From: a virus | Strand: one strand, 5' to 3' | IMG/VR virus record: IMGVR_UViG_3300047546_001496 | Coordinates: 1-64,000 of that record | Length of the DNA: 64,000 nucleotides | Shown: in pieces, positions 1-64,000 of the stretch | Layout of the letters: the number at the start of each line of letters is the position of its first letter | How positions within the stretch are numbered: the stretch's first letter is position 1 | Made by a program: the position numbers and the translations under genes | Notes under the pieces: model-generated | What the model saw: only the letters and a program-made list of their open reading frames with translations | What the model was told of the DNA's origin: nothing | Database searches by the model: none

Positions 1-202
1 ATAAACCATTGTCGTCTTTGTCAAATGTGTTTGGAAGTTGAAAATATTTATTTGTAATATCAGAAGAAGGTCTATATCTATAATTACCAATCTTAAAAAT
101 ATTATTTGGTATATTCATGTTCCATTCCGCAATAATTGCGGATTGATTTCTGATTGTTGCAGATGTTTCTAAATGCGCTTTAAGATCGTCTTCTTGCCAC
201 AC
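1..202 (-). CDS. minor tail protein, N-terminal part (runs off window edge)
   Basis: Hand translation: GTG at 202 gives MWQEDDLKAHLETSATIRNQSAIIAEWNMNIPNNIFKIGNYRYRP..., open to base 1; directly follows the 204..872 gene in the tail module. Confidence 0.65.
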   Translation of the reverse strand, partial: MWQEDDLKAHLETSATIRNQSAIIAEWNMNIPNNIFKIGNYRYRPSSDITNKYFQLPNTFDKDDNGL

Positions 203-203
203 A

Positions 204-872
204 CTATACCTCTTCTAGCGTTACTTGAATATTCCAAAAATCAAAATCAGGACCACGCTTTTCAACAGAATATGTGAAGTTAGTAAAATACATTTGTATT
301 AATTGGTTATATTGATGCAGATGCCCATACGAATTATCATACTTTTTGAAATTAGAATATTTGTCGTATGCAAGATATACCCAGAATGGACCCTGATGGC
401 TTTCATACCAATCTAAAAGTTCAACTCCTCCTGCACCGCCATCAGTTGTGTATTGTGTTCCAACCAAAGACGATGGTGCTGGTTTTCCAGTTACTGGATT
501 AAAATATCCAGGGGTATCAAATGATCTTGATGGTAACTTCTCCCATGATGTAGATAATGTTAACTTATCGGCAACATGGTACGAACGCATTCTTCCATTA
601 ATCATTCTTTGCTTTACTTCTATGCGGTTAGTAGAAAACGAAAGTGGTTGTCTGTTATCGTCAGACAGAATTAAAAACTGATCATATTCTTTTGGATCAG
701 ACTCTTCCCCAGGATCTTGTCCAATTTCCAAACCATTAGGAACATAAAATTTTTCTTTTGGTATTGTTGTACTATTAGGATCTTCCACTAGAGTACCAGA
801 ATTGTCAGACCATAGCATTGCTTGTGGTCTTTGGTATTTTTTCCTACCCGACATATACGGTACTGTTGACAT
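204..872 (-). CDS. minor tail / distal tail-like protein
   Basis: 222-aa ORF immediately downstream of the tape measure gene; beta-rich C-terminus (WNIQVTLEEV) typical of tail-tip proteins. Confidence 0.6.
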   Translation of the reverse strand: MSTVPYMSGRKKYQRPQAMLWSDNSGTLVEDPNSTTIPKEKFYVPNGLEIGQDPGEESDPKEYDQFLILSDDNRQPLSFSTNRIEVKQRMINGRMRSYHVADKLTLSTSWEKLPSRSFDTPGYFNPVTGKPAPSSLVGTQYTTDGGAGGVELLDWYESHQGPFWVYLAYDKYSNFKKYDNSYGHLHQYNQLIQMYFTNFTYSVEKRGPDFDFWNIQVTLEEV

Positions 873-3800
873 TATATAACTGCTCCTCTTAATCTCTTTG
901 AATCCACTTGTCTAATCTGATTCATAACTACCCTTGCGATTTCGTCAGGGTTTGCATCAGACTGAACATTGACACTAATACTATAATTATACACTGAGTC
1001 ACCAACTGAATCTCCATTATTAATTGCTCTCATTTTGTCTAGCCCATAAGAATTAACTGCATATCTACTCATAATAAATTCACCAGGAGTTAGCATTGCG
1101 GGTACTGTATCAGTGTTTATCGGTCTAAATAAACCACCCTTTGACATATATTCAATTAATCCACCGCTAGATTTTGCTCTCATTGATCCATATGTATTCA
1201 TATTTACACTTGACGCTGCTCTCTGTGCATCTCTCATTGCAGCAATCTTAGTTTGTTCGTCAACAACTGGAGCCTTTGAGTAATATGGATTTGCGCCTCC
1301 ATATAGGTTTGTACCAAACTTATTGTCTGCTGCTGCAAGTGCTCTATCCATTTGAGCATCTGTTACATAATTTCTTCCACTTGCTGTCTTAGCATCTGCG
1401 TTTAACTTATTTACATATGCCTGAGCATTTGCAAGATTTGCTGCAGCATCTACCACAGTTTTGGCATCAGCAGTGCTTTTATCTGTAGCCTTTACTATAT
1501 CTTCTGCCTGCTTTACAATTGGTGCAGTTGTTGAAGAAGTTAGGCTAGAATAAGATTGAATTTTAGCAATAATAGAATCCCAGGCAGAGTTAATTTTATT
1601 AACTGCTGCAAGCAATCCAGCAAGTGCTGCAGTAAAGTTTTGTGATGCTAAAGAAGAAGCATCAATTTTAGTTTTCATTCTTTCCCATTCATCTCTAGTC
1701 ATTCCCATAACAGTAATTCCTTCTACCATAGCATCTATTTCTTCTTGTAGTAGTTGGTTTGCATAGGTCAAATCTTCAATCTTCTTTTCTAGTGGCTTTA
1801 ATTGTTTTTCTTGAATTTCATAAATCTTATCTTCTTTTTCTCTAATTCTTAATAGTGCAGCCTCACGACCTTCTTCAAGTTTATAAATCTCATCTTCAAG
1901 TCTAAGTTGTTCAGCCTTTATTGCAAGACGCTCTGGACTTGTTTCAATTCTATAAATCTCTTGCTGTATTTGATATTGTCTTTCATTAATCTGTTCTTTA
2001 GTCAGTCCACTTTCTGGTCCAACTAAAGCATCAAGTTCATTCTTTCTTCCTGCCTCCAAAGCAGCCATTGCTTGGTCTCCAGCAAGCGATATAGAGTCTG
2101 CCCTGCTTTGTTGTGCAGCACGGGCTGCTGCTGCTATATCTCCTTGAGATAATGCATCGGCTAGGGTTAATTGATTTTGTTGTTGTTTAGCAATTTCACT
2201 ATTAATCTGATTTACTTTAGTTAATGCCTCTACCTGCTTGTCATATTTCTTATTAATTTCATCTTCTTGATGACCAATAACTGTTAAATCATTTGAAAGT
2301 TTTCCAGACTCGGCATTAAGTTGTTCCATATATCTATTACTTAACTTAAAGTCAAGAGTCATCTTTTTATCGCCTATTTGATACTCTCCACCTACCTCTA
2401 GCGCTCTGTTAAGATCATTTACTTTTTCTGTCGCATCTTCAATTGGACGAGTATAATTGATTTCAATATCACGTTGAGCCTTAGCAATTTCTTCATTAAT
2501 ATCTTCAATTTGTTTTCTAAACACTCTTGCTTCTTTTTCTGCAGCCTTAATTGCTTTTTCATTTGCTTTCATGGTATCAACCGTCTTAGTGCTTCTTGGA
2601 TCAGCACCAGTTCTAATCATTCTTTCTTGAATATCAAACATTTGATCAACAATATCTCTTCCAGATGCTGCAGCACCCGCAAAATCTCCCTGATTCATTT
2701 TAACTTGAATATCAATAACTTTCTTTTCTTCAATAGAGTTTAGGTAGTCTGCTATTGCCTTTGCATCAATCTTTCCATCTTTAAGATCTTCTATTAATAC
2801 CTTAGCAAGTGCTGGATCATCTAAAACTGCTGCCATTTGTTCTGTTGATAAACCAAGTGCTTTCATTTTTGACGCAAGTTCTGGCATCTGCTTATACATT
2901 TCAAAATCTGCATTCTTAGCAATTAAGTCATTAAGAACTGCCTGCTTTTCAAGCGCATCATTAGCCGTATTTATCTTGGCAACGAATGCAGTCATTTCTG
3001 CAGATCCCTTTTTGCCTAATGCACCTGCTGCAATAGCGGAAGCAACTGCCTGATCTTCTATAACCTTAAGTGCATCCTTTACATCCATTCCAGATTCAAC
3101 TAGTTGTTTGTATGCTGAATTTTGATCTTTAACATTTTGTAATGCCTCATCACCTTGCTGGAATGCATAGTCGCCAAGATCTGCCTCACGAATTGTTTGC
3201 ATAACCGCCTGACCAGATTTAGTTAATCCAGTTATATTAGCCTTTGTTCTTGGCTTTCCTTCTGCAAACTTAAATAATTGTTTATCTCCCTTTAAATTTG
3301 CTAACTTTTTAAAGTCTTCATTAGACATTCCATAAATCATGTCTCTAAATTCTTTTGGTGCCTTAAACTTTAATAATCTTTGTTGTAAACCATCAAATAT
3401 ATCAAACATTCTAGACGCATCTTTTTGGGCTTTCTTATTTGTAAACGCTGCAATCATAGACTTGAGTGGTGTTGTAGCATCAAATGCTCCATCACGAACA
3501 TTCTTAATTCTCATTGCTAGTGCGTCTAAGAAGTCTAATGGGTCGCTTCCCGTTCCTCCAGTTGGTGTGGTGCCTGTACCTGTTTTTGAATTAATTGTTC
3601 CAACTGTTCCTGTATTAATTTTATACTGTGCTCTAGTTGCAGCATCCATTGCTTGGAAATCTCTTCTAAAGTCAGCAACTGCATCTTTATATACCTGTGA
3701 ACTTTCACTCATTAATAAAAGATCATTTCTTAATCCAAGTTGTTTTGATACATAATATTCTTCATCTTGTGCTAATTGTTCCTTTGTTGCCTTTTGCTCA

Positions 3801-6800
3801 TATTCATACTGTTGTGCAAGTTTTTGTAAATATTCTGTTCTTTCGTCACTACCTAGTTTTGAGAATTTAGCAAATTCTTCTGTATCTGCTTTCAACTTAT
3901 CAAGGACTGGCTTCATTGATGGAACTGCCTTTTCTGCCTCTTCTAATGATCCAGTTGCTAAACCACCTTCCATTTTATCAAAATTTGAATTATTTTTTAG
4001 TTTTTCAATTTCTTCAAGTTGTTTTTGAATACGTGCAAGAGCAGTAGGATCTTTTAGTACTACTTCCATGTCTAAAGTAAATCCATCCATTGATTGCAAA
4101 CTCTTAAGTGCTTCCATGGTTTTATCAAATTCTGCAGGATCTGTTTTTGTTAAGATAACATTATTAATAACAGTTTTTGCCACTTTTTTATCTTTAAAGC
4201 CAGTGAACATATTTATTAATTCTTTTGTTTTGCCAGCGCCCTGTGTTCTAAAACCAATTGTCATCATTGCATTTAGATTTGCAAGATCCCCCTCAAACAA
4301 GTTTAACCAATTGTTTGCTTCTTCAGGAGACAAAATTTTACTTCCTACCATAAATTCCATTTTTGCTGCAAATGTTTGTGCTGCCTTCTCTGTGCCAAAC
4401 CCTGTTTTAAGTGCAGTTCCATCTGCGTTTGTTTTATTATCATAAGAAACTCCTATTGCTTCTGTCTGATTTAGGAAAGTCTTAGATGCTTCTTCTTGAT
4501 CTGTTCCCTTAAACATTGACTCAACAGTTCCTCTTGAAGAATCAAAGTAAGCATCTTCTCGCATTGCTTGACTGCCCCAAACGGAATCGCTATAAACCTT
4601 TGCAAAGGATGCTTCCATTCTTTGTATTTGTCCAATTACCTGAGCATTAATCGTTGCTTGATCCTTAACATTTTGTTTATTTAATGTATCAAGTTGAGTT
4701 TGTAGTTGTATTTTTTTCTGTAAATCTGTTGTTCCTGCTATCTGAGTTTCTAGTTTTTTCTTTTCGGTTTCATAAGCAAGTTGTGTCTGATCACCAATCA
4801 TGGTAATTAATTCTAAGTTTGTCATATTAAGGGCTGCCAATGCGCCTATATCTTTTCTTGCTGACTCACCAGTTTCTCTCTTGTTTTCAATATCTCTTTC
4901 AACATTTGCCTGCTTGCCGACAGCATTTGCAACAATACCCATTCTTGTTTTTAATGGTTCTTTTAATAGATTTTCTCCATTAGGTCCAAGTAAAACTCCA
5001 AGCCTTCCACTAATACCCATTTCTATTGATTGATCACCAAGAGATAAGGCTAATGCTGCGCCAATACTATGTGCCTGCTCTGTAGATAAAACACCATCTG
5101 CAACCTGCGTAGCAAGTTTTAATGCAAAGTCATCAACTGCTTTATTTTTAGAAAAGTCAGTCATATTCTTTTTAAAGGTAGCCATTTCATCTTTTCCTAA
5201 TTGCTCTCCCAGGAATTTATTTCCAAATGTTGTCTCAGCCTTAAAGTTTTCTGTATATTTGCCATATTGAGAACCCTGTCGTCTTTTATCCATAATTTGA
5301 GAGGCTCCCACCTTTCCAGTGAGTTCTCCCATCTTTTTCATAGATTCTCTTGTTGCAGATGATGCAATTACGAATTTACCAGCCTCTGCAGCCATTTTAT
5401 TAAAATGTTTATTAAGCATATATGCACCAGCACCAACAGCCATAATACCTGCTGCTGCCCAACCAACTGGACCCATTCCAGCAAGCATTGGCGCAAATTG
5501 TGCAACCATACTTGCTGTTCCAAGTGCTGCAGTAACTTGAGGTGGGGCACCCATCATTCCTGCTGCAACTGTTGCCATACCTAAAGCACCAGAGGCCTTA
5601 CCAGCAAACCTACCTACCTTTTCTCTTCTCTTTCCTCTAATAATTCTTTTATCTTTCTTTGGATTGCCATCGCTACCCATGACAATCTGTCCATTTTCAT
5701 CTCTTAAATAGTTTTCAGATTCTTCTAACGCATCATTAAGATCAAGAACATTTTTAGACTGAGGGGCATTTGGTATTGATGCATCATTCATTTCTTGTTG
5801 TGCATTTTGTTCTGCAGCATTGCGCTCTTTTATTTTTTCTTGTAATGTTTGTTCTTCAACATTTTGAATTTGCTCTACTGTTGCTGCTCTCTCTTGTTCT
5901 GTTTGAGTTATAGCCTCACTAAGTTGCTCTTGTGTGATTAAATCTTCCTGAATACCCTGCGTAGCATCTACATTTGTTTTTGTTGCAGCATCCATTTCTG
6001 TTAATGTTGCTGTTGTTTGATTTGTTACAACATTACCATTTTCAGCAGCAACAAGTTGTTCTTGTTTTGCAGCAGTTATTTGTTCTTGTGTTTCAGCCTG
6101 CTCTTCTGTTCCTTGCTGGATATTAATCTCATTGCCTTTAATCTTAACATTAATATCTCTATTATCTTTAACAGTTGCAGCAAGTTCAGTTTGTGATTGT
6201 GCTGCCTCCTCAGAAGCCTTTTGTCTTTGCTTTGTTGCCTCTATATCTGCCTGAATTAATACTTGTAATTCTTTATCATCTGCAGAAGAATAGGCTTCTT
6301 GTTTTGCTAACTCAACTTTACCTTTGCCAACGCCCTTCTTTCTACGCTGTCTGTCTAAAGATTTTAATATTTGTCTTTGATCTCTTAATTCTGGAGTATT
6401 AATGTCATCATAAAATGCTTTATTTCCAAGATCCATCTTTTCAATTTTTGCTTGTGTTTGTGCAGCAGTTTTTCTAGGAACTCCAGCATCTGCTAACCTA
6501 TCTGCTTGAGATTTAACTTCCGCTTCTTTTTGCTGTAATCCCTGAACCAAGCCATCACCAATATCTTTTCCAAGTCTTTCGGTTCTCTTTGATGGAGAGT
6601 TAGTTTCTGCAATTGCTTCTGCTGATTCTAAGTCTTCTCTAACCTGTCTGGCAATTGACTTTGGTGTATTAGTTGATCCAGGAGCATCAAATGTTCCCAT
6701 TCCAGAGGTAGCAGTTCTTGCCTCTTTATTTCCAGCCTTTCTATTTCCAGTAGAGCCTTCAACAATGCCAACATCTATACCTTGTACCTCTGCTGCTTGT

Positions 6801-9800
6801 TGTACAATTTTTGCTTGTGCATCTGTAAGTGGTACTCTGATTGCTGTCAGAATATTATCTGCAGCATCCATTATTTGTCTTACTTGTATTGGAGCAGTTT
6901 GTCTGACCTCCGCCTCTAACTGTGAGAATACCTCATCATTAAAGAAGCCGTCTGGGTTTTGAGCCTTCCATTGCTGAATTCTAGCCAAAAGATTATCGTC
7001 ATACTGTTTAAATTCTGCAGAAACCTTATCAAATGTAATTCCAAATGCATCTGTGGTTCTCTTCCATTTTTCTGCGCCATCTCTTTCGAAAGATTCCATA
7101 AATGCATCAATGACTGGCATACCTCTACCAGACTGATTTTCAAGTGACCAAGGCGCTTCAAAGTTTGCCTGACCCTCTTTGCTCTTTGATGCCATAACAC
7201 GGTTGATGTATCCTGGAGCATCATACGCAGATAAACTAACTGCTCTTGCTTCTGGAAGTTCTTGCCCTGCAGCCTTTAGAGCATTAACTGTTAAACTAAT
7301 TTCATCTAATATCTTTTTATTTGTTACGTTTACTAGTGATGTTATTTCATCTAATGGTGCCGATACTCCTGCTCCAACATGTGAGAACTGACCTCTTTCC
7401 TGCTGGTCAAATTGAGGTGCATAAGCACCCATTCTGCTGTAGCCTCTTTCTGCATCATATCTTTTGCCGACTGCTTCAATCTTAACATCTGTTAACTTAC
7501 CGCCAAATGTTGCTTGTGCCTCTGTGACAATATCCTTAAACTCAGATATAACTACTTCTTTTAATTGATCCAAACTTTCTCTGCTTGTATCTGTTAAAAC
7601 CTTGCCAGTTGTTTTAGCATAATAAATTAAATCACTATCTGTTAGGTTTCTAATTCTTCCTAATTCATTAATTATAAAATCTTGTGTTGCTCCAGGCTTA
7701 ACAGTTGCACTTGCAAAAGATCTATCTGTCTGAGTAGCAGCAAGATCATATCTTCCTTTTTTATACCCAGGAACAGAATCTGTTGCAATTGCTTGAAGTA
7801 GTGGTCCATATTTTTGTGTATTTTCTTTTGATACTACCGTCTCTCCTGGAGTAAGCATTGCTGGAACTGTATCTCCATTACCTGTTCCAGGAACACTAAC
7901 TACACCATCTGCATATCCAGGAATCTTTGGAGGAGTTACTGCTTGTACACCTGGCGCTGCATTAAATAATCCTGGAGACGATGCTGCTAAGGCTCGTGCT
8001 TGAGAAGAAGCATTTGCATATGCTCTTGCCAAAGCCTCTGCTGCTGCAGCCTCAACATTAAATGTTGCTATAAGATTTCTATGAGATGTATGAAGAGCAT
8101 TTGTTTCTGCTAAATTTTCTATTTCTTGTTGTGTTAAATAATCAAATCCTCCACCAAGAACTTGGTTTTGCCCATTAAGTTTGGCCATACCGCCACGAAG
8201 CATTGCAAAGAATTTAACAAGGTTAGCAACTCCGTTAGCAACAAGACCAATTGACATAAGTGCGACTGGAGCAATTACTCCAAGGACACCAGTTATAACA
8301 GTTACTATCTTTTTTGTTCCATCGCTTAGTCCATTAAACTTTTTAAGAATATCGCCAACAAATTTTACTATTGGAGTGACTGCTTCTAGGAATGCCTTGC
8401 CTACTGGAATTAATTCTAATTTTAACTGTTCTAATGTTTTCTTAAATTTAACACCAACAGCATTTTCTACCTTTGCCAATTCTCGCTCAGATAAAATTGC
8501 TAGTTCTTCTACTGATGCACCAGCCAAATCAAATGCTCTTGCTGCCTGTGTTCCACCCTTAGAGACATTTTGAAATAATGTAGACAGACGAGCAAATTGG
8601 AATTTACCAAATAGTTGTTCAATAGCACGAGCACGATTAAGTGGATCAAGTGTATCTAATGCTCTAGCAAATCCAACAACTGTGCCTTTAAGATCTCCAG
8701 CATTTGCTTCAACAATTCCTTTTATATTAATTCCAAGTTCTGCTAAAAACTCAGAAGACTTTTTGCTTGGATTAATTAATGATGCAAGACCTGACTTAAG
8801 TGCGTTAGCACCTTCTGATGCATTAATTCCGCCTTCTTTCATAGCAGTCATAAAGAATGCAAGATCTTCTACAGATCCTCCAAGTTGTTTAACAACTGGT
8901 CCAGCCTTTGGAATAGCAATAGTTAAATCTTCAATAGAAAGAACAGTTTGGTTTTCAACTGCGTTAAGGAAATTAATTTTTTGTGCTAATTGTTCACTTG
9001 AGATACCAAAAGCATTTTGTAAAGATATTGTTGTCTCTAATGCTTGTTGCTGTTCTACTTGACCTAACACAGATAATCTTGTTGCTTGTCTTACCTGTGC
9101 TTCAAGTGCATCTCCAACAAGACCCATTGCTGCTGCTTGTGATGCTAGATCAACAGTATCTTTAACTGCAATTCCATATTTTGTAAATTCAAGTCCAAGT
9201 CTTTTAATGTTAGCAATTGCTTTATCTGTTGACTCAGTTGATGTGAGCATATCTCCATAAACTCGTGAGAACTTAATAACAGCCTGTTCCATATCCATAA
9301 AGGCTCTGGATGCTGCAGTTCCAAACATTGTTAATGGTATTGTCAAACCAACCATCAACTGACGGCCAGCCCACTGTGTATTCTTACCAAAATTTAATAG
9401 TTGTGTAGAACCTTGTTTAAGTAGTTGATTTAGAAATTGCTGTCTTTGAGCAGCCATCTGAACTCTAGTAGCATAGTCAGCATATCTGCCATTAACCATT
9501 TCAAGGTGTTTTGGAACTACCTGCAAAACTTTGACTAAGTCGCCATTGGCATTGGTTAACTGAACATATTGAGATTGTAATAGTTTTACACGGTCTCTAC
9601 GAGCACGATTTAATACTTCTCTTTCTGCTGCAAAGGCACGACTAAAAACCTTTGTATCTGCAGTTGCTGCAGCAGCAGTATATCTAAAATATTCTTTAAG
9701 AGATAATTTATTTTTTTCTAGGGCATCTGTAAAACCCTTAGTACTTGTTGCAATTTCTTTTTGAGATGCAACAAATTTACCAGTGGCATTGATTGATTGG

Positions 9801-9964
9801 ATAAGTTGATCTGTCAGGCCCTTTTGGGCATTCATTGCTGCGACATTGCCCTGAGTTAAAGCCTGGTTAAATCGACTTAGTTGAGCCTGTAATGCTCGTA
9901 ATTGCCTTAGCGCATCTCGTGTGTCAAAATTGACATTAATATTTGCGCTTACATCATCAGCCAA
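872..9964 (-). CDS. tape measure protein
   Basis: 3030 aa, Ala/Gln/Lys-rich and helical; TMP core region (GINASEGANALKS, IEQLFGK); two DTVPAMLTPGE motifs; lies downstream of major tail and chaperone genes. Confidence 0.95.
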   Translation of the reverse strand: MADDVSANINVNFDTRDALRQLRALQAQLSRFNQALTQGNVAAMNAQKGLTDQLIQSINATGKFVASQKEIATSTKGFTDALEKNKLSLKEYFRYTAAAATADTKVFSRAFAAEREVLNRARRDRVKLLQSQYVQLTNANGDLVKVLQVVPKHLEMVNGRYADYATRVQMAAQRQQFLNQLLKQGSTQLLNFGKNTQWAGRQLMVGLTIPLTMFGTAASRAFMDMEQAVIKFSRVYGDMLTSTESTDKAIANIKRLGLEFTKYGIAVKDTVDLASQAAAMGLVGDALEAQVRQATRLSVLGQVEQQQALETTISLQNAFGISSEQLAQKINFLNAVENQTVLSIEDLTIAIPKAGPVVKQLGGSVEDLAFFMTAMKEGGINASEGANALKSGLASLINPSKKSSEFLAELGINIKGIVEANAGDLKGTVVGFARALDTLDPLNRARAIEQLFGKFQFARLSTLFQNVSKGGTQAARAFDLAGASVEELAILSERELAKVENAVGVKFKKTLEQLKLELIPVGKAFLEAVTPIVKFVGDILKKFNGLSDGTKKIVTVITGVLGVIAPVALMSIGLVANGVANLVKFFAMLRGGMAKLNGQNQVLGGGFDYLTQQEIENLAETNALHTSHRNLIATFNVEAAAAEALARAYANASSQARALAASSPGLFNAAPGVQAVTPPKIPGYADGVVSVPGTGNGDTVPAMLTPGETVVSKENTQKYGPLLQAIATDSVPGYKKGRYDLAATQTDRSFASATVKPGATQDFIINELGRIRNLTDSDLIYYAKTTGKVLTDTSRESLDQLKEVVISEFKDIVTEAQATFGGKLTDVKIEAVGKRYDAERGYSRMGAYAPQFDQQERGQFSHVGAGVSAPLDEITSLVNVTNKKILDEISLTVNALKAAGQELPEARAVSLSAYDAPGYINRVMASKSKEGQANFEAPWSLENQSGRGMPVIDAFMESFERDGAEKWKRTTDAFGITFDKVSAEFKQYDDNLLARIQQWKAQNPDGFFNDEVFSQLEAEVRQTAPIQVRQIMDAADNILTAIRVPLTDAQAKIVQQAAEVQGIDVGIVEGSTGNRKAGNKEARTATSGMGTFDAPGSTNTPKSIARQVREDLESAEAIAETNSPSKRTERLGKDIGDGLVQGLQQKEAEVKSQADRLADAGVPRKTAAQTQAKIEKMDLGNKAFYDDINTPELRDQRQILKSLDRQRRKKGVGKGKVELAKQEAYSSADDKELQVLIQADIEATKQRQKASEEAAQSQTELAATVKDNRDINVKIKGNEINIQQGTEEQAETQEQITAAKQEQLVAAENGNVVTNQTTATLTEMDAATKTNVDATQGIQEDLITQEQLSEAITQTEQERAATVEQIQNVEEQTLQEKIKERNAAEQNAQQEMNDASIPNAPQSKNVLDLNDALEESENYLRDENGQIVMGSDGNPKKDKRIIRGKRREKVGRFAGKASGALGMATVAAGMMGAPPQVTAALGTASMVAQFAPMLAGMGPVGWAAAGIMAVGAGAYMLNKHFNKMAAEAGKFVIASSATRESMKKMGELTGKVGASQIMDKRRQGSQYGKYTENFKAETTFGNKFLGEQLGKDEMATFKKNMTDFSKNKAVDDFALKLATQVADGVLSTEQAHSIGAALALSLGDQSIEMGISGRLGVLLGPNGENLLKEPLKTRMGIVANAVGKQANVERDIENKRETGESARKDIGALAALNMTNLELITMIGDQTQLAYETEKKKLETQIAGTTDLQKKIQLQTQLDTLNKQNVKDQATINAQVIGQIQRMEASFAKVYSDSVWGSQAMREDAYFDSSRGTVESMFKGTDQEEASKTFLNQTEAIGVSYDNKTNADGTALKTGFGTEKAAQTFAAKMEFMVGSKILSPEEANNWLNLFEGDLANLNAMMTIGFRTQGAGKTKELINMFTGFKDKKVAKTVINNVILTKTDPAEFDKTMEALKSLQSMDGFTLDMEVVLKDPTALARIQKQLEEIEKLKNNSNFDKMEGGLATGSLEEAEKAVPSMKPVLDKLKADTEEFAKFSKLGSDERTEYLQKLAQQYEYEQKATKEQLAQDEEYYVSKQLGLRNDLLLMSESSQVYKDAVADFRRDFQAMDAATRAQYKINTGTVGTINSKTGTGTTPTGGTGSDPLDFLDALAMRIKNVRDGAFDATTPLKSMIAAFTNKKAQKDASRMFDIFDGLQQRLLKFKAPKEFRDMIYGMSNEDFKKLANLKGDKQLFKFAEGKPRTKANITGLTKSGQAVMQTIREADLGDYAFQQGDEALQNVKDQNSAYKQLVESGMDVKDALKVIEDQAVASAIAAGALGKKGSAEMTAFVAKINTANDALEKQAVLNDLIAKNADFEMYKQMPELASKMKALGLSTEQMAAVLDDPALAKVLIEDLKDGKIDAKAIADYLNSIEEKKVIDIQVKMNQGDFAGAAASGRDIVDQMFDIQERMIRTGADPRSTKTVDTMKANEKAIKAAEKEARVFRKQIEDINEEIAKAQRDIEINYTRPIEDATEKVNDLNRALEVGGEYQIGDKKMTLDFKLSNRYMEQLNAESGKLSNDLTVIGHQEDEINKKYDKQVEALTKVNQINSEIAKQQQNQLTLADALSQGDIAAAARAAQQSRADSISLAGDQAMAALEAGRKNELDALVGPESGLTKEQINERQYQIQQEIYRIETSPERLAIKAEQLRLEDEIYKLEEGREAALLRIREKEDKIYEIQEKQLKPLEKKIEDLTYANQLLQEEIDAMVEGITVMGMTRDEWERMKTKIDASSLASQNFTAALAGLLAAVNKINSAWDSIIAKIQSYSSLTSSTTAPIVKQAEDIVKATDKSTADAKTVVDAAANLANAQAYVNKLNADAKTASGRNYVTDAQMDRALAAADNKFGTNLYGGANPYYSKAPVVDEQTKIAAMRDAQRAASSVNMNTYGSMRAKSSGGLIEYMSKGGLFRPINTDTVPAMLTPGEFIMSRYAVNSYGLDKMRAINNGDSVGDSVYNYSISVNVQSDANPDEIARVVMNQIRQVDSKRLRGAVI

Positions 9965-9986
9965 TCATGACACCCCCAATGTTTAA

Positions 9987-10316
9987 TTATTTAACTGAAT
10001 TTAAAAACCCTGTTGATTCAGACAACGACATACCTGAAGCAGCATCAATAATCTTATAGACAGTAGGAAGATCAAGGTTTTCCTCAACGATCTCTCTATT
10101 GTCTGCTACTGCTGGAAGATATTGTTTAAACGCAATCTGAACACAGTCTAACAATACATCCATTGATTTTGTATTATCATCTGCTACATTAGCCAATTCA
10201 CCGAATCGTTCTAGAAATGGTTTTAGTAGAGAAATCTTTAGTGGCTTGACCTCAAATTTGGTGCCATCAATTAAAGATAGTTCGTTCTTAGATTGAACAT
10301 TATTTTTTGAACTCAT
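9987..10316 (-). CDS. tail assembly chaperone (short, gpG-like paralogue)
   Basis: Lies between major tail and TMP genes; aligns by eye with the N-terminal half of 10368..11054 (DGTxxExxPLKI ... LxTxYxIxD). Confidence 0.7.
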   Translation of the reverse strand: MSSKNNVQSKNELSLIDGTKFEVKPLKISLLKPFLERFGELANVADDNTKSMDVLLDCVQIAFKQYLPAVADNREIVEENLDLPTVYKIIDAASGMSLSESTGFLNSVK

Positions 10317-10367
10317 TATTCCTCCTGAGAATAGATTGATTAATTATACCATAGTCGACTTGTATTT

Positions 10368-11054
10368 TTAACTTTTGACTTGTTCATAGTCTAGGCCTAA
10401 GCCTATACCAAACCCTGCTTGCTGTGCATTTATACCTTGTAATGCTAGGATATCGCTAGAGTCTTTTGCTTGACCCTTACTAAATACCCTGGCCTTCATG
10501 TCTTCCCATGCGTTAGTTTTCTTAACATTCTTGTCTAAATCTATACCCTGGATGGCAGCAAAAAACTTTTTATTATCATAATCACTTTCTCGTTTTTGTG
10601 ATAGCAATGACATTAATTCTGGCAAGGCCAAAGATCTTTCTAATTCATCATAGTTTTTCCATATGCCCAAAAGAAAAACCTCAGACTCTAACTTTGCTAT
10701 ATCCAATTCTTCCCATGTTGATCCACTCTTTTGTGCCTGATCTTTTACACTTTCTTCTGAATCTTTTTTAAGTTTAATTCCTGCACCAATATCTAATATG
10801 TCATAGATAGTATCTAGGCTAACATTATCTTCTAGTACTTCTACGCTTACCGCAATTTCTGGCTTAAACTGTTCCATGCAGATTCTTGCACATTCTGTCA
10901 ATGCAGAAATAGCAGCAAGATCACCTTTAGCATTTTTTACATTTTCAAAACTGTCCATTATTTTTCTTAAGTATTTTATTTTTAATGGAGAAATTTCAAC
11001 AACAGTGCCGTCGGATAAAATAATATCTTTTGTTTTATAAATTTCAGTTGCCAT
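10368..11054 (-). CDS. tail assembly chaperone (long, gpGT-like)
   Basis: Position; probable start MATEIYK at 11054, 6 nt downstream of TGCTATAAT (leaderless); C-terminal extension relative to the short paralogue. Confidence 0.7.
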   Translation of the reverse strand: MATEIYKTKDIILSDGTVVEISPLKIKYLRKIMDSFENVKNAKGDLAAISALTECARICMEQFKPEIAVSVEVLEDNVSLDTIYDILDIGAGIKLKKDSEESVKDQAQKSGSTWEELDIAKLESEVFLLGIWKNYDELERSLALPELMSLLSQKRESDYDNKKFFAAIQGIDLDKNVKKTNAWEDMKARVFSKGQAKDSSDILALQGINAQQAGFGIGLGLDYEQVKS

Positions 11055-11071
11055 ATCTTTATTATAGCAAA

Positions 11072-11111
11072 CAGAAAGGCCCAGCCTTTTCAAATATGAC
11101 TGAGCCTTCTG
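11072..11111 (-). terminator. imperfect hairpin downstream of major tail gene
   Basis: CAGAA(A)GGC-CAG...CTG-GCCTTCTG inverted repeat right after the stop codon. Confidence 0.45.
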
Positions 11112-11127
11112 ATTTTATTAAGTTGTA

Positions 11128-11739
11128 TTAGTCTGTTACTGTACGATCTACGATCTTACCATAAGATCCAAGGTCGTTTGGAAGCAGACGGAATGAGACT
11201 TCAAACATTGTTGCTTCATCACGCTTTGCTGTTACCGATACATTTTCAATTGAAAGTGCACGATATGCTGCGTAAATGCGTTCCAAGTTTGAACCTTCCT
11301 CACAATCACCTGTTCCAGGACCTACTGCGACGATGCCTCGCTCAATTGGGCATTCACCTAGTGTTCCTGCCTTCAAGTTGAGAGTTGGATTTCCTGCTAC
11401 AGCGCTTAGATCTGTTTCAGATCCAGCAATTGCAACGAGAAGATTTTCCAAAGTTGATTCAGCAAATGTGGTATTTAGATTTACCTGCATACCTTGCTTG
11501 AACAACTTAGCGACGTCAAGGACCTGATCAACTGCGACTTCACCAAAGTCTGGTTGGAACTGAATTTCCAAACCATTCATTGTGTAACCGACGTTACGGA
11601 AGCCTTCTGTTGCGTCAAGTGTTGTTGCGTATTTTGTACCGTTAGCGTATGCTGGCAAATCTGATTCTGCCATAGTTCCGTTAAATACCCAGACCTGCGC
11701 TGCACCAACGATAATATTACTGCTACTACCTAGAGCCAT
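11128..11739 (-). CDS. major tail (tube) protein
   Basis: 203 aa; NIIVGAA...GYTMNGLEIQFQPDFGEVAVDQ pattern of siphovirus tube proteins; upstream of chaperones and TMP. Confidence 0.85.
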   Translation of the reverse strand: MALGSSSNIIVGAAQVWVFNGTMAESDLPAYANGTKYATTLDATEGFRNVGYTMNGLEIQFQPDFGEVAVDQVLDVAKLFKQGMQVNLNTTFAESTLENLLVAIAGSETDLSAVAGNPTLNLKAGTLGECPIERGIVAVGPGTGDCEEGSNLERIYAAYRALSIENVSVTAKRDEATMFEVSFRLLPNDLGSYGKIVDRTVTD

Positions 11740-11807
11740 AATTTCACCTCTTTTTTTTTCTATAGAATAAAAAGGCGTGTTTCCTCATTGACAAGTATAC
11801 AGCCTTT

Positions 11808-12383
11808 TTATGAAATTATTGTTCCATTATATGTGCGTTTTTCTTGACCATCTACTACCTTTTTACCTTCACCTATGGAATGGTAGCAATAACTGATAAT
11901 TATCTTATTTCCTGCATAGGTTCTGGCAGTACCGAAGTCTATAAGATCCCGAACCTCTTCTAACTGATATATATTAAACTCATGAAAGTATACTGGAAGA
12001 AACTCTTTATCTGCCTTTACATAGACTCCATTTTCATTGAGTTTACCTTGTAGCCATGTATTAACTTCTCGGGCAGATTCGTCTCCACGATCTAGCAGGT
12101 CTTGAACTAGTTGTGTGGTCTCTATTAATAATTCTGGGTCCCCTGATGTTTTATAAAAATAATATAATAATTGTTCGTCTTTTATATGAGGAAAAGCATT
12201 TCTTCTCATTCTAAACATTCTATCAAAAACACAGAACATACCCTCTGGAAATTGTTCTGTTAACTGATCAATTGCATTTGGAGCAGATGGGAAAAATGGT
12301 ATAGCAAAAGAAAACCTAGAGTCATTAGCAACTTTTTCTGCCAAATAATCATTAACAAATATTGGTGGATATGAAATAGCCAT
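11808..12383 (-). CDS. putative tail terminator/completion protein
   Basis: Synteny (immediately upstream of major tail gene); 191 aa. Confidence 0.5.
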   Translation of the reverse strand: MAISYPPIFVNDYLAEKVANDSRFSFAIPFFPSAPNAIDQLTEQFPEGMFCVFDRMFRMRRNAFPHIKDEQLLYYFYKTSGDPELLIETTQLVQDLLDRGDESAREVNTWLQGKLNENGVYVKADKEFLPVYFHEFNIYQLEEVRDLIDFGTARTYAGNKIIISYCYHSIGEGKKVVDGQEKRTYNGTIIS

Positions 12384-13057
12384 TATCGTATCATCGCCCC
12401 TGCATTAGCAACCCACCTATATCCTGTTTGATATCCGACAGTCTTGCCACCCTTAACTCCCGCAGCAAGATTCTTTTTATAACTTTTTGGTCTAGCAAAA
12501 TAATCTCGTAATCCACTATTCTTTAAAAATGCTTGCGTAAAATAATTACCAAAAAATAACTCAAATGTTTGTTGAAACTGTCCCCTTGTAATTCCGCCAG
12601 GATTATTTACAACAACCTGCTTCTTTGTATAGATAATATCTCCGTTGTCTTCAAACCTTAACACATCAGAATTCTTTGGTTTAATTGTAACGCTTATTCC
12701 ATTTTCCATTATTGATGCTTTCTCTCTAAATGGTGTATTAGATCCGTGCTGTATAGTTGCCGACTGAGTAAAAGAAGAAATAAATGAAACGCCATTTCTA
12801 TTAACAGTATAATCTATATCAAACAATCTAGCGTTTGGACTTCCAACCTGATACCATTCATATACATGGTGCAATGTTTGTGGACTAACTCTTGCATTTG
12901 CATCTATAAATTGTGATGCCATTTCAGATACATCCATACCAAGATTAACCAAAAACTTTTGTTTGCCAGCCTGCATGCCATCAAGAAATCCTATAGAATA
13001 ATTTATTAGATTCTTCATATCTTTTCTAAACTTCTTAGACTCAAATACGGCTCTCAT
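12383..13057 (-). CDS. neck/tail-completion protein (HK97 gp10-like position)
   Basis: Synteny in the head-tail joining block; coupled to both neighbours. Confidence 0.45.
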   Translation of the reverse strand: MRAVFESKKFRKDMKNLINYSIGFLDGMQAGKQKFLVNLGMDVSEMASQFIDANARVSPQTLHHVYEWYQVGSPNARLFDIDYTVNRNGVSFISSFTQSATIQHGSNTPFREKASIMENGISVTIKPKNSDVLRFEDNGDIIYTKKQVVVNNPGGITRGQFQQTFELFFGNYFTQAFLKNSGLRDYFARPKSYKKNLAAGVKGGKTVGYQTGYRWVANAGAMIR

Positions 13058-13503
13058 ATATCTACCGCCTGATTTTCTGATCTACGAATTACTAACTTAT
13101 AATATTCAATATTACCGAATGGCCCAGAAAATGGCTCTTGTGTTGCTACTTCAAATATTGTAGCCTTGCCAGAACGGGGTCCTGATGTTTCAATATAAAT
13201 ATCATTACAGTTTTGATCTTTAATATTTGTAATAATAACATTTGTAATAGATGATCTTGCTTCAAGACTAGAAATTCTAATATCTGTTTTGCATCTTCCA
13301 AGTAGTACCTTATTTTGTGTAATATTAAGATTAGGAGTTACCTCTTCCTTAAATGCTGTTCCTGCTGATGCAAATGAACAGGCAATAGTTCGATCTAAAA
13401 CCCAGGTCTTTTTAACATTACCATACGCACCTTGTTCAACTATTGGGTGATAAACATCTGCTTGCATTGGAAATGCGAAGTCTGGAGTTTCGCATATTAC
13501 CAT
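13054..13503 (-). CDS. putative head-to-tail stopper
   Basis: 149 aa, beta-rich, N-terminal EQGAYGNV motif; synteny. Confidence 0.55.
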   Translation of the reverse strand: MVICETPDFAFPMQADVYHPIVEQGAYGNVKKTWVLDRTIACSFASAGTAFKEEVTPNLNITQNKVLLGRCKTDIRISSLEARSSITNVIITNIKDQNCNDIYIETSGPRSGKATIFEVATQEPFSGPFGNIEYYKLVIRRSENQAVDI

Positions 13504-14423
13504 TATAAAACTCCTGGTTTAGTTATGACCTTAACATATTTGTCTAAAATTCTATCAACCATCATATTGCCTGTACCAGATGTCATACCTTTATCAAACT
13601 GAATTCTAAACTGATCTGTATTATATGCATTAATGTATCTCTTGTAGTAATCTAATTTACCACAATCTATATCTTCAATAAGCATTCTTGTTGCTGCCTC
13701 AACATCTGGTGGAATAGCACGATATCCAACATCTAACACAATTGTATAGTCAAATCCCTGTGGAAAATCTCCAATATGGTATCCGACAAAACCTAGGTCG
13801 CCATGTGCTGTTGTTGTTTTTGGTGGATTAAACTCTAATCTATTTCTTTCGTTTGCTGCTGTTAAAACTTCTTCTCTGTATATTGCAGAGTTGTCTAATA
13901 AAATATGATATGCATACTCATAATCTTCTGCATTTTCTATATCATAAACTAAAACATTATTTTCATAAACTTTTAAAACTCTATTAGAGTCATGCCAAAT
14001 TGGTAAATAATCTGTTCCTTGACCAACAACATTTAGTACAAGTTTATGGTTATAAAAACCATCTCCAACATATGTATCAATCATTGATCTTGCAATTAAC
14101 TCATACTGCTTATACTTAGCAACATCAGATGCCGTTGTTCCATAACCTGATGGATCTACATATGGTCTTGTTATTGTTAAATTTTCTTCATATAAAATGT
14201 GTTCATGTTCTGTATCATAAAATCTAATTAAAAAGTCACGATCAAATTGTACTTTTTCAAGTGGTAATTCATAAACTAATTTACCATTTGCATCTGAAGA
14301 TATATTAACTTCTTGAACTGAGTGGTCCACCAAATCCTCAATATAAACAATGTACTCATAATTTGCGATAGGCAAATTCCATGTAGTTGTTAAAGGATAA
14401 GGTGGAACTCTCAATACTTCCAT
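13503..14423 (-). CDS. putative head-to-tail adaptor
   Basis: ARSMIDTY and GYRAIPPDVEAAT...ILDKY motifs typical of adaptors; synteny after capsid gene. Confidence 0.6.
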   Translation of the reverse strand: MEVLRVPPYPLTTTWNLPIANYEYIVYIEDLVDHSVQEVNISSDANGKLVYELPLEKVQFDRDFLIRFYDTEHEHILYEENLTITRPYVDPSGYGTTASDVAKYKQYELIARSMIDTYVGDGFYNHKLVLNVVGQGTDYLPIWHDSNRVLKVYENNVLVYDIENAEDYEYAYHILLDNSAIYREEVLTAANERNRLEFNPPKTTTAHGDLGFVGYHIGDFPQGFDYTIVLDVGYRAIPPDVEAATRMLIEDIDCGKLDYYKRYINAYNTDQFRIQFDKGMTSGTGNMMVDRILDKYVKVITKPGVL

Positions 14424-14906
14424 TTAGCGACCAAACTCCTTGGCTACTTCTTCTGGTGTAGCAAGACGAATATGACTTCTCTTAAGCCATGCTTCTGCTT
14501 GATCTGGTGTTACAATATTGTAACCACGATATACCTTACCTACTCCTGGCAGGCTTACATTCTTTGTAGAGTGTACAGCAACTGTTTTCTTTTGTGGAGT
14601 AGCAGCAGGTTTTTCTGGTGTACGCTCAACTTGTGTTGCTCCAATTACACCATCTGCAACAGATCCCATACCTTGAACCAAATTACTTGATGCAAGATTG
14701 TCTGTGCTTATAACTCCAGAATTTTTTGATTCTTCTGCTGCAGCAATCTTATACTTCTCCCATGGGGAAACATCTGATGCTGGTTCTTCAACTGGTGCTG
14801 GTTCTGTTACAGGCATAGGAGCCTCAGTTACTGGTTCAGCGACAATTGATTGTTCTTCAGCAGTTTGTGCTGGAGTTGTTTCATTATTTAAATTATTTTC
14901 TTCCAT
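14424..14906 (-). CDS. hypothetical protein (acidic disordered N-terminus, conserved-looking C-terminus)
   Basis: 160-aa ORF with GGAGG RBS and upstream TGTTATAAT. Confidence 0.6.
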   Translation of the reverse strand: MEENNLNNETTPAQTAEEQSIVAEPVTEAPMPVTEPAPVEEPASDVSPWEKYKIAAAEESKNSGVISTDNLASSNLVQGMGSVADGVIGATQVERTPEKPAATPQKKTVAVHSTKNVSLPGVGKVYRGYNIVTPDQAEAWLKRSHIRLATPEEVAKEFGR

Positions 14907-14952
14907 TATTTAACCTCCTATGTGAACTATTATAACAGAATACTAAAAATTA

Positions 14953-14986
14953 AGAGGGGGAGGAGATCGTTCCCCTGCCCCCTCTC
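14953..14986 (-). terminator. rho-independent terminator after major capsid gene
   Basis: GC-rich hairpin (GAGAGGGGGCAGGGGA...TCTCCTCCCCCTCTT) followed by AATTTTT on the minus strand. Confidence 0.75.
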
Positions 14987-15005
14987 AAAGGTTACTGTTT
15001 ACAGA

Positions 15006-16148
15006 TTATGCATCTGCAGCAGCGTCTGCCCAAACGATTGAATCTTCTTCTTCCCATTGAATACCAAAGCGAACGAAGACGGTATACTCAATTGTATCCT
15101 TCTTTGCCTTGTATTCACGGTTTACGACGATGTCTCGTTGGAAGCCCCATACACGATTCTGTGGGAATGTCAAATCGACATATCCTTCTGGATAGTAAGG
15201 AACTTCTTGAACATCAATTCCGAGAACACGAGTTGTACGTGCTCCACCGAATGTTTGTCCATTACCTTCAAGATATGCTTGACGGTTTTGTGCAGTACCA
15301 GCAACACGGTTGCCCATTGCTTCTGAGATTGCATCAGCAAGGGTACCATTGTGCTTTACGATGCCTGCAAATGTATCTGTACCAACATAGAACTTAAGAT
15401 TGTTCTTAAGAGCACGATACTTACGTGGCATTGCAAGAATAATATCTTGCATAACTTCTGGTGTCCAAGCGTTGTTAGCAACGGTAACAGCAGCCTCATG
15501 TGAGTCTCCGTTATCCTTATGCTTCTTGATAAAGCCCTTCATAATTGAAAGGAAGTTACCAGTTGATCCATCACCATTAATGGCGAGGTCTTCAATATCG
15601 TTAGCGAATGCGTTGGTCATCAAGCGAACAAGATGATCTTCAAGCGCAGCCCCCTCAATATTGTCTTCTAGTGCTTCAGCAGATACTTCCCAATCGAGAC
15701 GAATCTTCTTGGTTGTAAGTTCTACCTTGCTGAATGTTGCACCAGTGTTAGTGTAATCACCGACACCTTGAGCAGCAGCACGAATAACTCGTTCACCCAC
15801 GTTAATCTTTTCGAGTTCCATGGTGTTTGCTCTCATTGTGACACGGCGACCATCCTGGGCGAGAACTGTAGCGTCCCAAACGTAATCAATGAAACGCTGT
15901 GCCTGTTCAGGGCGTAGGATACCGCTTCCAGCCTCACCTGAAGGATTTACTGCATTTGGTCCTGTTGTAAGACCAAGGTTAGCGTTTGGAATGTTACCAA
16001 GAACGCCACCATCAGTGTAATTACCAGGTACGTTAGAACCTGCATCAGATCCAGATGCGAATGCACCCTGTGACTGATAAAGACCTGGTGTTGTTCCACC
16101 GAGTTGTCCAGATTCTCCTGGTTGGTTTTTCTTTATTTCTTCCGACAT
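15006..16148 (-). CDS. major capsid protein (HK97 fold)
   Basis: 380 aa; GILRPEQAQRFID, EALEDNIEG, DLAINGD motifs; follows protease/scaffold; strong codon bias. Confidence 0.92.
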   Translation of the reverse strand: MSEEIKKNQPGESGQLGGTTPGLYQSQGAFASGSDAGSNVPGNYTDGGVLGNIPNANLGLTTGPNAVNPSGEAGSGILRPEQAQRFIDYVWDATVLAQDGRRVTMRANTMELEKINVGERVIRAAAQGVGDYTNTGATFSKVELTTKKIRLDWEVSAEALEDNIEGAALEDHLVRLMTNAFANDIEDLAINGDGSTGNFLSIMKGFIKKHKDNGDSHEAAVTVANNAWTPEVMQDIILAMPRKYRALKNNLKFYVGTDTFAGIVKHNGTLADAISEAMGNRVAGTAQNRQAYLEGNGQTFGGARTTRVLGIDVQEVPYYPEGYVDLTFPQNRVWGFQRDIVVNREYKAKKDTIEYTVFVRFGIQWEEEDSIVWADAAADA

Positions 16149-16171
16149 ATTGTCACCTCCAAGTATTTTAC

Positions 16172-17518
16172 TTATCTAAATAAGTCGGCTGTTTTGAGGA
16201 AACGTCCGCCCCATAGGGATTTTTCCATCATTTCTGATGGTTGTTCCTGAACGATCTCGCCTAGATCGCCAGACTTTCGAAAAGCAGTATCTGCTTCTAC
16301 CGCATCAACACGCTTTCCAAAATTATTAAAACGGTCATTAATTGCAGCAATATCTTTGGCAACTGCATCTAATGAACTCTTTACTGCATCTGTATCAACT
16401 TTGCTTGACTTAAGTACTTCTACTTCTGCCTGCAAAGATTTTACAGTTTCAACTAAATCGCTAAAGGCTGTTGAGATTGTGCTCTTGATGTCTGCTATTG
16501 ATTCAGCAATAACTTCATCTGATTTCTTCTTTGCCTTAGCCTCTTCTTCCATCTCAGCATCTGGACCTTCTGCTGCATCTTCTGCAGCATTTTCCTCATC
16601 TGGATGTGGCTTCTTTGCAGCCTTTTCTGTATCAGCAACTTCAGTTGTTTCAACAACAACTTCATCAGCCTTTTCAGTTTCGACTACAGGAGTTTCGGCA
16701 ACTGCCTCTGGAGCGATTTCTTCTGACTTAGTAACTTCGACTTCTTCAGTCTTGTTCTTTTTTGCCATAGGATTTTCCTCCTTTGAAATCTTAGCATCAA
16801 TGCCTTTAGCACTATCTACTAAGAATTTGACTATATCCATTTTTTCGTTGTCTTCTTTTTCAACGAAACCTATATTCTTCATTTCATTTCCAGTAACTGG
16901 ACTTGTTACTGTCTCTTGATCTGAAACCATTACTATTCCAGATTCTGCATCATAAAAAACATTTTCAAGTGCAACATCTGCACCCTTAACAACATCTACG
17001 CCATCTACTTTTTCAACAGACATAATGTTTGCAAATTGATTTGCTGGGGAATCTACAAGACTCAACTCAACAAGATCATAATCTTTAATAATTCTAATTG
17101 TGGAATCTGATTTCTCATCATATCCGTCATCCCACTTATTCATTCTACCGCCGATAGAAAAACCAGTGTAGGTTCCATCAATAACTTTTTCCCAAGCATC
17201 TTGTGCGCCTTTTGAAATATAAGCAGAAACAAAAACTCCATTATAAAACTTTTTAGAATCTGGATCAAAATATTTATCTTCTTTAAATGAAACCATTTTG
17301 CCAACAGCAGATGGTTGATGCATTTCACGAATGTTTCCACGGAATGCAGAGAATGCTTTCATTGATGCCTCTGTTGTAACTATATCGCCTTGTTTATCAA
17401 CATTATCAAGAGATGCAAAACCTGAGACGATACGTCTCTCCTTATCAACCTTCGCAAATGGAAGGGAAAGTCTTACTGAGTCGCCAGTGGTGTCCCAATG
17501 GGCTTTAGATATAGTCAT
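16172..17518 (-). CDS. prohead protease fused to scaffold domain
   Basis: DKQGD, REMHQ, GFSIGG, ELSLVDSPAN motifs of HK97-type proteases; acidic/coiled-coil C-terminus; probable start MTISK at 17518. Confidence 0.9.
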   Translation of the reverse strand: MTISKAHWDTTGDSVRLSLPFAKVDKERRIVSGFASLDNVDKQGDIVTTEASMKAFSAFRGNIREMHQPSAVGKMVSFKEDKYFDPDSKKFYNGVFVSAYISKGAQDAWEKVIDGTYTGFSIGGRMNKWDDGYDEKSDSTIRIIKDYDLVELSLVDSPANQFANIMSVEKVDGVDVVKGADVALENVFYDAESGIVMVSDQETVTSPVTGNEMKNIGFVEKEDNEKMDIVKFLVDSAKGIDAKISKEENPMAKKNKTEEVEVTKSEEIAPEAVAETPVVETEKADEVVVETTEVADTEKAAKKPHPDEENAAEDAAEGPDAEMEEEAKAKKKSDEVIAESIADIKSTISTAFSDLVETVKSLQAEVEVLKSSKVDTDAVKSSLDAVAKDIAAINDRFNNFGKRVDAVEADTAFRKSGDLGEIVQEQPSEMMEKSLWGGRFLKTADLFR

Positions 17519-17563
17519 ACTAGAATATATTATAGAGCCTTTTTTACACAAATGTTAATAAAC

Positions 17564-17584
17564 TGTGCATAAACCTGTGGATAG
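17564..17584. promoter_or_regulatory. tandem DnaA-box-like pair
   Basis: TGTGCATAA-acc-TGTGGATAG between portal and protease genes. Confidence 0.45.
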
Positions 17585-19186
17585 TTATTGTGATGATCTA
17601 CCCTCGCCCTTTGGATTTCTACCAGCAACTGTGGCAGGTCCATCGGATTGGTTGTTTAATCTTTCTCCATCCCGTGCACGATTAGCATTATCATTTGCTG
17701 TATCTTGTGGCTTAGGTTGGAAAGGCTCGTCCCCTCCTTCCCGTTGTGGAAGTCCAAGGACTGTTCTTGCTTCGTTAGGAAGCATGACCTGTGTCTTGAC
17801 ATATCGTTCCAAAATTTGAGACTGTGCTATCTCATCTGTTAATGTAAGTTCTTTAAATTTAAGTACTAAAATATCAGTTTGTTCTTTAATAATCTTATTT
17901 AATATTTTTTCTAATTCTCTTTGTGCAGGTCTAGCAACTTGTTCTTTAAATGTACGATCTTGAGCAAGTGCTGCTGCTACTCCGCCAGACTCTCCTCCAC
18001 CAATCTTAGATAGTGGGACTTGATGCGCTATCAAAATATCATCACGATTTTGTTTACGATACTTTTCAAAAGAACCTTCCTGAACACCATTCTCAATTGG
18101 CTCCATCTTGAAATCAACTTTATTTGTATCTGTATCTCCAGGAAGTGGAATGTATAAAGTTCTATGTGATTGTCCTTTAAGGTTTGTCTGTAAGAATCTA
18201 AACATCTTGTCTTCTGCATCTGCAGAAAGACGAGCACCCTTTAGTGTAACTACATATCTTGGAACAGCCTTATTGCTAAAGTAATCAATATTATACTGAG
18301 ATGCTAAATGATCTCCATGTAGTGAATTGATTGCAGATAAAATATCTGGAACTCCATAGAATGTATTGAGTGGTGAGTATTGCTTAAAATGAATAATCTC
18401 ATTTGGCCTTGGATCTGCAGTAATTGGGTTTGGATTGTTTGCACCAAAGTTTCTAAAGTAAACAACCTTTTGACCAATAATTTGAACATATCCATCACGA
18501 ACTCTACGAACACGAACAGTTGTTGCTGGAATATGTCCTACATAACCAATCTGTCCAGTTGTAGTTCTACCAATTTCAAGATAGCCATTTCCAATTGCTT
18601 GCATATCTGTATAAACTTTTGTCATTGTTGTGGTAAATGAATCATCATCATTTAGAGATTCTAGCCAGGCATGCATTTCAATCTTGGCTCTTTCAATTCT
18701 ATTTCTTGCTCTTGATACTTGCTCTTTATCTTGATTAGATTCAAGACGCAACATTGTGCTTGGAGAAATCTCAAAGTCATAACCTAGACCAACAATGTTT
18801 TCTACCTTAGCATCAATAGCAGCATGATTAGCAAAAGATGTATCATAATAATTAGCAAGTTCATAAACATTCCAAGGTGGTGTAATTACATCAAATAGGC
18901 CGTAGGCATTTCTGTATACAACACCAGGATTAATTTCTTTTGACTTTGCCCCGTCGATTCCTCGTTGTTCTGCCTTTGCACTATCAAGATATCCTTGAGC
19001 ATTTTCTGGTGCAAGAGCCTTTTCTACAAGTCTAGTTGTTCTACGCTTAAAATTATTTTCTAAACCATTATAGGTTTTAAGAACATCCCAAGAACTATTA
19101 AACGGATCATCACTTTTGAATTGCTCTAATGGGCTAGATAGATTATCGATATTTGCCCCAATGATAAATTCTTGATCGTCTGACAT
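17585..19186 (-). CDS. portal protein
   Basis: 533 aa; GNGYLEI, EIIHFK...YGVP, YFSNKAVP, NEARTVLGLP portal motifs. Confidence 0.92.
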   Translation of the reverse strand: MSDDQEFIIGANIDNLSSPLEQFKSDDPFNSSWDVLKTYNGLENNFKRRTTRLVEKALAPENAQGYLDSAKAEQRGIDGAKSKEINPGVVYRNAYGLFDVITPPWNVYELANYYDTSFANHAAIDAKVENIVGLGYDFEISPSTMLRLESNQDKEQVSRARNRIERAKIEMHAWLESLNDDDSFTTTMTKVYTDMQAIGNGYLEIGRTTTGQIGYVGHIPATTVRVRRVRDGYVQIIGQKVVYFRNFGANNPNPITADPRPNEIIHFKQYSPLNTFYGVPDILSAINSLHGDHLASQYNIDYFSNKAVPRYVVTLKGARLSADAEDKMFRFLQTNLKGQSHRTLYIPLPGDTDTNKVDFKMEPIENGVQEGSFEKYRKQNRDDILIAHQVPLSKIGGGESGGVAAALAQDRTFKEQVARPAQRELEKILNKIIKEQTDILVLKFKELTLTDEIAQSQILERYVKTQVMLPNEARTVLGLPQREGGDEPFQPKPQDTANDNANRARDGERLNNQSDGPATVAGRNPKGEGRSSQ

Positions 19187-19560
19187 TAGTCCTGTACTCC
19201 ATATTTCTTTATAGTTTGTTGTGCTGCATGTACTGCTCCAAGGTCATTAAGATTTGGAATTAATCCCTCTCTCATTCTTTGGCGCTGCTCTTCATATTCT
19301 TCATCAGATACACGATTCAATCCAGGGAAAAATATGGCCTCCCCTTCTGGCTCTCCGTAATGTGCTGCAGCCTTTTTTAATTCTGCAATTTTTGATATAT
19401 CACCCTTCATTGAAGGTATATTTAAAATGTTTCCTTGGCCATCTGTAAACCATTTGCCGTTTTGTTTTTTCCATACATAGATACCCCAGTCATAGTTTTT
19501 ATCTATAACTTTAATCTTAGACTTACCAATTTGGCCTGGAATATTCGGTTTCATTACCAC
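19186..19560 (-). CDS. hypothetical protein upstream of portal
   Basis: 124-aa ORF; TGGTATACT promoter immediately upstream (likely ATG start at 19554). Confidence 0.65.
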   Translation of the reverse strand: MVMKPNIPGQIGKSKIKVIDKNYDWGIYVWKKQNGKWFTDGQGNILNIPSMKGDISKIAELKKAAAHYGEPEGEAIFFPGLNRVSDEEYEEQRQRMREGLIPNLNDLGAVHAAQQTIKKYGVQD

Positions 19561-19572
19561 AAGTATACCACA

Positions 19573-22500
19573 TTATACTGGGTCTGATATTTGTGCTTGC
19601 CAAACCAAATCTTGGAATGCAGTATATTTGTAGTCTTTAAACCGAAGTGGGCGTGTGTCATCAATAATAATTTTATTAGTGCCAGTATATGCTTTATATA
19701 AGTCTGCTGGATTAACACCATAATAACTTGATGATGATGCTACAAGGACACCTTTCCATACATAGAAATCTGTCCAATATTCCCAATCTAGAGGTCCGTC
19801 TAGACCAAACTTAACTCTAGCCCATCTTCTTTTATCTACCTGCTGAATTTCTTGTAAACTTGTTGTTTGATAATAAGATAAATTGTCAAAAATAATAGGA
19901 CCATTAATCATAATTGTTCCAGTGTACGATTTAAAGTTTAATACTGTTGGGAATCCAATTCCTAGCATTGTCCATTCCCCGACATTTATTACTGGATTCT
20001 TGACAACGCTTCCATTAATATAATAAGAAATACCATCATACAAAGTTCCAGTGTTTGCATCAATTGCATAAATTTTTGCTCTTTTACCACTAGGGTGATC
20101 TGCAATCATATAAAATTTAATTGTTTTTGCTTTAGCATTTACTTGCATAATTTGTGTTGCGCCATATGGGAAGAAGTCATAATTAAATCTAACTAATGAC
20201 TGCATAGCCATGACCTCATAGTTTGCAGCCTTATTTGGATTAACCTGTATGGCAACTCCACGATTAATTAATGGATCATAATCACCACGAATTTCTAATC
20301 CAGAGTATCTAGTTAAATATAAATATGGAGAAGATCCTTTGTAAATTGTTATTGGGTTTCTATATTTATAGTTGTAATAATATCCTGTATTAACATATGG
20401 ATAAACATCAGCGCCAAATCTTGTTCCAATATTATTTGCTGTATCATAGTTATATGCTTGAGATGCTAACTGTAAAGACTTTACTTTAATTGGTTTATTA
20501 TAAATTCCATCGACATCAAATTCAAAATGAACTCTAATGGCTAACTTATCAAATGCAATACCACTTGGTGGATAAATTAAAACATTATCAACAACCTCAT
20601 ACTTTGTATTAATCCAATCAGATCCAGGTTTAATTACTCCGTTTTTAGGGACACTTTCTTGATTAACAAAAAACCCATCTGCTGCATTTGCTCCAGTTTC
20701 AAGATATTCAAATGTTATATATGTTTTTAAAATTGCATCAGATGTATCATAATAGTACGACTTAATAGATCGTTCTGCTAAATCCTGATAATTTTGATAA
20801 CCAGTGTATAAATAATTATCTAAGGAATCGTAAGATCTTTGTAATGGGAAAGAATATTGTGATTGTAATTCTGAATAACTCCAGCCATTTGGATCAATTA
20901 TTTCAGATACCTTGAATTTTGTAGGAGCAGGATAGTTAACATTAAATTGAATAAAGTCTAAACCTAAACGAGAATCGCCATATTCATCAGTTATAAATTG
21001 AGCAAAATATGTAAGAGGAATATAATCTTTCCAGGATCCCTTAACATCTACATCTAAATAAAAATTATCAAAATAAGACTTTGGACCTATTCCAACACTA
21101 GGCTTATGGTCATTAAGTTTTGTTGGCATAAAGTCAGCAGCATTAAAAGTTCCATCTTCTGTATTAAGATAATAGTCCCAAAATTCTTGATCAGATTCTC
21201 CGCCGTTGTAGTCTATGTCCCAAGAATATAAACTAAATATATTTTCGTAGTCTTTAGGAATTCCTATATCGTTAAAAAGATTTTCAACATCTTTAACATT
21301 TTTTTCTGAACAAATTCCCACTTTATAAATATTGCCTGTAAATGTTTTTGTAAATTCTTTTGTTCCGCCAATATACATTTTAAGCGGTGCTGTATTATTA
21401 AAAAATGCCAAGATGTTTCCACCAAAATGATTTTTAAATTTTTGAATTTCTATTCCTACAGCAAATCTTTTATCATTATCTATAGACGTTGCCTCATATA
21501 AAACTTGCTCGTTGTTATTATATTTAAATAAATATCTAACCCCCATCTGATAAGACTCTATTGAAAAATAATTTTGATTTCTACTATCTTCAATTCTAAT
21601 TAAAATCTGGGAGTCACCCGTGTAGTTTGCTTTCTTTTTAAATATTCCATAAAGACCATAGATTGGCAAATTGGATGCTTCTAGATCATCAAAGTATATA
21701 TACGAACTAACAGAACTCCAAGAAGTATCTGGCTTTAAATTTAAAAATAATCCGTGAGTGTCTGTTGTGCAGGACGCAAGCATTTGTTTTTGTGTTTTTG
21801 TTGTACTATTTGTAATAATTTGTGGAGCATCAAATTTAGGTACTGTTAAGTAATTATCTTCAACTATTATATTGTCTAACGATGCCTGTGACCATGAACC
21901 TAGGTCTGGATAGTTATAGTTCTTTGTATAGTCTGCAAATGAATAATCAAATACTACCGATTCCCCGCCATAAGATGCATTTAAATTTTCTGGATATTGA
22001 ACGCCCTGTCCGTACACAAATCTGCGCTTTGCAACAAGTAGTGGAACTAAATAATTATATAAAGCAACACAGTCTATCTCAATAGGTTGAATATCTTCAT
22101 GTGCATAAAATCCAATCCAGTCTTGGCTTTTGCCACTATTGTTAAATGATTCTGGCAATAACAAAGAGTCTGCATTTAGTTGAATAGAAATGATTTCTTC
22201 TCCATTTAACAATAAAGACGATACCTCTGGAGAATATCTCCAATGTATGAGCATTGGCCTTTCCCAATGTCCAACATAGTATGAAGAATAATTATCATTA
22301 ATCTTTAATATTAAAAAAGGACCATTTACATATATTCCATCATCTGATGATATAGGGCCGACTATTCTTTTTAATTCATTTGAAGAATTTTTTGTTCTAA
22401 TCCAAAACTCTAAAGAAAATTTTTGATACTTTCCTGAATCGCTCATCATTCCTCCAGATGGAATTATAAGAGATGGCTTATTTGGATTTGCATATAATTT

Positions 22501-23277
22501 AGTTACATTTTTAGATCCAAAAACTAATGGTACTCCAAAATTTTTAGCAGACAAAGCATTTTGATTGACAAGGTAATACCCATAGTTTTCTGCTAGTCCG
22601 TAGGCCTTTGCTTCGACAACTTTAGATGTATTTAATGCAATAGTTGATGGAAGATTTATTGATGCTGCACCTAATGATTGAGACTGAAACTCTTCACACC
22701 ATTGGCCAAATGTAATTCCGTTTGTATAAATAATACAATCTGTTGGAGAGATGGTTCCGTCTCCAATATAGTTTATTTTTATTACTAACCTTATTGGCAA
22801 ATCAGTGTCTTCTGGACTAAATGTTTCTGATATAAAAAACCATCTATCTGTTATAGATGCGTCATAACTTTTTAAAATATCAATATATTCATCTTGTGCA
22901 CCGTCATAGTATCTATATCCTATTTCTACATTTAGAGCAAATGGACTTAATGTATAAAGATAAGTTCCTATAGAAAATGTTTTTAGTGTTTCGTTTAATT
23001 CTGCTAAAGTAATTATATTTGGACTTACTAATGTAACAGAAAAGGCTCCGTCAAAAACAGAAGTAGGTGTTATCTTATTAATAACGCTGTCTGGAAATGG
23101 TGCACTAACTAGTTCTTCTGTTGCCTGAGATGTTCCATTATCAATTTCCCAAGTAGATGTTGCTCTTTGTGCTTCTGAAATTATAGATACATAGTCAGCC
23201 TGATCATCAAGTGCCCACAAAAATTGTGGATGCTCTGCATATATTTTCTCTGCGTATAAATTTGATGGGCTAGACAT
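19573..23277 (-). CDS. large virion-associated protein with concanavalin A/LamG-like domains
   Basis: 1234 aa; FSLEFWIR...LLLNGEE...IDCVALYNY LamG-like pattern. Confidence 0.6.
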   Translation of the reverse strand: MSSPSNLYAEKIYAEHPQFLWALDDQADYVSIISEAQRATSTWEIDNGTSQATEELVSAPFPDSVINKITPTSVFDGAFSVTLVSPNIITLAELNETLKTFSIGTYLYTLSPFALNVEIGYRYYDGAQDEYIDILKSYDASITDRWFFISETFSPEDTDLPIRLVIKINYIGDGTISPTDCIIYTNGITFGQWCEEFQSQSLGAASINLPSTIALNTSKVVEAKAYGLAENYGYYLVNQNALSAKNFGVPLVFGSKNVTKLYANPNKPSLIIPSGGMMSDSGKYQKFSLEFWIRTKNSSNELKRIVGPISSDDGIYVNGPFLILKINDNYSSYYVGHWERPMLIHWRYSPEVSSLLLNGEEIISIQLNADSLLLPESFNNSGKSQDWIGFYAHEDIQPIEIDCVALYNYLVPLLVAKRRFVYGQGVQYPENLNASYGGESVVFDYSFADYTKNYNYPDLGSWSQASLDNIIVEDNYLTVPKFDAPQIITNSTTKTQKQMLASCTTDTHGLFLNLKPDTSWSSVSSYIYFDDLEASNLPIYGLYGIFKKKANYTGDSQILIRIEDSRNQNYFSIESYQMGVRYLFKYNNNEQVLYEATSIDNDKRFAVGIEIQKFKNHFGGNILAFFNNTAPLKMYIGGTKEFTKTFTGNIYKVGICSEKNVKDVENLFNDIGIPKDYENIFSLYSWDIDYNGGESDQEFWDYYLNTEDGTFNAADFMPTKLNDHKPSVGIGPKSYFDNFYLDVDVKGSWKDYIPLTYFAQFITDEYGDSRLGLDFIQFNVNYPAPTKFKVSEIIDPNGWSYSELQSQYSFPLQRSYDSLDNYLYTGYQNYQDLAERSIKSYYYDTSDAILKTYITFEYLETGANAADGFFVNQESVPKNGVIKPGSDWINTKYEVVDNVLIYPPSGIAFDKLAIRVHFEFDVDGIYNKPIKVKSLQLASQAYNYDTANNIGTRFGADVYPYVNTGYYYNYKYRNPITIYKGSSPYLYLTRYSGLEIRGDYDPLINRGVAIQVNPNKAANYEVMAMQSLVRFNYDFFPYGATQIMQVNAKAKTIKFYMIADHPSGKRAKIYAIDANTGTLYDGISYYINGSVVKNPVINVGEWTMLGIGFPTVLNFKSYTGTIMINGPIIFDNLSYYQTTSLQEIQQVDKRRWARVKFGLDGPLDWEYWTDFYVWKGVLVASSSSYYGVNPADLYKAYTGTNKIIIDDTRPLRFKDYKYTAFQDLVWQAQISDPV

Positions 23278-23297
23278 TATGAGTCTATTTTATCATA

Positions 23298-25331
23298 CTA
23301 CGCAGATATTTTTATTTCACAAGCATCTGTAGTGCAGTACATTTCTCCCTGCGCTTCTAGATTTTCAGCACCGTCATAAATAGCAGACCAATCAATCTTT
23401 TTAATTTGTCCAATATAACTATCGTATTCTTCTTTAGTTATTTGGGTATATGGTTGCTGAGGATAAATGGTATTTCCCATCGGCAAGAATGAGACTGCTT
23501 TTAATTGTCCCTCGTACATATGAAGTGCAGGCGCTACATGCTTTGCTTCAGTTTCTTTGTCAAATGAAAGCGTTACAGACACGCCATTATCTGACCAATA
23601 TTTCTGAGCGGTAGCAGCAAGCGCAATCTTCTCAAACAATGTGACATCTTTTTCGGATCGTGGATGTCCAGAGTGCACTGGGAAATAAACGACAGTTGTA
23701 TTCGCAGATACAAGGTCAGCCTCCATCTTATATCCTGCAGCCTTGAATAAGTGAATCATTGGGTCGGTATTCCCAAAACGAATTGCTCTTAAGAAATAAT
23801 CTCCACCTGGTGCCCAGTGTACTCCTGGAGTTGCGCCAGAAAGAATTGATACAGACCCTGATGGCTTTACAGTTGTGACCCTAATGGACTCACGAACGCA
23901 TAACCATTCAGAATAACTATGATCATATTTACGAATAGTATTATAGCCTTCGTCCATCCATTCACGCACAATAGGTAAGCCATGTTTGTCTGAGAATGAA
24001 GCAATACCTGTAAGAGATGTTCCAATACGACGATTGCGTTGCATGATTCCATTTGTCTGTTGCCAATGAGTAGGAATCAATGTAACTGTTTTGCCGTAGA
24101 GATATGCAAACTTAAGTGTTCTCAAAAAGTCTTCTTTTGATTCGTGGCGATTTAAATGTACCTCGACCAAAGTGCACAACTCGTATGATTCCAATGGCTG
24201 TTCTGCACAAGGGTTAAAACCCATAACCCTATAATCCTTACCATCGGCAGGATCTTTCAATCGACCATAGTTACGAGCAACATCAAGCCAAATAAAACCT
24301 GGCTCTCCGTTGTTTACTATTAGATCTACATAGTCTTCGTACTTTGTGCCTACCGTCGCAGCAATGGAATTATTTGACATCCATGCCCAACCTGGATTTT
24401 CTGGATCAAATGAATTGCGCTCTGGAAAAACCTCAGCATTCTTTAAATTCATAAAATCTTTATCTTCAGCAGCACCTAAAGCCAAAGTAGCGGATCGTCT
24501 AACATTTCCTGATACCACACAGGTACCAATGAGGTTAACTATATCTACTATTGCTCTTGAGTCAAGGGTTTCTCCTGCTCTACCGCCGATTACAGCCCTT
24601 ATCTGCTTGTGTAACTGTATAAGTGATGCTGGACCGCTTGCTGTGCCTCCAAAACCCTTAATAGGGGCACCTAAAGGCCTAATAAGGTCATAGTTAAACT
24701 CTTGAATGTACATGTTAGGCTTTAAATATGAATTAATAAGCAATCTAACAGACTCTACCCATCCTTCACGGGTATCTGGTATTTCATATACTTGTGGTGG
24801 TTCTGTAGGGTCATAAATAGGAAGATTTTTCTCCCCGCCCAAAGTATCAAACCCTACGCCTACGCCCATCATAAGAGCATCCATAACCCAACCAAATAAT
24901 TGGCCTGGATCGTTACGATCTATGTCCTTTGTTGAAACCATAGCGCAGTTTTGTAATGCAGCAGAGTTTTTCTTTTCCATAGTAAGAGCGGTACCGAAAG
25001 ACCACAGACCTCTTCCTGGGGGGGTCCACTTTAATTCAAACAAACGCTGATAAGCCTCTTTAGCAGAAGCCTGTGCTTTATAGTCATTCCATGGAAGTCT
25101 ATTTTCTTTAGCATGATTCTTCTGTGCTGAATACATACCCTCGATTACTCGACGACAAACCTCATGCCATCTTTCTTTAGTTCCATCTTCCTTCATACGG
25201 GAGTAGGTACGGATAAATGTAATCTCTCCTAATGAATTACCACCAGCATCTGTAAAACCGAATGGTGGTTCCTTTGTTTTATACTCATTTATAAACTCTT
25301 CAGACAAACGAAAACTAAAAAAATCAGACAC
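23298..25331 (-). CDS. nrdJ: class II (adenosylcobalamin-dependent) ribonucleotide reductase, monomeric RTPR type
   Basis: PPGRGLW, LQNCA, GNVRRSA, NPCAEQ, TTVKPSG and C-terminal CTTDAC motifs. Confidence 0.93.
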   Translation of the reverse strand: MSDFFSFRLSEEFINEYKTKEPPFGFTDAGGNSLGEITFIRTYSRMKEDGTKERWHEVCRRVIEGMYSAQKNHAKENRLPWNDYKAQASAKEAYQRLFELKWTPPGRGLWSFGTALTMEKKNSAALQNCAMVSTKDIDRNDPGQLFGWVMDALMMGVGVGFDTLGGEKNLPIYDPTEPPQVYEIPDTREGWVESVRLLINSYLKPNMYIQEFNYDLIRPLGAPIKGFGGTASGPASLIQLHKQIRAVIGGRAGETLDSRAIVDIVNLIGTCVVSGNVRRSATLALGAAEDKDFMNLKNAEVFPERNSFDPENPGWAWMSNNSIAATVGTKYEDYVDLIVNNGEPGFIWLDVARNYGRLKDPADGKDYRVMGFNPCAEQPLESYELCTLVEVHLNRHESKEDFLRTLKFAYLYGKTVTLIPTHWQQTNGIMQRNRRIGTSLTGIASFSDKHGLPIVREWMDEGYNTIRKYDHSYSEWLCVRESIRVTTVKPSGSVSILSGATPGVHWAPGGDYFLRAIRFGNTDPMIHLFKAAGYKMEADLVSANTTVVYFPVHSGHPRSEKDVTLFEKIALAATAQKYWSDNGVSVTLSFDKETEAKHVAPALHMYEGQLKAVSFLPMGNTIYPQQPYTQITKEEYDSYIGQIKKIDWSAIYDGAENLEAQGEMYCTTDACEIKISA

Positions 25332-25420
25332 TGATTTGCTCCTTTAAAAACTATTATTGATTAAGTATACCAGAGTTTTTGTTTTATGCAAACTCTAATG
25401 TTATTATTGAGGTTTACTGT

Positions 25421-26047
25421 TTAGTGAATCCAGTGTTGCGGAACCATATACTTAAAACCACTCTTTACTAAATGTGCAGTATGGTGATATGGTGGTGATG
25501 GTGGAAACACTATCACACTTCCCGCTTTTGGTTTTACAAAGAAATTATATGTTGATGGATTGGCCTTAGAAAAATCTTCTGCTGGAGTTGGTCCTTGAAT
25601 AGGTCCTTTAGGATCTCTAATTGTAAAAGAAATTTCTCCGCCTTCATAATCATCATTAAGATACATAACAAAAGAAACTTTTAATCTTTCGTCACCCTCT
25701 TGTTGATCAAAGTGTGCACCCATAAATGTGCCAGCCATATACTTTTTAATTGGATACATAGGAAATAGTTTTGGCTCTTCTGTAATTCCTTGAGCCTTTG
25801 CATAGTCTCTTGCTACATCATCAAATGCTTTTTGTAAAGTTTGATAAATGTAATCATTTTTTTCATCTGTACCCTCTGTAGGTTTGATGGTTTTGTCAGT
25901 TCCATACACATATGGTTGACCACTACATGCCATCCACTCGCCCCACTCATCCTGGTTATCTTTTTCAATTGCCTGAACAAGTTTGGCTGGATCTTCAATT
26001 ACATTTGTGTAATAATAAACTTTTTCTTCTAATATTTGTAGATTCAT
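25421..26047 (-). CDS. 2OG-Fe(II) oxygenase, prolyl 4-hydroxylase-like
   Basis: HFD...YLNDDYEGGEI...HTAHLVKSGFKY. Confidence 0.88.
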   Translation of the reverse strand: MNLQILEEKVYYYTNVIEDPAKLVQAIEKDNQDEWGEWMACSGQPYVYGTDKTIKPTEGTDEKNDYIYQTLQKAFDDVARDYAKAQGITEEPKLFPMYPIKKYMAGTFMGAHFDQQEGDERLKVSFVMYLNDDYEGGEISFTIRDPKGPIQGPTPAEDFSKANPSTYNFFVKPKAGSVIVFPPSPPYHHTAHLVKSGFKYMVPQHWIH

Positions 26048-26057
26048 CTTAACTCCT

Positions 26058-26714
26058 TTAGTATTTATTGTTATCATAAAAGCCTCTAACTTTTATGAAC
26101 CCAACTAAAACATATCTAATTGGACCTTCTCCTACATGTCTTACGCCATGCTCGTACTCTTCGTTCCCTGGAAATATAAGCAGTTCTCCTGGCTTTGGCC
26201 GTAAATCTATATTTTTATTTTTAAAAAATAGAGTTCCGTCCGTGTAGTCATCATTAATATATAGTATAGCAGCATATCTAATAGATGGGTCTGTATGCTG
26301 GTCGGTATGAGCCTTTAACTCTACTCCTTTTTGCATTCTTTGTAATGTTGCAAAGCCAGTCAGCATTAGATCTGGATGGTTGATTGCAATAAGTGCATGC
26401 ATTCTTGCTTGTAATGTAGCAGATATACTAGAGGACCCAATATCAAGATTTTTATCATCCCAGCCTTTTGTTATTTCATATTTGCCCTCAGCAACTAAGT
26501 TTTCTACATCATCTCTTCCAAATTTTTCTAAACAAAATCTAGCAAGACTTTCTCTATATGCCTTAAACCAAGTTTCTTCTGGTGTATTGTCAATAATCTC
26601 AAGAAGTTTATTTACTTCATCTTTAGATGCAAAATTACGAACAACAAGAATTTCCTCATGGGCTATTTCTGTATCAAATCCCGAATCATTAAATTCTTTT
26701 TCTAAAAATAACAT
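26058..26714 (-). CDS. 2OG-Fe(II) oxygenase, prolyl 4-hydroxylase-like
   Basis: HTD...YINDDYTDGTL...HGVRHVGEGPIRY. Confidence 0.88.
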   Translation of the reverse strand: MLFLEKEFNDSGFDTEIAHEEILVVRNFASKDEVNKLLEIIDNTPEETWFKAYRESLARFCLEKFGRDDVENLVAEGKYEITKGWDDKNLDIGSSSISATLQARMHALIAINHPDLMLTGFATLQRMQKGVELKAHTDQHTDPSIRYAAILYINDDYTDGTLFFKNKNIDLRPKPGELLIFPGNEEYEHGVRHVGEGPIRYVLVGFIKVRGFYDNNKY

Positions 26715-26715
26715 A

Positions 26716-27459
26716 TTAGTTTTCCACCTTGTATTGCTTACCTTCTTGATCTATTTTATATCCCTTTTTTAATAGATCTTGCCACTCTGCTCTTTCAATT
26801 TCCTGCTTGGCTCTTGTTTCTTTCATCTCGGCTGCCCAGGCATCTCTGAGTTCTTGTGGGTATGCATCTTCCTCACGATCATCCCAGAAAGATCCGATGG
26901 TATATCTAATTCCTGATTTAATTAATGTTACTTCATGCATATTATTAAACCCCCCATCAAATGCAGCAAGCATTCCTACTTTTGGTTGAATGCTTATTCC
27001 TTGACTTGGAAATTGCAAAAGACCTCCTTTAAAATTATCATTTAAATATAAAAATGCAGCATATCTACTTCTGGTAAATGCTCCAGAGTTTCCATGTTCA
27101 TCTGTATTGTCAGAATGAATTCTTGCATATGCGCCTGGCTCCCATTTTTGTGTATGATATCCAATTTGAGAAATTATCTTAGGGTCAAGATCATGAACAG
27201 ATGCAACTGCATTAATAATTCCCTGTTTAATTTGTGTAAAAATATCCGAAGGCAATCCTTCTGAAATTACATGTTCATCATTATCTTGTGGAAGAACAGA
27301 AGAGTATGATTCATAAAAAGATATTGGCATCCAATTAATGCTTCCTAATTCTGCATGCTTATCTAAAACCTTTATAAGTTTTGCAGAAGTTTCTGAATCA
27401 ATAAAGTTTTCATAAATAACAATATCTTTAGTTATTCTTTTTTTATTTTCTAAATTCAT
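26716..27459 (-). CDS. 2OG-Fe(II) oxygenase, prolyl 4-hydroxylase-like
   Basis: HSD...YLNDNFKGGLL...HEVTLIKSGIRY. Confidence 0.88.
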   Translation of the reverse strand: MNLENKKRITKDIVIYENFIDSETSAKLIKVLDKHAELGSINWMPISFYESYSSVLPQDNDEHVISEGLPSDIFTQIKQGIINAVASVHDLDPKIISQIGYHTQKWEPGAYARIHSDNTDEHGNSGAFTRSRYAAFLYLNDNFKGGLLQFPSQGISIQPKVGMLAAFDGGFNNMHEVTLIKSGIRYTIGSFWDDREEDAYPQELRDAWAAEMKETRAKQEIERAEWQDLLKKGYKIDQEGKQYKVEN

Positions 27460-28334
27460 CGTATCCTAACTCCTTCTGTAATAAAGTCTCTCTGTGGAGC
27501 ATATTGTTTCATCATTTCTTTGTGAAGTTCTGCCCAAACCTCTACTCCGTGTTCTTTTTCTTTTTCAAACCATTCTTTATCGCCTACATCATATTTTGTC
27601 CAATAAGTTCTTATTAAATACTTTTCTGTACCACTAGATGGGCAGACACCGTGAAGATACGGCTCATTGTTTTTAGATAGTACTTCTGGGTGCCCGCTTG
27701 GAAAAACAATCCAGTCACCTGCCACAGGTTTATATTTTATTAAATTACCATCAATATAAAAGTCAAGTTCTCCACCCTCATAATCATCATTAAAATAATA
27801 ATTAGCAGTTATTGCAAACTTATATCCTGGTTTTTTGATTGGCTCTCTCATATAATCAGAATGATAGCGCATTGCCATTGGTGTTGTCATGTCTTTACGA
27901 TATTGACATATAGATGGTCCATCATTTCCCCATAATGGTATCTCTTCTCCATTGTGAGTTTTAATAAGTTGTTCTTTATTAAAATTAATTTTTTCTTTAT
28001 ATTTAGAAATGTAGGCATCTGTAACTTTGTCGTAGCCTTTGCTTACCTCAAGTAAAAAATATTTTTGATCTTCTTGTATTTTACTTTTAGTTGGTAAATT
28101 GTTTATAGTTTCAAAATCAAATTTAGTAGGTTTATTGGTTCTTGGGTCTAATTTAACAAGATCTGGAAAGGCATGCTTTATATACTTACCAAAACCTTGC
28201 CAAGCAGACCATTCTCCTAAAATTCTATCTTCATTGTTGTCTGTAGATTCTTTAACTATTTCGTATAATTTCTGTGGATTATCCATAACATTTTGATAGA
28301 TAATTATATTTTCATATAGTTCTATTTCTTTCAT
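27456..28334 (-). CDS. 2OG-Fe(II) oxygenase, prolyl 4-hydroxylase-like
   Basis: HSD...YFNDDYEGGEL...HGVCPSSGTEKY. Confidence 0.88.
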   Translation of the reverse strand: MKEIELYENIIIYQNVMDNPQKLYEIVKESTDNNEDRILGEWSAWQGFGKYIKHAFPDLVKLDPRTNKPTKFDFETINNLPTKSKIQEDQKYFLLEVSKGYDKVTDAYISKYKEKINFNKEQLIKTHNGEEIPLWGNDGPSICQYRKDMTTPMAMRYHSDYMREPIKKPGYKFAITANYYFNDDYEGGELDFYIDGNLIKYKPVAGDWIVFPSGHPEVLSKNNEPYLHGVCPSSGTEKYLIRTYWTKYDVGDKEWFEKEKEHGVEVWAELHKEMMKQYAPQRDFITEGVRIR

Positions 28335-29092
28335 TAGTTTCTCCTAATTCCATTTTCTGGATCCCATGCTTTTATTACTTCGTCATTAGGAAAAATTCTG
28401 TAATATTGTTTATTATTGTCTGGCTTTATTTCTCCAGTATGTTCTAGTATTTCCCAAAAAAATGGGCAAGTATATCTTACTCCATTTTTAATTTTTGTAA
28501 CACCATGCACATAATTCATATCGCCTGGAAAAAAGTAAGCAGATCCTCTCTTTGGTTTAAACTGTATACCTTGGTTTGGAAAATATAATTCTCCACCTTC
28601 ATAGTCATCATTTATATAAAATAAACTTGCTATATCGTAATTAGGAAAATCGTTTGGAGTTCCTGCGTCTTCGCCTTGATGTAACTCTTTATCTGCATGG
28701 GGCATTTGAAATTGTCCTGGCAGCCACTTTACAATTGTTTGACCTGTAGGCTGAACCTTTACATTAAAAAATTTTTCAATTACTGGTTGTAGTTTATTAA
28801 ATAAACCAATTATAACTGGAACAATATTTGGATCATTCTGATTAAGAGATGGTGCGCTTGCAACTCTATCTTTCCAGTATTCAGCATCATATATTACAGT
28901 TCCATTTTCATTTTTATGGCTTTCTGTTATATCCCAAACTGTTATTGCTCTGGCTGCTTTATCTAAAAAGTCAACCTCTTGCTGAGTCATAAAGTTTTCT
29001 AGTTCAACAATATTTTCTGGGCCATGGCCAAAAAATCCTGATGGTGTGCTTGATGGCTTTCTAAATACTGTTATGGCATCTTCTGGCTTCAT
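28334..29092 (-). CDS. 2OG-Fe(II) oxygenase, prolyl 4-hydroxylase-like
   Basis: HAD...YINDDYEGGEL...HGVTKIKNGVRY. Confidence 0.88.
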   Translation of the reverse strand: MKPEDAITVFRKPSSTPSGFFGHGPENIVELENFMTQQEVDFLDKAARAITVWDITESHKNENGTVIYDAEYWKDRVASAPSLNQNDPNIVPVIIGLFNKLQPVIEKFFNVKVQPTGQTIVKWLPGQFQMPHADKELHQGEDAGTPNDFPNYDIASLFYINDDYEGGELYFPNQGIQFKPKRGSAYFFPGDMNYVHGVTKIKNGVRYTCPFFWEILEHTGEIKPDNNKQYYRIFPNDEVIKAWDPENGIRRN

Positions 29093-29100
29093 AATAACAA

Positions 29101-29580
29101 TTATATCACAGGAATATAATCCTGAGCCTTTGCCTTTATACCTAAGTTATTAAAGAATCTTTCAATATTAAATCTCCAATTATCTCTTCCAAAAGATGTT
29201 CCTATTCTAATACATAAAGTCTCAAAGTCTTCTTCAGATAATTTATCTTTAATTTGTAGAAGTGCATTAGTTATATCTATATAATTTTGTCTTACAAAAG
29301 ATGGGTCTCCCGCTTGATTTCTTTTTAACACCTTTGTATTTATCTTGCCCGATGGTTCATAAAGAGATACTGTTAGATAGTTTTTTGCAAATCCAGCATC
29401 TTTATACATTTCATAACCAGCAACTGCATCAACAACATTATCGTAAGAAATTATAGATCTCACTGGCGATTCTCCATCTCTGGCGACCGTAATAATATAA
29501 TGACTTATTTTTTGTTCTTTAGCATTAGAAATATATTCACTTATAATGTCATTATGGCTTGTTTTTAATTGATCGTTCAT
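29101..29580 (-). CDS. hypothetical protein within oxygenase cluster
   Basis: 159-aa ORF overlapping the previous stop codon. Confidence 0.65.
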   Translation of the reverse strand: MNDQLKTSHNDIISEYISNAKEQKISHYIITVARDGESPVRSIISYDNVVDAVAGYEMYKDAGFAKNYLTVSLYEPSGKINTKVLKRNQAGDPSFVRQNYIDITNALLQIKDKLSEEDFETLCIRIGTSFGRDNWRFNIERFFNNLGIKAKAQDYIPVI

Positions 29581-30287
29581 TTTATACCTGAATTGTCAAC
29601 AACATTTAACTTTAAACTTTTTACTTCATGGGAACCCAAAGAATTACCTTCTTCATCTACAGCCTCTCTATACCAGTCTGTCCATTCTCCAGAAGAGTTT
29701 ATTACTTGTGCTGCTTCTCCATATTTTACATTTGCTTGTTGTCTTTTTCTATCTGGATCTTGATATGCAACTATATTTAAAGTTGTATTATTTAAATCTG
29801 TTAAAGAAATTGGAATAATTGTTGCTATTGGCGTACCTGCTTTAATTATTGTTTCTTGATTTGCCTTTTTTGCTTTAAGTGCAAGTGGAAGCGGATTATC
29901 ATAAAAAGAAGTACTAATTAAATTTGACATCGTCTCAAAATCTTCATTAAAATAATTAACTGGATTAATAGTTAAAAGACTAATATTTTTACTTGTTCTA
30001 AAAATTAATGAAGTATTTAAACTAATTGAAGACTGTCCCCTTCCAGAATAGGCACCTTCTGGGCTACTAATTACTACATGTGTATGAGTTTGATCATTTA
30101 TTCCATCCCATGTAAAAACAATATCTTCTTTACAAGAAAGACTCCAGCCAATTACATTTGCCTGTGTTACTGGAAAACATCTATATGCATGTTTTTCTGC
30201 AGTTAAATCCATCCAGTCTCTTTTAATTGACATTGGTTGAATATTAAATTGACAACCATGTAATTTTTCTACAGTTATATCTAGCAT
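29577..30287 (-). CDS. DUF6065-like protein
   Basis: RDWMD...HAYRCFPVTQANVIGW motif as I recall it for DUF6065; not confirmed by search. Confidence 0.6.
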   Translation of the reverse strand: MLDITVEKLHGCQFNIQPMSIKRDWMDLTAEKHAYRCFPVTQANVIGWSLSCKEDIVFTWDGINDQTHTHVVISSPEGAYSGRGQSSISLNTSLIFRTSKNISLLTINPVNYFNEDFETMSNLISTSFYDNPLPLALKAKKANQETIIKAGTPIATIIPISLTDLNNTTLNIVAYQDPDRKRQQANVKYGEAAQVINSSGEWTDWYREAVDEEGNSLGSHEVKSLKLNVVDNSGIK

Positions 30288-30970
30288 TATTCATCTGCCC
30301 ACTTTGGATCATACATATCTGGTGTGTGATACTTTTTGCTATAATCCAACATGGTTACAATTGAATACTTGGTTCCAGAATGTACTGGCATTGCTTGGTG
30401 TGGATACATAAAGTTTGAAGGGAAAATATATAAATCTCCTGCTTTTGGCTTTATATTAAGATTTAAAAGTCTAAAATAAAGTTCTCCTCCATCATAGTCA
30501 TCATTGATATATGCAACTAAAGAAACTGTGCAATTATAAGAAAATCCATGATCATGATGTTCTTTAAAGTGTTGGCCTGGACCATACTTAATAAAATTAA
30601 ATGCTTCCCAATATTTAAGAGGCATAATGTTGTGATCTCTTCTATAATCCTCTACTGCTGGAGCCTGAACATCATAAACATCTTGCCATATCTTTTGTAA
30701 AAACAAAGAATCTTCACTAGTATCTGACTCAATATCAGTTTTTTTAAATTTAAAATCAAAACAATCACGGTACTCTGGCATTAGTTGTTGATATCCAACA
30801 TATGCTGGTAGCCAGTGATACCTTTTGCCTGATGGAGATAACTCACCCCATGGTGCTGGTTCTCCCAATGTACTTTCTAATCTATTAATAATATCCAGTT
30901 CTGGCTTAATTACTCCACGATAGCAAGTAATACCAAATCCTAAAGTTTCTTTATCTGTCCAGGTTGTCAT
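30287..30970 (-). CDS. 2OG-Fe(II) oxygenase, prolyl 4-hydroxylase-like
   Basis: HHD...YINDDYDGGEL...HQAMPVHSGTKY. Confidence 0.88.
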   Translation of the reverse strand: MTTWTDKETLGFGITCYRGVIKPELDIINRLESTLGEPAPWGELSPSGKRYHWLPAYVGYQQLMPEYRDCFDFKFKKTDIESDTSEDSLFLQKIWQDVYDVQAPAVEDYRRDHNIMPLKYWEAFNFIKYGPGQHFKEHHDHGFSYNCTVSLVAYINDDYDGGELYFRLLNLNIKPKAGDLYIFPSNFMYPHQAMPVHSGTKYSIVTMLDYSKKYHTPDMYDPKWADE

Positions 30971-30978
30971 TGTTACTC

Positions 30979-31758
30979 CTATTTATACTCTCTTCTTGTC
31001 CAAACTTTATCTTTGTATACCCCGCCATCTGGTTGGCGATAAAAGTTTGCGTTATCTACCATTTTAGCATATATAGTTGATGAATCAGAAATCTCAATCT
31101 GATGCTCCCAATTTTCTCTTAAAAATGGAAGTACTTGTAAAAATGGAGTTCCTGCTGGAATTGTTCCTTCCCACCCATCAATAATAAAAAATGGAAAACT
31201 GCCTAATAATTCAACCTTGTCTGAGTCTACAATTCCAGTAGTATTCATAAATGGCAAATCAAACCTATTCATTGGTGTCATAAATAAAGCACTATAACCT
31301 TCTGGTAATTTCATTCCCCAGTCTGGCATCCACGCAAAATGCGTTTTATAATATCCTCTTGGATGTTCAAATTGTGGCATAGGTGGTCTTACTGTACAAA
31401 AATCTTTATACATTGTATTTTCAACTTTAACATCTAAAGATCCAGCACTATTTTTGGTAAATATTAAATCACATGGTGTCTTGAAAACATATCCAGTCAT
31501 AAAGGCATCCATAATTGCAGGACATGCCTTCCATGTTGGTATCATTCCATAGTCGTCTACTGTACCCTCTTTAGGAAATGGACAAACTTCCTTTGGTGCC
31601 TTATAATATTCTCCGCTAATTGGGTTTTTAGCAAACCTATCTGCATCTTTATACCATTGTGGGATTTCTTTTTGTGTTGATGAAGGTGTAGACTTACTTT
31701 CTTTTGTAAGCCACGGTCTATAAGATTTAAATATTACTGGTTTATAATTAGTATCCAC
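30979..31758 (-). CDS. DUF6065/dUTPase-like beta-clip protein
   Basis: PQWYK...KACPAIMDA..GY, GIVDSD, IPAGTPFLQVLPF motifs. Confidence 0.5.
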   Translation of the reverse strand: MDTNYKPVIFKSYRPWLTKESKSTPSSTQKEIPQWYKDADRFAKNPISGEYYKAPKEVCPFPKEGTVDDYGMIPTWKACPAIMDAFMTGYVFKTPCDLIFTKNSAGSLDVKVENTMYKDFCTVRPPMPQFEHPRGYYKTHFAWMPDWGMKLPEGYSALFMTPMNRFDLPFMNTTGIVDSDKVELLGSFPFFIIDGWEGTIPAGTPFLQVLPFLRENWEHQIEISDSSTIYAKMVDNANFYRQPDGGVYKDKVWTRREYK

Positions 31759-32470
31759 CCTTATGTCCTAACTCATTAATATCAGTCATGATTACGACAC
31801 AATACTTTGTACCGCTCTTCATTGGAAGAGATGCATGCTCATAAATGTAGTTAGATGGAAAGATAGCGATATCTCCTACTTTTGGAGTAAGGGTATATCC
31901 ATCCAATCTTGGAAATTGAATTTCTCCACCCTCATAATCATCGTTTATATATATAACTGCAGAAACTGTAGCATTATATGCTGGACCATGATCTGCATGA
32001 ATATTGAAGTGTTTTCCTTCGCCCTCATACTTTACAAAATTAAATGCTTCATAATAGATAACATTAATTCCCCAATATCTTGCATAATCATCTATACAAA
32101 ATTTTAGTTTTTGATATATTTCTTCATGAAGATCAATAAGTTCGCCATTAAATTCATCTCTTGGACCAAGGTTTTCTTGCTTATATTTAAAATCTACACA
32201 GTCTCTTGCTCTCTTGATAGGGGTTGAAGAATTTGTTACTTGCGCTTCAGACCATTTATATCTTTTTGTTCCATCAAGATTTGACTCAAGAGTTTTTATA
32301 TATCTATCTGCATCATCTTGAGAAAATACATTTCTATAAATATTTAGGCCAAGTCCTGGATTTTCTACAACTATACCATTTGATAAAGTTTTTGTAGGAT
32401 ATCTATTTGATGCAGTTTCTGACCTATCTTTTGTAAACCAAGGATTTTGATTTTCATCATAAATTTCCAT
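31748..32470 (-). CDS. 2OG-Fe(II) oxygenase, prolyl 4-hydroxylase-like
   Basis: HAD...YINDDYEGGEI...HASLPMKSGTKY; close paralogue of 30287..30970 (shared EAFNFxKY, RDCxDFK). Confidence 0.88.
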   Translation of the reverse strand: MEIYDENQNPWFTKDRSETASNRYPTKTLSNGIVVENPGLGLNIYRNVFSQDDADRYIKTLESNLDGTKRYKWSEAQVTNSSTPIKRARDCVDFKYKQENLGPRDEFNGELIDLHEEIYQKLKFCIDDYARYWGINVIYYEAFNFVKYEGEGKHFNIHADHGPAYNATVSAVIYINDDYEGGEIQFPRLDGYTLTPKVGDIAIFPSNYIYEHASLPMKSGTKYCVVIMTDINELGHKGGY

Positions 32471-32495
32471 TTGACTAACCTTTCAGTAATTAAAG

Positions 32496-32933
32496 TTATG
32501 CTATTTCGCTAAAAGAAGTTCCATCCCAGTTATAAGAAAATCCTAACAAAAGATTTTGACTTGATGGTACCTTAAGCAAACTCATACCTGTCGCAACTGC
32601 TGCTGCATACATTTCTTTTTTTGGGCTATTTGTTGCAATTGCTACTCTAGCAACAACAGTATTATTAGATAAAAATGCATATAGGTCAAATGAATCTAGT
32701 TCTTCTTGTGTTGCACTTGCTAAATTTGGACCTGCTGTTCCACCAGAAAAAGATGATCCGTTCCAGGTCGCTCCATAAAGTGCTGTTTGTTTATATGAAC
32801 TTGCATCAATTGCTGTTATTGGTAAACCAGTTTCCCATGCAGAATCTAAAGTTTCCATTACCTCATTTTTTTGATGACTAAAAAATCCAATGACATCATA
32901 TACATTATCATTTTTTACTACAACTGCATACAT
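32496..32933 (-). CDS. small fibre-associated protein with internal duplication
   Basis: Two half-repeats (YAxxxxNxxV ... G/FxxWN/DGxSFS). Confidence 0.55.
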   Translation of the reverse strand: MYAVVVKNDNVYDVIGFFSHQKNEVMETLDSAWETGLPITAIDASSYKQTALYGATWNGSSFSGGTAGPNLASATQEELDSFDLYAFLSNNTVVARVAIATNSPKKEMYAAAVATGMSLLKVPSSQNLLLGFSYNWDGTSFSEIA

Positions 32934-33009
32934 TAATAGTCTCCTTTAGTACTTTTATTATAGCACATGTTAGTTATTGGGTACATATTTTTGTATGTAC
33001 CCGCTAACT

Positions 33010-33960
33010 TTAACAAGCACATGTTCTTCCTGGACAACATACGTTACATCTCCAGCAATATCCGCAGAAACAGCCTCCGAAAGATGGTGGGAAGAATGGG
33101 AAGTAAGGGAAGAATGGGAAGAATGGTGGGAAGAATGGGAAGTAAGGGAAGTAAGGGAAGAATGGTGGGAAGAATGGGAAGTAAGGGAAGTAAGGGAAGA
33201 ATGGTGGGAAGAATGGGAAGTAAGGGAAGAATGGGAAGAATGGTGGGAAGAATGGGAAGTAAGGGAAGAATGGGAAGAATGGTGGGAAGAATGGGAAGAA
33301 TGGAAAGAATGGGAAAAACGGCGGGAAGAATGGGAAATAAGGTGGGGTAGTGGTAACATTGTTTGTAGTTACACCAGTTGATTCTCCGCATGCATTTGTT
33401 AGATAAATTGTATATGTTTGTGATCCTGGAGATGATCCAGGGTCATTAGCAGCATATGATGTAGCAGATCCAGATATACCAGTATAACTTGATCCATCTG
33501 AACCAGTAATTCTGATCGATGTTATTGTGCTACCTCCAGTTGCTGATCCGCTTGGAAGAGTCCATGATATTGTATTTGTATTAGCAGATGTAGCAGATGC
33601 TGAAACTCCTGTAGCATTGCTTGGACTTGTTGTAACTGTTACTGAAGATGAAGCAGATGATGCTGCTGATGTTCCAGAAGCATTTGTTGCTGTTACTGTA
33701 AATGTAGGTGTTGCTCCTGCAGCAATGCCAGTTACAGTAATTGGGGATGATGCTCCTGATGCTGACTGACCAGTGCTTGCATAAACAGTATAAGAAGTTG
33801 CTGGAGGGGATCCTGCAGGCAATGCAAAAGCAACTGATACAGCACCGTCATTATATGCTCTACCAGTACATACGTTGGTTGGAACAACACTAATTGGTGG
33901 CTTTGGCTCTAAGAAGTCGTTTGCTGCTGCTGACTTTTTACCTACTTTTTTATTTGCCAT
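33010..33960 (-). CDS. fibronectin type III-like protein with Pro/Phe/Tyr repeat and Cys-rich C-terminus
   Basis: Two FnIII-like modules (SYTVYAS...FTVTATNASG; ISWTLP...YTIYLTNACG), then ([13 protein letters not shown])6, then [20 protein letters not shown]. Confidence 0.8.
   Translation of the reverse strand: MANKKVGKKSAAANDFLEPKPPISVVPTNVCTGRAYNDGAVSVAFALPAGSPPATSYTVYASTGQSASGASSPITVTGIAAGATPTFTVTATNASGTSAASSASSSVTVTTSPSNATGVSASATSANTNTISWTLPSGSATGGSTITSIRITGSDGSSYTGISGSATSYAANDPGSSPGSQTYTIYLTNACGESTGVTTNNVTTTPPYFPFFPPFFPFFPFFPFFPPFFPFFPYFPFFPPFFPFFPYFPFFPPFFPYFPYFPFFPPFFPYFPYFPFFPPFFPFFPYFPFFPPSFGGCFCGYCWRCNVCCPGRTCAC
33084..33347 (-). repeat. 39-bp coding tandem repeat (about 6.5 units; 13-aa PFFPPFFP[F/Y]FP[F/Y]F)
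   Basis: GAATGGTGGGAAGAATGGGAAGTAAGGGAAGAATGGGAA units read directly on the plus strand. Confidence 0.95.
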
Positions 33961-33986
33961 TATTTATTCCCCTTTTTTATTGTAAA

Positions 33987-36587
33987 TTATTTAAGATCTC
34001 CGTAAACAACCCAAGTATTTGCTGCTCTCTTCAAGAGAGTTGCAGATGACCATTGTGTACGTAAAGTTAATCCTGGAGTAGCATTTACTGTTACTCCTGC
34101 GCCTGCTGCAATTGCAACTCCGCCTGTATTTGTCTGAAGAACATCGATAGAAGTTCCGACTGGGAAATTCAATGTCGAGTCTGCAGGAATTGTAACGTTT
34201 ACTGCTGAACCGCCAGTGTGAGAAACCTCAATAAGTGAGTCTCTTTCTGTTAGCGCTCCAAGAGTATACGCTGCTGTTTTCTGAATAATTGGTGTGCGTG
34301 AAGGTACACCTTCTTTTGTCTGTGTACCATCTGTAAAAATGATACCTGAAGAATCTACAGTAACTCCACCAGTAAATGATGGTGCTGCAAGGTTTGCCTT
34401 AAGTGCAAGGCTTGATGAAAGACCTGAGATCTTTGATTGATCGATTGCTGCTGAAGCGCTAATGTCTCCGTTTACAATTGTCCCATCTGCGATCATTGCT
34501 GATGTAACTCCACCAGTTGCGATATCAAGTGTTCCTGGTGTAGATTCTGTTAAACCAGAACCTGCTGTTACAGCCTTAGCAGCATTGAATGCTGCATATG
34601 TAACATTTGTTGTTCCAATTGTAATTGCTGATGTATTAGAGCAAACATATCCGTAACCTGAGTTTACTGTACCTTCAAGAACAAGAGTGAAGTCTCCACC
34701 CTTTAGTTCTCCATCTGGTGTATTGTCTGCATCTGTTGCTCTTGTCCATGAACCTGAAGCAACTACATAAATACCATTTTGTGTTTGTGTGGTTTGATCT
34801 TTTACGAGAACACGATCTCCAGCGATTACTGCTACGCCATCAATTGTTTGTGTTCCACTAAGTGTAATATTTCCTGTTGTAGCAACACGAACTGGCTGAT
34901 GAAAATTAATTCCTGCAGTTACATTGTCTACATATGCTTTTGTTGCTGCATGTAGGTCAGAACTTGGTGCACCTGAAAGTGTGAGTGCTCCTGTCATTGT
35001 TCCGCCAGCAAGTGACAACTTAGAATCAATCTGTGTCTGAATTGCTGATGTTACGCCATCAACATATCCAAGTTCTGTTGCTGAAACATTTCCAATAGAT
35101 GTTGTGCTTGGAAGAACAACTGTTCCTGTAAATGTTGGGCCAGCAAGGTTAGCCTTTAGATCAAGTGCTGTTTGTGTAGCAGTTGAAACTGGCTTATTAG
35201 CATCTGAAGTATTATCTACGTTGCCAAGACCAACCATTGACTTTGTGATACCTGAAACAGTACCAGTAAATGTTGGTGAAGCAAGATCAGCCTTTGCTGC
35301 TAAATCTGTTGTAAGGTTTGCAATCTTTGACTGTGCAATTGCTGCTGATGCATTTATATCAGCATTAACAATTGTTCCATCTGCAATCTTAGCAGAAGTT
35401 ACTGCTCCATCAAGAATTTTTGCTGTTGTTACAGAATCTCCAGCCAACTTATCTGCAGTTACATTGCTATTAACAATCTTTGCAGTTGTAACTGTGTTAT
35501 CTGTTGGTGTTCTTGTATCAGATAAGCGAGAATCATTTGTAAGTACAAGATCTGCTGTGTCTGCAATACCGTGTACGCTTGTTGTATCTAATCTATGTGC
35601 TTCAATATCTGCAGTTAGTGCTAAGGCTGTAGTATCTGCAATTCCATGCACATTTGTTGCTGAGTTATGGTTTGATACTGCAGTGTCTGCATAATCTTTT
35701 GTTGCAAGATCCTCAACATCAGCAATACCATGTACATTTGTTGTTAAAGCATTATGGTTTGCTACTGCTCCGTCTGCAGCATCAGAGGATGTATTGTCTA
35801 CATATTCTTTTGTAGCAGCATCATCAGCATTTATAGGTGCTCCGATAAGGGTAAGCATGCCTGTCATTGTTCCACCAGTTATAGGAAGTTTGCTGCTTAA
35901 TCCATTAGCCACAGTTGTTGCAAAGTTTTCATCATTAGCAATAGCATTTGAAAGTTCATTTAATGTATTTAATAGTTCTGGTGAACCAGCAACTATTGAA
36001 TTAATTCTGCCTTGTACGAATTCGGTTGTTGCAATTTTTGTTGTATTATCAGTTCCAGCCTGAGTAGTTGCTACTGAAGTAGAACCAAGATCTGCACCTG
36101 TTAATGTTTTATTTGTTAGTGTTTGTGTTCCAGTCAGAGTTACTACTGTTGAATCAATATCAAATTGTTCTGAGCCTGAGTTCCAGTCAATACCTACACC
36201 AGCAAGCGCTGATTGATCAACTGTTGCGTTTGAAACAGCATCTGCTACATAATCTTTTGTAGCAAGATCGTCTGTATCTGCAATACCGTGCACATTTGTA
36301 GTAGCATCTGTGTGATCGGAGAGATTGTTTGCCACTGTGGTAAAGAAAGCAGGATCGTCGCCAAGAGAGGCAGCAAGTTCGTTAAGTGTATCCAATACAC
36401 CTGGTGCACCATCTAGTATCGCATTTGCGTCTACATAATAGTTAAGTGCGGACCATGCTGATGATCCATTACCAATTTTAAATTTACCTGTGTCGGTTTC
36501 ATAACCGATTTCACCTGCTGCTAGAGTTGGGTTTGCTCCCGTCCATTGGGCTGCAGTTCCTCTGCGCTGTTGCATTCTTGTTGCCAT
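33987..36587 (-). CDS. long tail fibre protein with Mtd-like N-terminal domain
   Basis: MQQRRGTAAQW...GEIGYETDTGKFKIGNG N-terminus; repeated LDTLNELA, VHGIADT, ATKxYVD, TSAKIADG fibre motifs; C-terminal TWVVYGD domain. Confidence 0.85.
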   Translation of the reverse strand: MATRMQQRRGTAAQWTGANPTLAAGEIGYETDTGKFKIGNGSSAWSALNYYVDANAILDGAPGVLDTLNELAASLGDDPAFFTTVANNLSDHTDATTNVHGIADTDDLATKDYVADAVSNATVDQSALAGVGIDWNSGSEQFDIDSTVVTLTGTQTLTNKTLTGADLGSTSVATTQAGTDNTTKIATTEFVQGRINSIVAGSPELLNTLNELSNAIANDENFATTVANGLSSKLPITGGTMTGMLTLIGAPINADDAATKEYVDNTSSDAADGAVANHNALTTNVHGIADVEDLATKDYADTAVSNHNSATNVHGIADTTALALTADIEAHRLDTTSVHGIADTADLVLTNDSRLSDTRTPTDNTVTTAKIVNSNVTADKLAGDSVTTAKILDGAVTSAKIADGTIVNADINASAAIAQSKIANLTTDLAAKADLASPTFTGTVSGITKSMVGLGNVDNTSDANKPVSTATQTALDLKANLAGPTFTGTVVLPSTTSIGNVSATELGYVDGVTSAIQTQIDSKLSLAGGTMTGALTLSGAPSSDLHAATKAYVDNVTAGINFHQPVRVATTGNITLSGTQTIDGVAVIAGDRVLVKDQTTQTQNGIYVVASGSWTRATDADNTPDGELKGGDFTLVLEGTVNSGYGYVCSNTSAITIGTTNVTYAAFNAAKAVTAGSGLTESTPGTLDIATGGVTSAMIADGTIVNGDISASAAIDQSKISGLSSSLALKANLAAPSFTGGVTVDSSGIIFTDGTQTKEGVPSRTPIIQKTAAYTLGALTERDSLIEVSHTGGSAVNVTIPADSTLNFPVGTSIDVLQTNTGGVAIAAGAGVTVNATPGLTLRTQWSSATLLKRAANTWVVYGDLK

Positions 36588-36645
36588 TTATCTCTCCTTG
36601 TGGTATTTCTACCGTTTTATTTCTGTGCTTATTATAACATCAATT

Positions 36646-37101
36646 TTAGTTGAAGTTATCTGTTGCTACACCACCATCATAGGTTGCTGTCCATGAGTTG
36701 GTGTTGTAATCTCCTCCAGAAACTGGTGTTCCTTGAGGATCATTAAAACTACCAGCGCTAACAAACTGGGATACTATGAAACCAGTTCCATCAATCGCTG
36801 TATCGTGAATATGCTGTGGAAGATTAAGGGTATCGTCAATTGTAGCCATGGTTAGCCATGAGCCATTGTAATAAACATTAACTCTTGAGGTTAATGTATC
36901 AAACCATTGATCTCCATTTTCTGGTGTAGAGGGAGCGGTAGAACCGACAACCATGCTTCCTGCTACTGAGTCTACATATTCCTTTGTAGCAGCATGATTA
37001 TTTTCAGTAGGAGTACCTACGATTACAGATCCTCCGAAACTACCGCCGTTTCCGACCTGTAGTCCATTCTTGACTTTGAAATCTTTGTCTACTGTTGCCA
37101 A
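36646..37101 (-). CDS. short fibre/virion protein
   Basis: MATVDKDFKVKNGL N-terminus shared with 37132..38679; HAATKEYVD motif. Confidence 0.65.
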   Translation of the reverse strand: MATVDKDFKVKNGLQVGNGGSFGGSVIVGTPTENNHAATKEYVDSVAGSMVVGSTAPSTPENGDQWFDTLTSRVNVYYNGSWLTMATIDDTLNLPQHIHDTAIDGTGFIVSQFVSAGSFNDPQGTPVSGGDYNTNSWTATYDGGVATDNFN

Positions 37102-37131
37102 GATTTACCACTCCCTCTTTTATTTATTTTT

Positions 37132-38679
37132 TTACTTCAAAAGTGTTCCAACAACAGCCACTGTTGAGTTGTTGTTGAGAGTTGCTACACGAAGGCGTAC
37201 ATCTGAACCGTTTACATCTGCTGAAACAGATCCAAGTGAGCCGTTTGTTCCTACCATCGCATATTCTGTGATTGCCACATTGTCAGAAGTATCAAGAGTC
37301 AAAATAACTTTTGAAACTTCAGTATGTGAACCTTGAGCAATCTTTACAAGGAATTCAGCAGACTTGTAATCTGCCTTAGCCCATGAGACTGCTGTGCTTG
37401 TGCTTGCAGTTGCAACAGAAGCCTCTGCTGCTACCTGCTTTGCAATGCTTGCAATTTCTACTGCAGGGAAGTCAGGTGTGACTGCCTCAAGAGCAGATAC
37501 TGCACGAGCATTTGTAAAGTAAAGGTTTGAAGAACCTTCTACAAGATCATCTGTATCAGAATCTGCAACACCGTTTTCTGCGGTAATTGTAAGACCAGAT
37601 CCATTTCCAGTAATCTGAATGTTTGTAAGTGTTGCACTTGTTAGAAGTGCTGCTGCGTCTGTCTTTGCACGAGCAGTTGTGTAATAAAGGTTTGAACCTT
37701 CTGCAACATCATCTGTATCAAGATTATTAATACGAGTATTTGTTGCTGAGTCAAGACCATCAGCATAAGACTGTGCTGCTGTCTGTGCTGCTGCTGCAGA
37801 ACCTGCTGCATCATAATTTACAGCCAAACCGTCTGCATAATCCTCTGCTGCACCCTGAGCATCATCAACATATTGCTTTGTTGCTGCATGGTTTGCTGAT
37901 GTTGGAGCACCTGAAAGTGTCAAAGCACCTGTCATTGTGTCTCCAGCCTTAGCAACCTTTTCACCAATCTGTGTTCCAATTGTTGTTGCAAAGCCAGCAT
38001 CTGAGTTGATTGCTGCTGCTAATTCATTAAGAGTATCAAGAAGTGCTGGTGCACCATTTACAAGTGCTGCAACCTCTTGGTCTGTGTATGCATTTGCTGC
38101 TGTAATAGCATCTGCTTCTGCAGCATCTGCATATGACTGATAGGCAGTTGTGATTGCGCCTTCACGAGTATCTGTATATGCCTTAGCATCATTTTCTGCA
38201 GCATCTGCATAGTTTTGGTATGCAGTAGTAATTGCAGTTTCACGAGTATCTGTATAGTCATTTGCATCGCTAATTGCTTCGCCTTTTGCGGTAGCAACTT
38301 CTGCATCTGTTGCAAATGAGCCATCAATTGTTGTTGAGATTTGTACGTTTGCTGAACCATTGAATGATACAGAACCTGTAACATCTCCAGTAAGTTCAAT
38401 TGTACGAGAAGTCTCAAGAGTTGTTGCTGTATCTGCATTACCAGTTACATCACCAACGAGATCTGCTGTTATTACTCCCGCAGCAAAATTGCCTGAGCCA
38501 TCACGCTTTACAACCTTGTCTGCTTCATTTGCTGAGGTGGCTGTTCCACCAATTAAGTTGACGATATAATTTTGATCGTCTGTTTTCTTTGTAAGAATAT
38601 CGTGGTTGTTGATGGTACCTGTTGTGCCTTCAACAATCAGACCATTCTTTACCTTAAAGTCTTTTGTGACTGTTGCCAT
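37132..38679 (-). CDS. tail fibre-like virion protein
   Basis: DFKVKNGL, LDTLNELA, TDDxxEGSxNLY repeats. Confidence 0.75.
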   Translation of the reverse strand: MATVTKDFKVKNGLIVEGTTGTINNHDILTKKTDDQNYIVNLIGGTATSANEADKVVKRDGSGNFAAGVITADLVGDVTGNADTATTLETSRTIELTGDVTGSVSFNGSANVQISTTIDGSFATDAEVATAKGEAISDANDYTDTRETAITTAYQNYADAAENDAKAYTDTREGAITTAYQSYADAAEADAITAANAYTDQEVAALVNGAPALLDTLNELAAAINSDAGFATTIGTQIGEKVAKAGDTMTGALTLSGAPTSANHAATKQYVDDAQGAAEDYADGLAVNYDAAGSAAAAQTAAQSYADGLDSATNTRINNLDTDDVAEGSNLYYTTARAKTDAAALLTSATLTNIQITGNGSGLTITAENGVADSDTDDLVEGSSNLYFTNARAVSALEAVTPDFPAVEIASIAKQVAAEASVATASTSTAVSWAKADYKSAEFLVKIAQGSHTEVSKVILTLDTSDNVAITEYAMVGTNGSLGSVSADVNGSDVRLRVATLNNNSTVAVVGTLLK

Positions 38680-38694
38680 TTTTTATCTCCTTAT

Positions 38695-39141
38695 TTACGC
38701 CTTAAGTCCAATTCGTGCATAACGAACTGTGACTGGCTTAATTGCAGGATCTGGAGTAACCGTTAAGGATACTGTATTTCCAGCCCTTGAGACGCTAATG
38801 GTGCCAATATTCCCATCGTTGTCTATTGTTCCGTATTCGCTGACATTTACATTTGTACCGTCAACTAATACGGTCAACTCTGTTGCATAAAATTTATTGT
38901 CTCCCGCAGTTATCTTAGCGATTGAAACAATATACTTGACCATACGCCATTCTGTTGCATCAAAATTATCAATTACTGTTGGATTCTCAATACCTGTAAT
39001 TGTATTTTCATTATTGCCCATAGATCCAAGATCTGTAGAACGAGCAGAGGCGGAATCAATTAAATCTTCGTAATCTTGTTGAGAGGGACGATCTCCAGTC
39101 TCAAACTTTGTCTTTAGTGTTGGTATTGATATCTTTGCCAT
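38695..39141 (-). CDS. virion structural protein
   Basis: KFETGDRPSQQDYEDLIDS N-terminus; C-terminal domain resembles the end of 37132..38679. Confidence 0.55.
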   Translation of the reverse strand: MAKISIPTLKTKFETGDRPSQQDYEDLIDSASARSTDLGSMGNNENTITGIENPTVIDNFDATEWRMVKYIVSIAKITAGDNKFYATELTVLVDGTNVNVSEYGTIDNDGNIGTISVSRAGNTVSLTVTPDPAIKPVTVRYARIGLKA

Positions 39142-39164
39142 GTTGGTATTATAACTCCTTTTTA

Positions 39165-39413
39165 TTATAAAATATAGTTGCTATATCCTATAATTTGTAG
39201 TGGGATTGGGGGTGGATTATTCTTAGAATACCCAAACGAACTAACATTAATAAACTGCACTCTAAAAGGCAAAACCTCCTGTAGTTTAACCTTTGGTGTT
39301 ATATCATTTATTCTTATTGATCTTTTGTCTAATTCTTTAATCTGAGCATGTGCTAAACGATGTGTTGTATTATAAACTTCTTTATAGGCAGGGGTTAAAT
39401 TTTGATTTATCAT
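39165..39413 (-). CDS. hypothetical protein
   Basis: 82-aa ORF coupled to the upstream gene. Confidence 0.55.
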   Translation of the reverse strand: MINQNLTPAYKEVYNTTHRLAHAQIKELDKRSIRINDITPKVKLQEVLPFRVQFINVSSFGYSKNNPPPIPLQIIGYSNYIL

Positions 39414-39799
39414 TCCGTAACATCTTCAATGATAACCATGGAACCTTTGGCTACCGTCCAGACTCTTCCTTCTGACAAAAGTTCTGTCAACTGAATATCA
39501 AAGATATCTCCAGTTTCTAAAAGTTCTGATTGAGATGATAATAGTGTTACAGTAAAACTTCCTTCTACATCTTGAAATTCAATTGGTTGTGGCTCAAGAG
39601 AAATAATTACTTCGTCTGTTGATGGACGATAAATATCCATCTTAATTTCCCAATCATCTAAGTATAGTGGTTCTCTTGCATCGTTTGTTACATAAACTCT
39701 AAATGATGCAGAGTCTCCACGAACTACAGTCCATCTAACTTCTGGTGGTAAAGCACCTAATGCATATGAGTCTGTTGTCTGATTTCGGAAGGTAGTCAT
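39410..39799 (-). CDS. baseplate upper protein (BppU-N)-like Ig-fold protein
   Basis: VVRGDSASFRVY...FDIQL pattern; paralogous to 49262..49702 and 52106..52504. Confidence 0.5.
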   Translation of the reverse strand: MTTFRNQTTDSYALGALPPEVRWTVVRGDSASFRVYVTNDAREPLYLDDWEIKMDIYRPSTDEVIISLEPQPIEFQDVEGSFTVTLLSSQSELLETGDIFDIQLTELLSEGRVWTVAKGSMVIIEDVTE

Positions 39800-39817
39800 A
39801 ATGCGATTATATCATAT

Positions 39818-40336
39818 TTAGGCTAATCCAGCCTTCAATGCTCCCCATGTTCCATTGCCTTTTGCTTGTACAACAATAACACCAGTTGATGTTCCATTGA
39901 CAGCAACAATTCCAATTGCTCCACCTGTTGTTGTATTTGTTAAAGAACCGTATTGATCTACATATAAAAGAGATCCTGGAGTTCCAAGACCACTTGTATT
40001 TACATTTGTTAATACTCCAGCAACAACAACTTCTCCACTTCCGCCATGTGTTATTTCTGATTTTGTCAAACCAAGAAATGGTTTATCGTCTGATAATGTT
40101 GATGTAAATAATGATATAGTTGTTTTATTATTTGTATATCCTGTAGCATATACTGGTTTTGCTGAACCTATAGTTGAGCCTGAGTTATTTATTACCTTTA
40201 CCCGAACATTTGAAGCATCAAGAGATGCAAGCGCATCATCAACAGTATCTGCTAGTTTTTTAATATCACCATGTACATTAACAGGATCAGTTGATTCTGG
40301 ATATTTTAAATCATATTTATTAGTTTCTTGTGCCAT
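39818..40336 (-). CDS. virion protein (capsid fibre/cement-like)
   Basis: LKYPESTDPVNVHGDIKKLA N-terminus; Gly-rich beta C-terminal domain. Confidence 0.5.
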   Translation of the reverse strand: MAQETNKYDLKYPESTDPVNVHGDIKKLADTVDDALASLDASNVRVKVINNSGSTIGSAKPVYATGYTNNKTTISLFTSTLSDDKPFLGLTKSEITHGGSGEVVVAGVLTNVNTSGLGTPGSLLYVDQYGSLTNTTTGGAIGIVAVNGTSTGVIVVQAKGNGTWGALKAGLA

Positions 40337-40356
40337 AGAAAATAATTATACCATGT

Positions 40357-40386
40357 TTGACTAAATCCCCTAAATTGTGTTATACT
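40357..40386 (+). promoter_or_regulatory. sigma70-type promoter for the transglycosylase gene
   Basis: TTGACT-18nt-TATACT with TGn extension; back-to-back with a minus-strand TGGTATAAT. Confidence 0.7.
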
Positions 40387-40442
40387 AGGAAGTAATATGG
40401 CACCCTTTAACAAGGTGTCATTACGTTTCTAAGGAGGAAACT

Positions 40443-41006
40443 ATGATTAACTTTATGAATAATAATAGGCAAATCATTGGCACACTCAGCATATTAGCAA
40501 TGTTTGGCGTTTGGTCAAATGCTGCTAATGCTTCTGAAAACCGATTAAGTGACAGTAAATCTGTCATGCTACAGGGATCTTTGATGGCCACGGAAGTGGC
40601 CAAAAGTGTTTCTATGGCTAAAGAAGATCAGTTAGAAAAATATAAAAGTGCTATAAATCTATCTGACAAAGACCTTAAAAACTTACTATCTTTAGTAGGT
40701 TTTGAAGGCGAAAATCTTAAGGAGGCTTGGGCTTTTGCTAAAAAAGAATCTAATGGAAGACCTTTAGCCCTTAATATTAGTAAAAGAACTGGAGATAGTT
40801 CTTATGGCTTATTTCAAATAAATATGATTGGCGACCTAGGTCCTGACCGTAGAGATAAGTTTAATTTAGAGTCCAATGTTGAACTCTTTAATCCAGTACT
40901 AAATGCTCAAGTAGCATACCACATGAGCAACGGTGGAAAAGACTGGACTGCATGGAAAGGCATTACACCAAAGGTGAAGTCGTTAATGCGTAACTTTCCC
41001 AATTAA
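40443..41006 (+). CDS. secreted SLT-type lytic transglycosylase
   Basis: Signal-peptide-like N-terminus (…NAANA); catalytic AKKESNG, SYGLFQIN and WTAW motifs; AAGGAGG RBS. Confidence 0.85.
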   Translation: MINFMNNNRQIIGTLSILAMFGVWSNAANASENRLSDSKSVMLQGSLMATEVAKSVSMAKEDQLEKYKSAINLSDKDLKNLLSLVGFEGENLKEAWAFAKKESNGRPLALNISKRTGDSSYGLFQINMIGDLGPDRRDKFNLESNVELFNPVLNAQVAYHMSNGGKDWTAWKGITPKVKSLMRNFPN

Positions 41007-41740
41007 TAGTTGATAAAATTATTATGGCTTCCGTGATAATATTTTATAGGAAGACGCTTATAATCATCTTTATCAAATAAATAGTAGAGGGCCTCCCCCC
41101 ACAAGGGGAGGTCTCCCCATCTATAGATATAAATATTATTTGAATTATCAACTTTTTCTATATATTCTTTTAATTCGTTATTTGCTCTTATTTTATCTAA
41201 ATTAAAACCTACTAAATTTGTATATGGTCCAGATGGACTTTTTGGACCTTTGTCTGTTTTTATATTCTCTAATGAAAAATTGTTTAGTCCTTTTGTAACA
41301 TTATCATTATCAGCAGACCATTCGCCATATACACATACATTATTTTTTAATTCGTCAAAAATATTATCAATGTTGCTTCTTATTAAACAATCATCATCAA
41401 TTCTTAATACTAAATTATATGCATCTAAATATTTTAAAAAATCTATAAACCAAAAATGACACATGTGCCTATATGCCCAACTAAATCCTAAGCCAGACTC
41501 TTTATCAAATTCTATATTATTTATGGGAGTAAACTCTGGTATTGTAATAAAATTTAAACATAAAGATGTTTTAGACCTAATATGTCTTTGATTTTCAAAA
41601 CTAATATTTCCTTCATGAAAAATTAAAATATCATAATTATCATTAATGTTTTCTTCAATAAATTTATTTCTAATTATAAGATTGCCATAGTCATAATTAC
41701 CAGAATAACCTTTGCATAAAGTGATTATTGCTTTTTTCAT
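41003..41740 (-). CDS. glycosyltransferase, GT15 (KRE2-like alpha-mannosyltransferase)-like
   Basis: YRHMCHFW, RIDDD (DxD) and IYIYRWGDLP motifs. Confidence 0.75.
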   Translation of the reverse strand: MKKAIITLCKGYSGNYDYGNLIIRNKFIEENINDNYDILIFHEGNISFENQRHIRSKTSLCLNFITIPEFTPINNIEFDKESGLGFSWAYRHMCHFWFIDFLKYLDAYNLVLRIDDDCLIRSNIDNIFDELKNNVCVYGEWSADNDNVTKGLNNFSLENIKTDKGPKSPSGPYTNLVGFNLDKIRANNELKEYIEKVDNSNNIYIYRWGDLPLWGEALYYLFDKDDYKRLPIKYYHGSHNNFINY

Positions 41741-42693
41741 TAATTTTCTCCTGGTATGTCTATATATTTTATACCATCTAAATTATACATCCAGTGTGGT
41801 CTGTTGCCTTCTATAAAATTAACATTAATTTCTTCTAAACCATCTACTCCATATATAAGTCTTTTATCTATTACTGGACTATATGTTTTTGCAGTTTTAG
41901 ACAAAAAGCATGCCCACCAACTAAAACTACTATTTGCTCTAAATACTGTTCTTGCAAAATATATTTTTAAAAAGTCTTCTAGCCAGTCAAACATTAGTCC
42001 TGGTCTATAGTTAGATCCTTCGGGATATCTCCATCCAAAATTTTCTATTTTTGGCCTATCTAAATGCCAAAGATTTTTATCATCATCTGAGATCCATAAA
42101 ATTTTATTTTTATCAAAATTAAATTTTTCAAAAGCATTAAAGTAAGAATCTTTTGAAATTACAGAATATCCTTGAGTATTATTTTTATTATAATTTACAT
42201 CAGAAATATCTCCTCTTCTTAAATGAGCAACATCATATGTTCCTTGTTTATTGCTCCAATACTTGTATGCTTCTGTATTTTTTACTTCATCTGAAAATTC
42301 AAAAACTTCTAATAAAAAATTTTTTGACATTTTACTATAAACATCAGATCCATAAGCGCATACGCTATCAAAAAATACTGGATCTAAATATTTTGCATAA
42401 TTATATGGAGCCTGTTCAGGATTTATTAAAAATGAATTTGGATAAATATCTTTTACTTTTTTTATTAGTGCATTTCTTGTATGATGTGCTGGATGACTCT
42501 GATTTAACTGATGTCTTAATTCATCATTTTCAGAAACTATATGAAATTGATTTTTAAATAATTTTGTTCCTTCCCAATCTGATGGCAGGACAAACTGAGA
42601 ACCTGTTAATTTATTGTATGTAGCGCCATAAGCATACTGGTGCATTCGATTGCCAAACCTGCCATGCCAATGTGATAAAAGTATAAAAGACAT
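41740..42693 (-). CDS. glycosyltransferase, GT11 alpha-1,2-fucosyltransferase-like
   Basis: GRFGNRMHQYA, HLRRGD, SDD and NSSFSWW motifs. Confidence 0.82.
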   Translation of the reverse strand: MSFILLSHWHGRFGNRMHQYAYGATYNKLTGSQFVLPSDWEGTKLFKNQFHIVSENDELRHQLNQSHPAHHTRNALIKKVKDIYPNSFLINPEQAPYNYAKYLDPVFFDSVCAYGSDVYSKMSKNFLLEVFEFSDEVKNTEAYKYWSNKQGTYDVAHLRRGDISDVNYNKNNTQGYSVISKDSYFNAFEKFNFDKNKILWISDDDKNLWHLDRPKIENFGWRYPEGSNYRPGLMFDWLEDFLKIYFARTVFRANSSFSWWACFLSKTAKTYSPVIDKRLIYGVDGLEEINVNFIEGNRPHWMYNLDGIKYIDIPGEN

Positions 42694-42700
42694 AAGAATA

Positions 42701-43726
42701 TTATATCTTAGACTTTATCCATTCATATGTTTTTGTTATTCCTTCTAATAATGACATAGAATAATCCCAATTTAATTTTTCTCTAATAAGTGTATTGTCT
42801 GAATTTCTACCACGAACTCCAGTTGGTCCATCTATGTGTATTTTATTTAATTTTTTATTTTCTATAGAACATGCAATATCCACTAACTCATTTATTGATA
42901 CACGCTCTTCTGAGCCTATATTAATTGGACCAGTAAAGTTAGATTTCATTAATTGTCTGGTTGCCTCTATACATTCATCAATATATAAAAATGATCTAGT
43001 TTGATTTCCATCTCCCCAAATTTCTATTGAGTCTGTAGCCTGTATTACTTTTCTACATATTGCTGCTGGAGCCTTTTCTTTTCCGCCCTGCCAAGTACCC
43101 TCTGGCCCATATATATTATGATATCTGGCTACTGCAACTGGTATATTATAATTTTTATTGAATGCTAAAAATATTCTTTCACTAAATAATTTTTCCCAAC
43201 CATACTCGCTGTCTGGTTCTGCAGGGTATGCGTCAGACTCTTTTAATCCTAAATTATCAATGTCCATTTGTTTATATTCTGGATATGCACAGGCAGAACT
43301 TGAATAAAATATTTTAGTTTTATTTATTAATTTTTCAGAATTAAGTCTTAGTTGTGCTCTTAACAAATTAAGATTAATTAGTGCAGAATTTTCCATAATG
43401 TTTGCATCATTGTCTCCAGTAAATATATATCCTGCTCCACCCATGTCTGCTGCAAACTGATACACCTCATCAAATGTATCTACTAACTGATATGGTATTT
43501 CTCTATAAAAATTTCCAGAGTATCCTTTAAATTTAATTACCTTTTCCATATTTTCATAATCTGAAAGATCTCTAATGATAAATTCATCAGCCTTCGTTTT
43601 AGAAAATGGTGGCTCTTTAATGTCAACACCTCTAACCCAATAGCCTTCTTCTTTAAGTCTATTTACCATATGGTTTCCAATAAAACCACCAGCGCCTAAG
43701 ACTAATGCTGTCTTCATTGTCATCAC
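42701..43726 (-). CDS. GDP-mannose 3',5'-epimerase-like NAD-dependent epimerase
   Basis: GAGGFIG, AADMGGAG, YSSSACAYP, YGWEK, GGKEKAPAAICRK, GVRGRNSDN. Confidence 0.88.
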   Translation of the reverse strand: MMTMKTALVLGAGGFIGNHMVNRLKEEGYWVRGVDIKEPPFSKTKADEFIIRDLSDYENMEKVIKFKGYSGNFYREIPYQLVDTFDEVYQFAADMGGAGYIFTGDNDANIMENSALINLNLLRAQLRLNSEKLINKTKIFYSSSACAYPEYKQMDIDNLGLKESDAYPAEPDSEYGWEKLFSERIFLAFNKNYNIPVAVARYHNIYGPEGTWQGGKEKAPAAICRKVIQATDSIEIWGDGNQTRSFLYIDECIEATRQLMKSNFTGPINIGSEERVSINELVDIACSIENKKLNKIHIDGPTGVRGRNSDNTLIREKLNWDYSMSLLEGITKTYEWIKSKI

Positions 43727-44277
43727 ATCGATTCTTTATCTTTTTCTTTTCTTATATGGGTATATAAATATTCTGGTCCTTCTGTAAAATACCAATGATC
43801 TGGCTTACAATAAAATAAAAATATATTACAAACCATATTATTATCTGGATCTGTAAATTCTTCTCTCCAGTGTTCTTGATCATTACCGTATGTCATTAAT
43901 GCATCATTTTCCATTAATGTGTATGGCTTTCCCTCTACCCATAAATCCCAAGGTGTCTTTTGAAATACACAAAAGTTGATATGGTATGTACAAGCATTAT
44001 CATCTTTATGCTTCCAGAGTTTTGCATCTTTACCCTCGTAAATTGACATTAAGCACCAGGAAGGTAGTATGTCGTCTTCTTCAAAATGTTCTCTTGCTAA
44101 ATCTAATAACTTATTATGTAAATCTTTAAGTTCTTCTGTGTTAGCCCATTGATGTCTGCCAAAAGAATTATCATAATTTGGCTGTGTTGACCACATCCTC
44201 ATGGCATATTGTTGTATTTTTTTTAAATCTTCTGCAGGCAAAATTGTTTTAACAATTTCAGGTTCTTTAATCTTCAT
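43723..44277 (-). CDS. 2OG-Fe(II) oxygenase (divergent family)
   Basis: LWKHKD...EHWRE metal-binding triad; cupin-like strand pattern. Confidence 0.7.
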   Translation of the reverse strand: MKIKEPEIVKTILPAEDLKKIQQYAMRMWSTQPNYDNSFGRHQWANTEELKDLHNKLLDLAREHFEEDDILPSWCLMSIYEGKDAKLWKHKDDNACTYHINFCVFQKTPWDLWVEGKPYTLMENDALMTYGNDQEHWREEFTDPDNNMVCNIFLFYCKPDHWYFTEGPEYLYTHIRKEKDKESM

Positions 44278-44278
44278 C

Positions 44279-44518
44279 TTACCATTTTCCTATAGGACAT
44301 GTTGCTTTTTCTAATTTTGTTTTTGCTACCATAAAACAACCACATTTTTTACATTGTTTAGTTAATTTAATTAATTCTGGACATTGCTTACATATAGAAT
44401 ATCTTTCTTCTGCTACCTCGTCAGATGCCCACTCTGTTTCTGGATTAACCAAATCCCATGGCCTTGTATCTCCAAGATTTTCTTTATATTTTTGCCATGC
44501 AGTTTTCTTTTCTGACAT
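44279..44518 (-). CDS. small Cys-rich protein (DUF6171-like)
   Basis: CxxC...CKKCGCF...K...CPIGKW; paralogue of 54661..54861. Confidence 0.7.
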   Translation of the reverse strand: MSEKKTAWQKYKENLGDTRPWDLVNPETEWASDEVAEERYSICKQCPELIKLTKQCKKCGCFMVAKTKLEKATCPIGKW

Positions 44519-44556
44519 AAAACTCCTTATTTTTATAAGTATTTATACATTATACA

Positions 44557-46137
44557 CTAACAAGCGCAATCTTGTCCAGGGCAGCAAACATTACATCTCC
44601 AGCAGTATCCGCAGGTACATGGACCAGTCGGTGTCGGTGTTGGTGTCGGTGATGGTGGGAAATACGGGAATGATGGTCCGACAGGTTCAAATGTTGGGAA
44701 GAACGGCGGGAAGAATGGGAAGTAAGGGAAGAATGGGAAGAACGGCGGGAAGAATGGGAAGTAAGGGAAGAATGGGAAGAACGGCGGGAAGAATGGGAAG
44801 TAAGGGAAGAATGGGAAGAACGGGAATGAAGGACCAGGTGCTGTTGTAAAACATTCTCCTAAACTACTATCCCAATAATATCCGCAAGCCTGGCATCCAC
44901 TTTGTGTTAATAACCATATATTTTCAGGAGCACATTGATTTGTAGGTGTTGGCGTAGGAGTAGGAGTTGGTGTAGGAGTAGGAGTTGGTGTAGGAGTTGG
45001 GGTTGGAGTAGGTGTAGGTGTTGGGGTTGGTGTAGGTGTAGGAGTTGGGGTAGGTGTAGGTGTTGGGGTAGGTGTTGGGGTAGGTGTTGGCGTAGGTGTT
45101 GGGGTAGGTGTTGTGCAAGATGGTGTTCCAGATTGAGGGGTAGATCCGCAAACCCATCCTATTGGAGGATAGCCGTTTGCATTTTCTTGCGTTGTGTACA
45201 AAGTAGCGCAATCAATATTAAATGGTCCAAAAGGTCCTTGTGGAGATCCATTTAACGCACAATATCCATAGTAGTTAGTAACAGAAACTGGTGTAGGTGT
45301 CGGAGTTGGAGTAGGTGTCGGAGATGGAGTTGGTGTCGGAGTAGGTGTTGGAGTTGGAGTAGGTGTCGGAGTTGGTGTCGGAGTTGGTGTCGGTGTTGGT
45401 GTTGGTGTAGGTGTTGGTGTCGGTGTTGGAGTTGGTGTTGGGTTTGAAGGCATTACGCATTCTCCCAACTGTTCATCCCAGACCAATCCACACTGAGCAC
45501 ATTGTGACGAACTTAATAAACTCCAGTCTCCATCACATATACTGGTTGGAGTAGGTGTTGGTGTCGGTGTCGGGGTAGGCGTTGGTGTTGGTGTCGGGGT
45601 AGGAGTTGGTGTTGGGGTTGGAGTTGAACTACACCCAATACCCTCATAGAACATTAATCCAGAAGAACCGTCTGAACACTTATACCATTTTTGTTGATAA
45701 TTGCTACATCCTGGGCAAGATCCGTCTGGACATGATCCAATATAAATACCGCCACTAACTACGCCATATGTAGCATCATTTGGACAAATTACTGTCGGAG
45801 TTGGAGTAGGAGTTGGTGTTGGCGTAGGAGTAGGAGTTGGTGTAGGAGTTGGGGTTGGAGTAGGTGTAGGTGTTGGGGTTGGTGTAGGTGTAGGAGTTGG
45901 AGTAGGTGTAGGTGCACAACTTGCAGTTCCTTCAGATACAGTTGCACCGCAAGCCCATCCATTTGGCGGGTATCCATTTGTATAATCAAACTCATTATAC
46001 AAAGTATTGCAAAGAGAAGTTACTCTATCTTGCTCTGTAGTTCCTTGTACATTTCTAGATGTATTATACGGACCAACTAATTGATATGTTCCTTGATCAC
46101 AATAGGAGTACCAAACCCCCGTTAGATAAAAGGTGAA
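44557..46137 (-). CDS. C-terminal part of (Pro-Thr)n / Cys-module / PFF-repeat fibre protein (in the -1 frame of 46122..47588)
   Basis: Frame is open from 46137 with no ATG; [18 protein letters not shown]... upstream of the annotated TTG (46002) is homologous to a module in 46122..47588. Confidence 0.75.
44695..44826 (-). repeat. second [13 protein letters not shown] 39-bp tandem array (about 3 units)
   Basis: GAACGGCGGGAAGAATGGGAAGTAAGGGAAGAATGGGAA units. Confidence 0.9.
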
Positions 46138-46952
46138 CTACACTGTCCTCCAGACCATGTATATCCACAACTTGTACATTGAGTTGAATTAGTTATGCTA
46201 CCCGCATTCTCTGGATCTGGACATGTCAACGTGGGGGTCGGTGTCGGAGTTGGAGTTGGAGTAGGGGTAGGTGTTGGTGTCGGTGTTGGTGTTGGGGTTC
46301 CTCCACATGATAGTGTTGGAATTGTTCCAGAAACTCCAGACTGTGTTTGTGTAATAGAACCTCCAGAACATTGTGAATTCATAGAAGCATAAGCCTCAGT
46401 AAATCCAGAACTACTTATTCCAGTTACTTGAGATCCAGTAGTGCTACAGCATCCTGTTGCCCAATATTGATTACCTACTGGTGTAGGAGTAGGTGTAGGT
46501 GTAGGTGTTGGAGTTGGGGTAGGTGTTCCTCCACAACTTGCAGTTCCTGCTGCTTGTGTTGCTCCACAAGCCCATCCATTTGGTGGATATCCGTTTGTAT
46601 AATCCCACTCATTGTAAAGATTATTACATATTGAAGAAACTGTGCCTACTGCTGAATAAGAGTATGGTCCTGATAATTGATAAGTTCCTTGATCACACCA
46701 ACTGTACCATACCGTCGTTTGGCTAGATGTAGGTGTTGGGGTAGGAGTAGGTGTTGGGGTTGGTGTTGGGGTAGGTGTAGGGGTTGGAGTAGGTGTTGGG
46801 GTAGGTGTAGGTGTAGGAGTTGGAGTTGGCGTAGGATTAAAGAATGGGAATGATGGATTAAAGAATGGGAATGATGGTGGTGTAGGAGATGGAGTAGGCG
46901 TAGGTGTTGGAGTAGGTGTTGGGGTTGGTGTGGGAGTTGGTGTCGGGGTAGG
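44940..46952 (-). repeat. multiple (Pro-Thr)n hexanucleotide arrays
   Basis: About eight GGxGTx tracts encoding PTPTPT linkers of up to about 55 aa between Cys-rich modules. Confidence 0.9.
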
Positions 46953-47588
46953 CGAAGAAGATTCTGCTATATCACCATAAGTAATCCATGTATCTGAACC
47001 TAATTTAAGTAAAGTTATTTTTCCATATTGGGCATCAATAGAGGCAGTTCCACCTTTTGCATAAACGGTTACTCCTGGGACACCAGAAACTGTAACATTT
47101 CCAGTACCCATTCTAATAATATTTATTTTTTGTCCAACTATAAATGGAGTTGTGCTATTTAATGGAATAGAAATTGTTGTATTGGTTGCAGAATTAACAG
47201 TTATTGTTTTACCTGGATCTGAAATAGCAATTGTATAGTTTTCGTCTTTAGAGACAAATGTTTCTGTGTCTAGTAATCCAATCCATTGTGTGCCATTGTA
47301 AATTTGTAGTTGATCTATATCGGTTCCACTATCGGTTTGTCTAACAAAACAAATAATACCTTTTTGTGGATTTGTAATTGCAGCATCTCTAGCAGTAGGA
47401 TTTAAAAATAAATTAACGCCACCCTTTGCACGAATAACATCATTAAAGGTTACTGGTTGTCCGAATGTATGAACTTGTGTCCATGTATATGGAACATTTG
47501 TATTCGCAACACCAGCAAGTGCATACCACTTTTCAGTTGCAGAGTCATATGCATATACTACTTTACTACCTGGAGCGATTTGTGCCAT
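46122..47588 (-). CDS. fibre-like protein, N-terminal part, with (PT)n linkers and Cys-rich modules
   Basis: TWITYGD domain homologous to the C-terminus of 33987..36587, followed by PT repeats and PSFPFFN repeats. Confidence 0.8.
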
Positions 47589-47589
47589 T

Positions 47590-48660
47590 TTAGATTTCCT
47601 CCACTATAAAAGTATCGGAAGTTAATCCAAACTGTTGTGTAATTGTATTAGCAGAATATCCTACAGGAGTTATATTTAAAATTCTATATGTAATTGTATC
47701 TCCAGTTGTTGCTCCATGTGCGTCAATCCAAACAAAGTTAGATGTAACCAATTCTTTTGGAACAAGTCCAATTTGTACTGTTTCATAAGATCCTGTGTTT
47801 ATTTTTCTTTGTAGTCCTACAAACGCTGGAACAGATGTATCTGTAGTAGGCCTTAGTAATCCAGAAAAAGTAATTCTAGTTGTTGTTGATGATGTTGTTT
47901 TTACAACTTGAGCCTGTATTGATGATCCTAAAATTGTTTTTAATGTATCGTTTTCATTAACACCATTTGTCATAACGCTTGGATCTACTGGTGGATTAAT
48001 TCCGTATGGCCCCTCTACTGGTGTTCCATAAATAACTCTTGCTGTATTTTTATTAATTTCATAATCTTGAGATGCCCAGGTAATTCCAAGCGGGGATGTA
48101 GAATCAACTGTCAAAACTTTACCATTATCTCCAGCAGACAATATATCAGTAGATCCTTGTGCAGATCCTACTAGGAGGTCTCCCTTTGCTTGAGTATATG
48201 TACCAATCTTTCTAAATCCCCCGTCATCATAAACATAAATATCTCGGTTTGGAGAATCTTTGTCTACCCATAGAACACCGTTTGTAAGGTTTTGGGATGG
48301 TGCATCATTTTGATATATTGCTACGCCATATGTGGTTTGTACTGCTAGTCCACTTGAGTCAGAAGCAATTGCTATATATCCATCAGTTGGAGAAGATACT
48401 GCCTGTATTTCTGAAAGTGTAAGAAAATCTGATCCAATGCCTAGGGTTTCTTGTGCAGTAACTCTATCGCTTAGTTCCTGTAAATGTTTTGCTACACCGC
48501 TACCAGCGAGAACTGCTGCTTTTTGTGCTGATGAAGATTGTGATGTATCAAAAGTATAACTACCATATAGGAATAGTTTAAGCGCAGCCTGTATATCTGC
48601 TGTATCATCATAACCTGGTTGTTTTACATTCCAGATTCCGCCAATGTCTTCTGCTGCCAC
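47590..48660 (-). CDS. virion structural/fibre protein
   Basis: PGYDDTADIQAALKLFLYG N-terminus; LWVDKD and KGDLLVG fibre motifs. Confidence 0.6.
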   Translation of the reverse strand: MAAEDIGGIWNVKQPGYDDTADIQAALKLFLYGSYTFDTSQSSSAQKAAVLAGSGVAKHLQELSDRVTAQETLGIGSDFLTLSEIQAVSSPTDGYIAIASDSSGLAVQTTYGVAIYQNDAPSQNLTNGVLWVDKDSPNRDIYVYDDGGFRKIGTYTQAKGDLLVGSAQGSTDILSAGDNGKVLTVDSTSPLGITWASQDYEINKNTARVIYGTPVEGPYGINPPVDPSVMTNGVNENDTLKTILGSSIQAQVVKTTSSTTTRITFSGLLRPTTDTSVPAFVGLQRKINTGSYETVQIGLVPKELVTSNFVWIDAHGATTGDTITYRILNITPVGYSANTITQQFGLTSDTFIVEEI

Positions 48661-48677
48661 CTAGATCACCCCCTCGA

Positions 48678-49262
48678 TTATACCACCGAAATATGAAGGT
48701 TGGCTGTACGGGGTCCAGAGATATCAACCCAGTCGGTACCATCAAATTCTTTTGCATAAAATGTTATTTTTAAATTTTCAACTGAATTAAGAGAAACTAT
48801 TTCTGTTTTTATTGAACTTACTATTGGTAAACCTGCTGATGTTGCAAAAGTTACATTAACACTAAAGTTTGAAGCATCTGTATTTCCTACATAAGATGGA
48901 TCAACTATTGCTGTAACTGGTATATGTACATAATTAACAGAATTAAAATCAATACTTGTATTTGCAGAATAAGTATTTGGAATAAGTTTTGTAATTTCTT
49001 GCCACTGTAATCCAGTTAGTCCTGGCATATAAGAATAAATCATTAAATATTTATTGTCTGGATCAGACTTTAGCATATTGATATAAAGATCAAATGCTTT
49101 TGGTGTTTGTCCAATTGTTAGTTCACTTGGGCTACCGTTGCCAACAAATATTAAACTTCCTCTTTCACCTTCTGGACCGTAGTCGAGTTCTATATTTAAT
49201 TCTTGTGGTCCACCTAAAACAATTAAATCATCATTAGTTAACAAAACATCATAGTCTGACAT
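48678..49262 (-). CDS. virion structural protein
   Basis: GPEGERGS motif; located in fibre/baseplate block. Confidence 0.55.
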   Translation of the reverse strand: MSDYDVLLTNDDLIVLGGPQELNIELDYGPEGERGSLIFVGNGSPSELTIGQTPKAFDLYINMLKSDPDNKYLMIYSYMPGLTGLQWQEITKLIPNTYSANTSIDFNSVNYVHIPVTAIVDPSYVGNTDASNFSVNVTFATSAGLPIVSSIKTEIVSLNSVENLKITFYAKEFDGTDWVDISGPRTANLHISVV

Positions 49263-49702
49263 TATGGGGTAACCTGTCCTTGTACTGTTATTGTTCCAGT
49301 AAGAACTGTTGTAATGATTGGAAATTGTAATGCGCCTGGATCTGTAGATCCATTTGTTGGTCTTGTAATCTGAACATCATAAACATATTCTGTTCCTGGA
49401 GTTAAATATTGAGAATCCCCATCTTCGCCACCACGAATTGCACAATTAATATATTTTTTGTCAGAAGAAATCCATGCTGCTGCCTCATGCCAATTTGTTG
49501 ATCCTCTACTAGGTGCAAATGTAAAAGTTACAGCGTCATATGGAACATTTGGTGTTGATGGATTATTATCATCATCATAAGATCCACCACCAGTATATGG
49601 AGTTAAGTTAAATGCACTGCCATCAGCATTCTTTGGATAAATGCGAAACTGAAAGGTATCACCCTTATAATAGTTAATGTTGTATGTGCCTGGAAATGCC
49701 AT
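49262..49702 (-). CDS. BppU-N-like protein
   Basis: YKGDTFQFRIY...YVYDVQI...LTGTITV. Confidence 0.55.
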   Translation of the reverse strand: MAFPGTYNINYYKGDTFQFRIYPKNADGSAFNLTPYTGGGSYDDDNNPSTPNVPYDAVTFTFAPSRGSTNWHEAAAWISSDKKYINCAIRGGEDGDSQYLTPGTEYVYDVQITRPTNGSTDPGALQFPIITTVLTGTITVQGQVTP

Positions 49703-49718
49703 GAGTCCTCCTCGTAAA

Positions 49719-50438
49719 TTATATCACAGATACATATATTGAATTCATTAAAACTGATGAATCGTAGTCTGCTCTGATTTGCGGTACTGCTCCAGAAGAC
49801 CACATAGATTCGTCCTCAATAAAGAAATGCTGTGTAACATACATATTGTAAACATACTGATATTTTAGTGATGCTACATACTGTGAAATTTCGGTGGTAG
49901 ATTTAGGAAAAAGCGTTCTAATCCAAACCTCTGTATTATTACTATAAGTAGTAAGTTCAAAATTGTATGTTACAAATACTTGGGATCCTACCTTAAGCCC
50001 GTGAAAATTAAGCATTCTTTGGTGCTCGTTCCAAAGACTAGTGCATCCTTCTGGTAAATATTTTTCGTTTGTATTACTGCCCTTCGAATCTACCCAGACA
50101 CTAACCCACCCATCTTCACCCTGGTTTGCACCTAATCTTATTTCATTTCTATTTTTATTAAAATATGCTCCCCATCCCGCTTGTTGTCCAGATGAAGACA
50201 AAGAACTCTCACCGTCTTTTCCAGGAGTGCCTCTCTCGCCCTTTGGACCCTTCTCTCCGTCCTTACCAGCAGGTCCTTGAGGTCCAGGTATACCCGCAGG
50301 TCCTTGAGGCCCCATTGGGCCAGGGACAGGAACATAATTAATTAATACATCAGTATTAGTATTTTGAGTCTCTACAACTTGTGCAGCATAACTTGATTTT
50401 TTGCTTGATGGGAAATCCATGGATTTAGACATAGCCAT
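49719..50438 (-). CDS. collagen-like (Gly-X-Y) fibre protein
   Basis: About 13 Gly-X-Y triplets, GPMGPQGPAGIPGPQ...GKDGE. Confidence 0.8.
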   Translation of the reverse strand: MAMSKSMDFPSSKKSSYAAQVVETQNTNTDVLINYVPVPGPMGPQGPAGIPGPQGPAGKDGEKGPKGERGTPGKDGESSLSSSGQQAGWGAYFNKNRNEIRLGANQGEDGWVSVWVDSKGSNTNEKYLPEGCTSLWNEHQRMLNFHGLKVGSQVFVTYNFELTTYSNNTEVWIRTLFPKSTTEISQYVASLKYQYVYNMYVTQHFFIEDESMWSSGAVPQIRADYDSSVLMNSIYVSVI

Positions 50439-50458
50439 GGGGTAATTATCTCACAATA

Positions 50459-50965
50459 TTAGCCAATTTGATTTACAGTTAAAATCACTGATGGTATTGC
50501 TGGATGTGATCCTGCAACCTGATAATCCATTTGTATTTGTGTATTATCTGGAGACCACATTAATTCATAATAATCATTTGCAGAAGCATTAACAAAAAAG
50601 TTCCATGCTGCTACTACATATGGGCTATTAGTATTTACTGAAACTCTTGTGTTTGTATCTGCTATTGCTGTACCGTTTTTTGCCAACCAAATATTAACGG
50701 TAGTTCCAGAACCTCCTCCACCATTGTTATGAAGTTGAGCAGAAAAAGCAATATTATATTTACCAGCATTTGCAATAGTAATTCTAGAATTAGAAACAAC
50801 ACTTACACCATTGTTAAAGTCTGTATTGTTTAAAGTTACTGCACCGATTGCATCTTTTGCCAATGATTGGTTTTGTGTACTATAAAAAGATCCGTAATGC
50901 AAATTACTTAATACATTTCCATTACCAGAATCATCGTTAATTCCAGGGTGTGTAAAACGTGCCAT
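50459..50965 (-). CDS. C1q/TNF-like beta-sandwich virion protein
   Basis: YGSFYS...RITIANAGKYNIAFSAQL...NDYYELMW pattern. Confidence 0.55.
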   Translation of the reverse strand: MARFTHPGINDDSGNGNVLSNLHYGSFYSTQNQSLAKDAIGAVTLNNTDFNNGVSVVSNSRITIANAGKYNIAFSAQLHNNGGGGSGTTVNIWLAKNGTAIADTNTRVSVNTNSPYVVAAWNFFVNASANDYYELMWSPDNTQIQMDYQVAGSHPAIPSVILTVNQIG

Positions 50966-51246
50966 TACATTCCTGCTTCTAGTGATGCTTTAAGAACTGC
51001 TAGTTTCATTTCATTAACAGAAGAAATGGCGTATATCGCATCATTTCCATTTAATTCAATTGAGAATGAATGGTTTGGCATAATTCTAAAACCATAGTTT
51101 GTTGATGATACTGTATTTGATCCACCAATATAAATATAACCAGAAGCATTTACATTTTGTAAAGTTATGTCCATTCCAGAATGTTTACCATTTGGAGTAA
51201 GCCTAGTTGATGTTGTGTTTGATAAAGTAATTAATGAGTGATCCAT
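50965..51246 (-). CDS. hypothetical structural protein
   Basis: 93-aa beta-rich ORF coupled to neighbours. Confidence 0.55.
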   Translation of the reverse strand: MDHSLITLSNTTSTRLTPNGKHSGMDITLQNVNASGYIYIGGSNTVSSTNYGFRIMPNHSFSIELNGNDAIYAISSVNEMKLAVLKASLEAGM

Positions 51247-52106
51247 TATGCTTTCCTATACCAACCACTTAAATTAAATCTAAAATATGGCATTAATGTA
51301 GCATTCTGTTCAGATTCTCCAAGAAGATTTACAATATTTGTACATGTAACTGGTTTAAAAGTATCTGTATTAATATTTATATCATTTGGATCTTGATAAT
51401 AAATTGAAATAAAATCAGAATTATTTGTAACAGGTTGATGATTTCCCCATATTGGAACAACTACAGACTCATCTGGACCAAATGGTACTCCTGAAGTATA
51501 ATCATAGTATGGTTCTGCATCTGCTCTTATAAATAATCTACCAAAACTGTTAGTTGATGAAAGCGTTGGAACATAACCATTTATATTAATATTGATTAAT
51601 GGTGCAACTTCAAATGGTGGCGCAGTTATTGACCAAGCGTGATTTGGGCTTGTTTCTTCATTAGGAAAACCAATTAAATGAACATCCCAAAATACAATAT
51701 CTCCAATTACACGATATGTACCCAAACTACTTAAAGTTTGTCCATCCATAGAACGATTTACTATTTCATTTTGTGAATAAAAATTTGTTTCCCAAGTTCC
51801 TTGCTCATATAAATTACTCTGTCCTTTTGCAGCAAGTAAATCCCAGAATGGTCCTTCTGAGGGAGTATCTCCAACATTTCCACCATTTGCATTTTTGCGA
51901 TACCAGAGTTGTCCGTCATATGTTACAACATCACCAATCACATAAGATGCACCTGGATTGTATTCTCCATTGTAATACCAAACAGCGTCAGCACCTGCTG
52001 GACCTGTTGCACCTGTTTCACCTTGAGGACCTTGTGGGCCTACTGCTCCTGTTTCGCCTTGCTGTCCTTCTGCGCCTGGCATAGGAACAATCTTAATTAC
52101 TGCCAT
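51246..52106 (-). CDS. collagen-like protein with small carbohydrate-binding-like module
   Basis: Gly-X-Y tract followed by YNPGASYVIGDVVTYDGQLW (CBM5/12-like). Confidence 0.65.
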   Translation of the reverse strand: MAVIKIVPMPGAEGQQGETGAVGPQGPQGETGATGPAGADAVWYYNGEYNPGASYVIGDVVTYDGQLWYRKNANGGNVGDTPSEGPFWDLLAAKGQSNLYEQGTWETNFYSQNEIVNRSMDGQTLSSLGTYRVIGDIVFWDVHLIGFPNEETSPNHAWSITAPPFEVAPLINININGYVPTLSSTNSFGRLFIRADAEPYYDYTSGVPFGPDESVVVPIWGNHQPVTNNSDFISIYYQDPNDININTDTFKPVTCTNIVNLLGESEQNATLMPYFRFNLSGWYRKA

Positions 52107-52504
52107 TATAAAGTACCTCCTGGTGTAACATCACCTAATACATAAATAGTTCCAATAACTGGAGTCCACACTGTGTCTTCAATTTCGTTTGGAATAATAA
52201 CTTGTAAATCAAAAGGAAGTTCTGCAACATTTGCTGCATACTTCAATCCCCAATTTTTAGTTACTGAGGGATAAGCAGTAATATCAACATAACCAGGTTC
52301 TGATGCACAATCGAGGGCATCTAGTAAATCTCCAGACTGATCATATGCTGTTGCTCTATAAATCCATCCCTCAGTATCGTAGTAAGTAGATTCATCATCT
52401 TCGTAAAATGCTATTCGTAATGTTGCGGTATCTCCTCGTACGACTCGCCATTGTATATTTGCTGGATCAGCACCAAATTTTTCGGGAGCACAGAGATTTG
52501 CCAT
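52106..52504 (-). CDS. BppU-N-like protein
   Basis: WRVVRGDTATLRI...FDLQV; likely start MANLC at 52504 after TGGTATAAT. Confidence 0.55.
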   Translation of the reverse strand: MANLCAPEKFGADPANIQWRVVRGDTATLRIAFYEDDESTYYDTEGWIYRATAYDQSGDLLDALDCASEPGYVDITAYPSVTKNWGLKYAANVAELPFDLQVIIPNEIEDTVWTPVIGTIYVLGDVTPGGTL

Positions 52505-52621
52505 AATAGAAAGATTATACCATGAAATATAGACTTGCCCCATGATCGGTGGGTATGAGAGACAGATCACGGGGACAAGCAATTAAAAGTATATCATAAC
52601 AGACAAAACGGACATATGTGT

Positions 52622-52650
52622 TTGCAATAGAAAATTACTTATGGTATAGT
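52622..52650 (+). promoter_or_regulatory. sigma70-type promoter with no downstream ORF
   Basis: TTGCAA-17nt-TATAGT with TGn extension. Confidence 0.65.
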
Positions 52651-52656
52651 GTTTAA

Positions 52657-52760
52657 ATGGGTTTGTAGGGGCTTTGCACTGAGAGATATGCAACGCTCCC
52701 TTTCTCACCATTAGATTGCAATATAAAAATCTATGGGGGGAGGGGGGGCTTTCCCTAAAA
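52657..52760 (+). ncRNA. candidate structured RNA / replication primer transcript
   Basis: Nested inverted repeats ATGG/CCAT, AGGGG/TCCCT, TTGCA/TGCAA and TAGATT/AATCTA, then G6AG7; only a 3-codon ORF. Confidence 0.4.
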
Positions 52761-52790
52761 GATAAACTTTATATATATTATATATAGTAA

Positions 52791-53066
52791 TTACTTATCG
52801 GTTTTTGCAATGTGATTTAGCAAAACATCAAACATCTTATCGATTTTTTCATGAAGGCGTTTTCTATCTTCTTCTGCTTCTTCTGATTTTTTTTCTAGTC
52901 TATTAATTTGATCTTTCAAACTGGATCCCCCATTAGGCTTAAACTCTGCTTTCATTTCAGCAAAATAATTTTTTACAAGAAACTTGATTGCAAAGGCAAT
53001 ACCTGATAGAATAGTTCCTATACCTATAATTATTTCGATTATTAAAGCAGTGCCATCGAATATCAT
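52791..53066 (-). CDS. single-TM membrane protein, holin-like
   Basis: Hydrophobic N-terminal helix followed by KPNGGSSLKDQINRLE coiled coil, typical of actinophage membrane proteins. Confidence 0.6.
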   Translation of the reverse strand: MIFDGTALIIEIIIGIGTILSGIAFAIKFLVKNYFAEMKAEFKPNGGSSLKDQINRLEKKSEEAEEDRKRLHEKIDKMFDVLLNHIAKTDK

Positions 53067-53099
53067 GATAGGCACAATTATAACAGGAGTTTTTATAAA

Positions 53100-53867
53100 A
53101 TGAAATCTGAAATACTGGCAACGCTAGAGTATTCTAAAAATTTAATAATCTCGCCAGACATGGACGGTTTTGTTTCGGCGCAGTTATTAAATCGTTATAA
53201 CGGATATAAAGTCGTAGGCACATATGACAAGAATGTTCTTTGCCTTTCGCCAGGAATTAGTCCTAGAGATTGTTTGTTCGTTGACTGCGATATGAATCAT
53301 CCAGATTATGTTTCAATTGGCAATCATATGCGTTTGCAAAATGATAATATGTCGTCGAAAAGTTTTAACCCCAATATTCATTTTGGCATAACTAAGTACA
53401 GCGACAAGTTTCCATTTGCTACAGCATATTTGATTGCATACGCAACAGGAATTAAAACATCGGCGACAGAGATGATACGCATGGCCTACGCTGACTCCAC
53501 CCTACGCAATATGGAATCTTACAGCGAGAACATGCGAACATGGTCTGATAGGATGAATTGTCCTGCAGTAGAATATGTTATCCACAACACAAATGTTGCC
53601 AAGGAAATTGACGAGGGTATACGGAACATTTATACCAAACAATCCTTCACTAATCGTCAATATGGCAAAACCCGATATATACAGGAATTGTCCAAAAACC
53701 TTATAGCCGAAAATGTTTCACATGAAACAATCAATAGGGCATATAAATATAAAACCGATAAAGTAGGTTTGACAACCGTAAAGAAATATATGTGTGATAT
53801 TTTCTCATATGCTGAAGTATTCGGAGGAGAGTATTCTATTACGTATTATGATCGTATGGAGTGGTAA
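53100..53867 (+). CDS. DHH-superfamily-like phosphoesterase
   Basis: SPDMDG, FVDCD, GNH and YADS motifs resemble DHH motifs I-IV. Confidence 0.45.
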   Translation: MKSEILATLEYSKNLIISPDMDGFVSAQLLNRYNGYKVVGTYDKNVLCLSPGISPRDCLFVDCDMNHPDYVSIGNHMRLQNDNMSSKSFNPNIHFGITKYSDKFPFATAYLIAYATGIKTSATEMIRMAYADSTLRNMESYSENMRTWSDRMNCPAVEYVIHNTNVAKEIDEGIRNIYTKQSFTNRQYGKTRYIQELSKNLIAENVSHETINRAYKYKTDKVGLTTVKKYMCDIFSYAEVFGGEYSITYYDRMEW

Positions 53868-54615
53868 TTAGGTTCTTTTTTATTTCAGCAAGAATGAGTT
53901 CTTGACTTTGTCTACCCTCGGCTATTTGGTATCTTTCTTCTAGAGTTAAACCCATCCCGTCTCTTTTTAAAGATTTAAGAAAAGATTGTGCAAGTTCTCT
54001 GATTTGATCAGTCATCATAAATTTTTGAAAAACTATTTTGTCATCTGTCAATGCTTGAAAATAAAATAGATCATCGCCTTCTTTAATTTCAAACCTTGTA
54101 TTATCTGTAGGTACAAACCAATTAAGTACAGCAGGTCGATACCATCTACCAATGTCGAATTCTCCACTAATAAGCATTGCTCCTGGAGATGGAGCAGATG
54201 GTGGATAGTTTGGTGTCGACAATCTGATGGTTAGAGGTTTGTCTGCAAACATTACATAATTAATATCATATATAAGATCTATATATCCATCTATTGCAGA
54301 CTTACGAGATTGTCTTAGTGTTACTTTATTACCAAAGTCTCCTATTGAGCCTATGCTTTGATTGGCTACCGTTTTTAGATACCCTGCAGGAAATTTAGCG
54401 CTATCATTTTTATTTGCCTTGAATGTGTATAGATTTTTAAAGAAAGCACCTGCAGCAGGACAACCAAAAAACCCCATATCCGCATTATCTTTATTTTCTG
54501 GTATATTATTTATAAAATAATTCTTTACTGGCTCTGGATCCTTTAAATACCATTGGTCTGGTGGAGATGGATCTCTCAATGAAGATGACCAGTATATGGT
54601 AGTTATTTCTCGCAT
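53839..54615 (-). CDS. DUF6065/dUTPase-like protein, distant paralogue of 30979..31758
   Basis: GCPA, GEFDIGRWYRP, IKEGDDL motifs. Confidence 0.45.
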   Translation of the reverse strand: MREITTIYWSSSLRDPSPPDQWYLKDPEPVKNYFINNIPENKDNADMGFFGCPAAGAFFKNLYTFKANKNDSAKFPAGYLKTVANQSIGSIGDFGNKVTLRQSRKSAIDGYIDLIYDINYVMFADKPLTIRLSTPNYPPSAPSPGAMLISGEFDIGRWYRPAVLNWFVPTDNTRFEIKEGDDLFYFQALTDDKIVFQKFMMTDQIRELAQSFLKSLKRDGMGLTLEERYQIAEGRQSQELILAEIKKNLITTPYDHNT

Positions 54616-54660
54616 TTATTCAGTATAGCATGATTGAGACTTTTATGATAAACTGTATAG

Positions 54661-54861
54661 GTGGGTGATGATGTTAAGTTCTCTGATTTGTTTGATCCGA
54701 ATCAGCCAAGAAGTGATAGAGACTTAATTGAGTCCCGCCTAAAAATATGCAATGGTTGTGAATTCTTCAATCGTCGTATGGTAAAATGTAAGAAGTGTGG
54801 TTGTTTTATGAAACTTAAGACAACACTAAAAAGCGCAAAATGTCCTATAGGAAAGTGGTGA
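54661..54861 (+). CDS. small Cys-rich protein (DUF6171-like)
   Basis: CNGC...CKKCGCFM...CPIGKW; leaderless GTG after TGATAAACT. Confidence 0.7.
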   Translation: MGDDVKFSDLFDPNQPRSDRDLIESRLKICNGCEFFNRRMVKCKKCGCFMKLKTTLKSAKCPIGKW

Positions 54862-54864
54862 AAT

Positions 54865-55050
54865 ATGAATAAGGAAGAAGTTATTAAATTAATGTTGGAA
54901 AGCATGAATGCTGATAATAGAGAGTTATGTGAAAAGGCTGGAATAAGTTCTGAAGATGCCGAAAAACAAATTTCACAAAGTCAGCCTACATTGATTTTTA
55001 TGTTTGGCAATATTTACGAAAAACTAAAAAGCAACAATATTATTGCTTAG
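54865..55050 (+). CDS. hypothetical protein
   Basis: 61-aa ORF 3 nt after the previous stop. Confidence 0.6.
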   Translation: MNKEEVIKLMLESMNADNRELCEKAGISSEDAEKQISQSQPTLIFMFGNIYEKLKSNNIIA

Positions 55051-55051
55051 T

Positions 55052-55171
55052 TTATGATTCTTGTACATTAACTGCAGGAGCCTCATCAGTTTCCAAAGGC
55101 TTGGAACGGTGAGGTTCTGTGCATGTGCAAGCATTGCAACATTTTAATTCAGATACTGGTGTTTCGCTCAT
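55052..55171 (-). CDS. 39-aa peptide with CCxxCxC motif
   Basis: Hand translation MSETPVSELKCCNACTCTEPH...; ATG 7 nt after TGCTATAAT. Confidence 0.55.
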   Translation of the reverse strand: MSETPVSELKCCNACTCTEPHRSKPLETDEAPAVNVQES

Positions 55172-55188
55172 GTGGATTATTATAGCAC

Positions 55189-55338
55189 CTATTTATCGTT
55201 CATGCAGGAACAATTATCACAGCATGCTTCTTTAAATATTTTTAATGCCAAACCATCGTTTTCTGGCCTACCTAGATCTTCCCAGAATTTCTCTCTGCCC
55301 ATATTGTCATTTTCTGAAATTTTTTGTGATTCTGTCAT
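55189..55338 (-). CDS. 49-aa peptide with CCxxCxC motif
   Basis: Hand translation MTESQK...EACCDNCSCMNDK; ATGA overlap with upstream gene. Confidence 0.55.
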   Translation of the reverse strand: MTESQKISENDNMGREKFWEDLGRPENDGLALKIFKEACCDNCSCMNDK

Positions 55339-55505
55339 ATTGACCACCACCCTACCTCTTTGTATGCCAAAGGATTCTCCTTAAGCCATTGTTGTCTTAG
55401 TTTGTTTTCTTTCTTCCAGTCAGTTTCATGACTGTCCCCGCCACAATACTGGCATGGGTTCTGTCCCACATTTCTATAGACATGTTGGCAATGTTCAAAT
55501 GGCAT
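55335..55505 (-). CDS. small zinc-finger-like protein
   Basis: MPFEHCQH...CQYCG; leaderless after TGGTATAAT. Confidence 0.6.
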   Translation of the reverse strand: MPFEHCQHVYRNVGQNPCQYCGGDSHETDWKKENKLRQQWLKENPLAYKEVGWWSI

Positions 55506-55621
55506 GGATCCATTATACCAAAAATCTGAATTTTTTGTTAAAGTGTATGATGCAAGAAATAAAAATAAAAAGATCAAAAAAATAGTGAGCACATAAGCCC
55601 ACCATTTTTTATTTATTTTTT

Positions 55622-55816
55622 TTAGATGTTTTCTCTAGATTTTGTGCCTACTACCCACCCGCTATGAATACCCACTAGTGGGGCATCAATACAAACAGCA
55701 TAGCCTTTCGGTAATTGAGCAGGAAAGTAAGCGACAAACTTTTCAACATGCTCTCGGTTATAGAATGGAATTGTTTTAGTTTCTCCATTAGTCGTTGTTA
55801 GTTTTACTTGTATCAT
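55622..55816 (-). CDS. hypothetical protein
   Basis: 64-aa ORF with AGGAG RBS. Confidence 0.6.
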   Translation of the reverse strand: MIQVKLTTTNGETKTIPFYNREHVEKFVAYFPAQLPKGYAVCIDAPLVGIHSGWVVGTKSRENI

Positions 55817-55935
55817 TTTTATTTTCTCCTAATTTTATTCTATCATTTGTTTTTGTGTAATGGCTTCTATCATAGTTAGAAAGAGTGCCACCTCTCGCAA
55901 GGTGGGCTTTTCTGCGTAGTTGCTCTGCTGAGTAG

Positions 55936-56055
55936 TTAGCCATTGGCTACACACTCGCATGGCTCTATGTTGTAATCTTGGGCATCACCATAGAAAACAT
56001 AGCCTCTACCATAACAGGTAGAGCAATCAAAACTTAGTGTTTTGTAGAGTTTCAT
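55936..56055 (-). CDS. 39-aa zinc-ribbon peptide
   Basis: Hand translation ...CSTCYGRGYVFYGDAQDYNIEPCEC...; GAAAGGA RBS; paralogue of 59872..60084. Confidence 0.6.
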   Translation of the reverse strand: MKLYKTLSFDCSTCYGRGYVFYGDAQDYNIEPCECVANG

Positions 56056-56436
56056 TTTTTATCCTTTCTATTTCACAAAATACAATAATGGGCAAACAAC
56101 ACCAACAACAATTAGAACAATCGCTAGTGCGTATTCTTCAACAAACATTTCTAGATTTTCTAGTAGGTCAAACATTTATTTCACCAAACTTTCTAATTCG
56201 TCAATTCTTACACTTTGGACAGTGTATCCATGTTCTACTAGACTATCTAGTAGGTCATTTATTTGAGTTTCATTTAGCATGAACTTATCTAGGGTGGTCA
56301 ATTCCACACCCTCTTTTTCTACTGTGTAACTTAGTTTTAGCATTTTCTTTTGCTACCTTTCTTTTTAGTAATCTAATCTTATACCCTGCCACTGACAAAT
56401 TGGGGTGTCTGTGGGGTGTGTCCCCTGTGATTTACC

Positions 56437-56616
56437 TCACAAACCTACTATGTCTGTACCATAGTAGTCTATGGCTTGAGGTAGCCTCATCATACCCTTG
56501 TATTCTCTACAACTAGGGCAGAAAGCGTTCCACCCGTCTGTTATTGTTGAACAAAATACACAAACCTTATCCATGGCGCATAAGCCATTTTTTTCTATAA
56601 ATTCCATTGTATCCAT
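56437..56616 (-). CDS. small zinc-finger protein
   Basis: CVFC...CPSC; AAAGAAAGGA RBS before MDTMEF. Confidence 0.6.
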   Translation of the reverse strand: MDTMEFIEKNGLCAMDKVCVFCSTITDGWNAFCPSCREYKGMMRLPQAIDYYGTDIVGL

Positions 56617-56686
56617 TTTTAGTTTTCCTTTCTTTTTGTTATAGGAGAATAATAACACAGAGGACTGACAAAATCAAGCCCTGCTT

Positions 56687-56870
56687 CGGCGTGTCGCTAA
56701 ACTATTTTTGTGGTGTTAGTCACATGTCCAATATGTCCGAATTCACGTGCCCTGTGGATAACTATGTGGATAACCTAGTGTGGTATAGGTCACATGTGAG
56801 GTATATCACAATGTCCGATTTATCCTATTTATACCCTCGAAAATGTCAGACCCCTATGTTAGGATACTTG
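56687..56870. promoter_or_regulatory. divergent early control region with three CRP-like palindromes, two DnaA boxes and a GACAC motif
   Basis: CGGCGTGTCG 56687; TGTG[AG]-N6-TCACA at 56709, 56779 and 56795; TGTGGATAA at 56753 and 56765. Confidence 0.7.
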
Positions 56871-56898
56871 TATTAGATAAAAAAGAAAGGACAATAAA

Positions 56899-57132
56899 AT
56901 GTCACTAGAAAAAAAATTAGATAAAGTAATCGCTTCAGGCTACCAAGCATGGAGCCATGTTCCACAATTCTACAATGACTACAATGAAAAGGGTAATGAC
57001 CCTACTTGTAAGCATGAAACTTGGACAGATAAGTGGGGCGTATCAACACGCCAACCTTACTTCAATAGATACTGCGATACCTGCGGATACCGAAAGTTAT
57101 TCGTAAAATACGCTAAGTATTGTAAGAAATAA
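56899..57132 (+). CDS. hypothetical protein with CxH...CxxC
   Basis: 77 aa; AAAGAAAGGA RBS. Confidence 0.65.
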   Translation: MSLEKKLDKVIASGYQAWSHVPQFYNDYNEKGNDPTCKHETWTDKWGVSTRQPYFNRYCDTCGYRKLFVKYAKYCKK

Positions 57133-57147
57133 AAAATAAATAAAAAT

Positions 57148-57185
57148 CCTGTGAGCCTTACTAAATAAGTAAGCAAATAATCAGG
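57148..57185 (+). ncRNA. structured RNA element, UGAGC/CAAAUAA internal-loop hairpin (copy 1)
   Basis: CCTG-TGAGC-CTTACT-AAATA-AGTAAG-CAAATAAT-CAGG. Confidence 0.5.
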
Positions 57186-57222
57186 TCAGCAAAAGAAAAT
57201 CTCTTGAAAGGAGAATTGTAAA

Positions 57223-57432
57223 ATGAGTAAATTAGAAATTTTTCGTATAAATGAAAATGGTGCTGGTTGGGTTGATTTTAATCAGGCTACTACTAGCGAA
57301 TTGTTAGATGTTGAATTAGGTTTAATAACTAATCAAATAAAAATGAATTGTTTCAAATGCCATGTAGAAATTCCTCGTGGTAATGTTTGTGTAAATCATA
57401 AAGATGTGAAAGGGGGAATTTACCTTGACTAA
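57223..57432 (+). CDS. hypothetical protein with C-terminal Cys/His cluster
   Basis: 69 aa; GAAAGGAG RBS. Confidence 0.65.
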   Translation: MSKLEIFRINENGAGWVDFNQATTSELLDVELGLITNQIKMNCFKCHVEIPRGNVCVNHKDVKGGIYLD

Positions 57433-57642
57433 AAAAAATGTTCTTATCAGTTTCATAACTGAATCAGATACAGACTTAGGTGCTGTGTTTGATCTAAATA
57501 AAATCTTTCTAGCGTTGTCAGAAAACGATTTGAAAAAGTTTGATGTATTTGATGTTCTAGATGTTGTAGAATAAAAATAAAAATTGCGGAACTAAAAATT
57601 CCGCAAAAATTCACGTCAATGTCCGATTTGCACCTTTTGCGG

Positions 57643-57708
57643 TGTGGTCTAAATCACACACGACACGCCGAGAAATAATTTGACTTTTTGAGATTTTTGT
57701 GATAGTAT
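57643..57708 (+). promoter_or_regulatory. early promoter with CRP-like site and GACAC motif
   Basis: TGTGG-N6-TCACA 57643; CGACACGCCG 57661; TTGACT-17nt-TAGTAT. Confidence 0.7.
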
Positions 57709-57728
57709 TCTACTATAACAATTAAATA

Positions 57729-57781
57729 AGGGTATGAGCCTAGCAAATAATCCGAAAGGTGAGCCTAGCGAATAAGACCCT
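57729..57781 (+). ncRNA. structured RNA element with two symmetric UGAGC/CRAAUAA internal loops and GAAA tetraloop
   Basis: AGGGT-ATGAGC-CTAG-CAAATAAT-CC-GAAA-GG-TGAGC-CTAG-CGAATAAG-ACCCT. Confidence 0.55.
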
Positions 57782-57811
57782 AAAACTACTAAAGAAAGGT
57801 TGGTTCAACTT

Positions 57812-57910
57812 ATGGACTATTTAGACTACATGGACGAAATCTATGAGGAACTCGTCTCAGAATTTGGACACGAAATTGAAGAAAAGTGTGAGCATAATCA
57901 CACCGCCTAA
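57812..57910 (+). CDS. 32-aa acidic peptide
   Basis: Hand translation MDYLDYMDEIYEELVSEFGHEIEEKCEHNHTA; AAAGAAAGG RBS. Confidence 0.55.
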   Translation: MDYLDYMDEIYEELVSEFGHEIEEKCEHNHTA

Positions 57911-57984
57911 GCGTGTTTCAGATTTGACTTTTTGACAAAAAAATGAAATAATAGATTTATTAGAAACTAAAGAAAGGAAAACTA

Positions 57985-58185
57985 ATGTCTGCTAATTTAT
58001 ACTCAATTGAAAGCCTACTAATAGGCAAAACTTATCGCTCAAAAACCCTAACAGGTGAAATCATTTCAGCAGAAAAACACCCTGCTTGTGTATGGTATGA
58101 CAACGCTGAGGCGTATCTTGTCGGTGTTCGTAGCGAGGGTGGGCGTTATACCTACCGCACTATCGCAGTTAGGAATAATGACTAA
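57985..58185 (+). CDS. small beta-barrel-like protein, paralogue of 59063..59263
   Basis: YSIExLLxG..Y...GEI..AEK..VW...AY...TIAV shared between the two. Confidence 0.7.
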   Translation: MSANLYSIESLLIGKTYRSKTLTGEIISAEKHPACVWYDNAEAYLVGVRSEGGRYTYRTIAVRNND

Positions 58186-58302
58186 TGAAATTAGATGAAT
58201 TCAAGAAACTTGTTGAAAGCCAGCGAGAAATTACTCGCTTGACTAACTTAGAGAAAATCGCTACAATTGTCAATAACACTAAAGAAAAGGAAAAGAACTA
58301 AA

Positions 58303-58560
58303 ATGACAAACTTCACTTATACAGACTACCACTTTACAGCAGACGGAATAAATTTTGTCTCTCGTATCGCTGACCATTCGCCATTCTTAGGCGCACTAAA
58401 AAATATTCCTGCTGAACAATTTATTGAAATGAATATTCAAGCCGTTCAAGAATTACTAGGCAGACCTTCACTAATGACGCAGGCAGAAATTCTCGCAGAA
58501 TTAGAGCGTGTCAATGAAGGCGCAACTCATTCATGGATTTTGTTAGGAGCGAACGCCTAA
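58303..58560 (+). CDS. hypothetical protein
   Basis: AAAGAAAAGGA RBS before MTNFTY. Confidence 0.6.
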   Translation: MTNFTYTDYHFTADGINFVSRIADHSPFLGALKNIPAEQFIEMNIQAVQELLGRPSLMTQAEILAELERVNEGATHSWILLGANA

Positions 58561-58751
58561 TGATGACAAGAAAAGACTATGTAAAAACTTCAAACATCCT
58601 AAAAGGATTTGTGGATGAAATTCATCCGCAGGTCTTTGAGGATTTAGTAGAAGAATTTGCTCAATACTTTCAAAGCGACAATGAAAGATTTGACAAAGCA
58701 AAATTTGAAAAGGCTTGTGGCGTTGATGAAATTGGTTTAATTCCTGTCTAA
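58560..58751 (+). CDS. hypothetical phage protein (MTRKDY...DNERFD..KF..AC type)
   Basis: TAATG coupling to the previous gene. Confidence 0.65.
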   Translation: MMTRKDYVKTSNILKGFVDEIHPQVFEDLVEEFAQYFQSDNERFDKAKFEKACGVDEIGLIPV

Positions 58752-58914
58752 TGCCTAAAACAAAATTCGCTACTTGTGAGATCTGCGGAAGAATTTTTGT
58801 CGCAGATCTAAAATGTTTTGCATGTGCTGCAAAAAATAATTAAGTAGCGAATATTTTTTTTCCTGGAATTTGCTGCTAAAAAATTTTTTCAAAAAAAATG
58901 ACGTCCCGCACTCG

Positions 58915-59032
58915 GGCGTGTCGTCCACAGGTTTATCCACAGGCTGTTTAAGATGTGATTATTATCACACCCGAATTTTTTTCTTAAATTACGGCGTGTC
59001 GATTTGATTTTACGGATAAAAAATGATACGCT
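58915..59032 (+). promoter_or_regulatory. early promoter with GACAC motifs, DnaA boxes and perfect CRP-like site
   Basis: GGCGTGTCG 58915 and 58993; TTATCCACA 58933; TGTGA-TTATTA-TCACA 58954; TTGATT-17nt-TACGCT. Confidence 0.7.
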
Positions 59033-59062
59033 GGAAGCCTAAAAATAAAGAAAGGAAATTCA

Positions 59063-59263
59063 ATGAGAAGTTATTCAATTGAAGATTTACTTGTAGGTCA
59101 GTATTATAGACCTACTTCTTTTGCCCGTAAATATCAGGGTGGAGAAATAAATTTCGCTGAAAAGCGTGATGATGTTTGGGTAGGTACTGATTATCAGGCT
59201 TATTCAATTCGTTTCAATGGACATAAATGGGCAACCATTGCTGTAAAAGTATCAGACCTATAA
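59063..59263 (+). CDS. small protein, paralogue of 57985..58185
   Basis: 66 aa; AAAGAAAGGA RBS. Confidence 0.7.
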   Translation: MRSYSIEDLLVGQYYRPTSFARKYQGGEINFAEKRDDVWVGTDYQAYSIRFNGHKWATIAVKVSDL

Positions 59264-59281
59264 GAAAGGAAATAAAATAAA

Positions 59282-59779
59282 ATGGGTTTAGACATGTATC
59301 TAAGTGCTCGTAAGCACATAAATAAAATTGAATGGGATAAGTTAGATCGTGATAGCGATACTAAATATTCTGAGGCTACCGCTCCACAATGGAACGATGT
59401 AGTAAATGCTGCTGGTGTTGATTCGCTTGTAGATAAAGAAAGTATCTATGGCGTAGATGTAATGGTAAATGTTGCCTATTGGCGTAAGGTAAATTCTGTT
59501 CATGGCTGGTTTGTAAATAATGTACAGAATGGTGAAGATGACTGTGGTGAATACTATGTATCTCACGCTAAACTAAAACAATTGGTAAATGACTGTACTC
59601 TAGCGGTTACTAATAAAGACCCTAGCCTAATTCCGCCTGTTGGTGGATTTTTCTTCGGCGGTACTGATATTGACCAATGGTATTGGCAAGACCTAATGGA
59701 TACCATAAATCAATTACAGCCCCTTATTGATAGACCTGATTTTGAGCGTCTGTCATTCTACTATCAGTCCTCTTGGTAG
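59282..59779 (+). CDS. conserved hypothetical phage protein
   Basis: MGLDMYL...YWRKVNSVHGWFV...GFFFG...YYQSSW motifs. Confidence 0.8.
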   Translation: MGLDMYLSARKHINKIEWDKLDRDSDTKYSEATAPQWNDVVNAAGVDSLVDKESIYGVDVMVNVAYWRKVNSVHGWFVNNVQNGEDDCGEYYVSHAKLKQLVNDCTLAVTNKDPSLIPPVGGFFFGGTDIDQWYWQDLMDTINQLQPLIDRPDFERLSFYYQSSW

Positions 59780-59871
59780 GACAAAACGGACATATCGGAC
59801 AGGGCGTGTCGGATTTGATTTTGTCACCCCTATCTGATAGGATTTCAGTATTGAAAGAAAGGAAATAAAAA

Positions 59872-60084
59872 ATGGATAAATTGGAATACGCACTAAGGCA
59901 GATTAGAAACTGCGATTTTTGTGGTGGTAAAGGTAATCTCTATTATGGCAACGGAGAGGACTTTGATTTTGAGGTATGCCCTTGTAATACCTATGAACTA
60001 ATCCTAGATGATGACGGCTCTGTAATTTGGGATAATGGACTACTAAGTGAGCCTGAACTATTCGCAACAATGGAGGCTAACTAA
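59872..60084 (+). CDS. zinc-ribbon protein
   Basis: CDFCGGKG...CPC. Confidence 0.65.
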   Translation: MDKLEYALRQIRNCDFCGGKGNLYYGNGEDFDFEVCPCNTYELILDDDGSVIWDNGLLSEPELFATMEAN

Positions 60085-60085
60085 A

Positions 60086-60367
60086 ATGGGAAGTAATTTT
60101 GCTAATGATTTGGCTCTTGCTGATAATCTTGATATTGAAACTCAGATAGGAATACACCTAAAGTCTAATCACTACCCGCCCGTTCCTGATTTCATGGTTC
60201 AACCTTGTGTTGAAGCCATAGATGCGGTGAATGATGCTGGGCTATGGGATTTGGAAATACCTATGCCTGAAGGCGTAACCTATAAAGGCTTGACTACTGC
60301 TCCTGCGTGGGCTATTATTGAACAACACCACCTAGATGCGTGGATTATTGAAAGAGAGGAATACTAA
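60086..60367 (+). CDS. hypothetical protein
   Basis: HLKSNHYPP...HHLDAW; start right after the previous stop. Confidence 0.7.
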   Translation: MGSNFANDLALADNLDIETQIGIHLKSNHYPPVPDFMVQPCVEAIDAVNDAGLWDLEIPMPEGVTYKGLTTAPAWAIIEQHHLDAWIIEREEY

Positions 60368-60368
60368 A

Positions 60369-60584
60369 ATGGAATATCTATATTCTGTAACCTGCACCTA
60401 CGATAGCGAAACTGCCCCTAGATGGATAGGTCGTTATAGTGATGCAATTTCGGCTGTTGAAACTTATCAAAAGTTTGTTGATTGGGGAACTGCTGTTGAA
60501 TACTCAACTATCAACTTATCAGAACCTAATGGCAAAATGCACACTAAGATTTTCTATAAAGACGGAAGCGTGAGTGGAAAATAA
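60369..60584 (+). CDS. hypothetical protein
   Basis: GAGGA RBS; weak resemblance to the N-terminal half of 29101..29580 (DAxxAVxxY...TxxLxEPxGK). Confidence 0.65.
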   Translation: MEYLYSVTCTYDSETAPRWIGRYSDAISAVETYQKFVDWGTAVEYSTINLSEPNGKMHTKIFYKDGSVSGK

Positions 60585-60842
60585 ATGTCTGCTACAATGA
60601 TAAGCATGGATAACTTTGTATTCGTTGATCAATTACTTCCCGACCAATTACTGGAAGGGGATTTAATTGAATTTTCTGATGAATATGCAACCGAAATTGG
60701 AAGAGTTATTAATGTTGAATCTACATATGAAAATAATGAATATACTTATGTAATTCAAGGTAGAAATGACTTTGATGAAATTCTTGAAATTGTTGTTAAT
60801 GATTCAGAATATTTAAAATTATTTATTGTGCGTGACGAATAA
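60585..60842 (+). CDS. acidic hypothetical protein
   Basis: 85-aa ORF abutting the previous gene. Confidence 0.6.
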   Translation: MSATMISMDNFVFVDQLLPDQLLEGDLIEFSDEYATEIGRVINVESTYENNEYTYVIQGRNDFDEILEIVVNDSEYLKLFIVRDE

Positions 60843-61092
60843 AAACCGCACGTCCCGCCCGATTTGTCCGATTTGTTAAGAACCTCCCGATTTGATTTTT
60901 GTATTTTTTTATGATAAGATTATTTTATGAGAAAGAAAACTGCTGAGGAATTAAGGCGCTTAATGGAATTGCGCCGATCTAATGCTGCTCAACCATTAAG
61001 GAACAAAAAAAATTATTCCCGAAAGATTAAGCACAAAAAATTTGACATCTCTGAAAATAAATGATAAAATAAAAGAAAAGAAAGGACCCATA

Positions 61093-61806
61093 ATGCTAAA
61101 ACGCTCTATGGATAGGAAGGTGACTAATGCAGTCTCAAAAAATGGAAAGACCCCAACAATTGCCAACACTTTTGGATTACCTGCTGGTAAAGATTTCTCG
61201 TGCCCTGGTGCCACCCCAACTTGTACAACTATTTGTTATGCAGGAAAACTCGAAAAAGTCTATAAAGGAGTAAAGGCAGTATTACTCCATAACTGGGAAT
61301 TACTTAAAGACGCTAATCAAGAAACGATGATTAGTTTATTGTCTGACATGATTGCAGACTTTAGAAAAGATTGTGAAAAGAAAAATGCACCCTTACTATT
61401 TCGTATTCACTGGGATGGGGATTTCTTCTCTGATACCTATACCAATGCATGGAAAATAGTAATTCTAAATAATCCTGACATTAAGTTTTGGGTTTATACT
61501 CGTGTACCTAGTGCAGCGACAATTCTTAATAAGATAGATAATCTATCTCTCTATTTCTCTACTGATAAAGATAACACCGAAAACGCTAAAAGTGTAAATG
61601 CGCTAGGTGTACGCCTTGCATACCTTGCAGATACTTTCGCAATAGGTCAAGCAGACTTAAAGGCTATGATTGGTAAGGTAGGCGCAAAGTGTCCTGAGAA
61701 TAAAAAGGCTATTCCCTTAATTGACAAAGACGGCTCTGCCTGTGTAAAATGTAGTCTATGCGTAGATAATAAGGCAGACATAGTATTTAGCGCAAAGAAA
61801 AGGTAG
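61093..61806 (+). CDS. Gp88-like Fe-S/radical-SAM-like protein
   Basis: FGLPAG...CPGATPTCTTICYA, RIHWDGDF, WVYTR, C-terminal CP...CVKCSLC. Confidence 0.7.
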   Translation: MLKRSMDRKVTNAVSKNGKTPTIANTFGLPAGKDFSCPGATPTCTTICYAGKLEKVYKGVKAVLLHNWELLKDANQETMISLLSDMIADFRKDCEKKNAPLLFRIHWDGDFFSDTYTNAWKIVILNNPDIKFWVYTRVPSAATILNKIDNLSLYFSTDKDNTENAKSVNALGVRLAYLADTFAIGQADLKAMIGKVGAKCPENKKAIPLIDKDGSACVKCSLCVDNKADIVFSAKKR

Positions 61807-61981
61807 GCTATGAGATCTGAGTATTGGATAATAATAGGGTTATTACTATTTACCCTCTCAATGTGGGGGAGTAATGGGCTATAAATCTCAAAATGTGAGA
61901 TTTTTAGATTTGGACTTGACAACCAATAAAATAAATGTCATAATAAATACAAGAAATACCAACCTAACGAAAGGAAACAAA

Positions 61982-62149
61982 ATGGCAGTAAATACCGCAA
62001 CATACAAGGTAGGCGACCTCTACACCTCACAGAAATCAAAGGTTACAGGCACTATCACAGAAATCAAGCCAAACAAAGACGGAAACTCCGTTCGTGTCAA
62101 ACTTGATGTAAATGGCTCACCTCGCTGGACAACTTGGACAGCGAAGTAA
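61982..62149 (+). CDS. 55-aa SH3-like small protein
   Basis: GAAAGGA RBS; TYKVGDLYTS..VTGTI; paralogue of 62777..62944. Confidence 0.65.
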   Translation: MAVNTATYKVGDLYTSQKSKVTGTITEIKPNKDGNSVRVKLDVNGSPRWTTWTAK

Positions 62150-62164
62150 TTTAGCAAACGCTAA

Positions 62165-62196
62165 CCTGTCCTGAGCATGACAAGGCTAAACTGCTC
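62165..62196 (+). ncRNA. H-type pseudoknot motif, copy 1
   Basis: CCTGTC-CTGAGCAT-GACAAGG-CTAAAC-TGCTC. Confidence 0.6.
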
Positions 62197-62264
62197 ACTT
62201 GATTTTTAGCACTAAAAATGCTAAACTATAAATAACCCAAAAACCCAAACGAAAGGATAAACAA

Positions 62265-62687
62265 ATGGCTAGAAATGGCAAAGCGATAAATGTAAAAATC
62301 GCTACAACTAAAGTAGTCAAGGCACTAGAAAGTGCGTTGGCTAAGTTAGATAAAGACTTCGCTTCACAAGAGGCGAACGAGGCAAAGCACGACAAAGCAG
62401 TAAAGGCATGGAATAAAGAGGTTGCCAAACTTGCTATGGGTGCTATCAACAAGGCAGAGGATTTATCTGCTCATACAAGATACAATGGCGAAATCCAAGT
62501 ATCTTTCTCACTACCTAAAGGTTCTATTGAAATCCCTGCTGAACCTAAGAAAGACTACAACTCTATCCATGAGTGGCAGTATCGTGAGCAAAAAGAGGAA
62601 ATTGAGAACGCAATTCGTATTCTCAAGATGACAGATGAGGAAGTAGTTTCTACTTCTACTTACAACGCTATCGCAAGATACTTGTAA
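62265..62687 (+). CDS. hypothetical protein
   Basis: 140 aa; own promoter (TTGATT-17nt-TAAACT) and RBS. Confidence 0.75.
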   Translation: MARNGKAINVKIATTKVVKALESALAKLDKDFASQEANEAKHDKAVKAWNKEVAKLAMGAINKAEDLSAHTRYNGEIQVSFSLPKGSIEIPAEPKKDYNSIHEWQYREQKEEIENAIRILKMTDEEVVSTSTYNAIARYL

Positions 62688-62776
62688 TTAGATAGGCAGG
62701 GGAGGGTATTTGACTTCCCTGCCAAAATCTAGTAAAATAATAATAAGACCCAATAAACAGAAAGGCAAGAAAAAAA

Positions 62777-62944
62777 ATGACATTAGGCGGATACACTTAC
62801 CAAATCGGTGATTTATTCACAACAAGCAAAACAGGAATTACAGGTCGTATTGAGAAGTTCGTTCCAATGCGTCACAATGTAACAAAGGTAATGCTTCGCT
62901 TGGCAAATAATCAAACTCGATTTGCTATGGTAAAGACATACTAA
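62777..62944 (+). CDS. 55-aa SH3-like small protein
   Basis: Hand translation MTLGGYTYQIGDLFTTSKTGITGRIEKF...; paralogue of 61982..62149. Confidence 0.65.
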   Translation: MTLGGYTYQIGDLFTTSKTGITGRIEKFVPMRHNVTKVMLRLANNQTRFAMVKTY

Positions 62945-63013
62945 GTTTCTTTCCTGATAAGCCCCGCTAAAAAATGAAGTGGCGAAAGTCCTTGCGGGTA
63001 TTCCTGGAAAGAT

Positions 63014-63040
63014 CATCCTGAGCATGATGTAAAACTGCTC
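63014..63040 (+). ncRNA. H-type pseudoknot motif, copy 2
   Basis: CATC-CTGAGCAT-GATG-TAAAAC-TGCTC. Confidence 0.6.
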
Positions 63041-63065
63041 CACCTCCAAAAACCCCACGTGGGCC

Positions 63066-63140
63066 TGTGATCTTTATCACACCGACACGCCATAAATTTT
63101 TAAGACTGGACTTGTATTTTCCCCTATTTTTTGCTAGACT
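63066..63140 (+). promoter_or_regulatory. early promoter with perfect CRP-like site and GACAC motif
   Basis: TGTGA-TCTTTA-TCACA 63066; CGACACGCC 63083; TTGTAT-17nt-TAGACT. Confidence 0.7.
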
Positions 63141-63169
63141 TGTTACAAGACCCAAAGAAAGGAAACAAA

Positions 63170-63445
63170 ATGATAGCGACAATGCTAGGACTACAAAATG
63201 CAACACAGGAAGCGGTTCATGACCCAATTATAATGAACATGGCTTCTGCTATTTATCATCACAAAGACGAAATGTCATCAGAGGAATTTGCTAGGGCTTT
63301 ATTTGAATACTCTGCTGCTCTTTCATCTATGACAACAACTCTCGTGACCCATGTATTATTGACACAAGAACAATTAGATGTTATGCTAGATACTATTAGA
63401 GAATTTGATGAACTAGGAAAGGACATCTCAAATGGAAACGAATAA
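63170..63445 (+). CDS. hypothetical protein
   Basis: AAAGAAAGGA RBS before MIATML. Confidence 0.7.
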   Translation: MIATMLGLQNATQEAVHDPIIMNMASAIYHHKDEMSSEEFARALFEYSAALSSMTTTLVTHVLLTQEQLDVMLDTIREFDELGKDISNGNE

Positions 63446-63884
63446 TGAAACCGTGGCTCCAGTCCACTACAACCCAAATCAATTGGTAACCTATAAAGTT
63501 ATTGATTTAGATGCAACGGACCAAACCGTACAGTACCCAACTATCAAAGTTGTAGACCTTGAATGGGAACTTGAACAGGGCCGTCGTAAGTCGAAGAGGC
63601 TGAATGAATACGTAGAAAAAGTTGGCCATGTAGAAAATAGACTGGCTGATTATTTAGAAATGGACGCAGAAGACATTGTCTCTGAACTATGCAATATTTT
63701 TGGATTCAATCCAACCAAGGAAATTGAATTTGAAGCAACCGCAACAATTACTGGAAGGGTTAGTGTTCCACTAGCGGACCTATCAACATTTGACATTGAA
63801 GATATCGATTTGACTGTTTATGCAGATTCGCATTCACATGATGTTGATGTTGATGTAGAAGTTGACAACATCTCAATGCTATAA
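63432..63884 (+). CDS. acidic hypothetical protein
   Basis: 150 aa; overlaps the previous gene. Confidence 0.7.
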   Translation: METNNETVAPVHYNPNQLVTYKVIDLDATDQTVQYPTIKVVDLEWELEQGRRKSKRLNEYVEKVGHVENRLADYLEMDAEDIVSELCNIFGFNPTKEIEFEATATITGRVSVPLADLSTFDIEDIDLTVYADSHSHDVDVDVEVDNISML

Positions 63885-63888
63885 AAAT

Positions 63889-63915
63889 TTGCGGGGTTCA
63901 TGAAAGGCCCCGCAA
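63889..63915 (+). terminator. GC hairpin after last ORF
   Basis: TTGCGGGG...CCCCGCAA inverted repeat. Confidence 0.5.
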
Positions 63916-63961
63916 TGTATGCAGCATCCCTCTTTCATCCTTTCTTTCAGGGATCTGCAAG

Positions 63962-63990
63962 GGACCTGAGCATGTCCATGTAAACTGCTC
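63962..63990 (+). ncRNA. H-type pseudoknot motif, copy 3
   Basis: GGAC-CTGAGCAT-GTCC-ATGTAAAC-TGCTC. Confidence 0.6.
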
Positions 63991-64000
63991 CCTCCAAAAA

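Follow-up and report, generated by a model that had tools for sequence, protein, structure and literature searches.

Gene organization of cassette A

The window analyzed here is a stretch of 64,000 nucleotides that forms part of a 95-kb tailed-phage record (IMG/VR record IMGVR_UViG_3300047546_001496) from an uncultured aquatic phage. It contains two gene cassettes, A and B, in which every gene lies on the minus strand. Cassette A runs from a tail-fibre gene through a gene for an FnIII-([13 protein letters not shown])n protein and a gene for a small protein to an array of oxygenase genes. The three genes ahead of the array were found as the initial annotation had described them, namely, a fibre with a TWxxYGD end, an FnIII-PFF protein with a Cys tail, and a small protein. 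The tail-fibre-like protein (33987..36587; 866 aa) starts with an Mtd_N domain (Pfam, 1.9e-15), matches many PHROG tail-fibre families, and finishes with the C-terminal TWxxYGD domain, its last residues being ...TWVVYGDLK. Among relatives, this gene always precedes the FnIII-repeat gene.

The FnIII-repeat protein (33010..33960; 316 aa), our candidate substrate A, has a C-terminal tail with 8 Cys residues. Its own fn3 match is weak (E 4e-4), and fn3 matches in relatives reach 4e-12; its homologues, which come from metagenomes and phages, are all unnamed FnIII proteins. The repeat (33084-33342) comprises 6.6 copies of a 39-nt (13-aa) PFF unit with 94% matches. Between substrate A and the array lies a 145-aa protein (p145; 32496..32933), for which family searches (Pfam and PHROG) gave no match. 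Its place in the gene order is kept in relatives, where DUF6171 sometimes replaces or joins it.

The oxygenase array and associated genes

The array consists of seven tandem ORFs, in line with the seven P4H-like oxygenases annotated initially. All seven pass the PF13640 cut-off of Pfam, with the HxD...H motif intact and the following K/R kept. These are ox7 (31748..32470; PF13640 3e-11), ox6 (30287..30970; PF13640 3.9e-15; top PDB match, Bacillus anthracis P4H at 1e-6), and ox5 to ox1, which jointly span 25421..29092 (ox5, 28334-29092; ox4, 27456-28334; ox3, 26716-27459; ox2, 26058-26714; ox1, 25421-26077). By sequence, the array enzymes are of the P4H type: a profile of the paralogues has as its closest solved relatives B. 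anthracis collagen P4H (6e-15), P3H1, PBCV-1 vCPH, algal P4H, and PHD2, and its matches to Tet and AlkB are marginal. LH-type enzymes likewise occur among the sequence matches, and ox5 shows a weak Tet_JBP match (4.7e-4, below the cut-off). The paralogues are found again in identical order in distant relatives. The array also holds a 159-aa ORF (29101..29580) that the initial annotation did not describe; it occurs in some related arrays, and family searches (Pfam and PHROG) were without a match.

Two further proteins within the array had been called DUF6065-like. One is a true DUF6065 protein (29577..30287; PF19541, 1.1e-26), and it occurs inside arrays only, adjoining ox6. The other (p7084; 30979..31758; phrog_7084, 5.6e-30) has no Pfam match and joins DUF6065 as a distant homologue through profile comparison (hhalign 96.8%, E 3e-10). 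Both proteins are predicted to have a dUTPase fold rather than an oxygenase fold. The AF2 model of the DUF6065 protein (pLDDT 73) resembles dUTPases and dCTP deaminases (VIA Z of 9.6 to dUTPases, with 22 superfamily matches ahead of the score drop), and p7084 is probably of the dUTPase type by homology. The array abuts a ribonucleotide reductase (RNR) gene, and p7084 tracks this gene rather than the array, staying adjacent to it in array-less relatives; p7084 therefore looks like a separate nucleotide module. A third p7084 paralogue lies elsewhere in the genome, in the same region as two more PF13640 genes.

Cassette B

Cassette B begins with substrate B, which had been annotated as a single protein (47588-44557) but is split in this assembly into two ORFs (46122-47588 and 44557-46002). 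The N-terminal part (46122..47588) contains a TWxxYGD domain, (PT)n linkers, and small Cys-containing modules; the C-terminal part (44557..46137) contains (PT)n, Cys modules, a PFF repeat, and an 8-Cys tail. The downstream frame is open to 46137 and encodes a conserved module ahead of any start codon, which indicates that the frame is broken by 1 nt near a TTTT run, at about 46122-46140. In several relatives, substrate B is one ORF of 700-840 aa. As annotated, substrate B shares the TWxxYGD domain with the fibre of cassette A (35% identity over 102 aa, E 7e-11), and its PFF repeat (within 44695-44826; 3.3 copies with 100% matches at 44695-44823) and 8-Cys tail are the same as those of substrate A. 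The repeats and tails of A and B differ synonymously, which shows selection on the peptide.

Downstream lie, in order, genes for DUF6171, a 2OG oxygenase, a GDP-mannose 3,5-epimerase, a GT11-like protein, and a GT15-like protein. DUF6171 (44279..44518; PF19668, 7e-7) corresponds to the small Cys-rich protein of the initial annotation; it is present on at least 589 viral contigs, where the next gene is nearly always an oxygenase. The 184-aa protein that follows (p184; 43723..44277) gave no Pfam match, though its AF2 model (pLDDT 91) confirmed the annotated 2OG oxygenase fold at the level of predicted structure. Its top Foldseek matches are Pseudomonas putida P4H, AlkB, and vCPH, and HxD...H is invariant across 22 homologues. 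The PHROG family of p184, phrog_2954, is misnamed ferrochelatase.

The epimerase assignment (42701..43726) was borne out by a full-length phmmer match to Arabidopsis GME (2c59; E 3e-92). For the two putative glycosyltransferases (GTs), matches of the annotated kinds were found, and the class assignments are weak. The GT11-like, fucosyltransferase-type protein (41740..42693) matches the glycosyltransferase family phrog_2644 at 2.5e-8 and Pfam GT11 at E 0.11 across most of the profile, with an invariant HLRRGD motif. The GT15-like protein (41003..41740) matches PF01793 at 8.6e-4 in its C-terminal part only; in the Atlas neighbour clusters listed, 16-41% of members carry PF01793. Both appear to belong to types that use GDP-sugars. 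Since cassette B has only one oxygenase-like gene in this genome, the two cassettes, proposed to be parallel, are similar in layout and share a domain, a repeat, and a tail, but they are not identical.

Comparison with related phages

We compared 51 non-redundant loci from relatives. Where the repeats are Pro-rich (PFF, PHF, or APPGFF; 43 of 51 loci), 2-10 oxygenases (median, 6) lie directly downstream. Low-Pro SPFGF repeats (3 loci) are followed by 1-2 oxygenases, and the 5 loci with Pro-free (FGA)n repeats have 0 oxygenases in the array position. Array presence matches repeat proline content without exception in the 51 loci, across three Pro-rich repeat chemistries and differing C-terminal domains. 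The initial annotation had named equally common arrays in relatives lacking the repeat proteins as evidence against its proposal, and the comparison went the other way. The orthogroup order ox7, ox6+DUF6065, ox4, ox3, ox1 was seen only with a Pro-containing repeat protein. Distant relatives keep the order of fibre, FnIII-repeat protein, small protein, and array, including those with a PASTA N-terminus, those with a Hint-like or Cys-tail C-terminus, and those with a PFF protein on either side of the array. Around the DUF6171 gene of cassette B, a Pro-rich or Cys-tailed protein lies upstream and an oxygenase downstream in 33 of 40 relatives.

The number of independent events behind this match is small. 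On the FnIII-domain tree, the association of proline with the array needs 1 change, or 4 if "any Pro" is scored; gene trees give about 1-4 independent changes with 1-2 well-supported independent pairs, so that a sign test is without power. Because repeat and array are adjacent, recombination could also swap both as one block without any functional link.

Proposed model and alternative explanations

P4H-type enzymes hydroxylate Pro in repetitive polyproline-like substrates, and the hydroxyproline-rich glycoproteins of plants and algae are hydroxylated and then O-glycosylated. We propose, as an even call, that the region is a variable "appendage-tailoring" region of a widespread group of roughly 115-kb aquatic tailed phages. 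From gene neighbours and domain homology, we infer that the repeat proteins are located in the virion. Two fibre-associated proteins with extremely low-complexity C-terminal repeats, (PFF/PYF)n in one and (PT)n plus PFF in the other, each ending in a metallothionein-like 8-Cys tail, would be modified in the cytoplasm late in infection. The P4H-type oxygenases, i.e., the seven conserved, non-redundant paralogues of cassette A and the one oxygenase-fold protein of cassette B, would hydroxylate repeat prolines and possibly other residues. The GDP-mannose 3,5-epimerase would then provide GDP-L-galactose or GDP-L-gulose, and the GT11-like and GT15-like proteins would glycosylate linker Thr/Ser or hydroxyproline from GDP-sugars. 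Always positioned between substrate and enzymes, p145 and DUF6171 may be adaptors or chaperones. That oxygenases and GTs modify the adjacent Pro-rich repeat proteins, to some biological benefit of the phage, has in our estimate balanced chances of being correct. The P4H type of the enzymes and the array-proline match fit this part of the initial annotation; the few independent events and the oxygenase clusters found elsewhere tell against it, and at least seven distinct oxygenases seem more than a substrate of only P, F, and Y would call for.

Those clusters feature in an explanation that we consider unlikely, in which the array enzymes belong to the generic 2OG-Fe(II) oxygenases that aquatic phages have in multiple copies, act on targets such as small molecules, the 2OG pool, or proteins of host translation or regulation, and adjoin fibre genes only through sharing one hypervariable, recombining block. 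In cyanomyoviruses, which have up to five or more genes of this kind, the enzymes have been suggested to play a role in 2OG levels and NtcA signalling (PMC3037559), and P4HA, whose role is called cryptic, ranks with the most abundant viral "AMGs" (PMC9301287). Clusters of 2-3 related oxygenases elsewhere in these genomes adjoin no Pro-rich protein, both in the FGA-type phage G001, with ∼8 oxygenase-like genes outside the array position, and in the other PF13640 region of the present genome; in cyanomyoviruses (ACG-2014b), single copies sit among replication genes. The small number of evolutionary contrasts also favours generic enzymes. Against them stand the array-proline match in the 51 loci, the confinement of the orthogroup order to Pro-repeat contexts, and the protein prolyl hydroxylases among the closest solved relatives. 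We regard as highly improbable that the array and sugar cassette act on nucleotides or DNA (e.g., base hydroxylation followed by glycosylation), in partnership with the dUTPase-fold proteins and the adjacent RNR. The predicted DUF6065 fold, its homology to p7084, the abutting RNR gene, the Tet_JBP match of ox5, and the p184 fold, which resembles AlkB about as much as P4H, are compatible with such chemistry, as is the failure to find a canonical dUTPase in the record; yet searches for PF00692 and dUTPase sequences gave no match, the family profile favours P4H over Tet and AlkB by many orders of magnitude, and p7084 adjoins RNR even in phages that have no array.

For the sugar genes, it is somewhat unlikely that the epimerase and GTs serve to remodel a glycan on the host surface (LPS, cell-wall polysaccharide, or S-layer), possibly for superinfection exclusion, rather than to glycosylate a PT-rich phage protein. 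As in surface-glycan islands, the GT set between DUF6171 and a lysozyme-like gene varies among relatives, and the genome also has genes of kinds typical for the tailoring of glycans or metabolites (sulfotransferase-like, carbamoyltransferase, and halogenase). Moreover, the epimerase/GT cassette does not track the Thr/Ser content of linkers: the epimerase is missing from many relatives with PT-rich proteins and present in some whose linkers are free of Ser/Thr. Some relatives have (APAPVP)n linkers and keep the oxygenase, p184, and the epimerase; a glycan on such Ser/Thr-free linkers would need hydroxyproline there. A phage target is favoured by the position of the cassette among co-oriented fibre genes, in most relatives after a Pro-rich protein, DUF6171, and an oxygenase, and by the precedent of actinophage GTs that glycosylate virion proteins (Freeman 2023, as cited in PMC11256854).

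Comparison with known systems

Virus-encoded modification of this general kind has precedents. PBCV-1 encodes a P4H together with Pro-rich viral substrates (Eriksson 1999, as cited in PMC9301287), and thus, like this phage, combines a P4H-type 2OG oxygenase and proline-rich repeat proteins in one genome; its vCPH is one of the best solved matches to the array profile (3e-8). PBCV-1, however, is a giant virus of eukaryotes that has one enzyme and substrates of the (PAPK)n type, whereas here a tailed phage has 7-10 arrayed paralogues, aromatic PFF repeats, and a putative substrate adjoining the enzymes. Mimivirus, with the lysyl hydroxylase/glucosyltransferase L230 and other collagen GTs (PMC5802723, PMC9546862), shares the logic of hydroxylation followed by glycosylation on virus-encoded repetitive fibres. 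In contrast to its collagen, the PFF/PT repeats are without Gly-X-Y; the host here is bacterial, and the mimivirus fusion enzyme and UDP-linked sugars are replaced by separate enzyme genes and sugars that would be GDP-linked.

In Che8-type mycobacteriophages, whose virions are glycosylated, phage GTs act in the cytoplasm on structural proteins of the same phage; as represented in PMC11256854, which cites Freeman et al. 2023, the targets are capsid and tail-tube C-termini, and neither hydroxylases nor a sugar epimerase take part. The targets proposed here are PT/PFF appendage proteins, linked to the enzymes by gene neighbourhood only. Marine cyanomyoviruses carry 2OG-Fe(II) oxygenase genes in multiple copies (Sullivan et al. 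2010); these share their Pfam family with the array, and their companion "ferrochelatase-domain hypothetical" corresponds to p184. In S-SCSM1, tandem oxygenase copies flank tail-fibre genes, one with R/P/F-rich repeats, and the virion proteome of a cyanomyovirus included a 2OG oxygenase (PMC12801897). Proposals for the cyanomyovirus enzymes go no further than modulation of 2OG levels and name no other substrate, and most of the gene copies are dispersed, in some cases between genes for replication; here, the array has a specific repeat-protein neighbour whose proline content its presence follows.

Plant and algal extensins and AGPs resemble the proposed system in combining P4H action with subsequent O-glycosylation on Pro-rich extended repeats, and AP- and TP-type linkers in phage relatives resemble AGP motifs. 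Unlike in those proteins, there is no Ser-Pro4 motif, and the reactions would take place in the cytoplasm instead of the secretory pathway; the extensin/mucin likeness put forward in the initial annotation is an analogy of mechanism, not family membership. The presence of the array only where the repeat has proline hints at what the products of the abundant viral P4H genes, whose role is cryptic, may act on, and, if the tailoring model is correct, the system would be a variant of virus-encoded protein hydroxylation and glycosylation.

Genomic setting of the two cassettes

The full IMG/VR virus record comprises 95,378 bp and is estimated to be 87% complete; the window is its first 64 kb. Window genes for the portal, maturation protease, and major capsid protein, together with one for a tape-measure-like protein of 3,030 aa, place the virus among the tailed phages. 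It has no annotated close relative, since a megablast search of the whole region against cultured phages gave no match and the nearest cultured capsids, those of Streptomyces phages, share only 39% identity. PASTA domains, PT linkers, and this capsid affinity hint that the host may belong to the Actinobacteria. Two cassettes are considered here: cassette A, in which genes for a fibre and a fibronectin type III (FnIII) protein precede an array of oxygenases, and cassette B, in which a Pro-rich protein precedes an oxygenase-like gene, an epimerase, and glycosyltransferase (GT)-like genes. The co-orientation noted in the initial annotation was borne out, as all of these genes lie on the minus strand inside one long co-oriented run. 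A promoter and terminator scan found no transcription boundary between the fibre genes and the enzymes, and promoter-like sites were no commoner than in shuffled sequences. The sole plus-strand gene of the fibre region, at 40443-41006, keeps its place throughout the clade; its lysozyme-like SLT_3 product has an N-terminal hydrophobic segment that resembles a signal.

Outside both cassettes, genome positions 69508-90862 hold a large set of tailoring-type enzymes. It includes a TauD-family dioxygenase, two more PF13640 oxygenases, a luciferase-like monooxygenase, a tryptophan halogenase, and an Asp/Asn beta-hydroxylase-family cupin. The same region encodes a carbamoyltransferase, one Pfam-confirmed glutathione peroxidase along with a second ORF resembling one by eye, and one Pfam-confirmed sulfotransferase along with a second candidate lacking a Pfam match.

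Repeat proteins as candidate substrates

In cassette A, an 866-aa fibre (33987-36587, minus strand), which starts with Mtd_N and carries a C-terminal TWxxYGD domain, is followed by a 316-aa FnIII protein (33010-33960, minus strand). The last third of the latter is a 13-residue PFF repeat (39-nt period, 6.6 copies, 94% matches), with an 8-Cys tail after it. Of the 29 homologues of the PFF region in databases, none bears a name more specific than fibronectin type III, and searches of a literature library found no paper describing PFF-type repeats.

The cassette-B counterpart had been described as a single protein at 47588-44557. Its domain content was confirmed: the TWxxYGD domain at its N-terminus is a homologue of the fibre's C-terminal one (E 7e-11, with 35% identity across 102 aa), small Cys-containing modules are spaced by long (PT)n linkers, and the C-terminus carries a PFF repeat and Cys tail as in cassette A. 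In this assembly, however, the protein is divided between two ORFs. The downstream frame is open from 46137, and the 45 codons that precede its first possible start encode a conserved module found again elsewhere in the protein, which indicates that the frame is broken by one base close to a TTTT run (46122-46140). Candidate causes are an assembly indel, a true division of the gene, and translational frameshifting; in many relatives the protein is one ORF of 700-840 aa, and in others it is naturally split.

The tails of the two cassettes differ synonymously (Pro CCA versus CCG, plus a number of third codon positions within the Cys tail), pointing to selection on the peptide rather than on the DNA repeat. 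The Cys tail, at 33010-33078 and 44557-44625, has 8 Cys in 20 residues and ends in (V/I)CCPGxxCxC. It looks like a metallothionein or a disulfide knot and had no match to any known family. Relatives carry further types of Cys-rich tail, e.g., CIRNYCYEPCPSCC. Elsewhere in the window, a fibre-like protein (51246-52106) has a collagen-like start of ∼10 Gly-X-Y triplets with Pro in X, and this run is a possible additional P4H substrate.

Oxygenases and their companions

The seven cassette-A oxygenases that the initial annotation called P4H-like are confirmed as such. All seven ORFs score 34 to 57 bits against PF13640 (P4Hc), for which the curated cutoff is 27 bits, and the iron triad is intact: H138, D140, and H191, followed by K/R-Y with the 2OG-binding basic residue, are invariant across the eight paralogues aligned. 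The paralogue profile matched, in order, the B. anthracis collagen-type P4H (6e-15), prolyl 3-hydroxylase 1, PBCV-1 vCPH, and other P4Hs, with PHD2, then PKHD/PiuC hydroxylases, and then lysyl hydroxylases ranking lower. Since P4Hs come first and Tet-like and AlkB enzymes are reached only near E 1e-3, the label is justified at the family level. Substrate specificity is not readable from sequence; going by their nearest relatives, the array enzymes may hydroxylate peptidyl proline. The oxygenase of cassette B, p184 (a 184-aa protein at 43723-44277), was likewise upheld, in this case by structure prediction. Its AF2 model (pLDDT 91) has the double-stranded beta-helix (DSBH) fold of 2OG oxygenases, with P. 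putida P4H, AlkB, and vCPH as its closest Foldseek matches (probability 1.0), and H90, D92, and H136 (HxD...H) are invariant in 22 homologues. Pfam gave no match to p184, and a PDB sequence search returned nothing useful.

Two minus-strand orphans accompany the cassette-A enzymes: a 145-aa protein (32496-32933) between the FnIII-PFF protein and the array, and a 159-aa protein interleaved in the array. For proteins lacking a family, NCBIfam added nothing. The array also contains two proteins described as DUF6065-like. The protein at 29577-30287 is a true DUF6065 (94 bits against PF19541; cutoff, 26.6), and that at 30979-31758 is linked by hhalign only (96.8%); as phrog_7084 is a distant DUF6065 homologue by profile comparison, the description holds for both. 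The DUF6065 model, with a pLDDT of only 73, gave VIA Z values of 9.6 to 5.1 to 22 dUTPase/dCTP-deaminase (Dcd) chains, the next unrelated match being at ≤4.9, and DUF6065 is thereby predicted to have the trimeric dUTPase/dCTP deaminase beta-barrel fold. PF00692 had no match anywhere in the genome at E ≤ 1, and no canonical dUTPase was found in the record. A PDB profile search with the alignment of p7084, the phrog_7084 protein, gave no match. DUF6065/phrog_7084 is a mostly viral family, and its three paralogues here lack dUTPase sequence motifs.

DUF6065 proper is found only inside arrays. The p7084 gene adjoins that for ribonucleotide reductase (RNR) across the clade, including in phages without any array. 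A third p7084 paralogue (genome positions 73468-74235; L097:9468-10235) has as neighbors two more PF13640 genes, peroxidase genes, and one for a luciferase-like monooxygenase, and its surroundings lack fibre genes. Given its place beside RNR in array-free phages and this third copy away from fibre genes, p7084 looks to have a separate function, possibly a nucleotide-related one.

Layouts and repeat types in related viruses

The arrangement is real and far more widespread than one genome. The DUF6171 gene, which lies directly downstream of the cassette-B Pro-rich protein and ahead of p184, recovers at least 589 viral contigs; complete clade members measure ∼104 to 117 kb, some with terminal repeats. 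Two layouts recur among the loci compared. The first consists of a fibre, an FnIII-repeat protein, a small protein (like the 145-aa protein and/or DUF6171), and oxygenases, with the conserved paralogue order ox7, ox6+DUF6065, p7084, ox5, ox4, ox3, (ox2), ox1; some phages have the array bracketed by two gene pairs, each made up of a fibre and a PFF gene. In the second, a Pro-rich protein, often Cys-tailed, precedes DUF6171 and an oxygenase and/or p184, followed in many relatives by an epimerase and variable GT-like genes and then by an oppositely oriented lysozyme-like gene. A Pro-rich or Cys-tailed protein upstream of DUF6171 and an oxygenase downstream of it were present in 33 of the 40 loci with enough flank.

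Linker chemistry varies widely among relatives (PT, VTP, AVTP, APAPVP, PFF, and others), as does the repeat protein itself. Its N-terminus is FnIII, with PASTA in one subgroup; the repeat is Pro-rich and aromatic (PFF/PYF, PPHF, or APPGFF), Pro-free, as in (FGA)n, or low in Pro, as in (SPFGF) or (SPFGVFGF); and the C-terminus is a Cys-rich tail, a Hint/intein-like domain (Cys start, HN end), or a short tail. Phenylalanine is shared by every repeat type, whereas proline is not. In place of the Cys tail, Hint/intein-like domains with a Cys start directly follow the aromatic repeat at L101:1995-3524 and L068:11760-13055 and in proteins P0014 and P0016. Their identity has weak Pfam support (E 0.016) and one precomputed PF14890 label, and their position suggests autocatalytic cleavage or covalent transfer of the repeat C-terminus.

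Pro-free phages show a collapsed gene order of fibre, FnIII-(FGA)n-Hint, p7084, RNR, a 1,240-aa protein, and portal. In the sub-clade of loci L168 to L181 (e.g., L168:10001-11530), long (FGA)n FnIII proteins that recall FG-nucleoporin repeats replace the PFF type. In SPFGF-type phages, a 217- to 221-aa family (L102:2777-4071, L103:13222-13887, and L173) with the motifs HDH...GHPHG...RITIAYD replaces most of the array. This family has no Pfam match, and its assignment as PF13759 oxygenases was supported by neither search; it may be another metal-dependent enzyme.

Relationship between the array and repeat proline

Oxygenase ORFs within 9 kb downstream of the repeat gene were counted with an HMM of the window paralogues in 51 nonredundant loci, each with at least 5 kb of downstream sequence. 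The 43 loci with Pro-rich repeats have 2 to 10 oxygenases (median, 6), the three low-Pro loci have 1, 1, and 2, and the five Pro-free loci have none. Equal frequency of arrays in relatives lacking the repeat proteins had been named as a possible refutation of a tailoring role, and the hypothesis came through this test. Because APPGFF-plus-Hint forms have full arrays, whereas FGA-Hint forms have none, the array tracks repeat proline irrespective of which C-terminal domain follows.

This pattern could arise merely because repeat and array are physically linked. On the tree of FnIII N-terminal domains, "Pro-rich versus not" requires one change and "any Pro versus none" four, with one or two independent pairs on well-supported branches. 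In trees built from two flanking genes, f172 and the lysozyme-like gene, repeat types are interleaved, with 4 to 5 changes and 2 supported pairs; on account of this interleaving, the FnIII 3' half looks to have been exchanged as a block together with the array. In an independent-pairs analysis of correlated evolution, all pairs were concordant in the four trait/tree combinations. At most 2 pairs are well supported (4 to 5 on the best trees), which puts significance out of reach, and the array-proline association bears less weight than the raw counts suggest.

Epimerase and glycosyltransferase-like genes of cassette B

The enzyme annotated as a GDP-mannose epimerase is unambiguously a GDP-mannose 3,5-epimerase, matching Arabidopsis GME at E 3e-92 over residues 9 to 341, while the next enzyme class scores 6e-23. 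The two GT assignments stood in part. HxRRGD is the GDP-sugar-binding motif of alpha-1,2-fucosyltransferases, and the HLRRGD of the GT11-like protein is invariant in 7 homologues. This protein matches a PHROG glycosyltransferase family at 2.5e-8, but it does not reach the PF01531 cutoff (12 bits versus 23.9; E 0.11; profile positions 38 to 270 aligned), and a PDB search with its profile gave nothing useful. The GT15-like protein matches PF01793 weakly and over its last 56 residues only (E 9e-4; 19.2 bits versus a 25-bit cutoff). PF01793 occurs in 16 to 41% of members of its listed Atlas neighbor clusters, which provides a lead only.

No link was found between the epimerase/GT cassette and Thr/Ser-rich linkers in relatives. 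The epimerase occurs both with Thr-rich and with Ser/Thr-free linkers and is absent from many PT-type relatives. Where linkers are free of Ser and Thr, a linker glycan would require hydroxyproline.

Weighing the tailoring interpretation

The initial annotation read the oxygenases as tailoring enzymes for the adjacent repeat proteins. The enzyme family, the conserved neighborhood, and the proline dependence of the array support this reading. It is weakened by the few independent evolutionary events, by the linkage of repeat and array, by the dUTPase-fold companions, by the unsettled acceptor of the sugar cassette, and by extra oxygenase clusters without such neighbors. The Pro-free phage G001, for instance, still has some eight oxygenase-like genes, grouped in twos and threes away from any Pro-rich ORF, and related single oxygenase genes in cyanomyoviruses sit among replication genes. 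The explanation we rank first is that the oxygenases tailor neighboring Pro-rich appendage proteins and that one of these is glycosylated by the GDP-sugar cassette; our confidence in it is evenly balanced.

A more specific version, which we consider rather improbable, is a novel modified appendage in which an aromatic polyproline (PFF/PYF) rod on an FnIII/PASTA domain is decorated by a dedicated set of 5 to 10 distinct oxygenases. Pro might be hydroxylated at several positions, as might Phe or Tyr, giving the adhesive or cross-linking properties known from mussel foot proteins. Such a rod would end in a metal- or disulfide-bonded Cys knot cap or be covalently attached through the C-terminal Hint domain. 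Were this so, such decoration would also be what the viral P4HA "auxiliary metabolic genes" (AMGs), so abundant in aquatic viromes, mainly do.

Confirmation of tailoring would provide the first known hydroxylation, and possibly Hyp-/Thr-glycosylation, of bacteriophage structural proteins, would turn a major "AMG" into a gene of virion maturation, and would reveal a new protein material of aromatic polyproline repeats with Cys-knot or Hint ends. The window locus and ∼100 related loci supply candidate substrates in the PFF and PT repeat proteins, a defined enzyme set, and Pro-rich and Pro-free forms that nature has already set side by side, so that the question becomes experimentally simple.

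Comparison with known systems

Numerous 2OG-Fe(II) oxygenases have been known in cyanomyoviruses since 2010, with a proposed role in 2OG levels and NtcA signaling, and multicopy 2OG oxygenases of marine phages have lacked a substrate since then (PMC3037559). P4HA ranks with the most abundant of the viral "AMGs," and its role has been called cryptic (PMC9301287). One 2OG oxygenase was detected in the virion proteome of a cyanomyovirus (PMC12801897). Viruses that modify their own structural proteins offer precedents: mimivirus, with its collagen hydroxylase and glycosyltransferases (PMC5802723, PMC9546862); PBCV-1, with its P4H (Eriksson 1999, cited in PMC9301287); and mycobacteriophages, whose virions are glycosylated (Freeman 2023, cited in PMC11256854). 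Searches of a literature library found no paper linking phage P4H arrays to a repeat-protein substrate.

The collagen-type viral systems of PBCV-1 and mimivirus act on Gly-X-Y or comparable substrates, whereas the PFF and PT repeats here lack Gly-X-Y. Extensins and other hydroxyproline-rich glycoproteins (HRGPs) carry Ser-Pro(3-5) motifs and are served by Hyp-specific glycosyltransferases; in contrast, no SPPPP was seen in the present sequences, and the GTs present are GT11-like and GT15-like. In the cyanomyovirus Synechococcus phage S-SCSM1, 4+3 tandem 2OG-Fe(II) oxygenase genes flank tail-fibre genes: four precede and three follow the gene of a "short tail fiber protein" (L099:5084-6349), which contains a long low-complexity insert rich in Arg, Pro, and Phe. 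Relative to these systems, the novelty would be virus-encoded protein hydroxylation and glycosylation in tailed phages, acting on non-collagen aromatic polyproline repeats.

Follow-up and report, generated by a model that had tools for sequence, protein, structure and literature searches.

The minus-strand interval 25421-32470 of the window (the whole 64,000-nucleotide stretch analyzed, positions 1 to 64,000 of IMG/VR record IMGVR_UViG_3300047546_001496) contains ten tightly packed ORFs, comprising seven oxygenases, two DUF6065-type genes and one orphan, with gaps between neighbors of 8 nt or less, or else overlaps of 1-20 nt. All seven oxygenases scored above the Pfam gathering score of 27 bits that we used to call PF13640 (2OG-FeII_Oxy_3), with values of 33.9-57 bits. 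The array and the genes associated with it are as follows.

25421-26077, minus strand: O1, PF13640 oxygenase of K type with a 22-residue barrel insert from alignment A1 (Pfam 40.1 bits; HDHK)
26058-26714, minus strand: O2, PF13640 oxygenase of R type (Pfam 44.1 bits; HDHR)
26716-27459, minus strand: O3, PF13640 oxygenase of R type (Pfam 33.9 bits; HDHR; dN/dS 0.086)
27456-28334, minus strand: O4, PF13640 oxygenase of K type, in a separate clade (Pfam 36.2 bits; HDHK)
28334-29092, minus strand: O5, PF13640 oxygenase of R type, in its own subfamily (Pfam 35.4 bits; HDHR)
29101-29580, minus strand: U6, 159-aa orphan ORF (dN/dS 0.123)
29577-30287, minus strand: D7, DUF6065 protein with a dUTPase-like fold (PF19541 94.3 bits, cut-off 26.6; AF2 pLDDT 84.4)
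30287-30970, minus strand: O8, PF13640 oxygenase of K type (Pfam 57 bits; HDHK; AF2 pLDDT 95.4; dN/dS 0.061)
30979-31758, minus strand: D9, distant DUF6065-like protein (phrog_7084, E 5.6e-30; dN/dS 0.136)
31748-32470, minus strand: O10, PF13640 oxygenase of K type, sister subfamily of O8 and in a clade with it (Pfam 44.6 bits; HDHK; dN/dS 0.068)
32496-32933, minus strand: 145-aa ORF between the repeat gene and the array (dN/dS 0.25)
33010-33960, minus strand: 316-aa candidate substrate, with an fn3-like N-terminal part, a P/F/Y tract and a Cys tail (from translation)
33084-33342, minus strand: 6.6 tandem copies of a 39-bp unit, coding for the aromatic-proline tract (94% matches in Tandem Repeats Finder, score 441)
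33987-36587, minus strand: 866-aa fiber protein with an Mtd_N domain, heading the cassette (Pfam PF18454 Mtd_N 56.9 bits; many tail-fiber PHROGs)
44557-46002, minus strand: a further protein that shares the 13-residue aromatic-proline repeat and the Cys tail and also has long (PT)n linkers (from translation; 39-bp repeat at 44695-44823)

In alignment A1 of the seven oxygenases, the His and Asp of HxD, the distal His, Y-x-N-D and one Gly of the YxND[DN][YF]xxG strand were invariant. A basic residue 10-11 residues past the distal His, at the position that binds the 2OG C5 carboxylate, is K in four copies and R in three, so that hmmalign gave HDHK for O1, O4, O8 and O10, and HDHR for O2, O3 and O5. 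The initial annotation had listed seven copies with these same motifs, all of which were reproduced by Pfam, A1 and hmmalign, and its description of strongly divergent N-terminal regions agrees with A1, where any two copies are 20-30% identical and their N-terminal halves can hardly be aligned. Its term "tandem" is right as to position, but the interval also holds three non-oxygenase ORFs and the copies are not recent duplicates. It mentions neither the DUF6065 partners nor the earlier published Syn9 array. Judged by their residues for binding Fe(II) and 2-oxoglutarate, which are complete, all seven copies look active, and HxD..H plus K/R is kept in 685 of the 689 distinct oxygenases that the arrays of related contigs contain. 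The same array was found in over 160 related viral contigs, and the pattern is therefore not due to chance. Two further PF13640 genes lie in the genome (G000) beyond the window, at 70830-71579 and 75700-76383.

Searches of Pfam, PHROG and NCBIfam gave no family match for the orphan U6, which some related arrays have and others lack. The DUF6065 protein D7 is the constant partner of the O8-type oxygenase. Its model resembled dUTPases (VIA Z 10.6-8.2, Foldseek E 8e-5) at about 12% identity, a likeness of fold only, with no dUTPase match in Pfam or NCBIfam. In alignment A2, several R, W, C, P and G positions do not vary, the invariant Cys being Cys37 in D7. D9 belongs with D7 to PHROG 7084 and has no Pfam match; its hhalign match to the D7 family was weak (E 6.9e-4 over 130 columns, with a probability of only 27%). 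In tblastn searches, D7 had no cyanophage match and D9 matched one cyanophage record among 50.

Upstream of the array, the 316-aa protein carries a tract of about 90 residues made of P, F and Y only, in 13-residue units, followed by a tail in which 8 of 20 residues are Cys. Its fn3 match is weak (20.9 bits), with relatives scoring above the cut-off (33-43 bits). The intervening 145-aa ORF had no match in Pfam, PHROG or NCBIfam, and is variously present, replaced or absent among relatives. A homolog of the 866-aa Mtd_N fiber protein lies 5' of the repeat gene both in phage G004 and in related loci. The cassette is located in the virion module, between the fibers and the portal, of a phage with siphovirus-type genes including a 3030-aa tape measure. 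A WhiB gene, and Streptomyces phages as the source of the nearest cultured portals, are hints to the host, which is probably a freshwater actinobacterium; the phage itself is an uncultured one from a lake. Elsewhere in the window we observed epimerase and GT-like genes (41003-43726), (PT)n-linked fibers (44557-47588) and several other Pro-rich proteins.

Prolyl-hydroxylase kinship of the oxygenases

The best matches of the A1 profile were prolyl hydroxylases, including B. anthracis P4H (E 2e-12), P3H1 (2e-9) and PBCV-1 P4H (4e-7), and ALKBH8 came last at E 0.007. O8 alone of the seven was folded (AF2, pLDDT 95.4). Of the Foldseek matches listed for its model, nearly all were prolyl hydroxylases, among them P. 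putida P4H, Dictyostelium PHD, Chlamydomonas P4H, PHD2, PBCV-1 vCPH and human C-P4H-II, with E values of ~1e-11 to 1e-9. The top match had an E value of 1.5e-11, placing the double-stranded beta-helix of O8, as the one copy modeled, nearest to solved prolyl hydroxylases. By profile, HxD...H triad and basic 2OG residue, the seven oxygenases belong to the P4Hc-type PF13640 family, and are putative hydroxylases.

The closest solved relative by sequence is the Bacillus anthracis P4H (PDB 3itq, 5hv0, 5iax; profile E 2e-12, O8 alone 1e-6), which has HxD, the Y-x-N-D...GG strand and Lys in common with the array enzymes. Unlike them, it is cellular and encoded by a single gene, and only the C-terminal barrel aligns, the N-terminal halves being unrelated. 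Animal collagen P4H, an alpha2-beta2 enzyme that has an N-terminal peptide-substrate-binding domain and PDI as its beta subunit, was rejected as a model; the array proteins are 218-292 aa long with a single Pfam domain, and are therefore P4H-like rather than collagen P4H.

Linkage with an aromatic-proline repeat

An ORF for an fn3 protein with the aromatic-proline repeat lies directly upstream of the array in 96 of the 96 related arrays that have at least 3.5 kb of upstream sequence. This linkage persists in lineages with O8 identities of only 40-55% and an exchanged C-terminal module, and the repeat unit itself differs between linked lineages (FFP/YFP vs FFxPP vs PFFP). When repeat ORFs were collected from the DNA pattern alone (n=40), an oxygenase followed within 1.5 kb in 35 and a DUF6065 gene in 32; two of the five without an oxygenase behind them (L190, L224) share a locus with another repeat ORF that is oxygenase-linked. 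O8 is the core array member, occurring in every cassette, including minimal ones in which a repeat ORF is accompanied by an O8-like oxygenase and DUF6065 only.

Most of this linkage comes from contigs with a common backbone, so that synteny alone could explain much of it, and the independent evidence is that of the G004 group only. Phage G004 (204,904 bp, 97% complete) had no match to the portal or capsid proteins of the window, and has two cassettes in which a fiber gene is followed by a repeat; the first continues with an O8-like oxygenase and DUF6065, and the second with an O10-like oxygenase only. Judged by gene content, the cassette appears to be mobile, occurring in at least one very different phage. 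Repeat ORFs are short in some other phages (60-135 aa; 102-135 aa in the G004 type). How many oxygenases an array has (1-9) is unrelated to the length of the tract (rho 0.16), to proline count (rho 0.23, p 0.09) and to the number of proline contexts (rho -0.26).

Candidate substrates and comparison with known systems

We give about an even chance to the reading in which the seven oxygenases hydroxylate the adjacent aromatic-proline repeat, the interval being the enzyme part of a conserved tail-fiber accessory cassette. The recurrence of the enzyme/repeat pairing in many phages makes the P/F/Y tail the best candidate substrate. The cassette runs from the Mtd_N-type fiber gene, through the fn3 protein ending in the aromatic-proline repeat, to the oxygenase array interleaved with DUF6065; as the short gaps and overlaps between the ten ORFs suggest, its genes would form a co-transcribed operon and are probably translationally coupled. 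The oxygenases would consume 2OG and O2 and hydroxylate peptidyl prolines, the likeliest target being the P/F/Y tract of the 33010-33960 protein and its copy in the 44557-46002 protein, which is a possible further substrate. The paralogs could have non-redundant jobs, such as different proline contexts, the 3- vs the 4-position, or a second hydroxylation, and the DUF6065 proteins are obligate partners that may act as substrate adaptor or second modifying enzyme. Hydroxylation would lend solubility or rigidity to a tract that is otherwise extremely hydrophobic, and could create positions for the products of glycosylation genes in other parts of the window to act on. What is new is that a class of phage enzymes which is common but has lacked an explanation now has a linked candidate substrate; arrays of divergent dioxygenases in tandem, accompanied by a dUTPase-fold protein, have been known since 2010 from cyanophage Syn9.

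In plants, several P4H isoforms act on the repetitive Pro-rich cell-wall proteins known as hydroxyproline-rich glycoproteins, which then undergo Hyp O-glycosylation. The locus described here likewise combines several P4H-like enzymes, a repetitive Pro-rich structural candidate and nearby sugar-nucleotide/GT-like genes (41003-43726), and the best fold matches of O8 include the P4H of Chlamydomonas. However, the plant repeats are SPPPP rather than aromatic FFP/YFP, and a Hyp glycosyltransferase was not identified here. The PBCV-1 P4H (A085R, vCPH, PDB 5c5t), matched in both sequence and fold searches at about 17% identity, is also a small single-domain viral P4H with a Lys 2OG-binding residue, from a virus with proline-rich repeats; it is one enzyme, compared to seven plus DUF6065 partners here. 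Eriksson et al. reportedly described in 1999 that the PBCV-1 repeats are of PAPK type and not genetically adjacent to the P4H gene. This P4H is the sole characterized viral one, and no hydroxyproline was detected in PBCV-1 virions (PMC7019647), which counts against repeat hydroxylation.

It is conceivable, if unlikely, that the array instead modifies other virion proteins, such as the (PT)n fibers (44557-47588) or the Mtd_N fiber, or host proteins (EF-Tu, ribosomal), as bacterial and eukaryotic relatives do, in which case adjacency to the repeat gene would reflect only shared late expression. The best structural match of O8, a P. putida P4H solved with EF-Tu, is consistent with this, as are the additional Pro-rich proteins in the window, the failure of array size to track the tract, and the two PF13640 genes away from the fiber module. 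Nevertheless, the constant neighbor in diverged lineages and in G004 is the repeat gene and not the (PT)n proteins, and minimal cassettes retain it with an O8-like oxygenase and DUF6065.

Tailoring of a small molecule or short peptide for a secondary metabolite, with the fiber genes as mere neighbors, is distinctly improbable. Its precedent is Synechococcus phage Syn9, in which Iyer, Abhiman, de Souza and Aravind (2010) described a tandem array of ten dioxygenases from at least five families together with a dUTPase-fold protein that has a conserved cysteine, and proposed secondary-metabolite synthesis and no other substrate (PMC2938197). The array here also has at least five 2OG dioxygenase subfamilies in tandem, and D7, by its fold and Cys37, probably corresponds to the dUTPase-fold protein; the 102-135-aa repeat ORFs of G004-type phages, moreover, look like precursor peptides. 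In contrast to Syn9, a cyanomyovirus whose array includes a JmjC/MINA member and tryptophan halogenases, neither of which was found in the ten ORFs here (Pfam, PHROG), this phage is siphovirus-type and probably an actinophage, and a repeat protein is constantly linked to the array. Against metabolite tailoring, no halogenase, NRPS, ATP-grasp, methyltransferase, transporter or protease was found in the interval (Pfam, PHROG), all seven enzymes are of the protein-hydroxylase type PF13640, with the folded O8 matching protein prolyl hydroxylases, and the cassette sits inside the virion module. The analogy to RiPP tailoring clusters in the initial annotation is a poor fit: the candidate is a 316-aa fn3 protein encoded among fiber genes, and neither a leader peptide or recognition element nor a protease or exporter turned up in the interval (Pfam, PHROG; candidate-substrate translation), although the repeat ORFs of some other phages have only 60-135 aa.

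Age of the paralogs and selection

Trees placed the seven oxygenases in at least five old subfamilies, each with its own orthologs, and a single clade for the array oxygenases was rejected by the AU test (p 2e-6); phylogenetically, they are not recent duplicates. The K and R types track the deepest split in the tree. Every array oxygenase is under strong purifying selection, with dN/dS of 0.06-0.14 for the array genes compared to 0.05 for the neighboring ribonucleotide reductase. O10, D9, O8, D7, O5 and O3 are present, with ~70-96% identity, in all close relatives whose sequence extends over them. O1 and O2, by comparison, each have two allele types among relatives (40-60% or 70-90% identity), and O4 is the most variable member, being absent or 28-75% identical.

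Separately conserved old subfamilies under such selection argue against redundancy and decay. The relaxed selection (dN/dS near 1) that the initial annotation had set against its proposal was not seen; the copies, all apparently active, have been retained by strong purifying selection. Its suggestion of a division of labor among divergent active copies gains from this selection and from the age of the subfamilies, but not from oxygenase number, which does not follow the repeat tract. That the copies are redundant isoenzymes, maintained for dosage or for a flexible host range and not for a division of labor, is very unlikely: the differences in allele or presence of O1, O2 and O4 between close relatives and the lack of a dose relation with the tract would fit, but the low identity of the copies and their unalignable N-terminal halves, the six members conserved in every close relative, the low dN/dS of every gene and the K/R types following the deepest split all speak against it.

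The T4-like cyanophages, which carry 1-5 2OG-Fe(II) oxygenases per genome and 24 in S-SCSM1, are similar in having many divergent PF13640-type paralogs per phage, and their published interpretation is metabolic (PMC3037559, PMC9602691). Reading the array here in the same way, as auxiliary metabolic genes for 2-oxoglutarate drawdown or DNA repair with no dedicated phage protein substrate, is scarcely plausible, given that prolyl hydroxylases and not AlkB-type proteins are the prominent matches, that 2OG consumption does not need seven old, separately conserved subfamilies, and that the genes lie in a structural rather than a metabolic location. No aromatic-proline repeat protein was found in the one S-SCSM1 cluster inspected; two oxygenase clusters in that phage flank tail-fiber genes. 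Cyanophage oxygenases were only about 30-36% identical to O8 by tblastn.

The oxygenase array and its evolutionary history

The genes considered here form one block that is packed as an operon:

25421–32470, minus strand: array of ten ORFs, with overlaps of 1–20 nt or spacers no longer than 8 nt

Seven of the ten ORFs exceeded the Pfam cut-off for PF13640, while the other three comprise one DUF6065 protein (PF19541), one protein in the same PHROG (7084) and one orphan. The order of transcription is O10, D9, O8, D7, U6, O5, O4, O3, O2, O1, where O denotes the oxygenases, D the DUF6065-type proteins and U the orphan. The initial annotation had counted the seven oxygenases correctly, and had missed the three genes interleaved with them. 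The motifs that it described (HxD...H, the YxND strand and a basic Lys or Arg) were borne out by an alignment of the seven and by hmmalign of 689 related proteins. The HxD motif and the distal His do not vary among the seven, and neither do the Y, N, D and G of the strand Y-x-N-D-[DN]-[YF]-x-x-G; a basic residue lies 10–11 positions past the distal His (Lys in O1, O4, O8 and O10; Arg in O2, O3 and O5). By these motifs, the predicted catalytic sites of all seven are intact. The strong N-terminal divergence noted previously also held, with copies sharing 20–30% identity and N-terminal halves that hardly align.

A profile of the seven matched solved structures of the B. anthracis P4H (E 2e-12), prolyl 3-hydroxylase 1 (2e-9) and the PBCV-1 P4H (4e-7), as well as PKHD-type hydroxylases, PHD2 and the Chlamydomonas P4H. 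The AlphaFold2 model of O8 (60 homologues in the input alignment; pLDDT 95.4) shows a predicted prolyl-hydroxylase fold, and prolyl hydroxylases made up nearly all of the Foldseek matches listed. The top match was the P. putida enzyme solved with EF-Tu (E 1.5e-11), and others included a Dictyostelium PHD, algal and viral P4H, PHD2 and human C-P4H-II. Because the array enzymes are single-domain proteins, we regard them as P4H-like and not as collagen P4H.

A search of 1.84 billion representatives recovered 19,188 relatives. The seven each have a separate set of closer relatives on other contigs, at 40–75% identity, compared to 20–30% with their neighbours in the array. In phylogenetic trees the seven were scattered: O8 and O10 are sister subfamilies, O1 and O4 are separate, and O2, O3 and O5, all of the Arg type, share one clade with two genes of the same virus record that lie outside the window:

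70830–71579 of the record (L001:6830–7579), plus strand: PF13640-type oxygenase, Arg-type clade
75700–76383 of the record (L001:11700–12383), plus strand: PF13640-type oxygenase, Arg-type clade

This pair lies on the strand opposite to the array and far from the fibre module. An AU test rejected a single clade for the seven (p 2e-6) and, together with the nearer relatives on other contigs, excludes recent tandem duplication; the subfamilies are old. Every array gene is under purifying selection, with pairwise dN/dS of 0.06–0.14 among 80 close relatives, compared to 0.05 for the neighbouring ribonucleotide reductase (RNR) in the same comparison. Relaxed selection, with dN/dS near 1, was one outcome that the initial annotation had named as refuting its reading. 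It is ruled out by these values, and recent redundancy of the copies is unlikely. Some representatives, including P0013, are fusions with two to five oxygenase-like stretches per chain (e.g. 1194 aa with five stretches), indicating that multi-oxygenase sets also exist as single polypeptides.

Linkage to an aromatic-proline repeat protein

Two genes immediately upstream of the array, and a third farther away, supply the candidate substrates and their context:

33010–33960, minus strand: 316-aa protein, upstream of the array
33987–36587, minus strand: Mtd_N-type fibre gene, upstream of the array
44557–46002, minus strand: second protein with the 13-residue aromatic-proline repeat, a Cys tail and (PT)n linkers

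In the 316-aa protein, an fn3-like head is followed by about 90 residues built exclusively from P, F and Y, arranged as 13-residue units, and the tail carries 8 Cys within a stretch of 20 residues. The linkage of this gene to the array is conserved. Gene order in 80 close loci is fibre, repeat protein, O10-D9-O8-D7-(U6)-O5-(O4)-O3-O2-O1 and RNR, with U6 and O4 varying and extra members present at times. In 80 more distant loci, where O8 is 36–55% identical to that of the window, the array still lies behind an fn3 protein, with FFxPP or PFFP repeats in place of FFP/YFP. Their C-terminal module varies: some have a Cys-rich tail, some have none, and others have a Hint domain of intein-like type (E 3.7e-6 to Pfam Intein_splicing, which is below the cut-off). 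When the close and distant sets were pooled, 96 arrays had 3.5 kb or more of sequence upstream, and a repeat ORF was found there in all 96. Three FFxPPx units, searched as a DNA pattern, matched at least 120 viral stretches. Of 40 repeat ORFs with at least 2.5 kb of downstream sequence, 35 had an oxygenase and 32 a DUF6065 gene within the next 1.5 kb.

The Hint domain, of about 165 residues, replaces the Cys-rich tail in many related phages (L090:7828–9117, L126:7900–9228 and similar loci). These proteins have a Cys directly after the repeat and a C-terminal end of ...HN, features suggestive of self-cleavage or ligation where the repeat ends.

The best evidence for a functional pairing beyond inherited synteny, drawn from one phage group only, comes from a 204,904-bp phage record (G004, 97% complete) in which the portal and capsid proteins of the window have no match. 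This record (loci L326 and L327) carries two cassettes. In the first, an Mtd_N fibre gene precedes a 135-aa protein with FFxPP repeats and a Cys-rich tail, and an O8-like oxygenase (43% identity), a DUF6065 gene and further oxygenases come next. The second contains another fibre, a repeat protein of 102 aa whose tail is likewise Cys-rich, and then an oxygenase.

DUF6065 proteins and the phage genome

The AlphaFold2 model of D7 (pLDDT 84.4) has a dUTPase-like fold, with Z scores of 10.6–8.2 to more than 12 dUTPases at about 12% identity and a Foldseek E of about 1e-4. D9 is a distant relative of D7, and R, W, C, P and G residues are invariant in the family alignment. This fold, and an hhalign probability of 0.1% to the oxygenase alignment, rule out that DUF6065 is a cupin or a 2OG oxygenase. 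The family also occurs without oxygenases, in bacteria and haloarchaeal viruses. Bacterial chromosomal members (Sphingomonas, Lysobacterales and Phycisphaerales; 20–30% identity) had no oxygenase or repeat gene as a neighbour, and these neighbourhoods therefore provide no functional clue. D9-like proteins are found in Halorubrum virus VOLN27B (L329) and 49 other records, among them haloarchaeal tailed viruses. The VOLN27B gene lies between tail/baseplate genes and RNR, with no annotated oxygenase, and DUF6065 is near RNR both there and in the window.

The virus record totals 95,378 bp (CheckV 87% complete), of which the window is the first 64 kb. The structural genes in the window are of siphovirus type (a 3030-aa tape measure, portal, protease and capsid), and the portal is 46–49% identical to those of Streptomyces phages. 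This kinship, and a WhiB-family gene outside the window, suggest that the host is probably a freshwater actinobacterium:

87585–87758 of the record, minus strand: WhiB-family gene (44.6 bits)

The MAG labels of five near-identical contigs conflict (Beijerinckiaceae, Acidimicrobiaceae, Luteolibacter and Flavobacteriales), and were left out of the host assignment for that reason. These short contigs (L278–L282) come from one lake series and bear near-identical copies of the array. Their placement in MAGs of four unrelated phyla most likely reflects mis-binning of phage sequence as bacterial. Megablast of 25421–32470 against cultured phages gave no match. Promoter and terminator scans were uninformative, with fewer promoter-like sites than in shuffled sequences.

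Precedents and proposed function

Multi-copy oxygenase arrays have been known since 2010, without a substrate (PMC2938197, PMC3037559, PMC9602691). Those of cyanophages are well documented and functionally untested, and the array architecture was already described by Iyer et al. for the tandem array of cyanophage Syn9. Prolyl-4-hydroxylase-like oxygenases rank with the most abundant 'auxiliary' genes called in aquatic viromes, and their viral use has been called cryptic (PMC9301287). The new part is the constant link to an aromatic-proline repeat protein in the fibre module; a constant, portable link of this kind was not found in the literature searched. Literature searches on the substrates of PasI and PiuC gave nothing useful. 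In Synechococcus phage S-SCSM1 (L328, 211796–224257), tail-fibre genes have a cluster of annotated 2OG-Fe(II) oxygenases on either side, and no aromatic-proline repeat protein was seen in that region.

We tentatively propose, as a possibility that we hold at somewhat less than even, that these genes encode a dedicated multi-enzyme pathway by which the phage extensively hydroxylates, and perhaps subsequently glycosylates, an all-aromatic/proline polymer on a tail-fibre accessory protein. The product would be an adhesive or spacer on the virion, rich in hydroxyproline and resembling extensin or mussel foot protein. The array enzymes would hydroxylate prolines of the tract, with a position or regiochemistry specific to each subfamily, and DUF6065 would act as an adaptor or partner enzyme of a novel type. 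Hydroxylation could solubilise or stiffen a tract that is otherwise extremely hydrophobic. It might also prepare the tract for glycosylation by genes downstream of the second repeat protein:

41003–43726, minus strand: epimerase/dehydratase for sugar nucleotides (PF01370, PF16363) and two glycosyltransferase-like ORFs

One of the latter has a weak GT15 match and the other matches a glycosyltransferase PHROG, and the group may represent a glycosylation step for the fibres.

Our interest in the array is moderate to high because the repeat-protein link makes the old question of viral P4H substrates directly testable, by co-expression and mass spectrometry. If the proposal is true, it would provide the first natural substrate for 'P4H' genes, which in aquatic viromes rank with the most abundant genes lacking an explanation. 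Confirmation would show that phage virion proteins are hydroxylated post-translationally, would define what at least five enzyme subfamilies are specific for, and would give DUF6065 a context; refutation would leave one more instance of a phage oxygenase cluster already described.

Division of labour among the copies, as the initial annotation had interpreted its now confirmed observation, is partly supported by the intact sites, the selection and the old subfamilies. Array size speaks against its simple version. Arrays contain 1–9 oxygenases, most commonly six with two DUF6065 genes, and no relation was found between the number of oxygenases and tract length (rho 0.16), proline count (rho 0.23, p 0.09) or the number of proline contexts (rho −0.26). 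The sole correlation, with tyrosine count (rho 0.33, p 0.012), is uncorrected and not phylogenetically independent.

One further ORF lies just downstream of the second repeat protein:

43723–44277, minus strand: ORF of 184 aa

It had no Pfam match and no match to the oxygenase alignment. Its match to PHROG 2954 'ferrochelatase' (E 3e-13) and its HxD...H-like spacing point to a possible DSBH protein, much diverged or degenerate.
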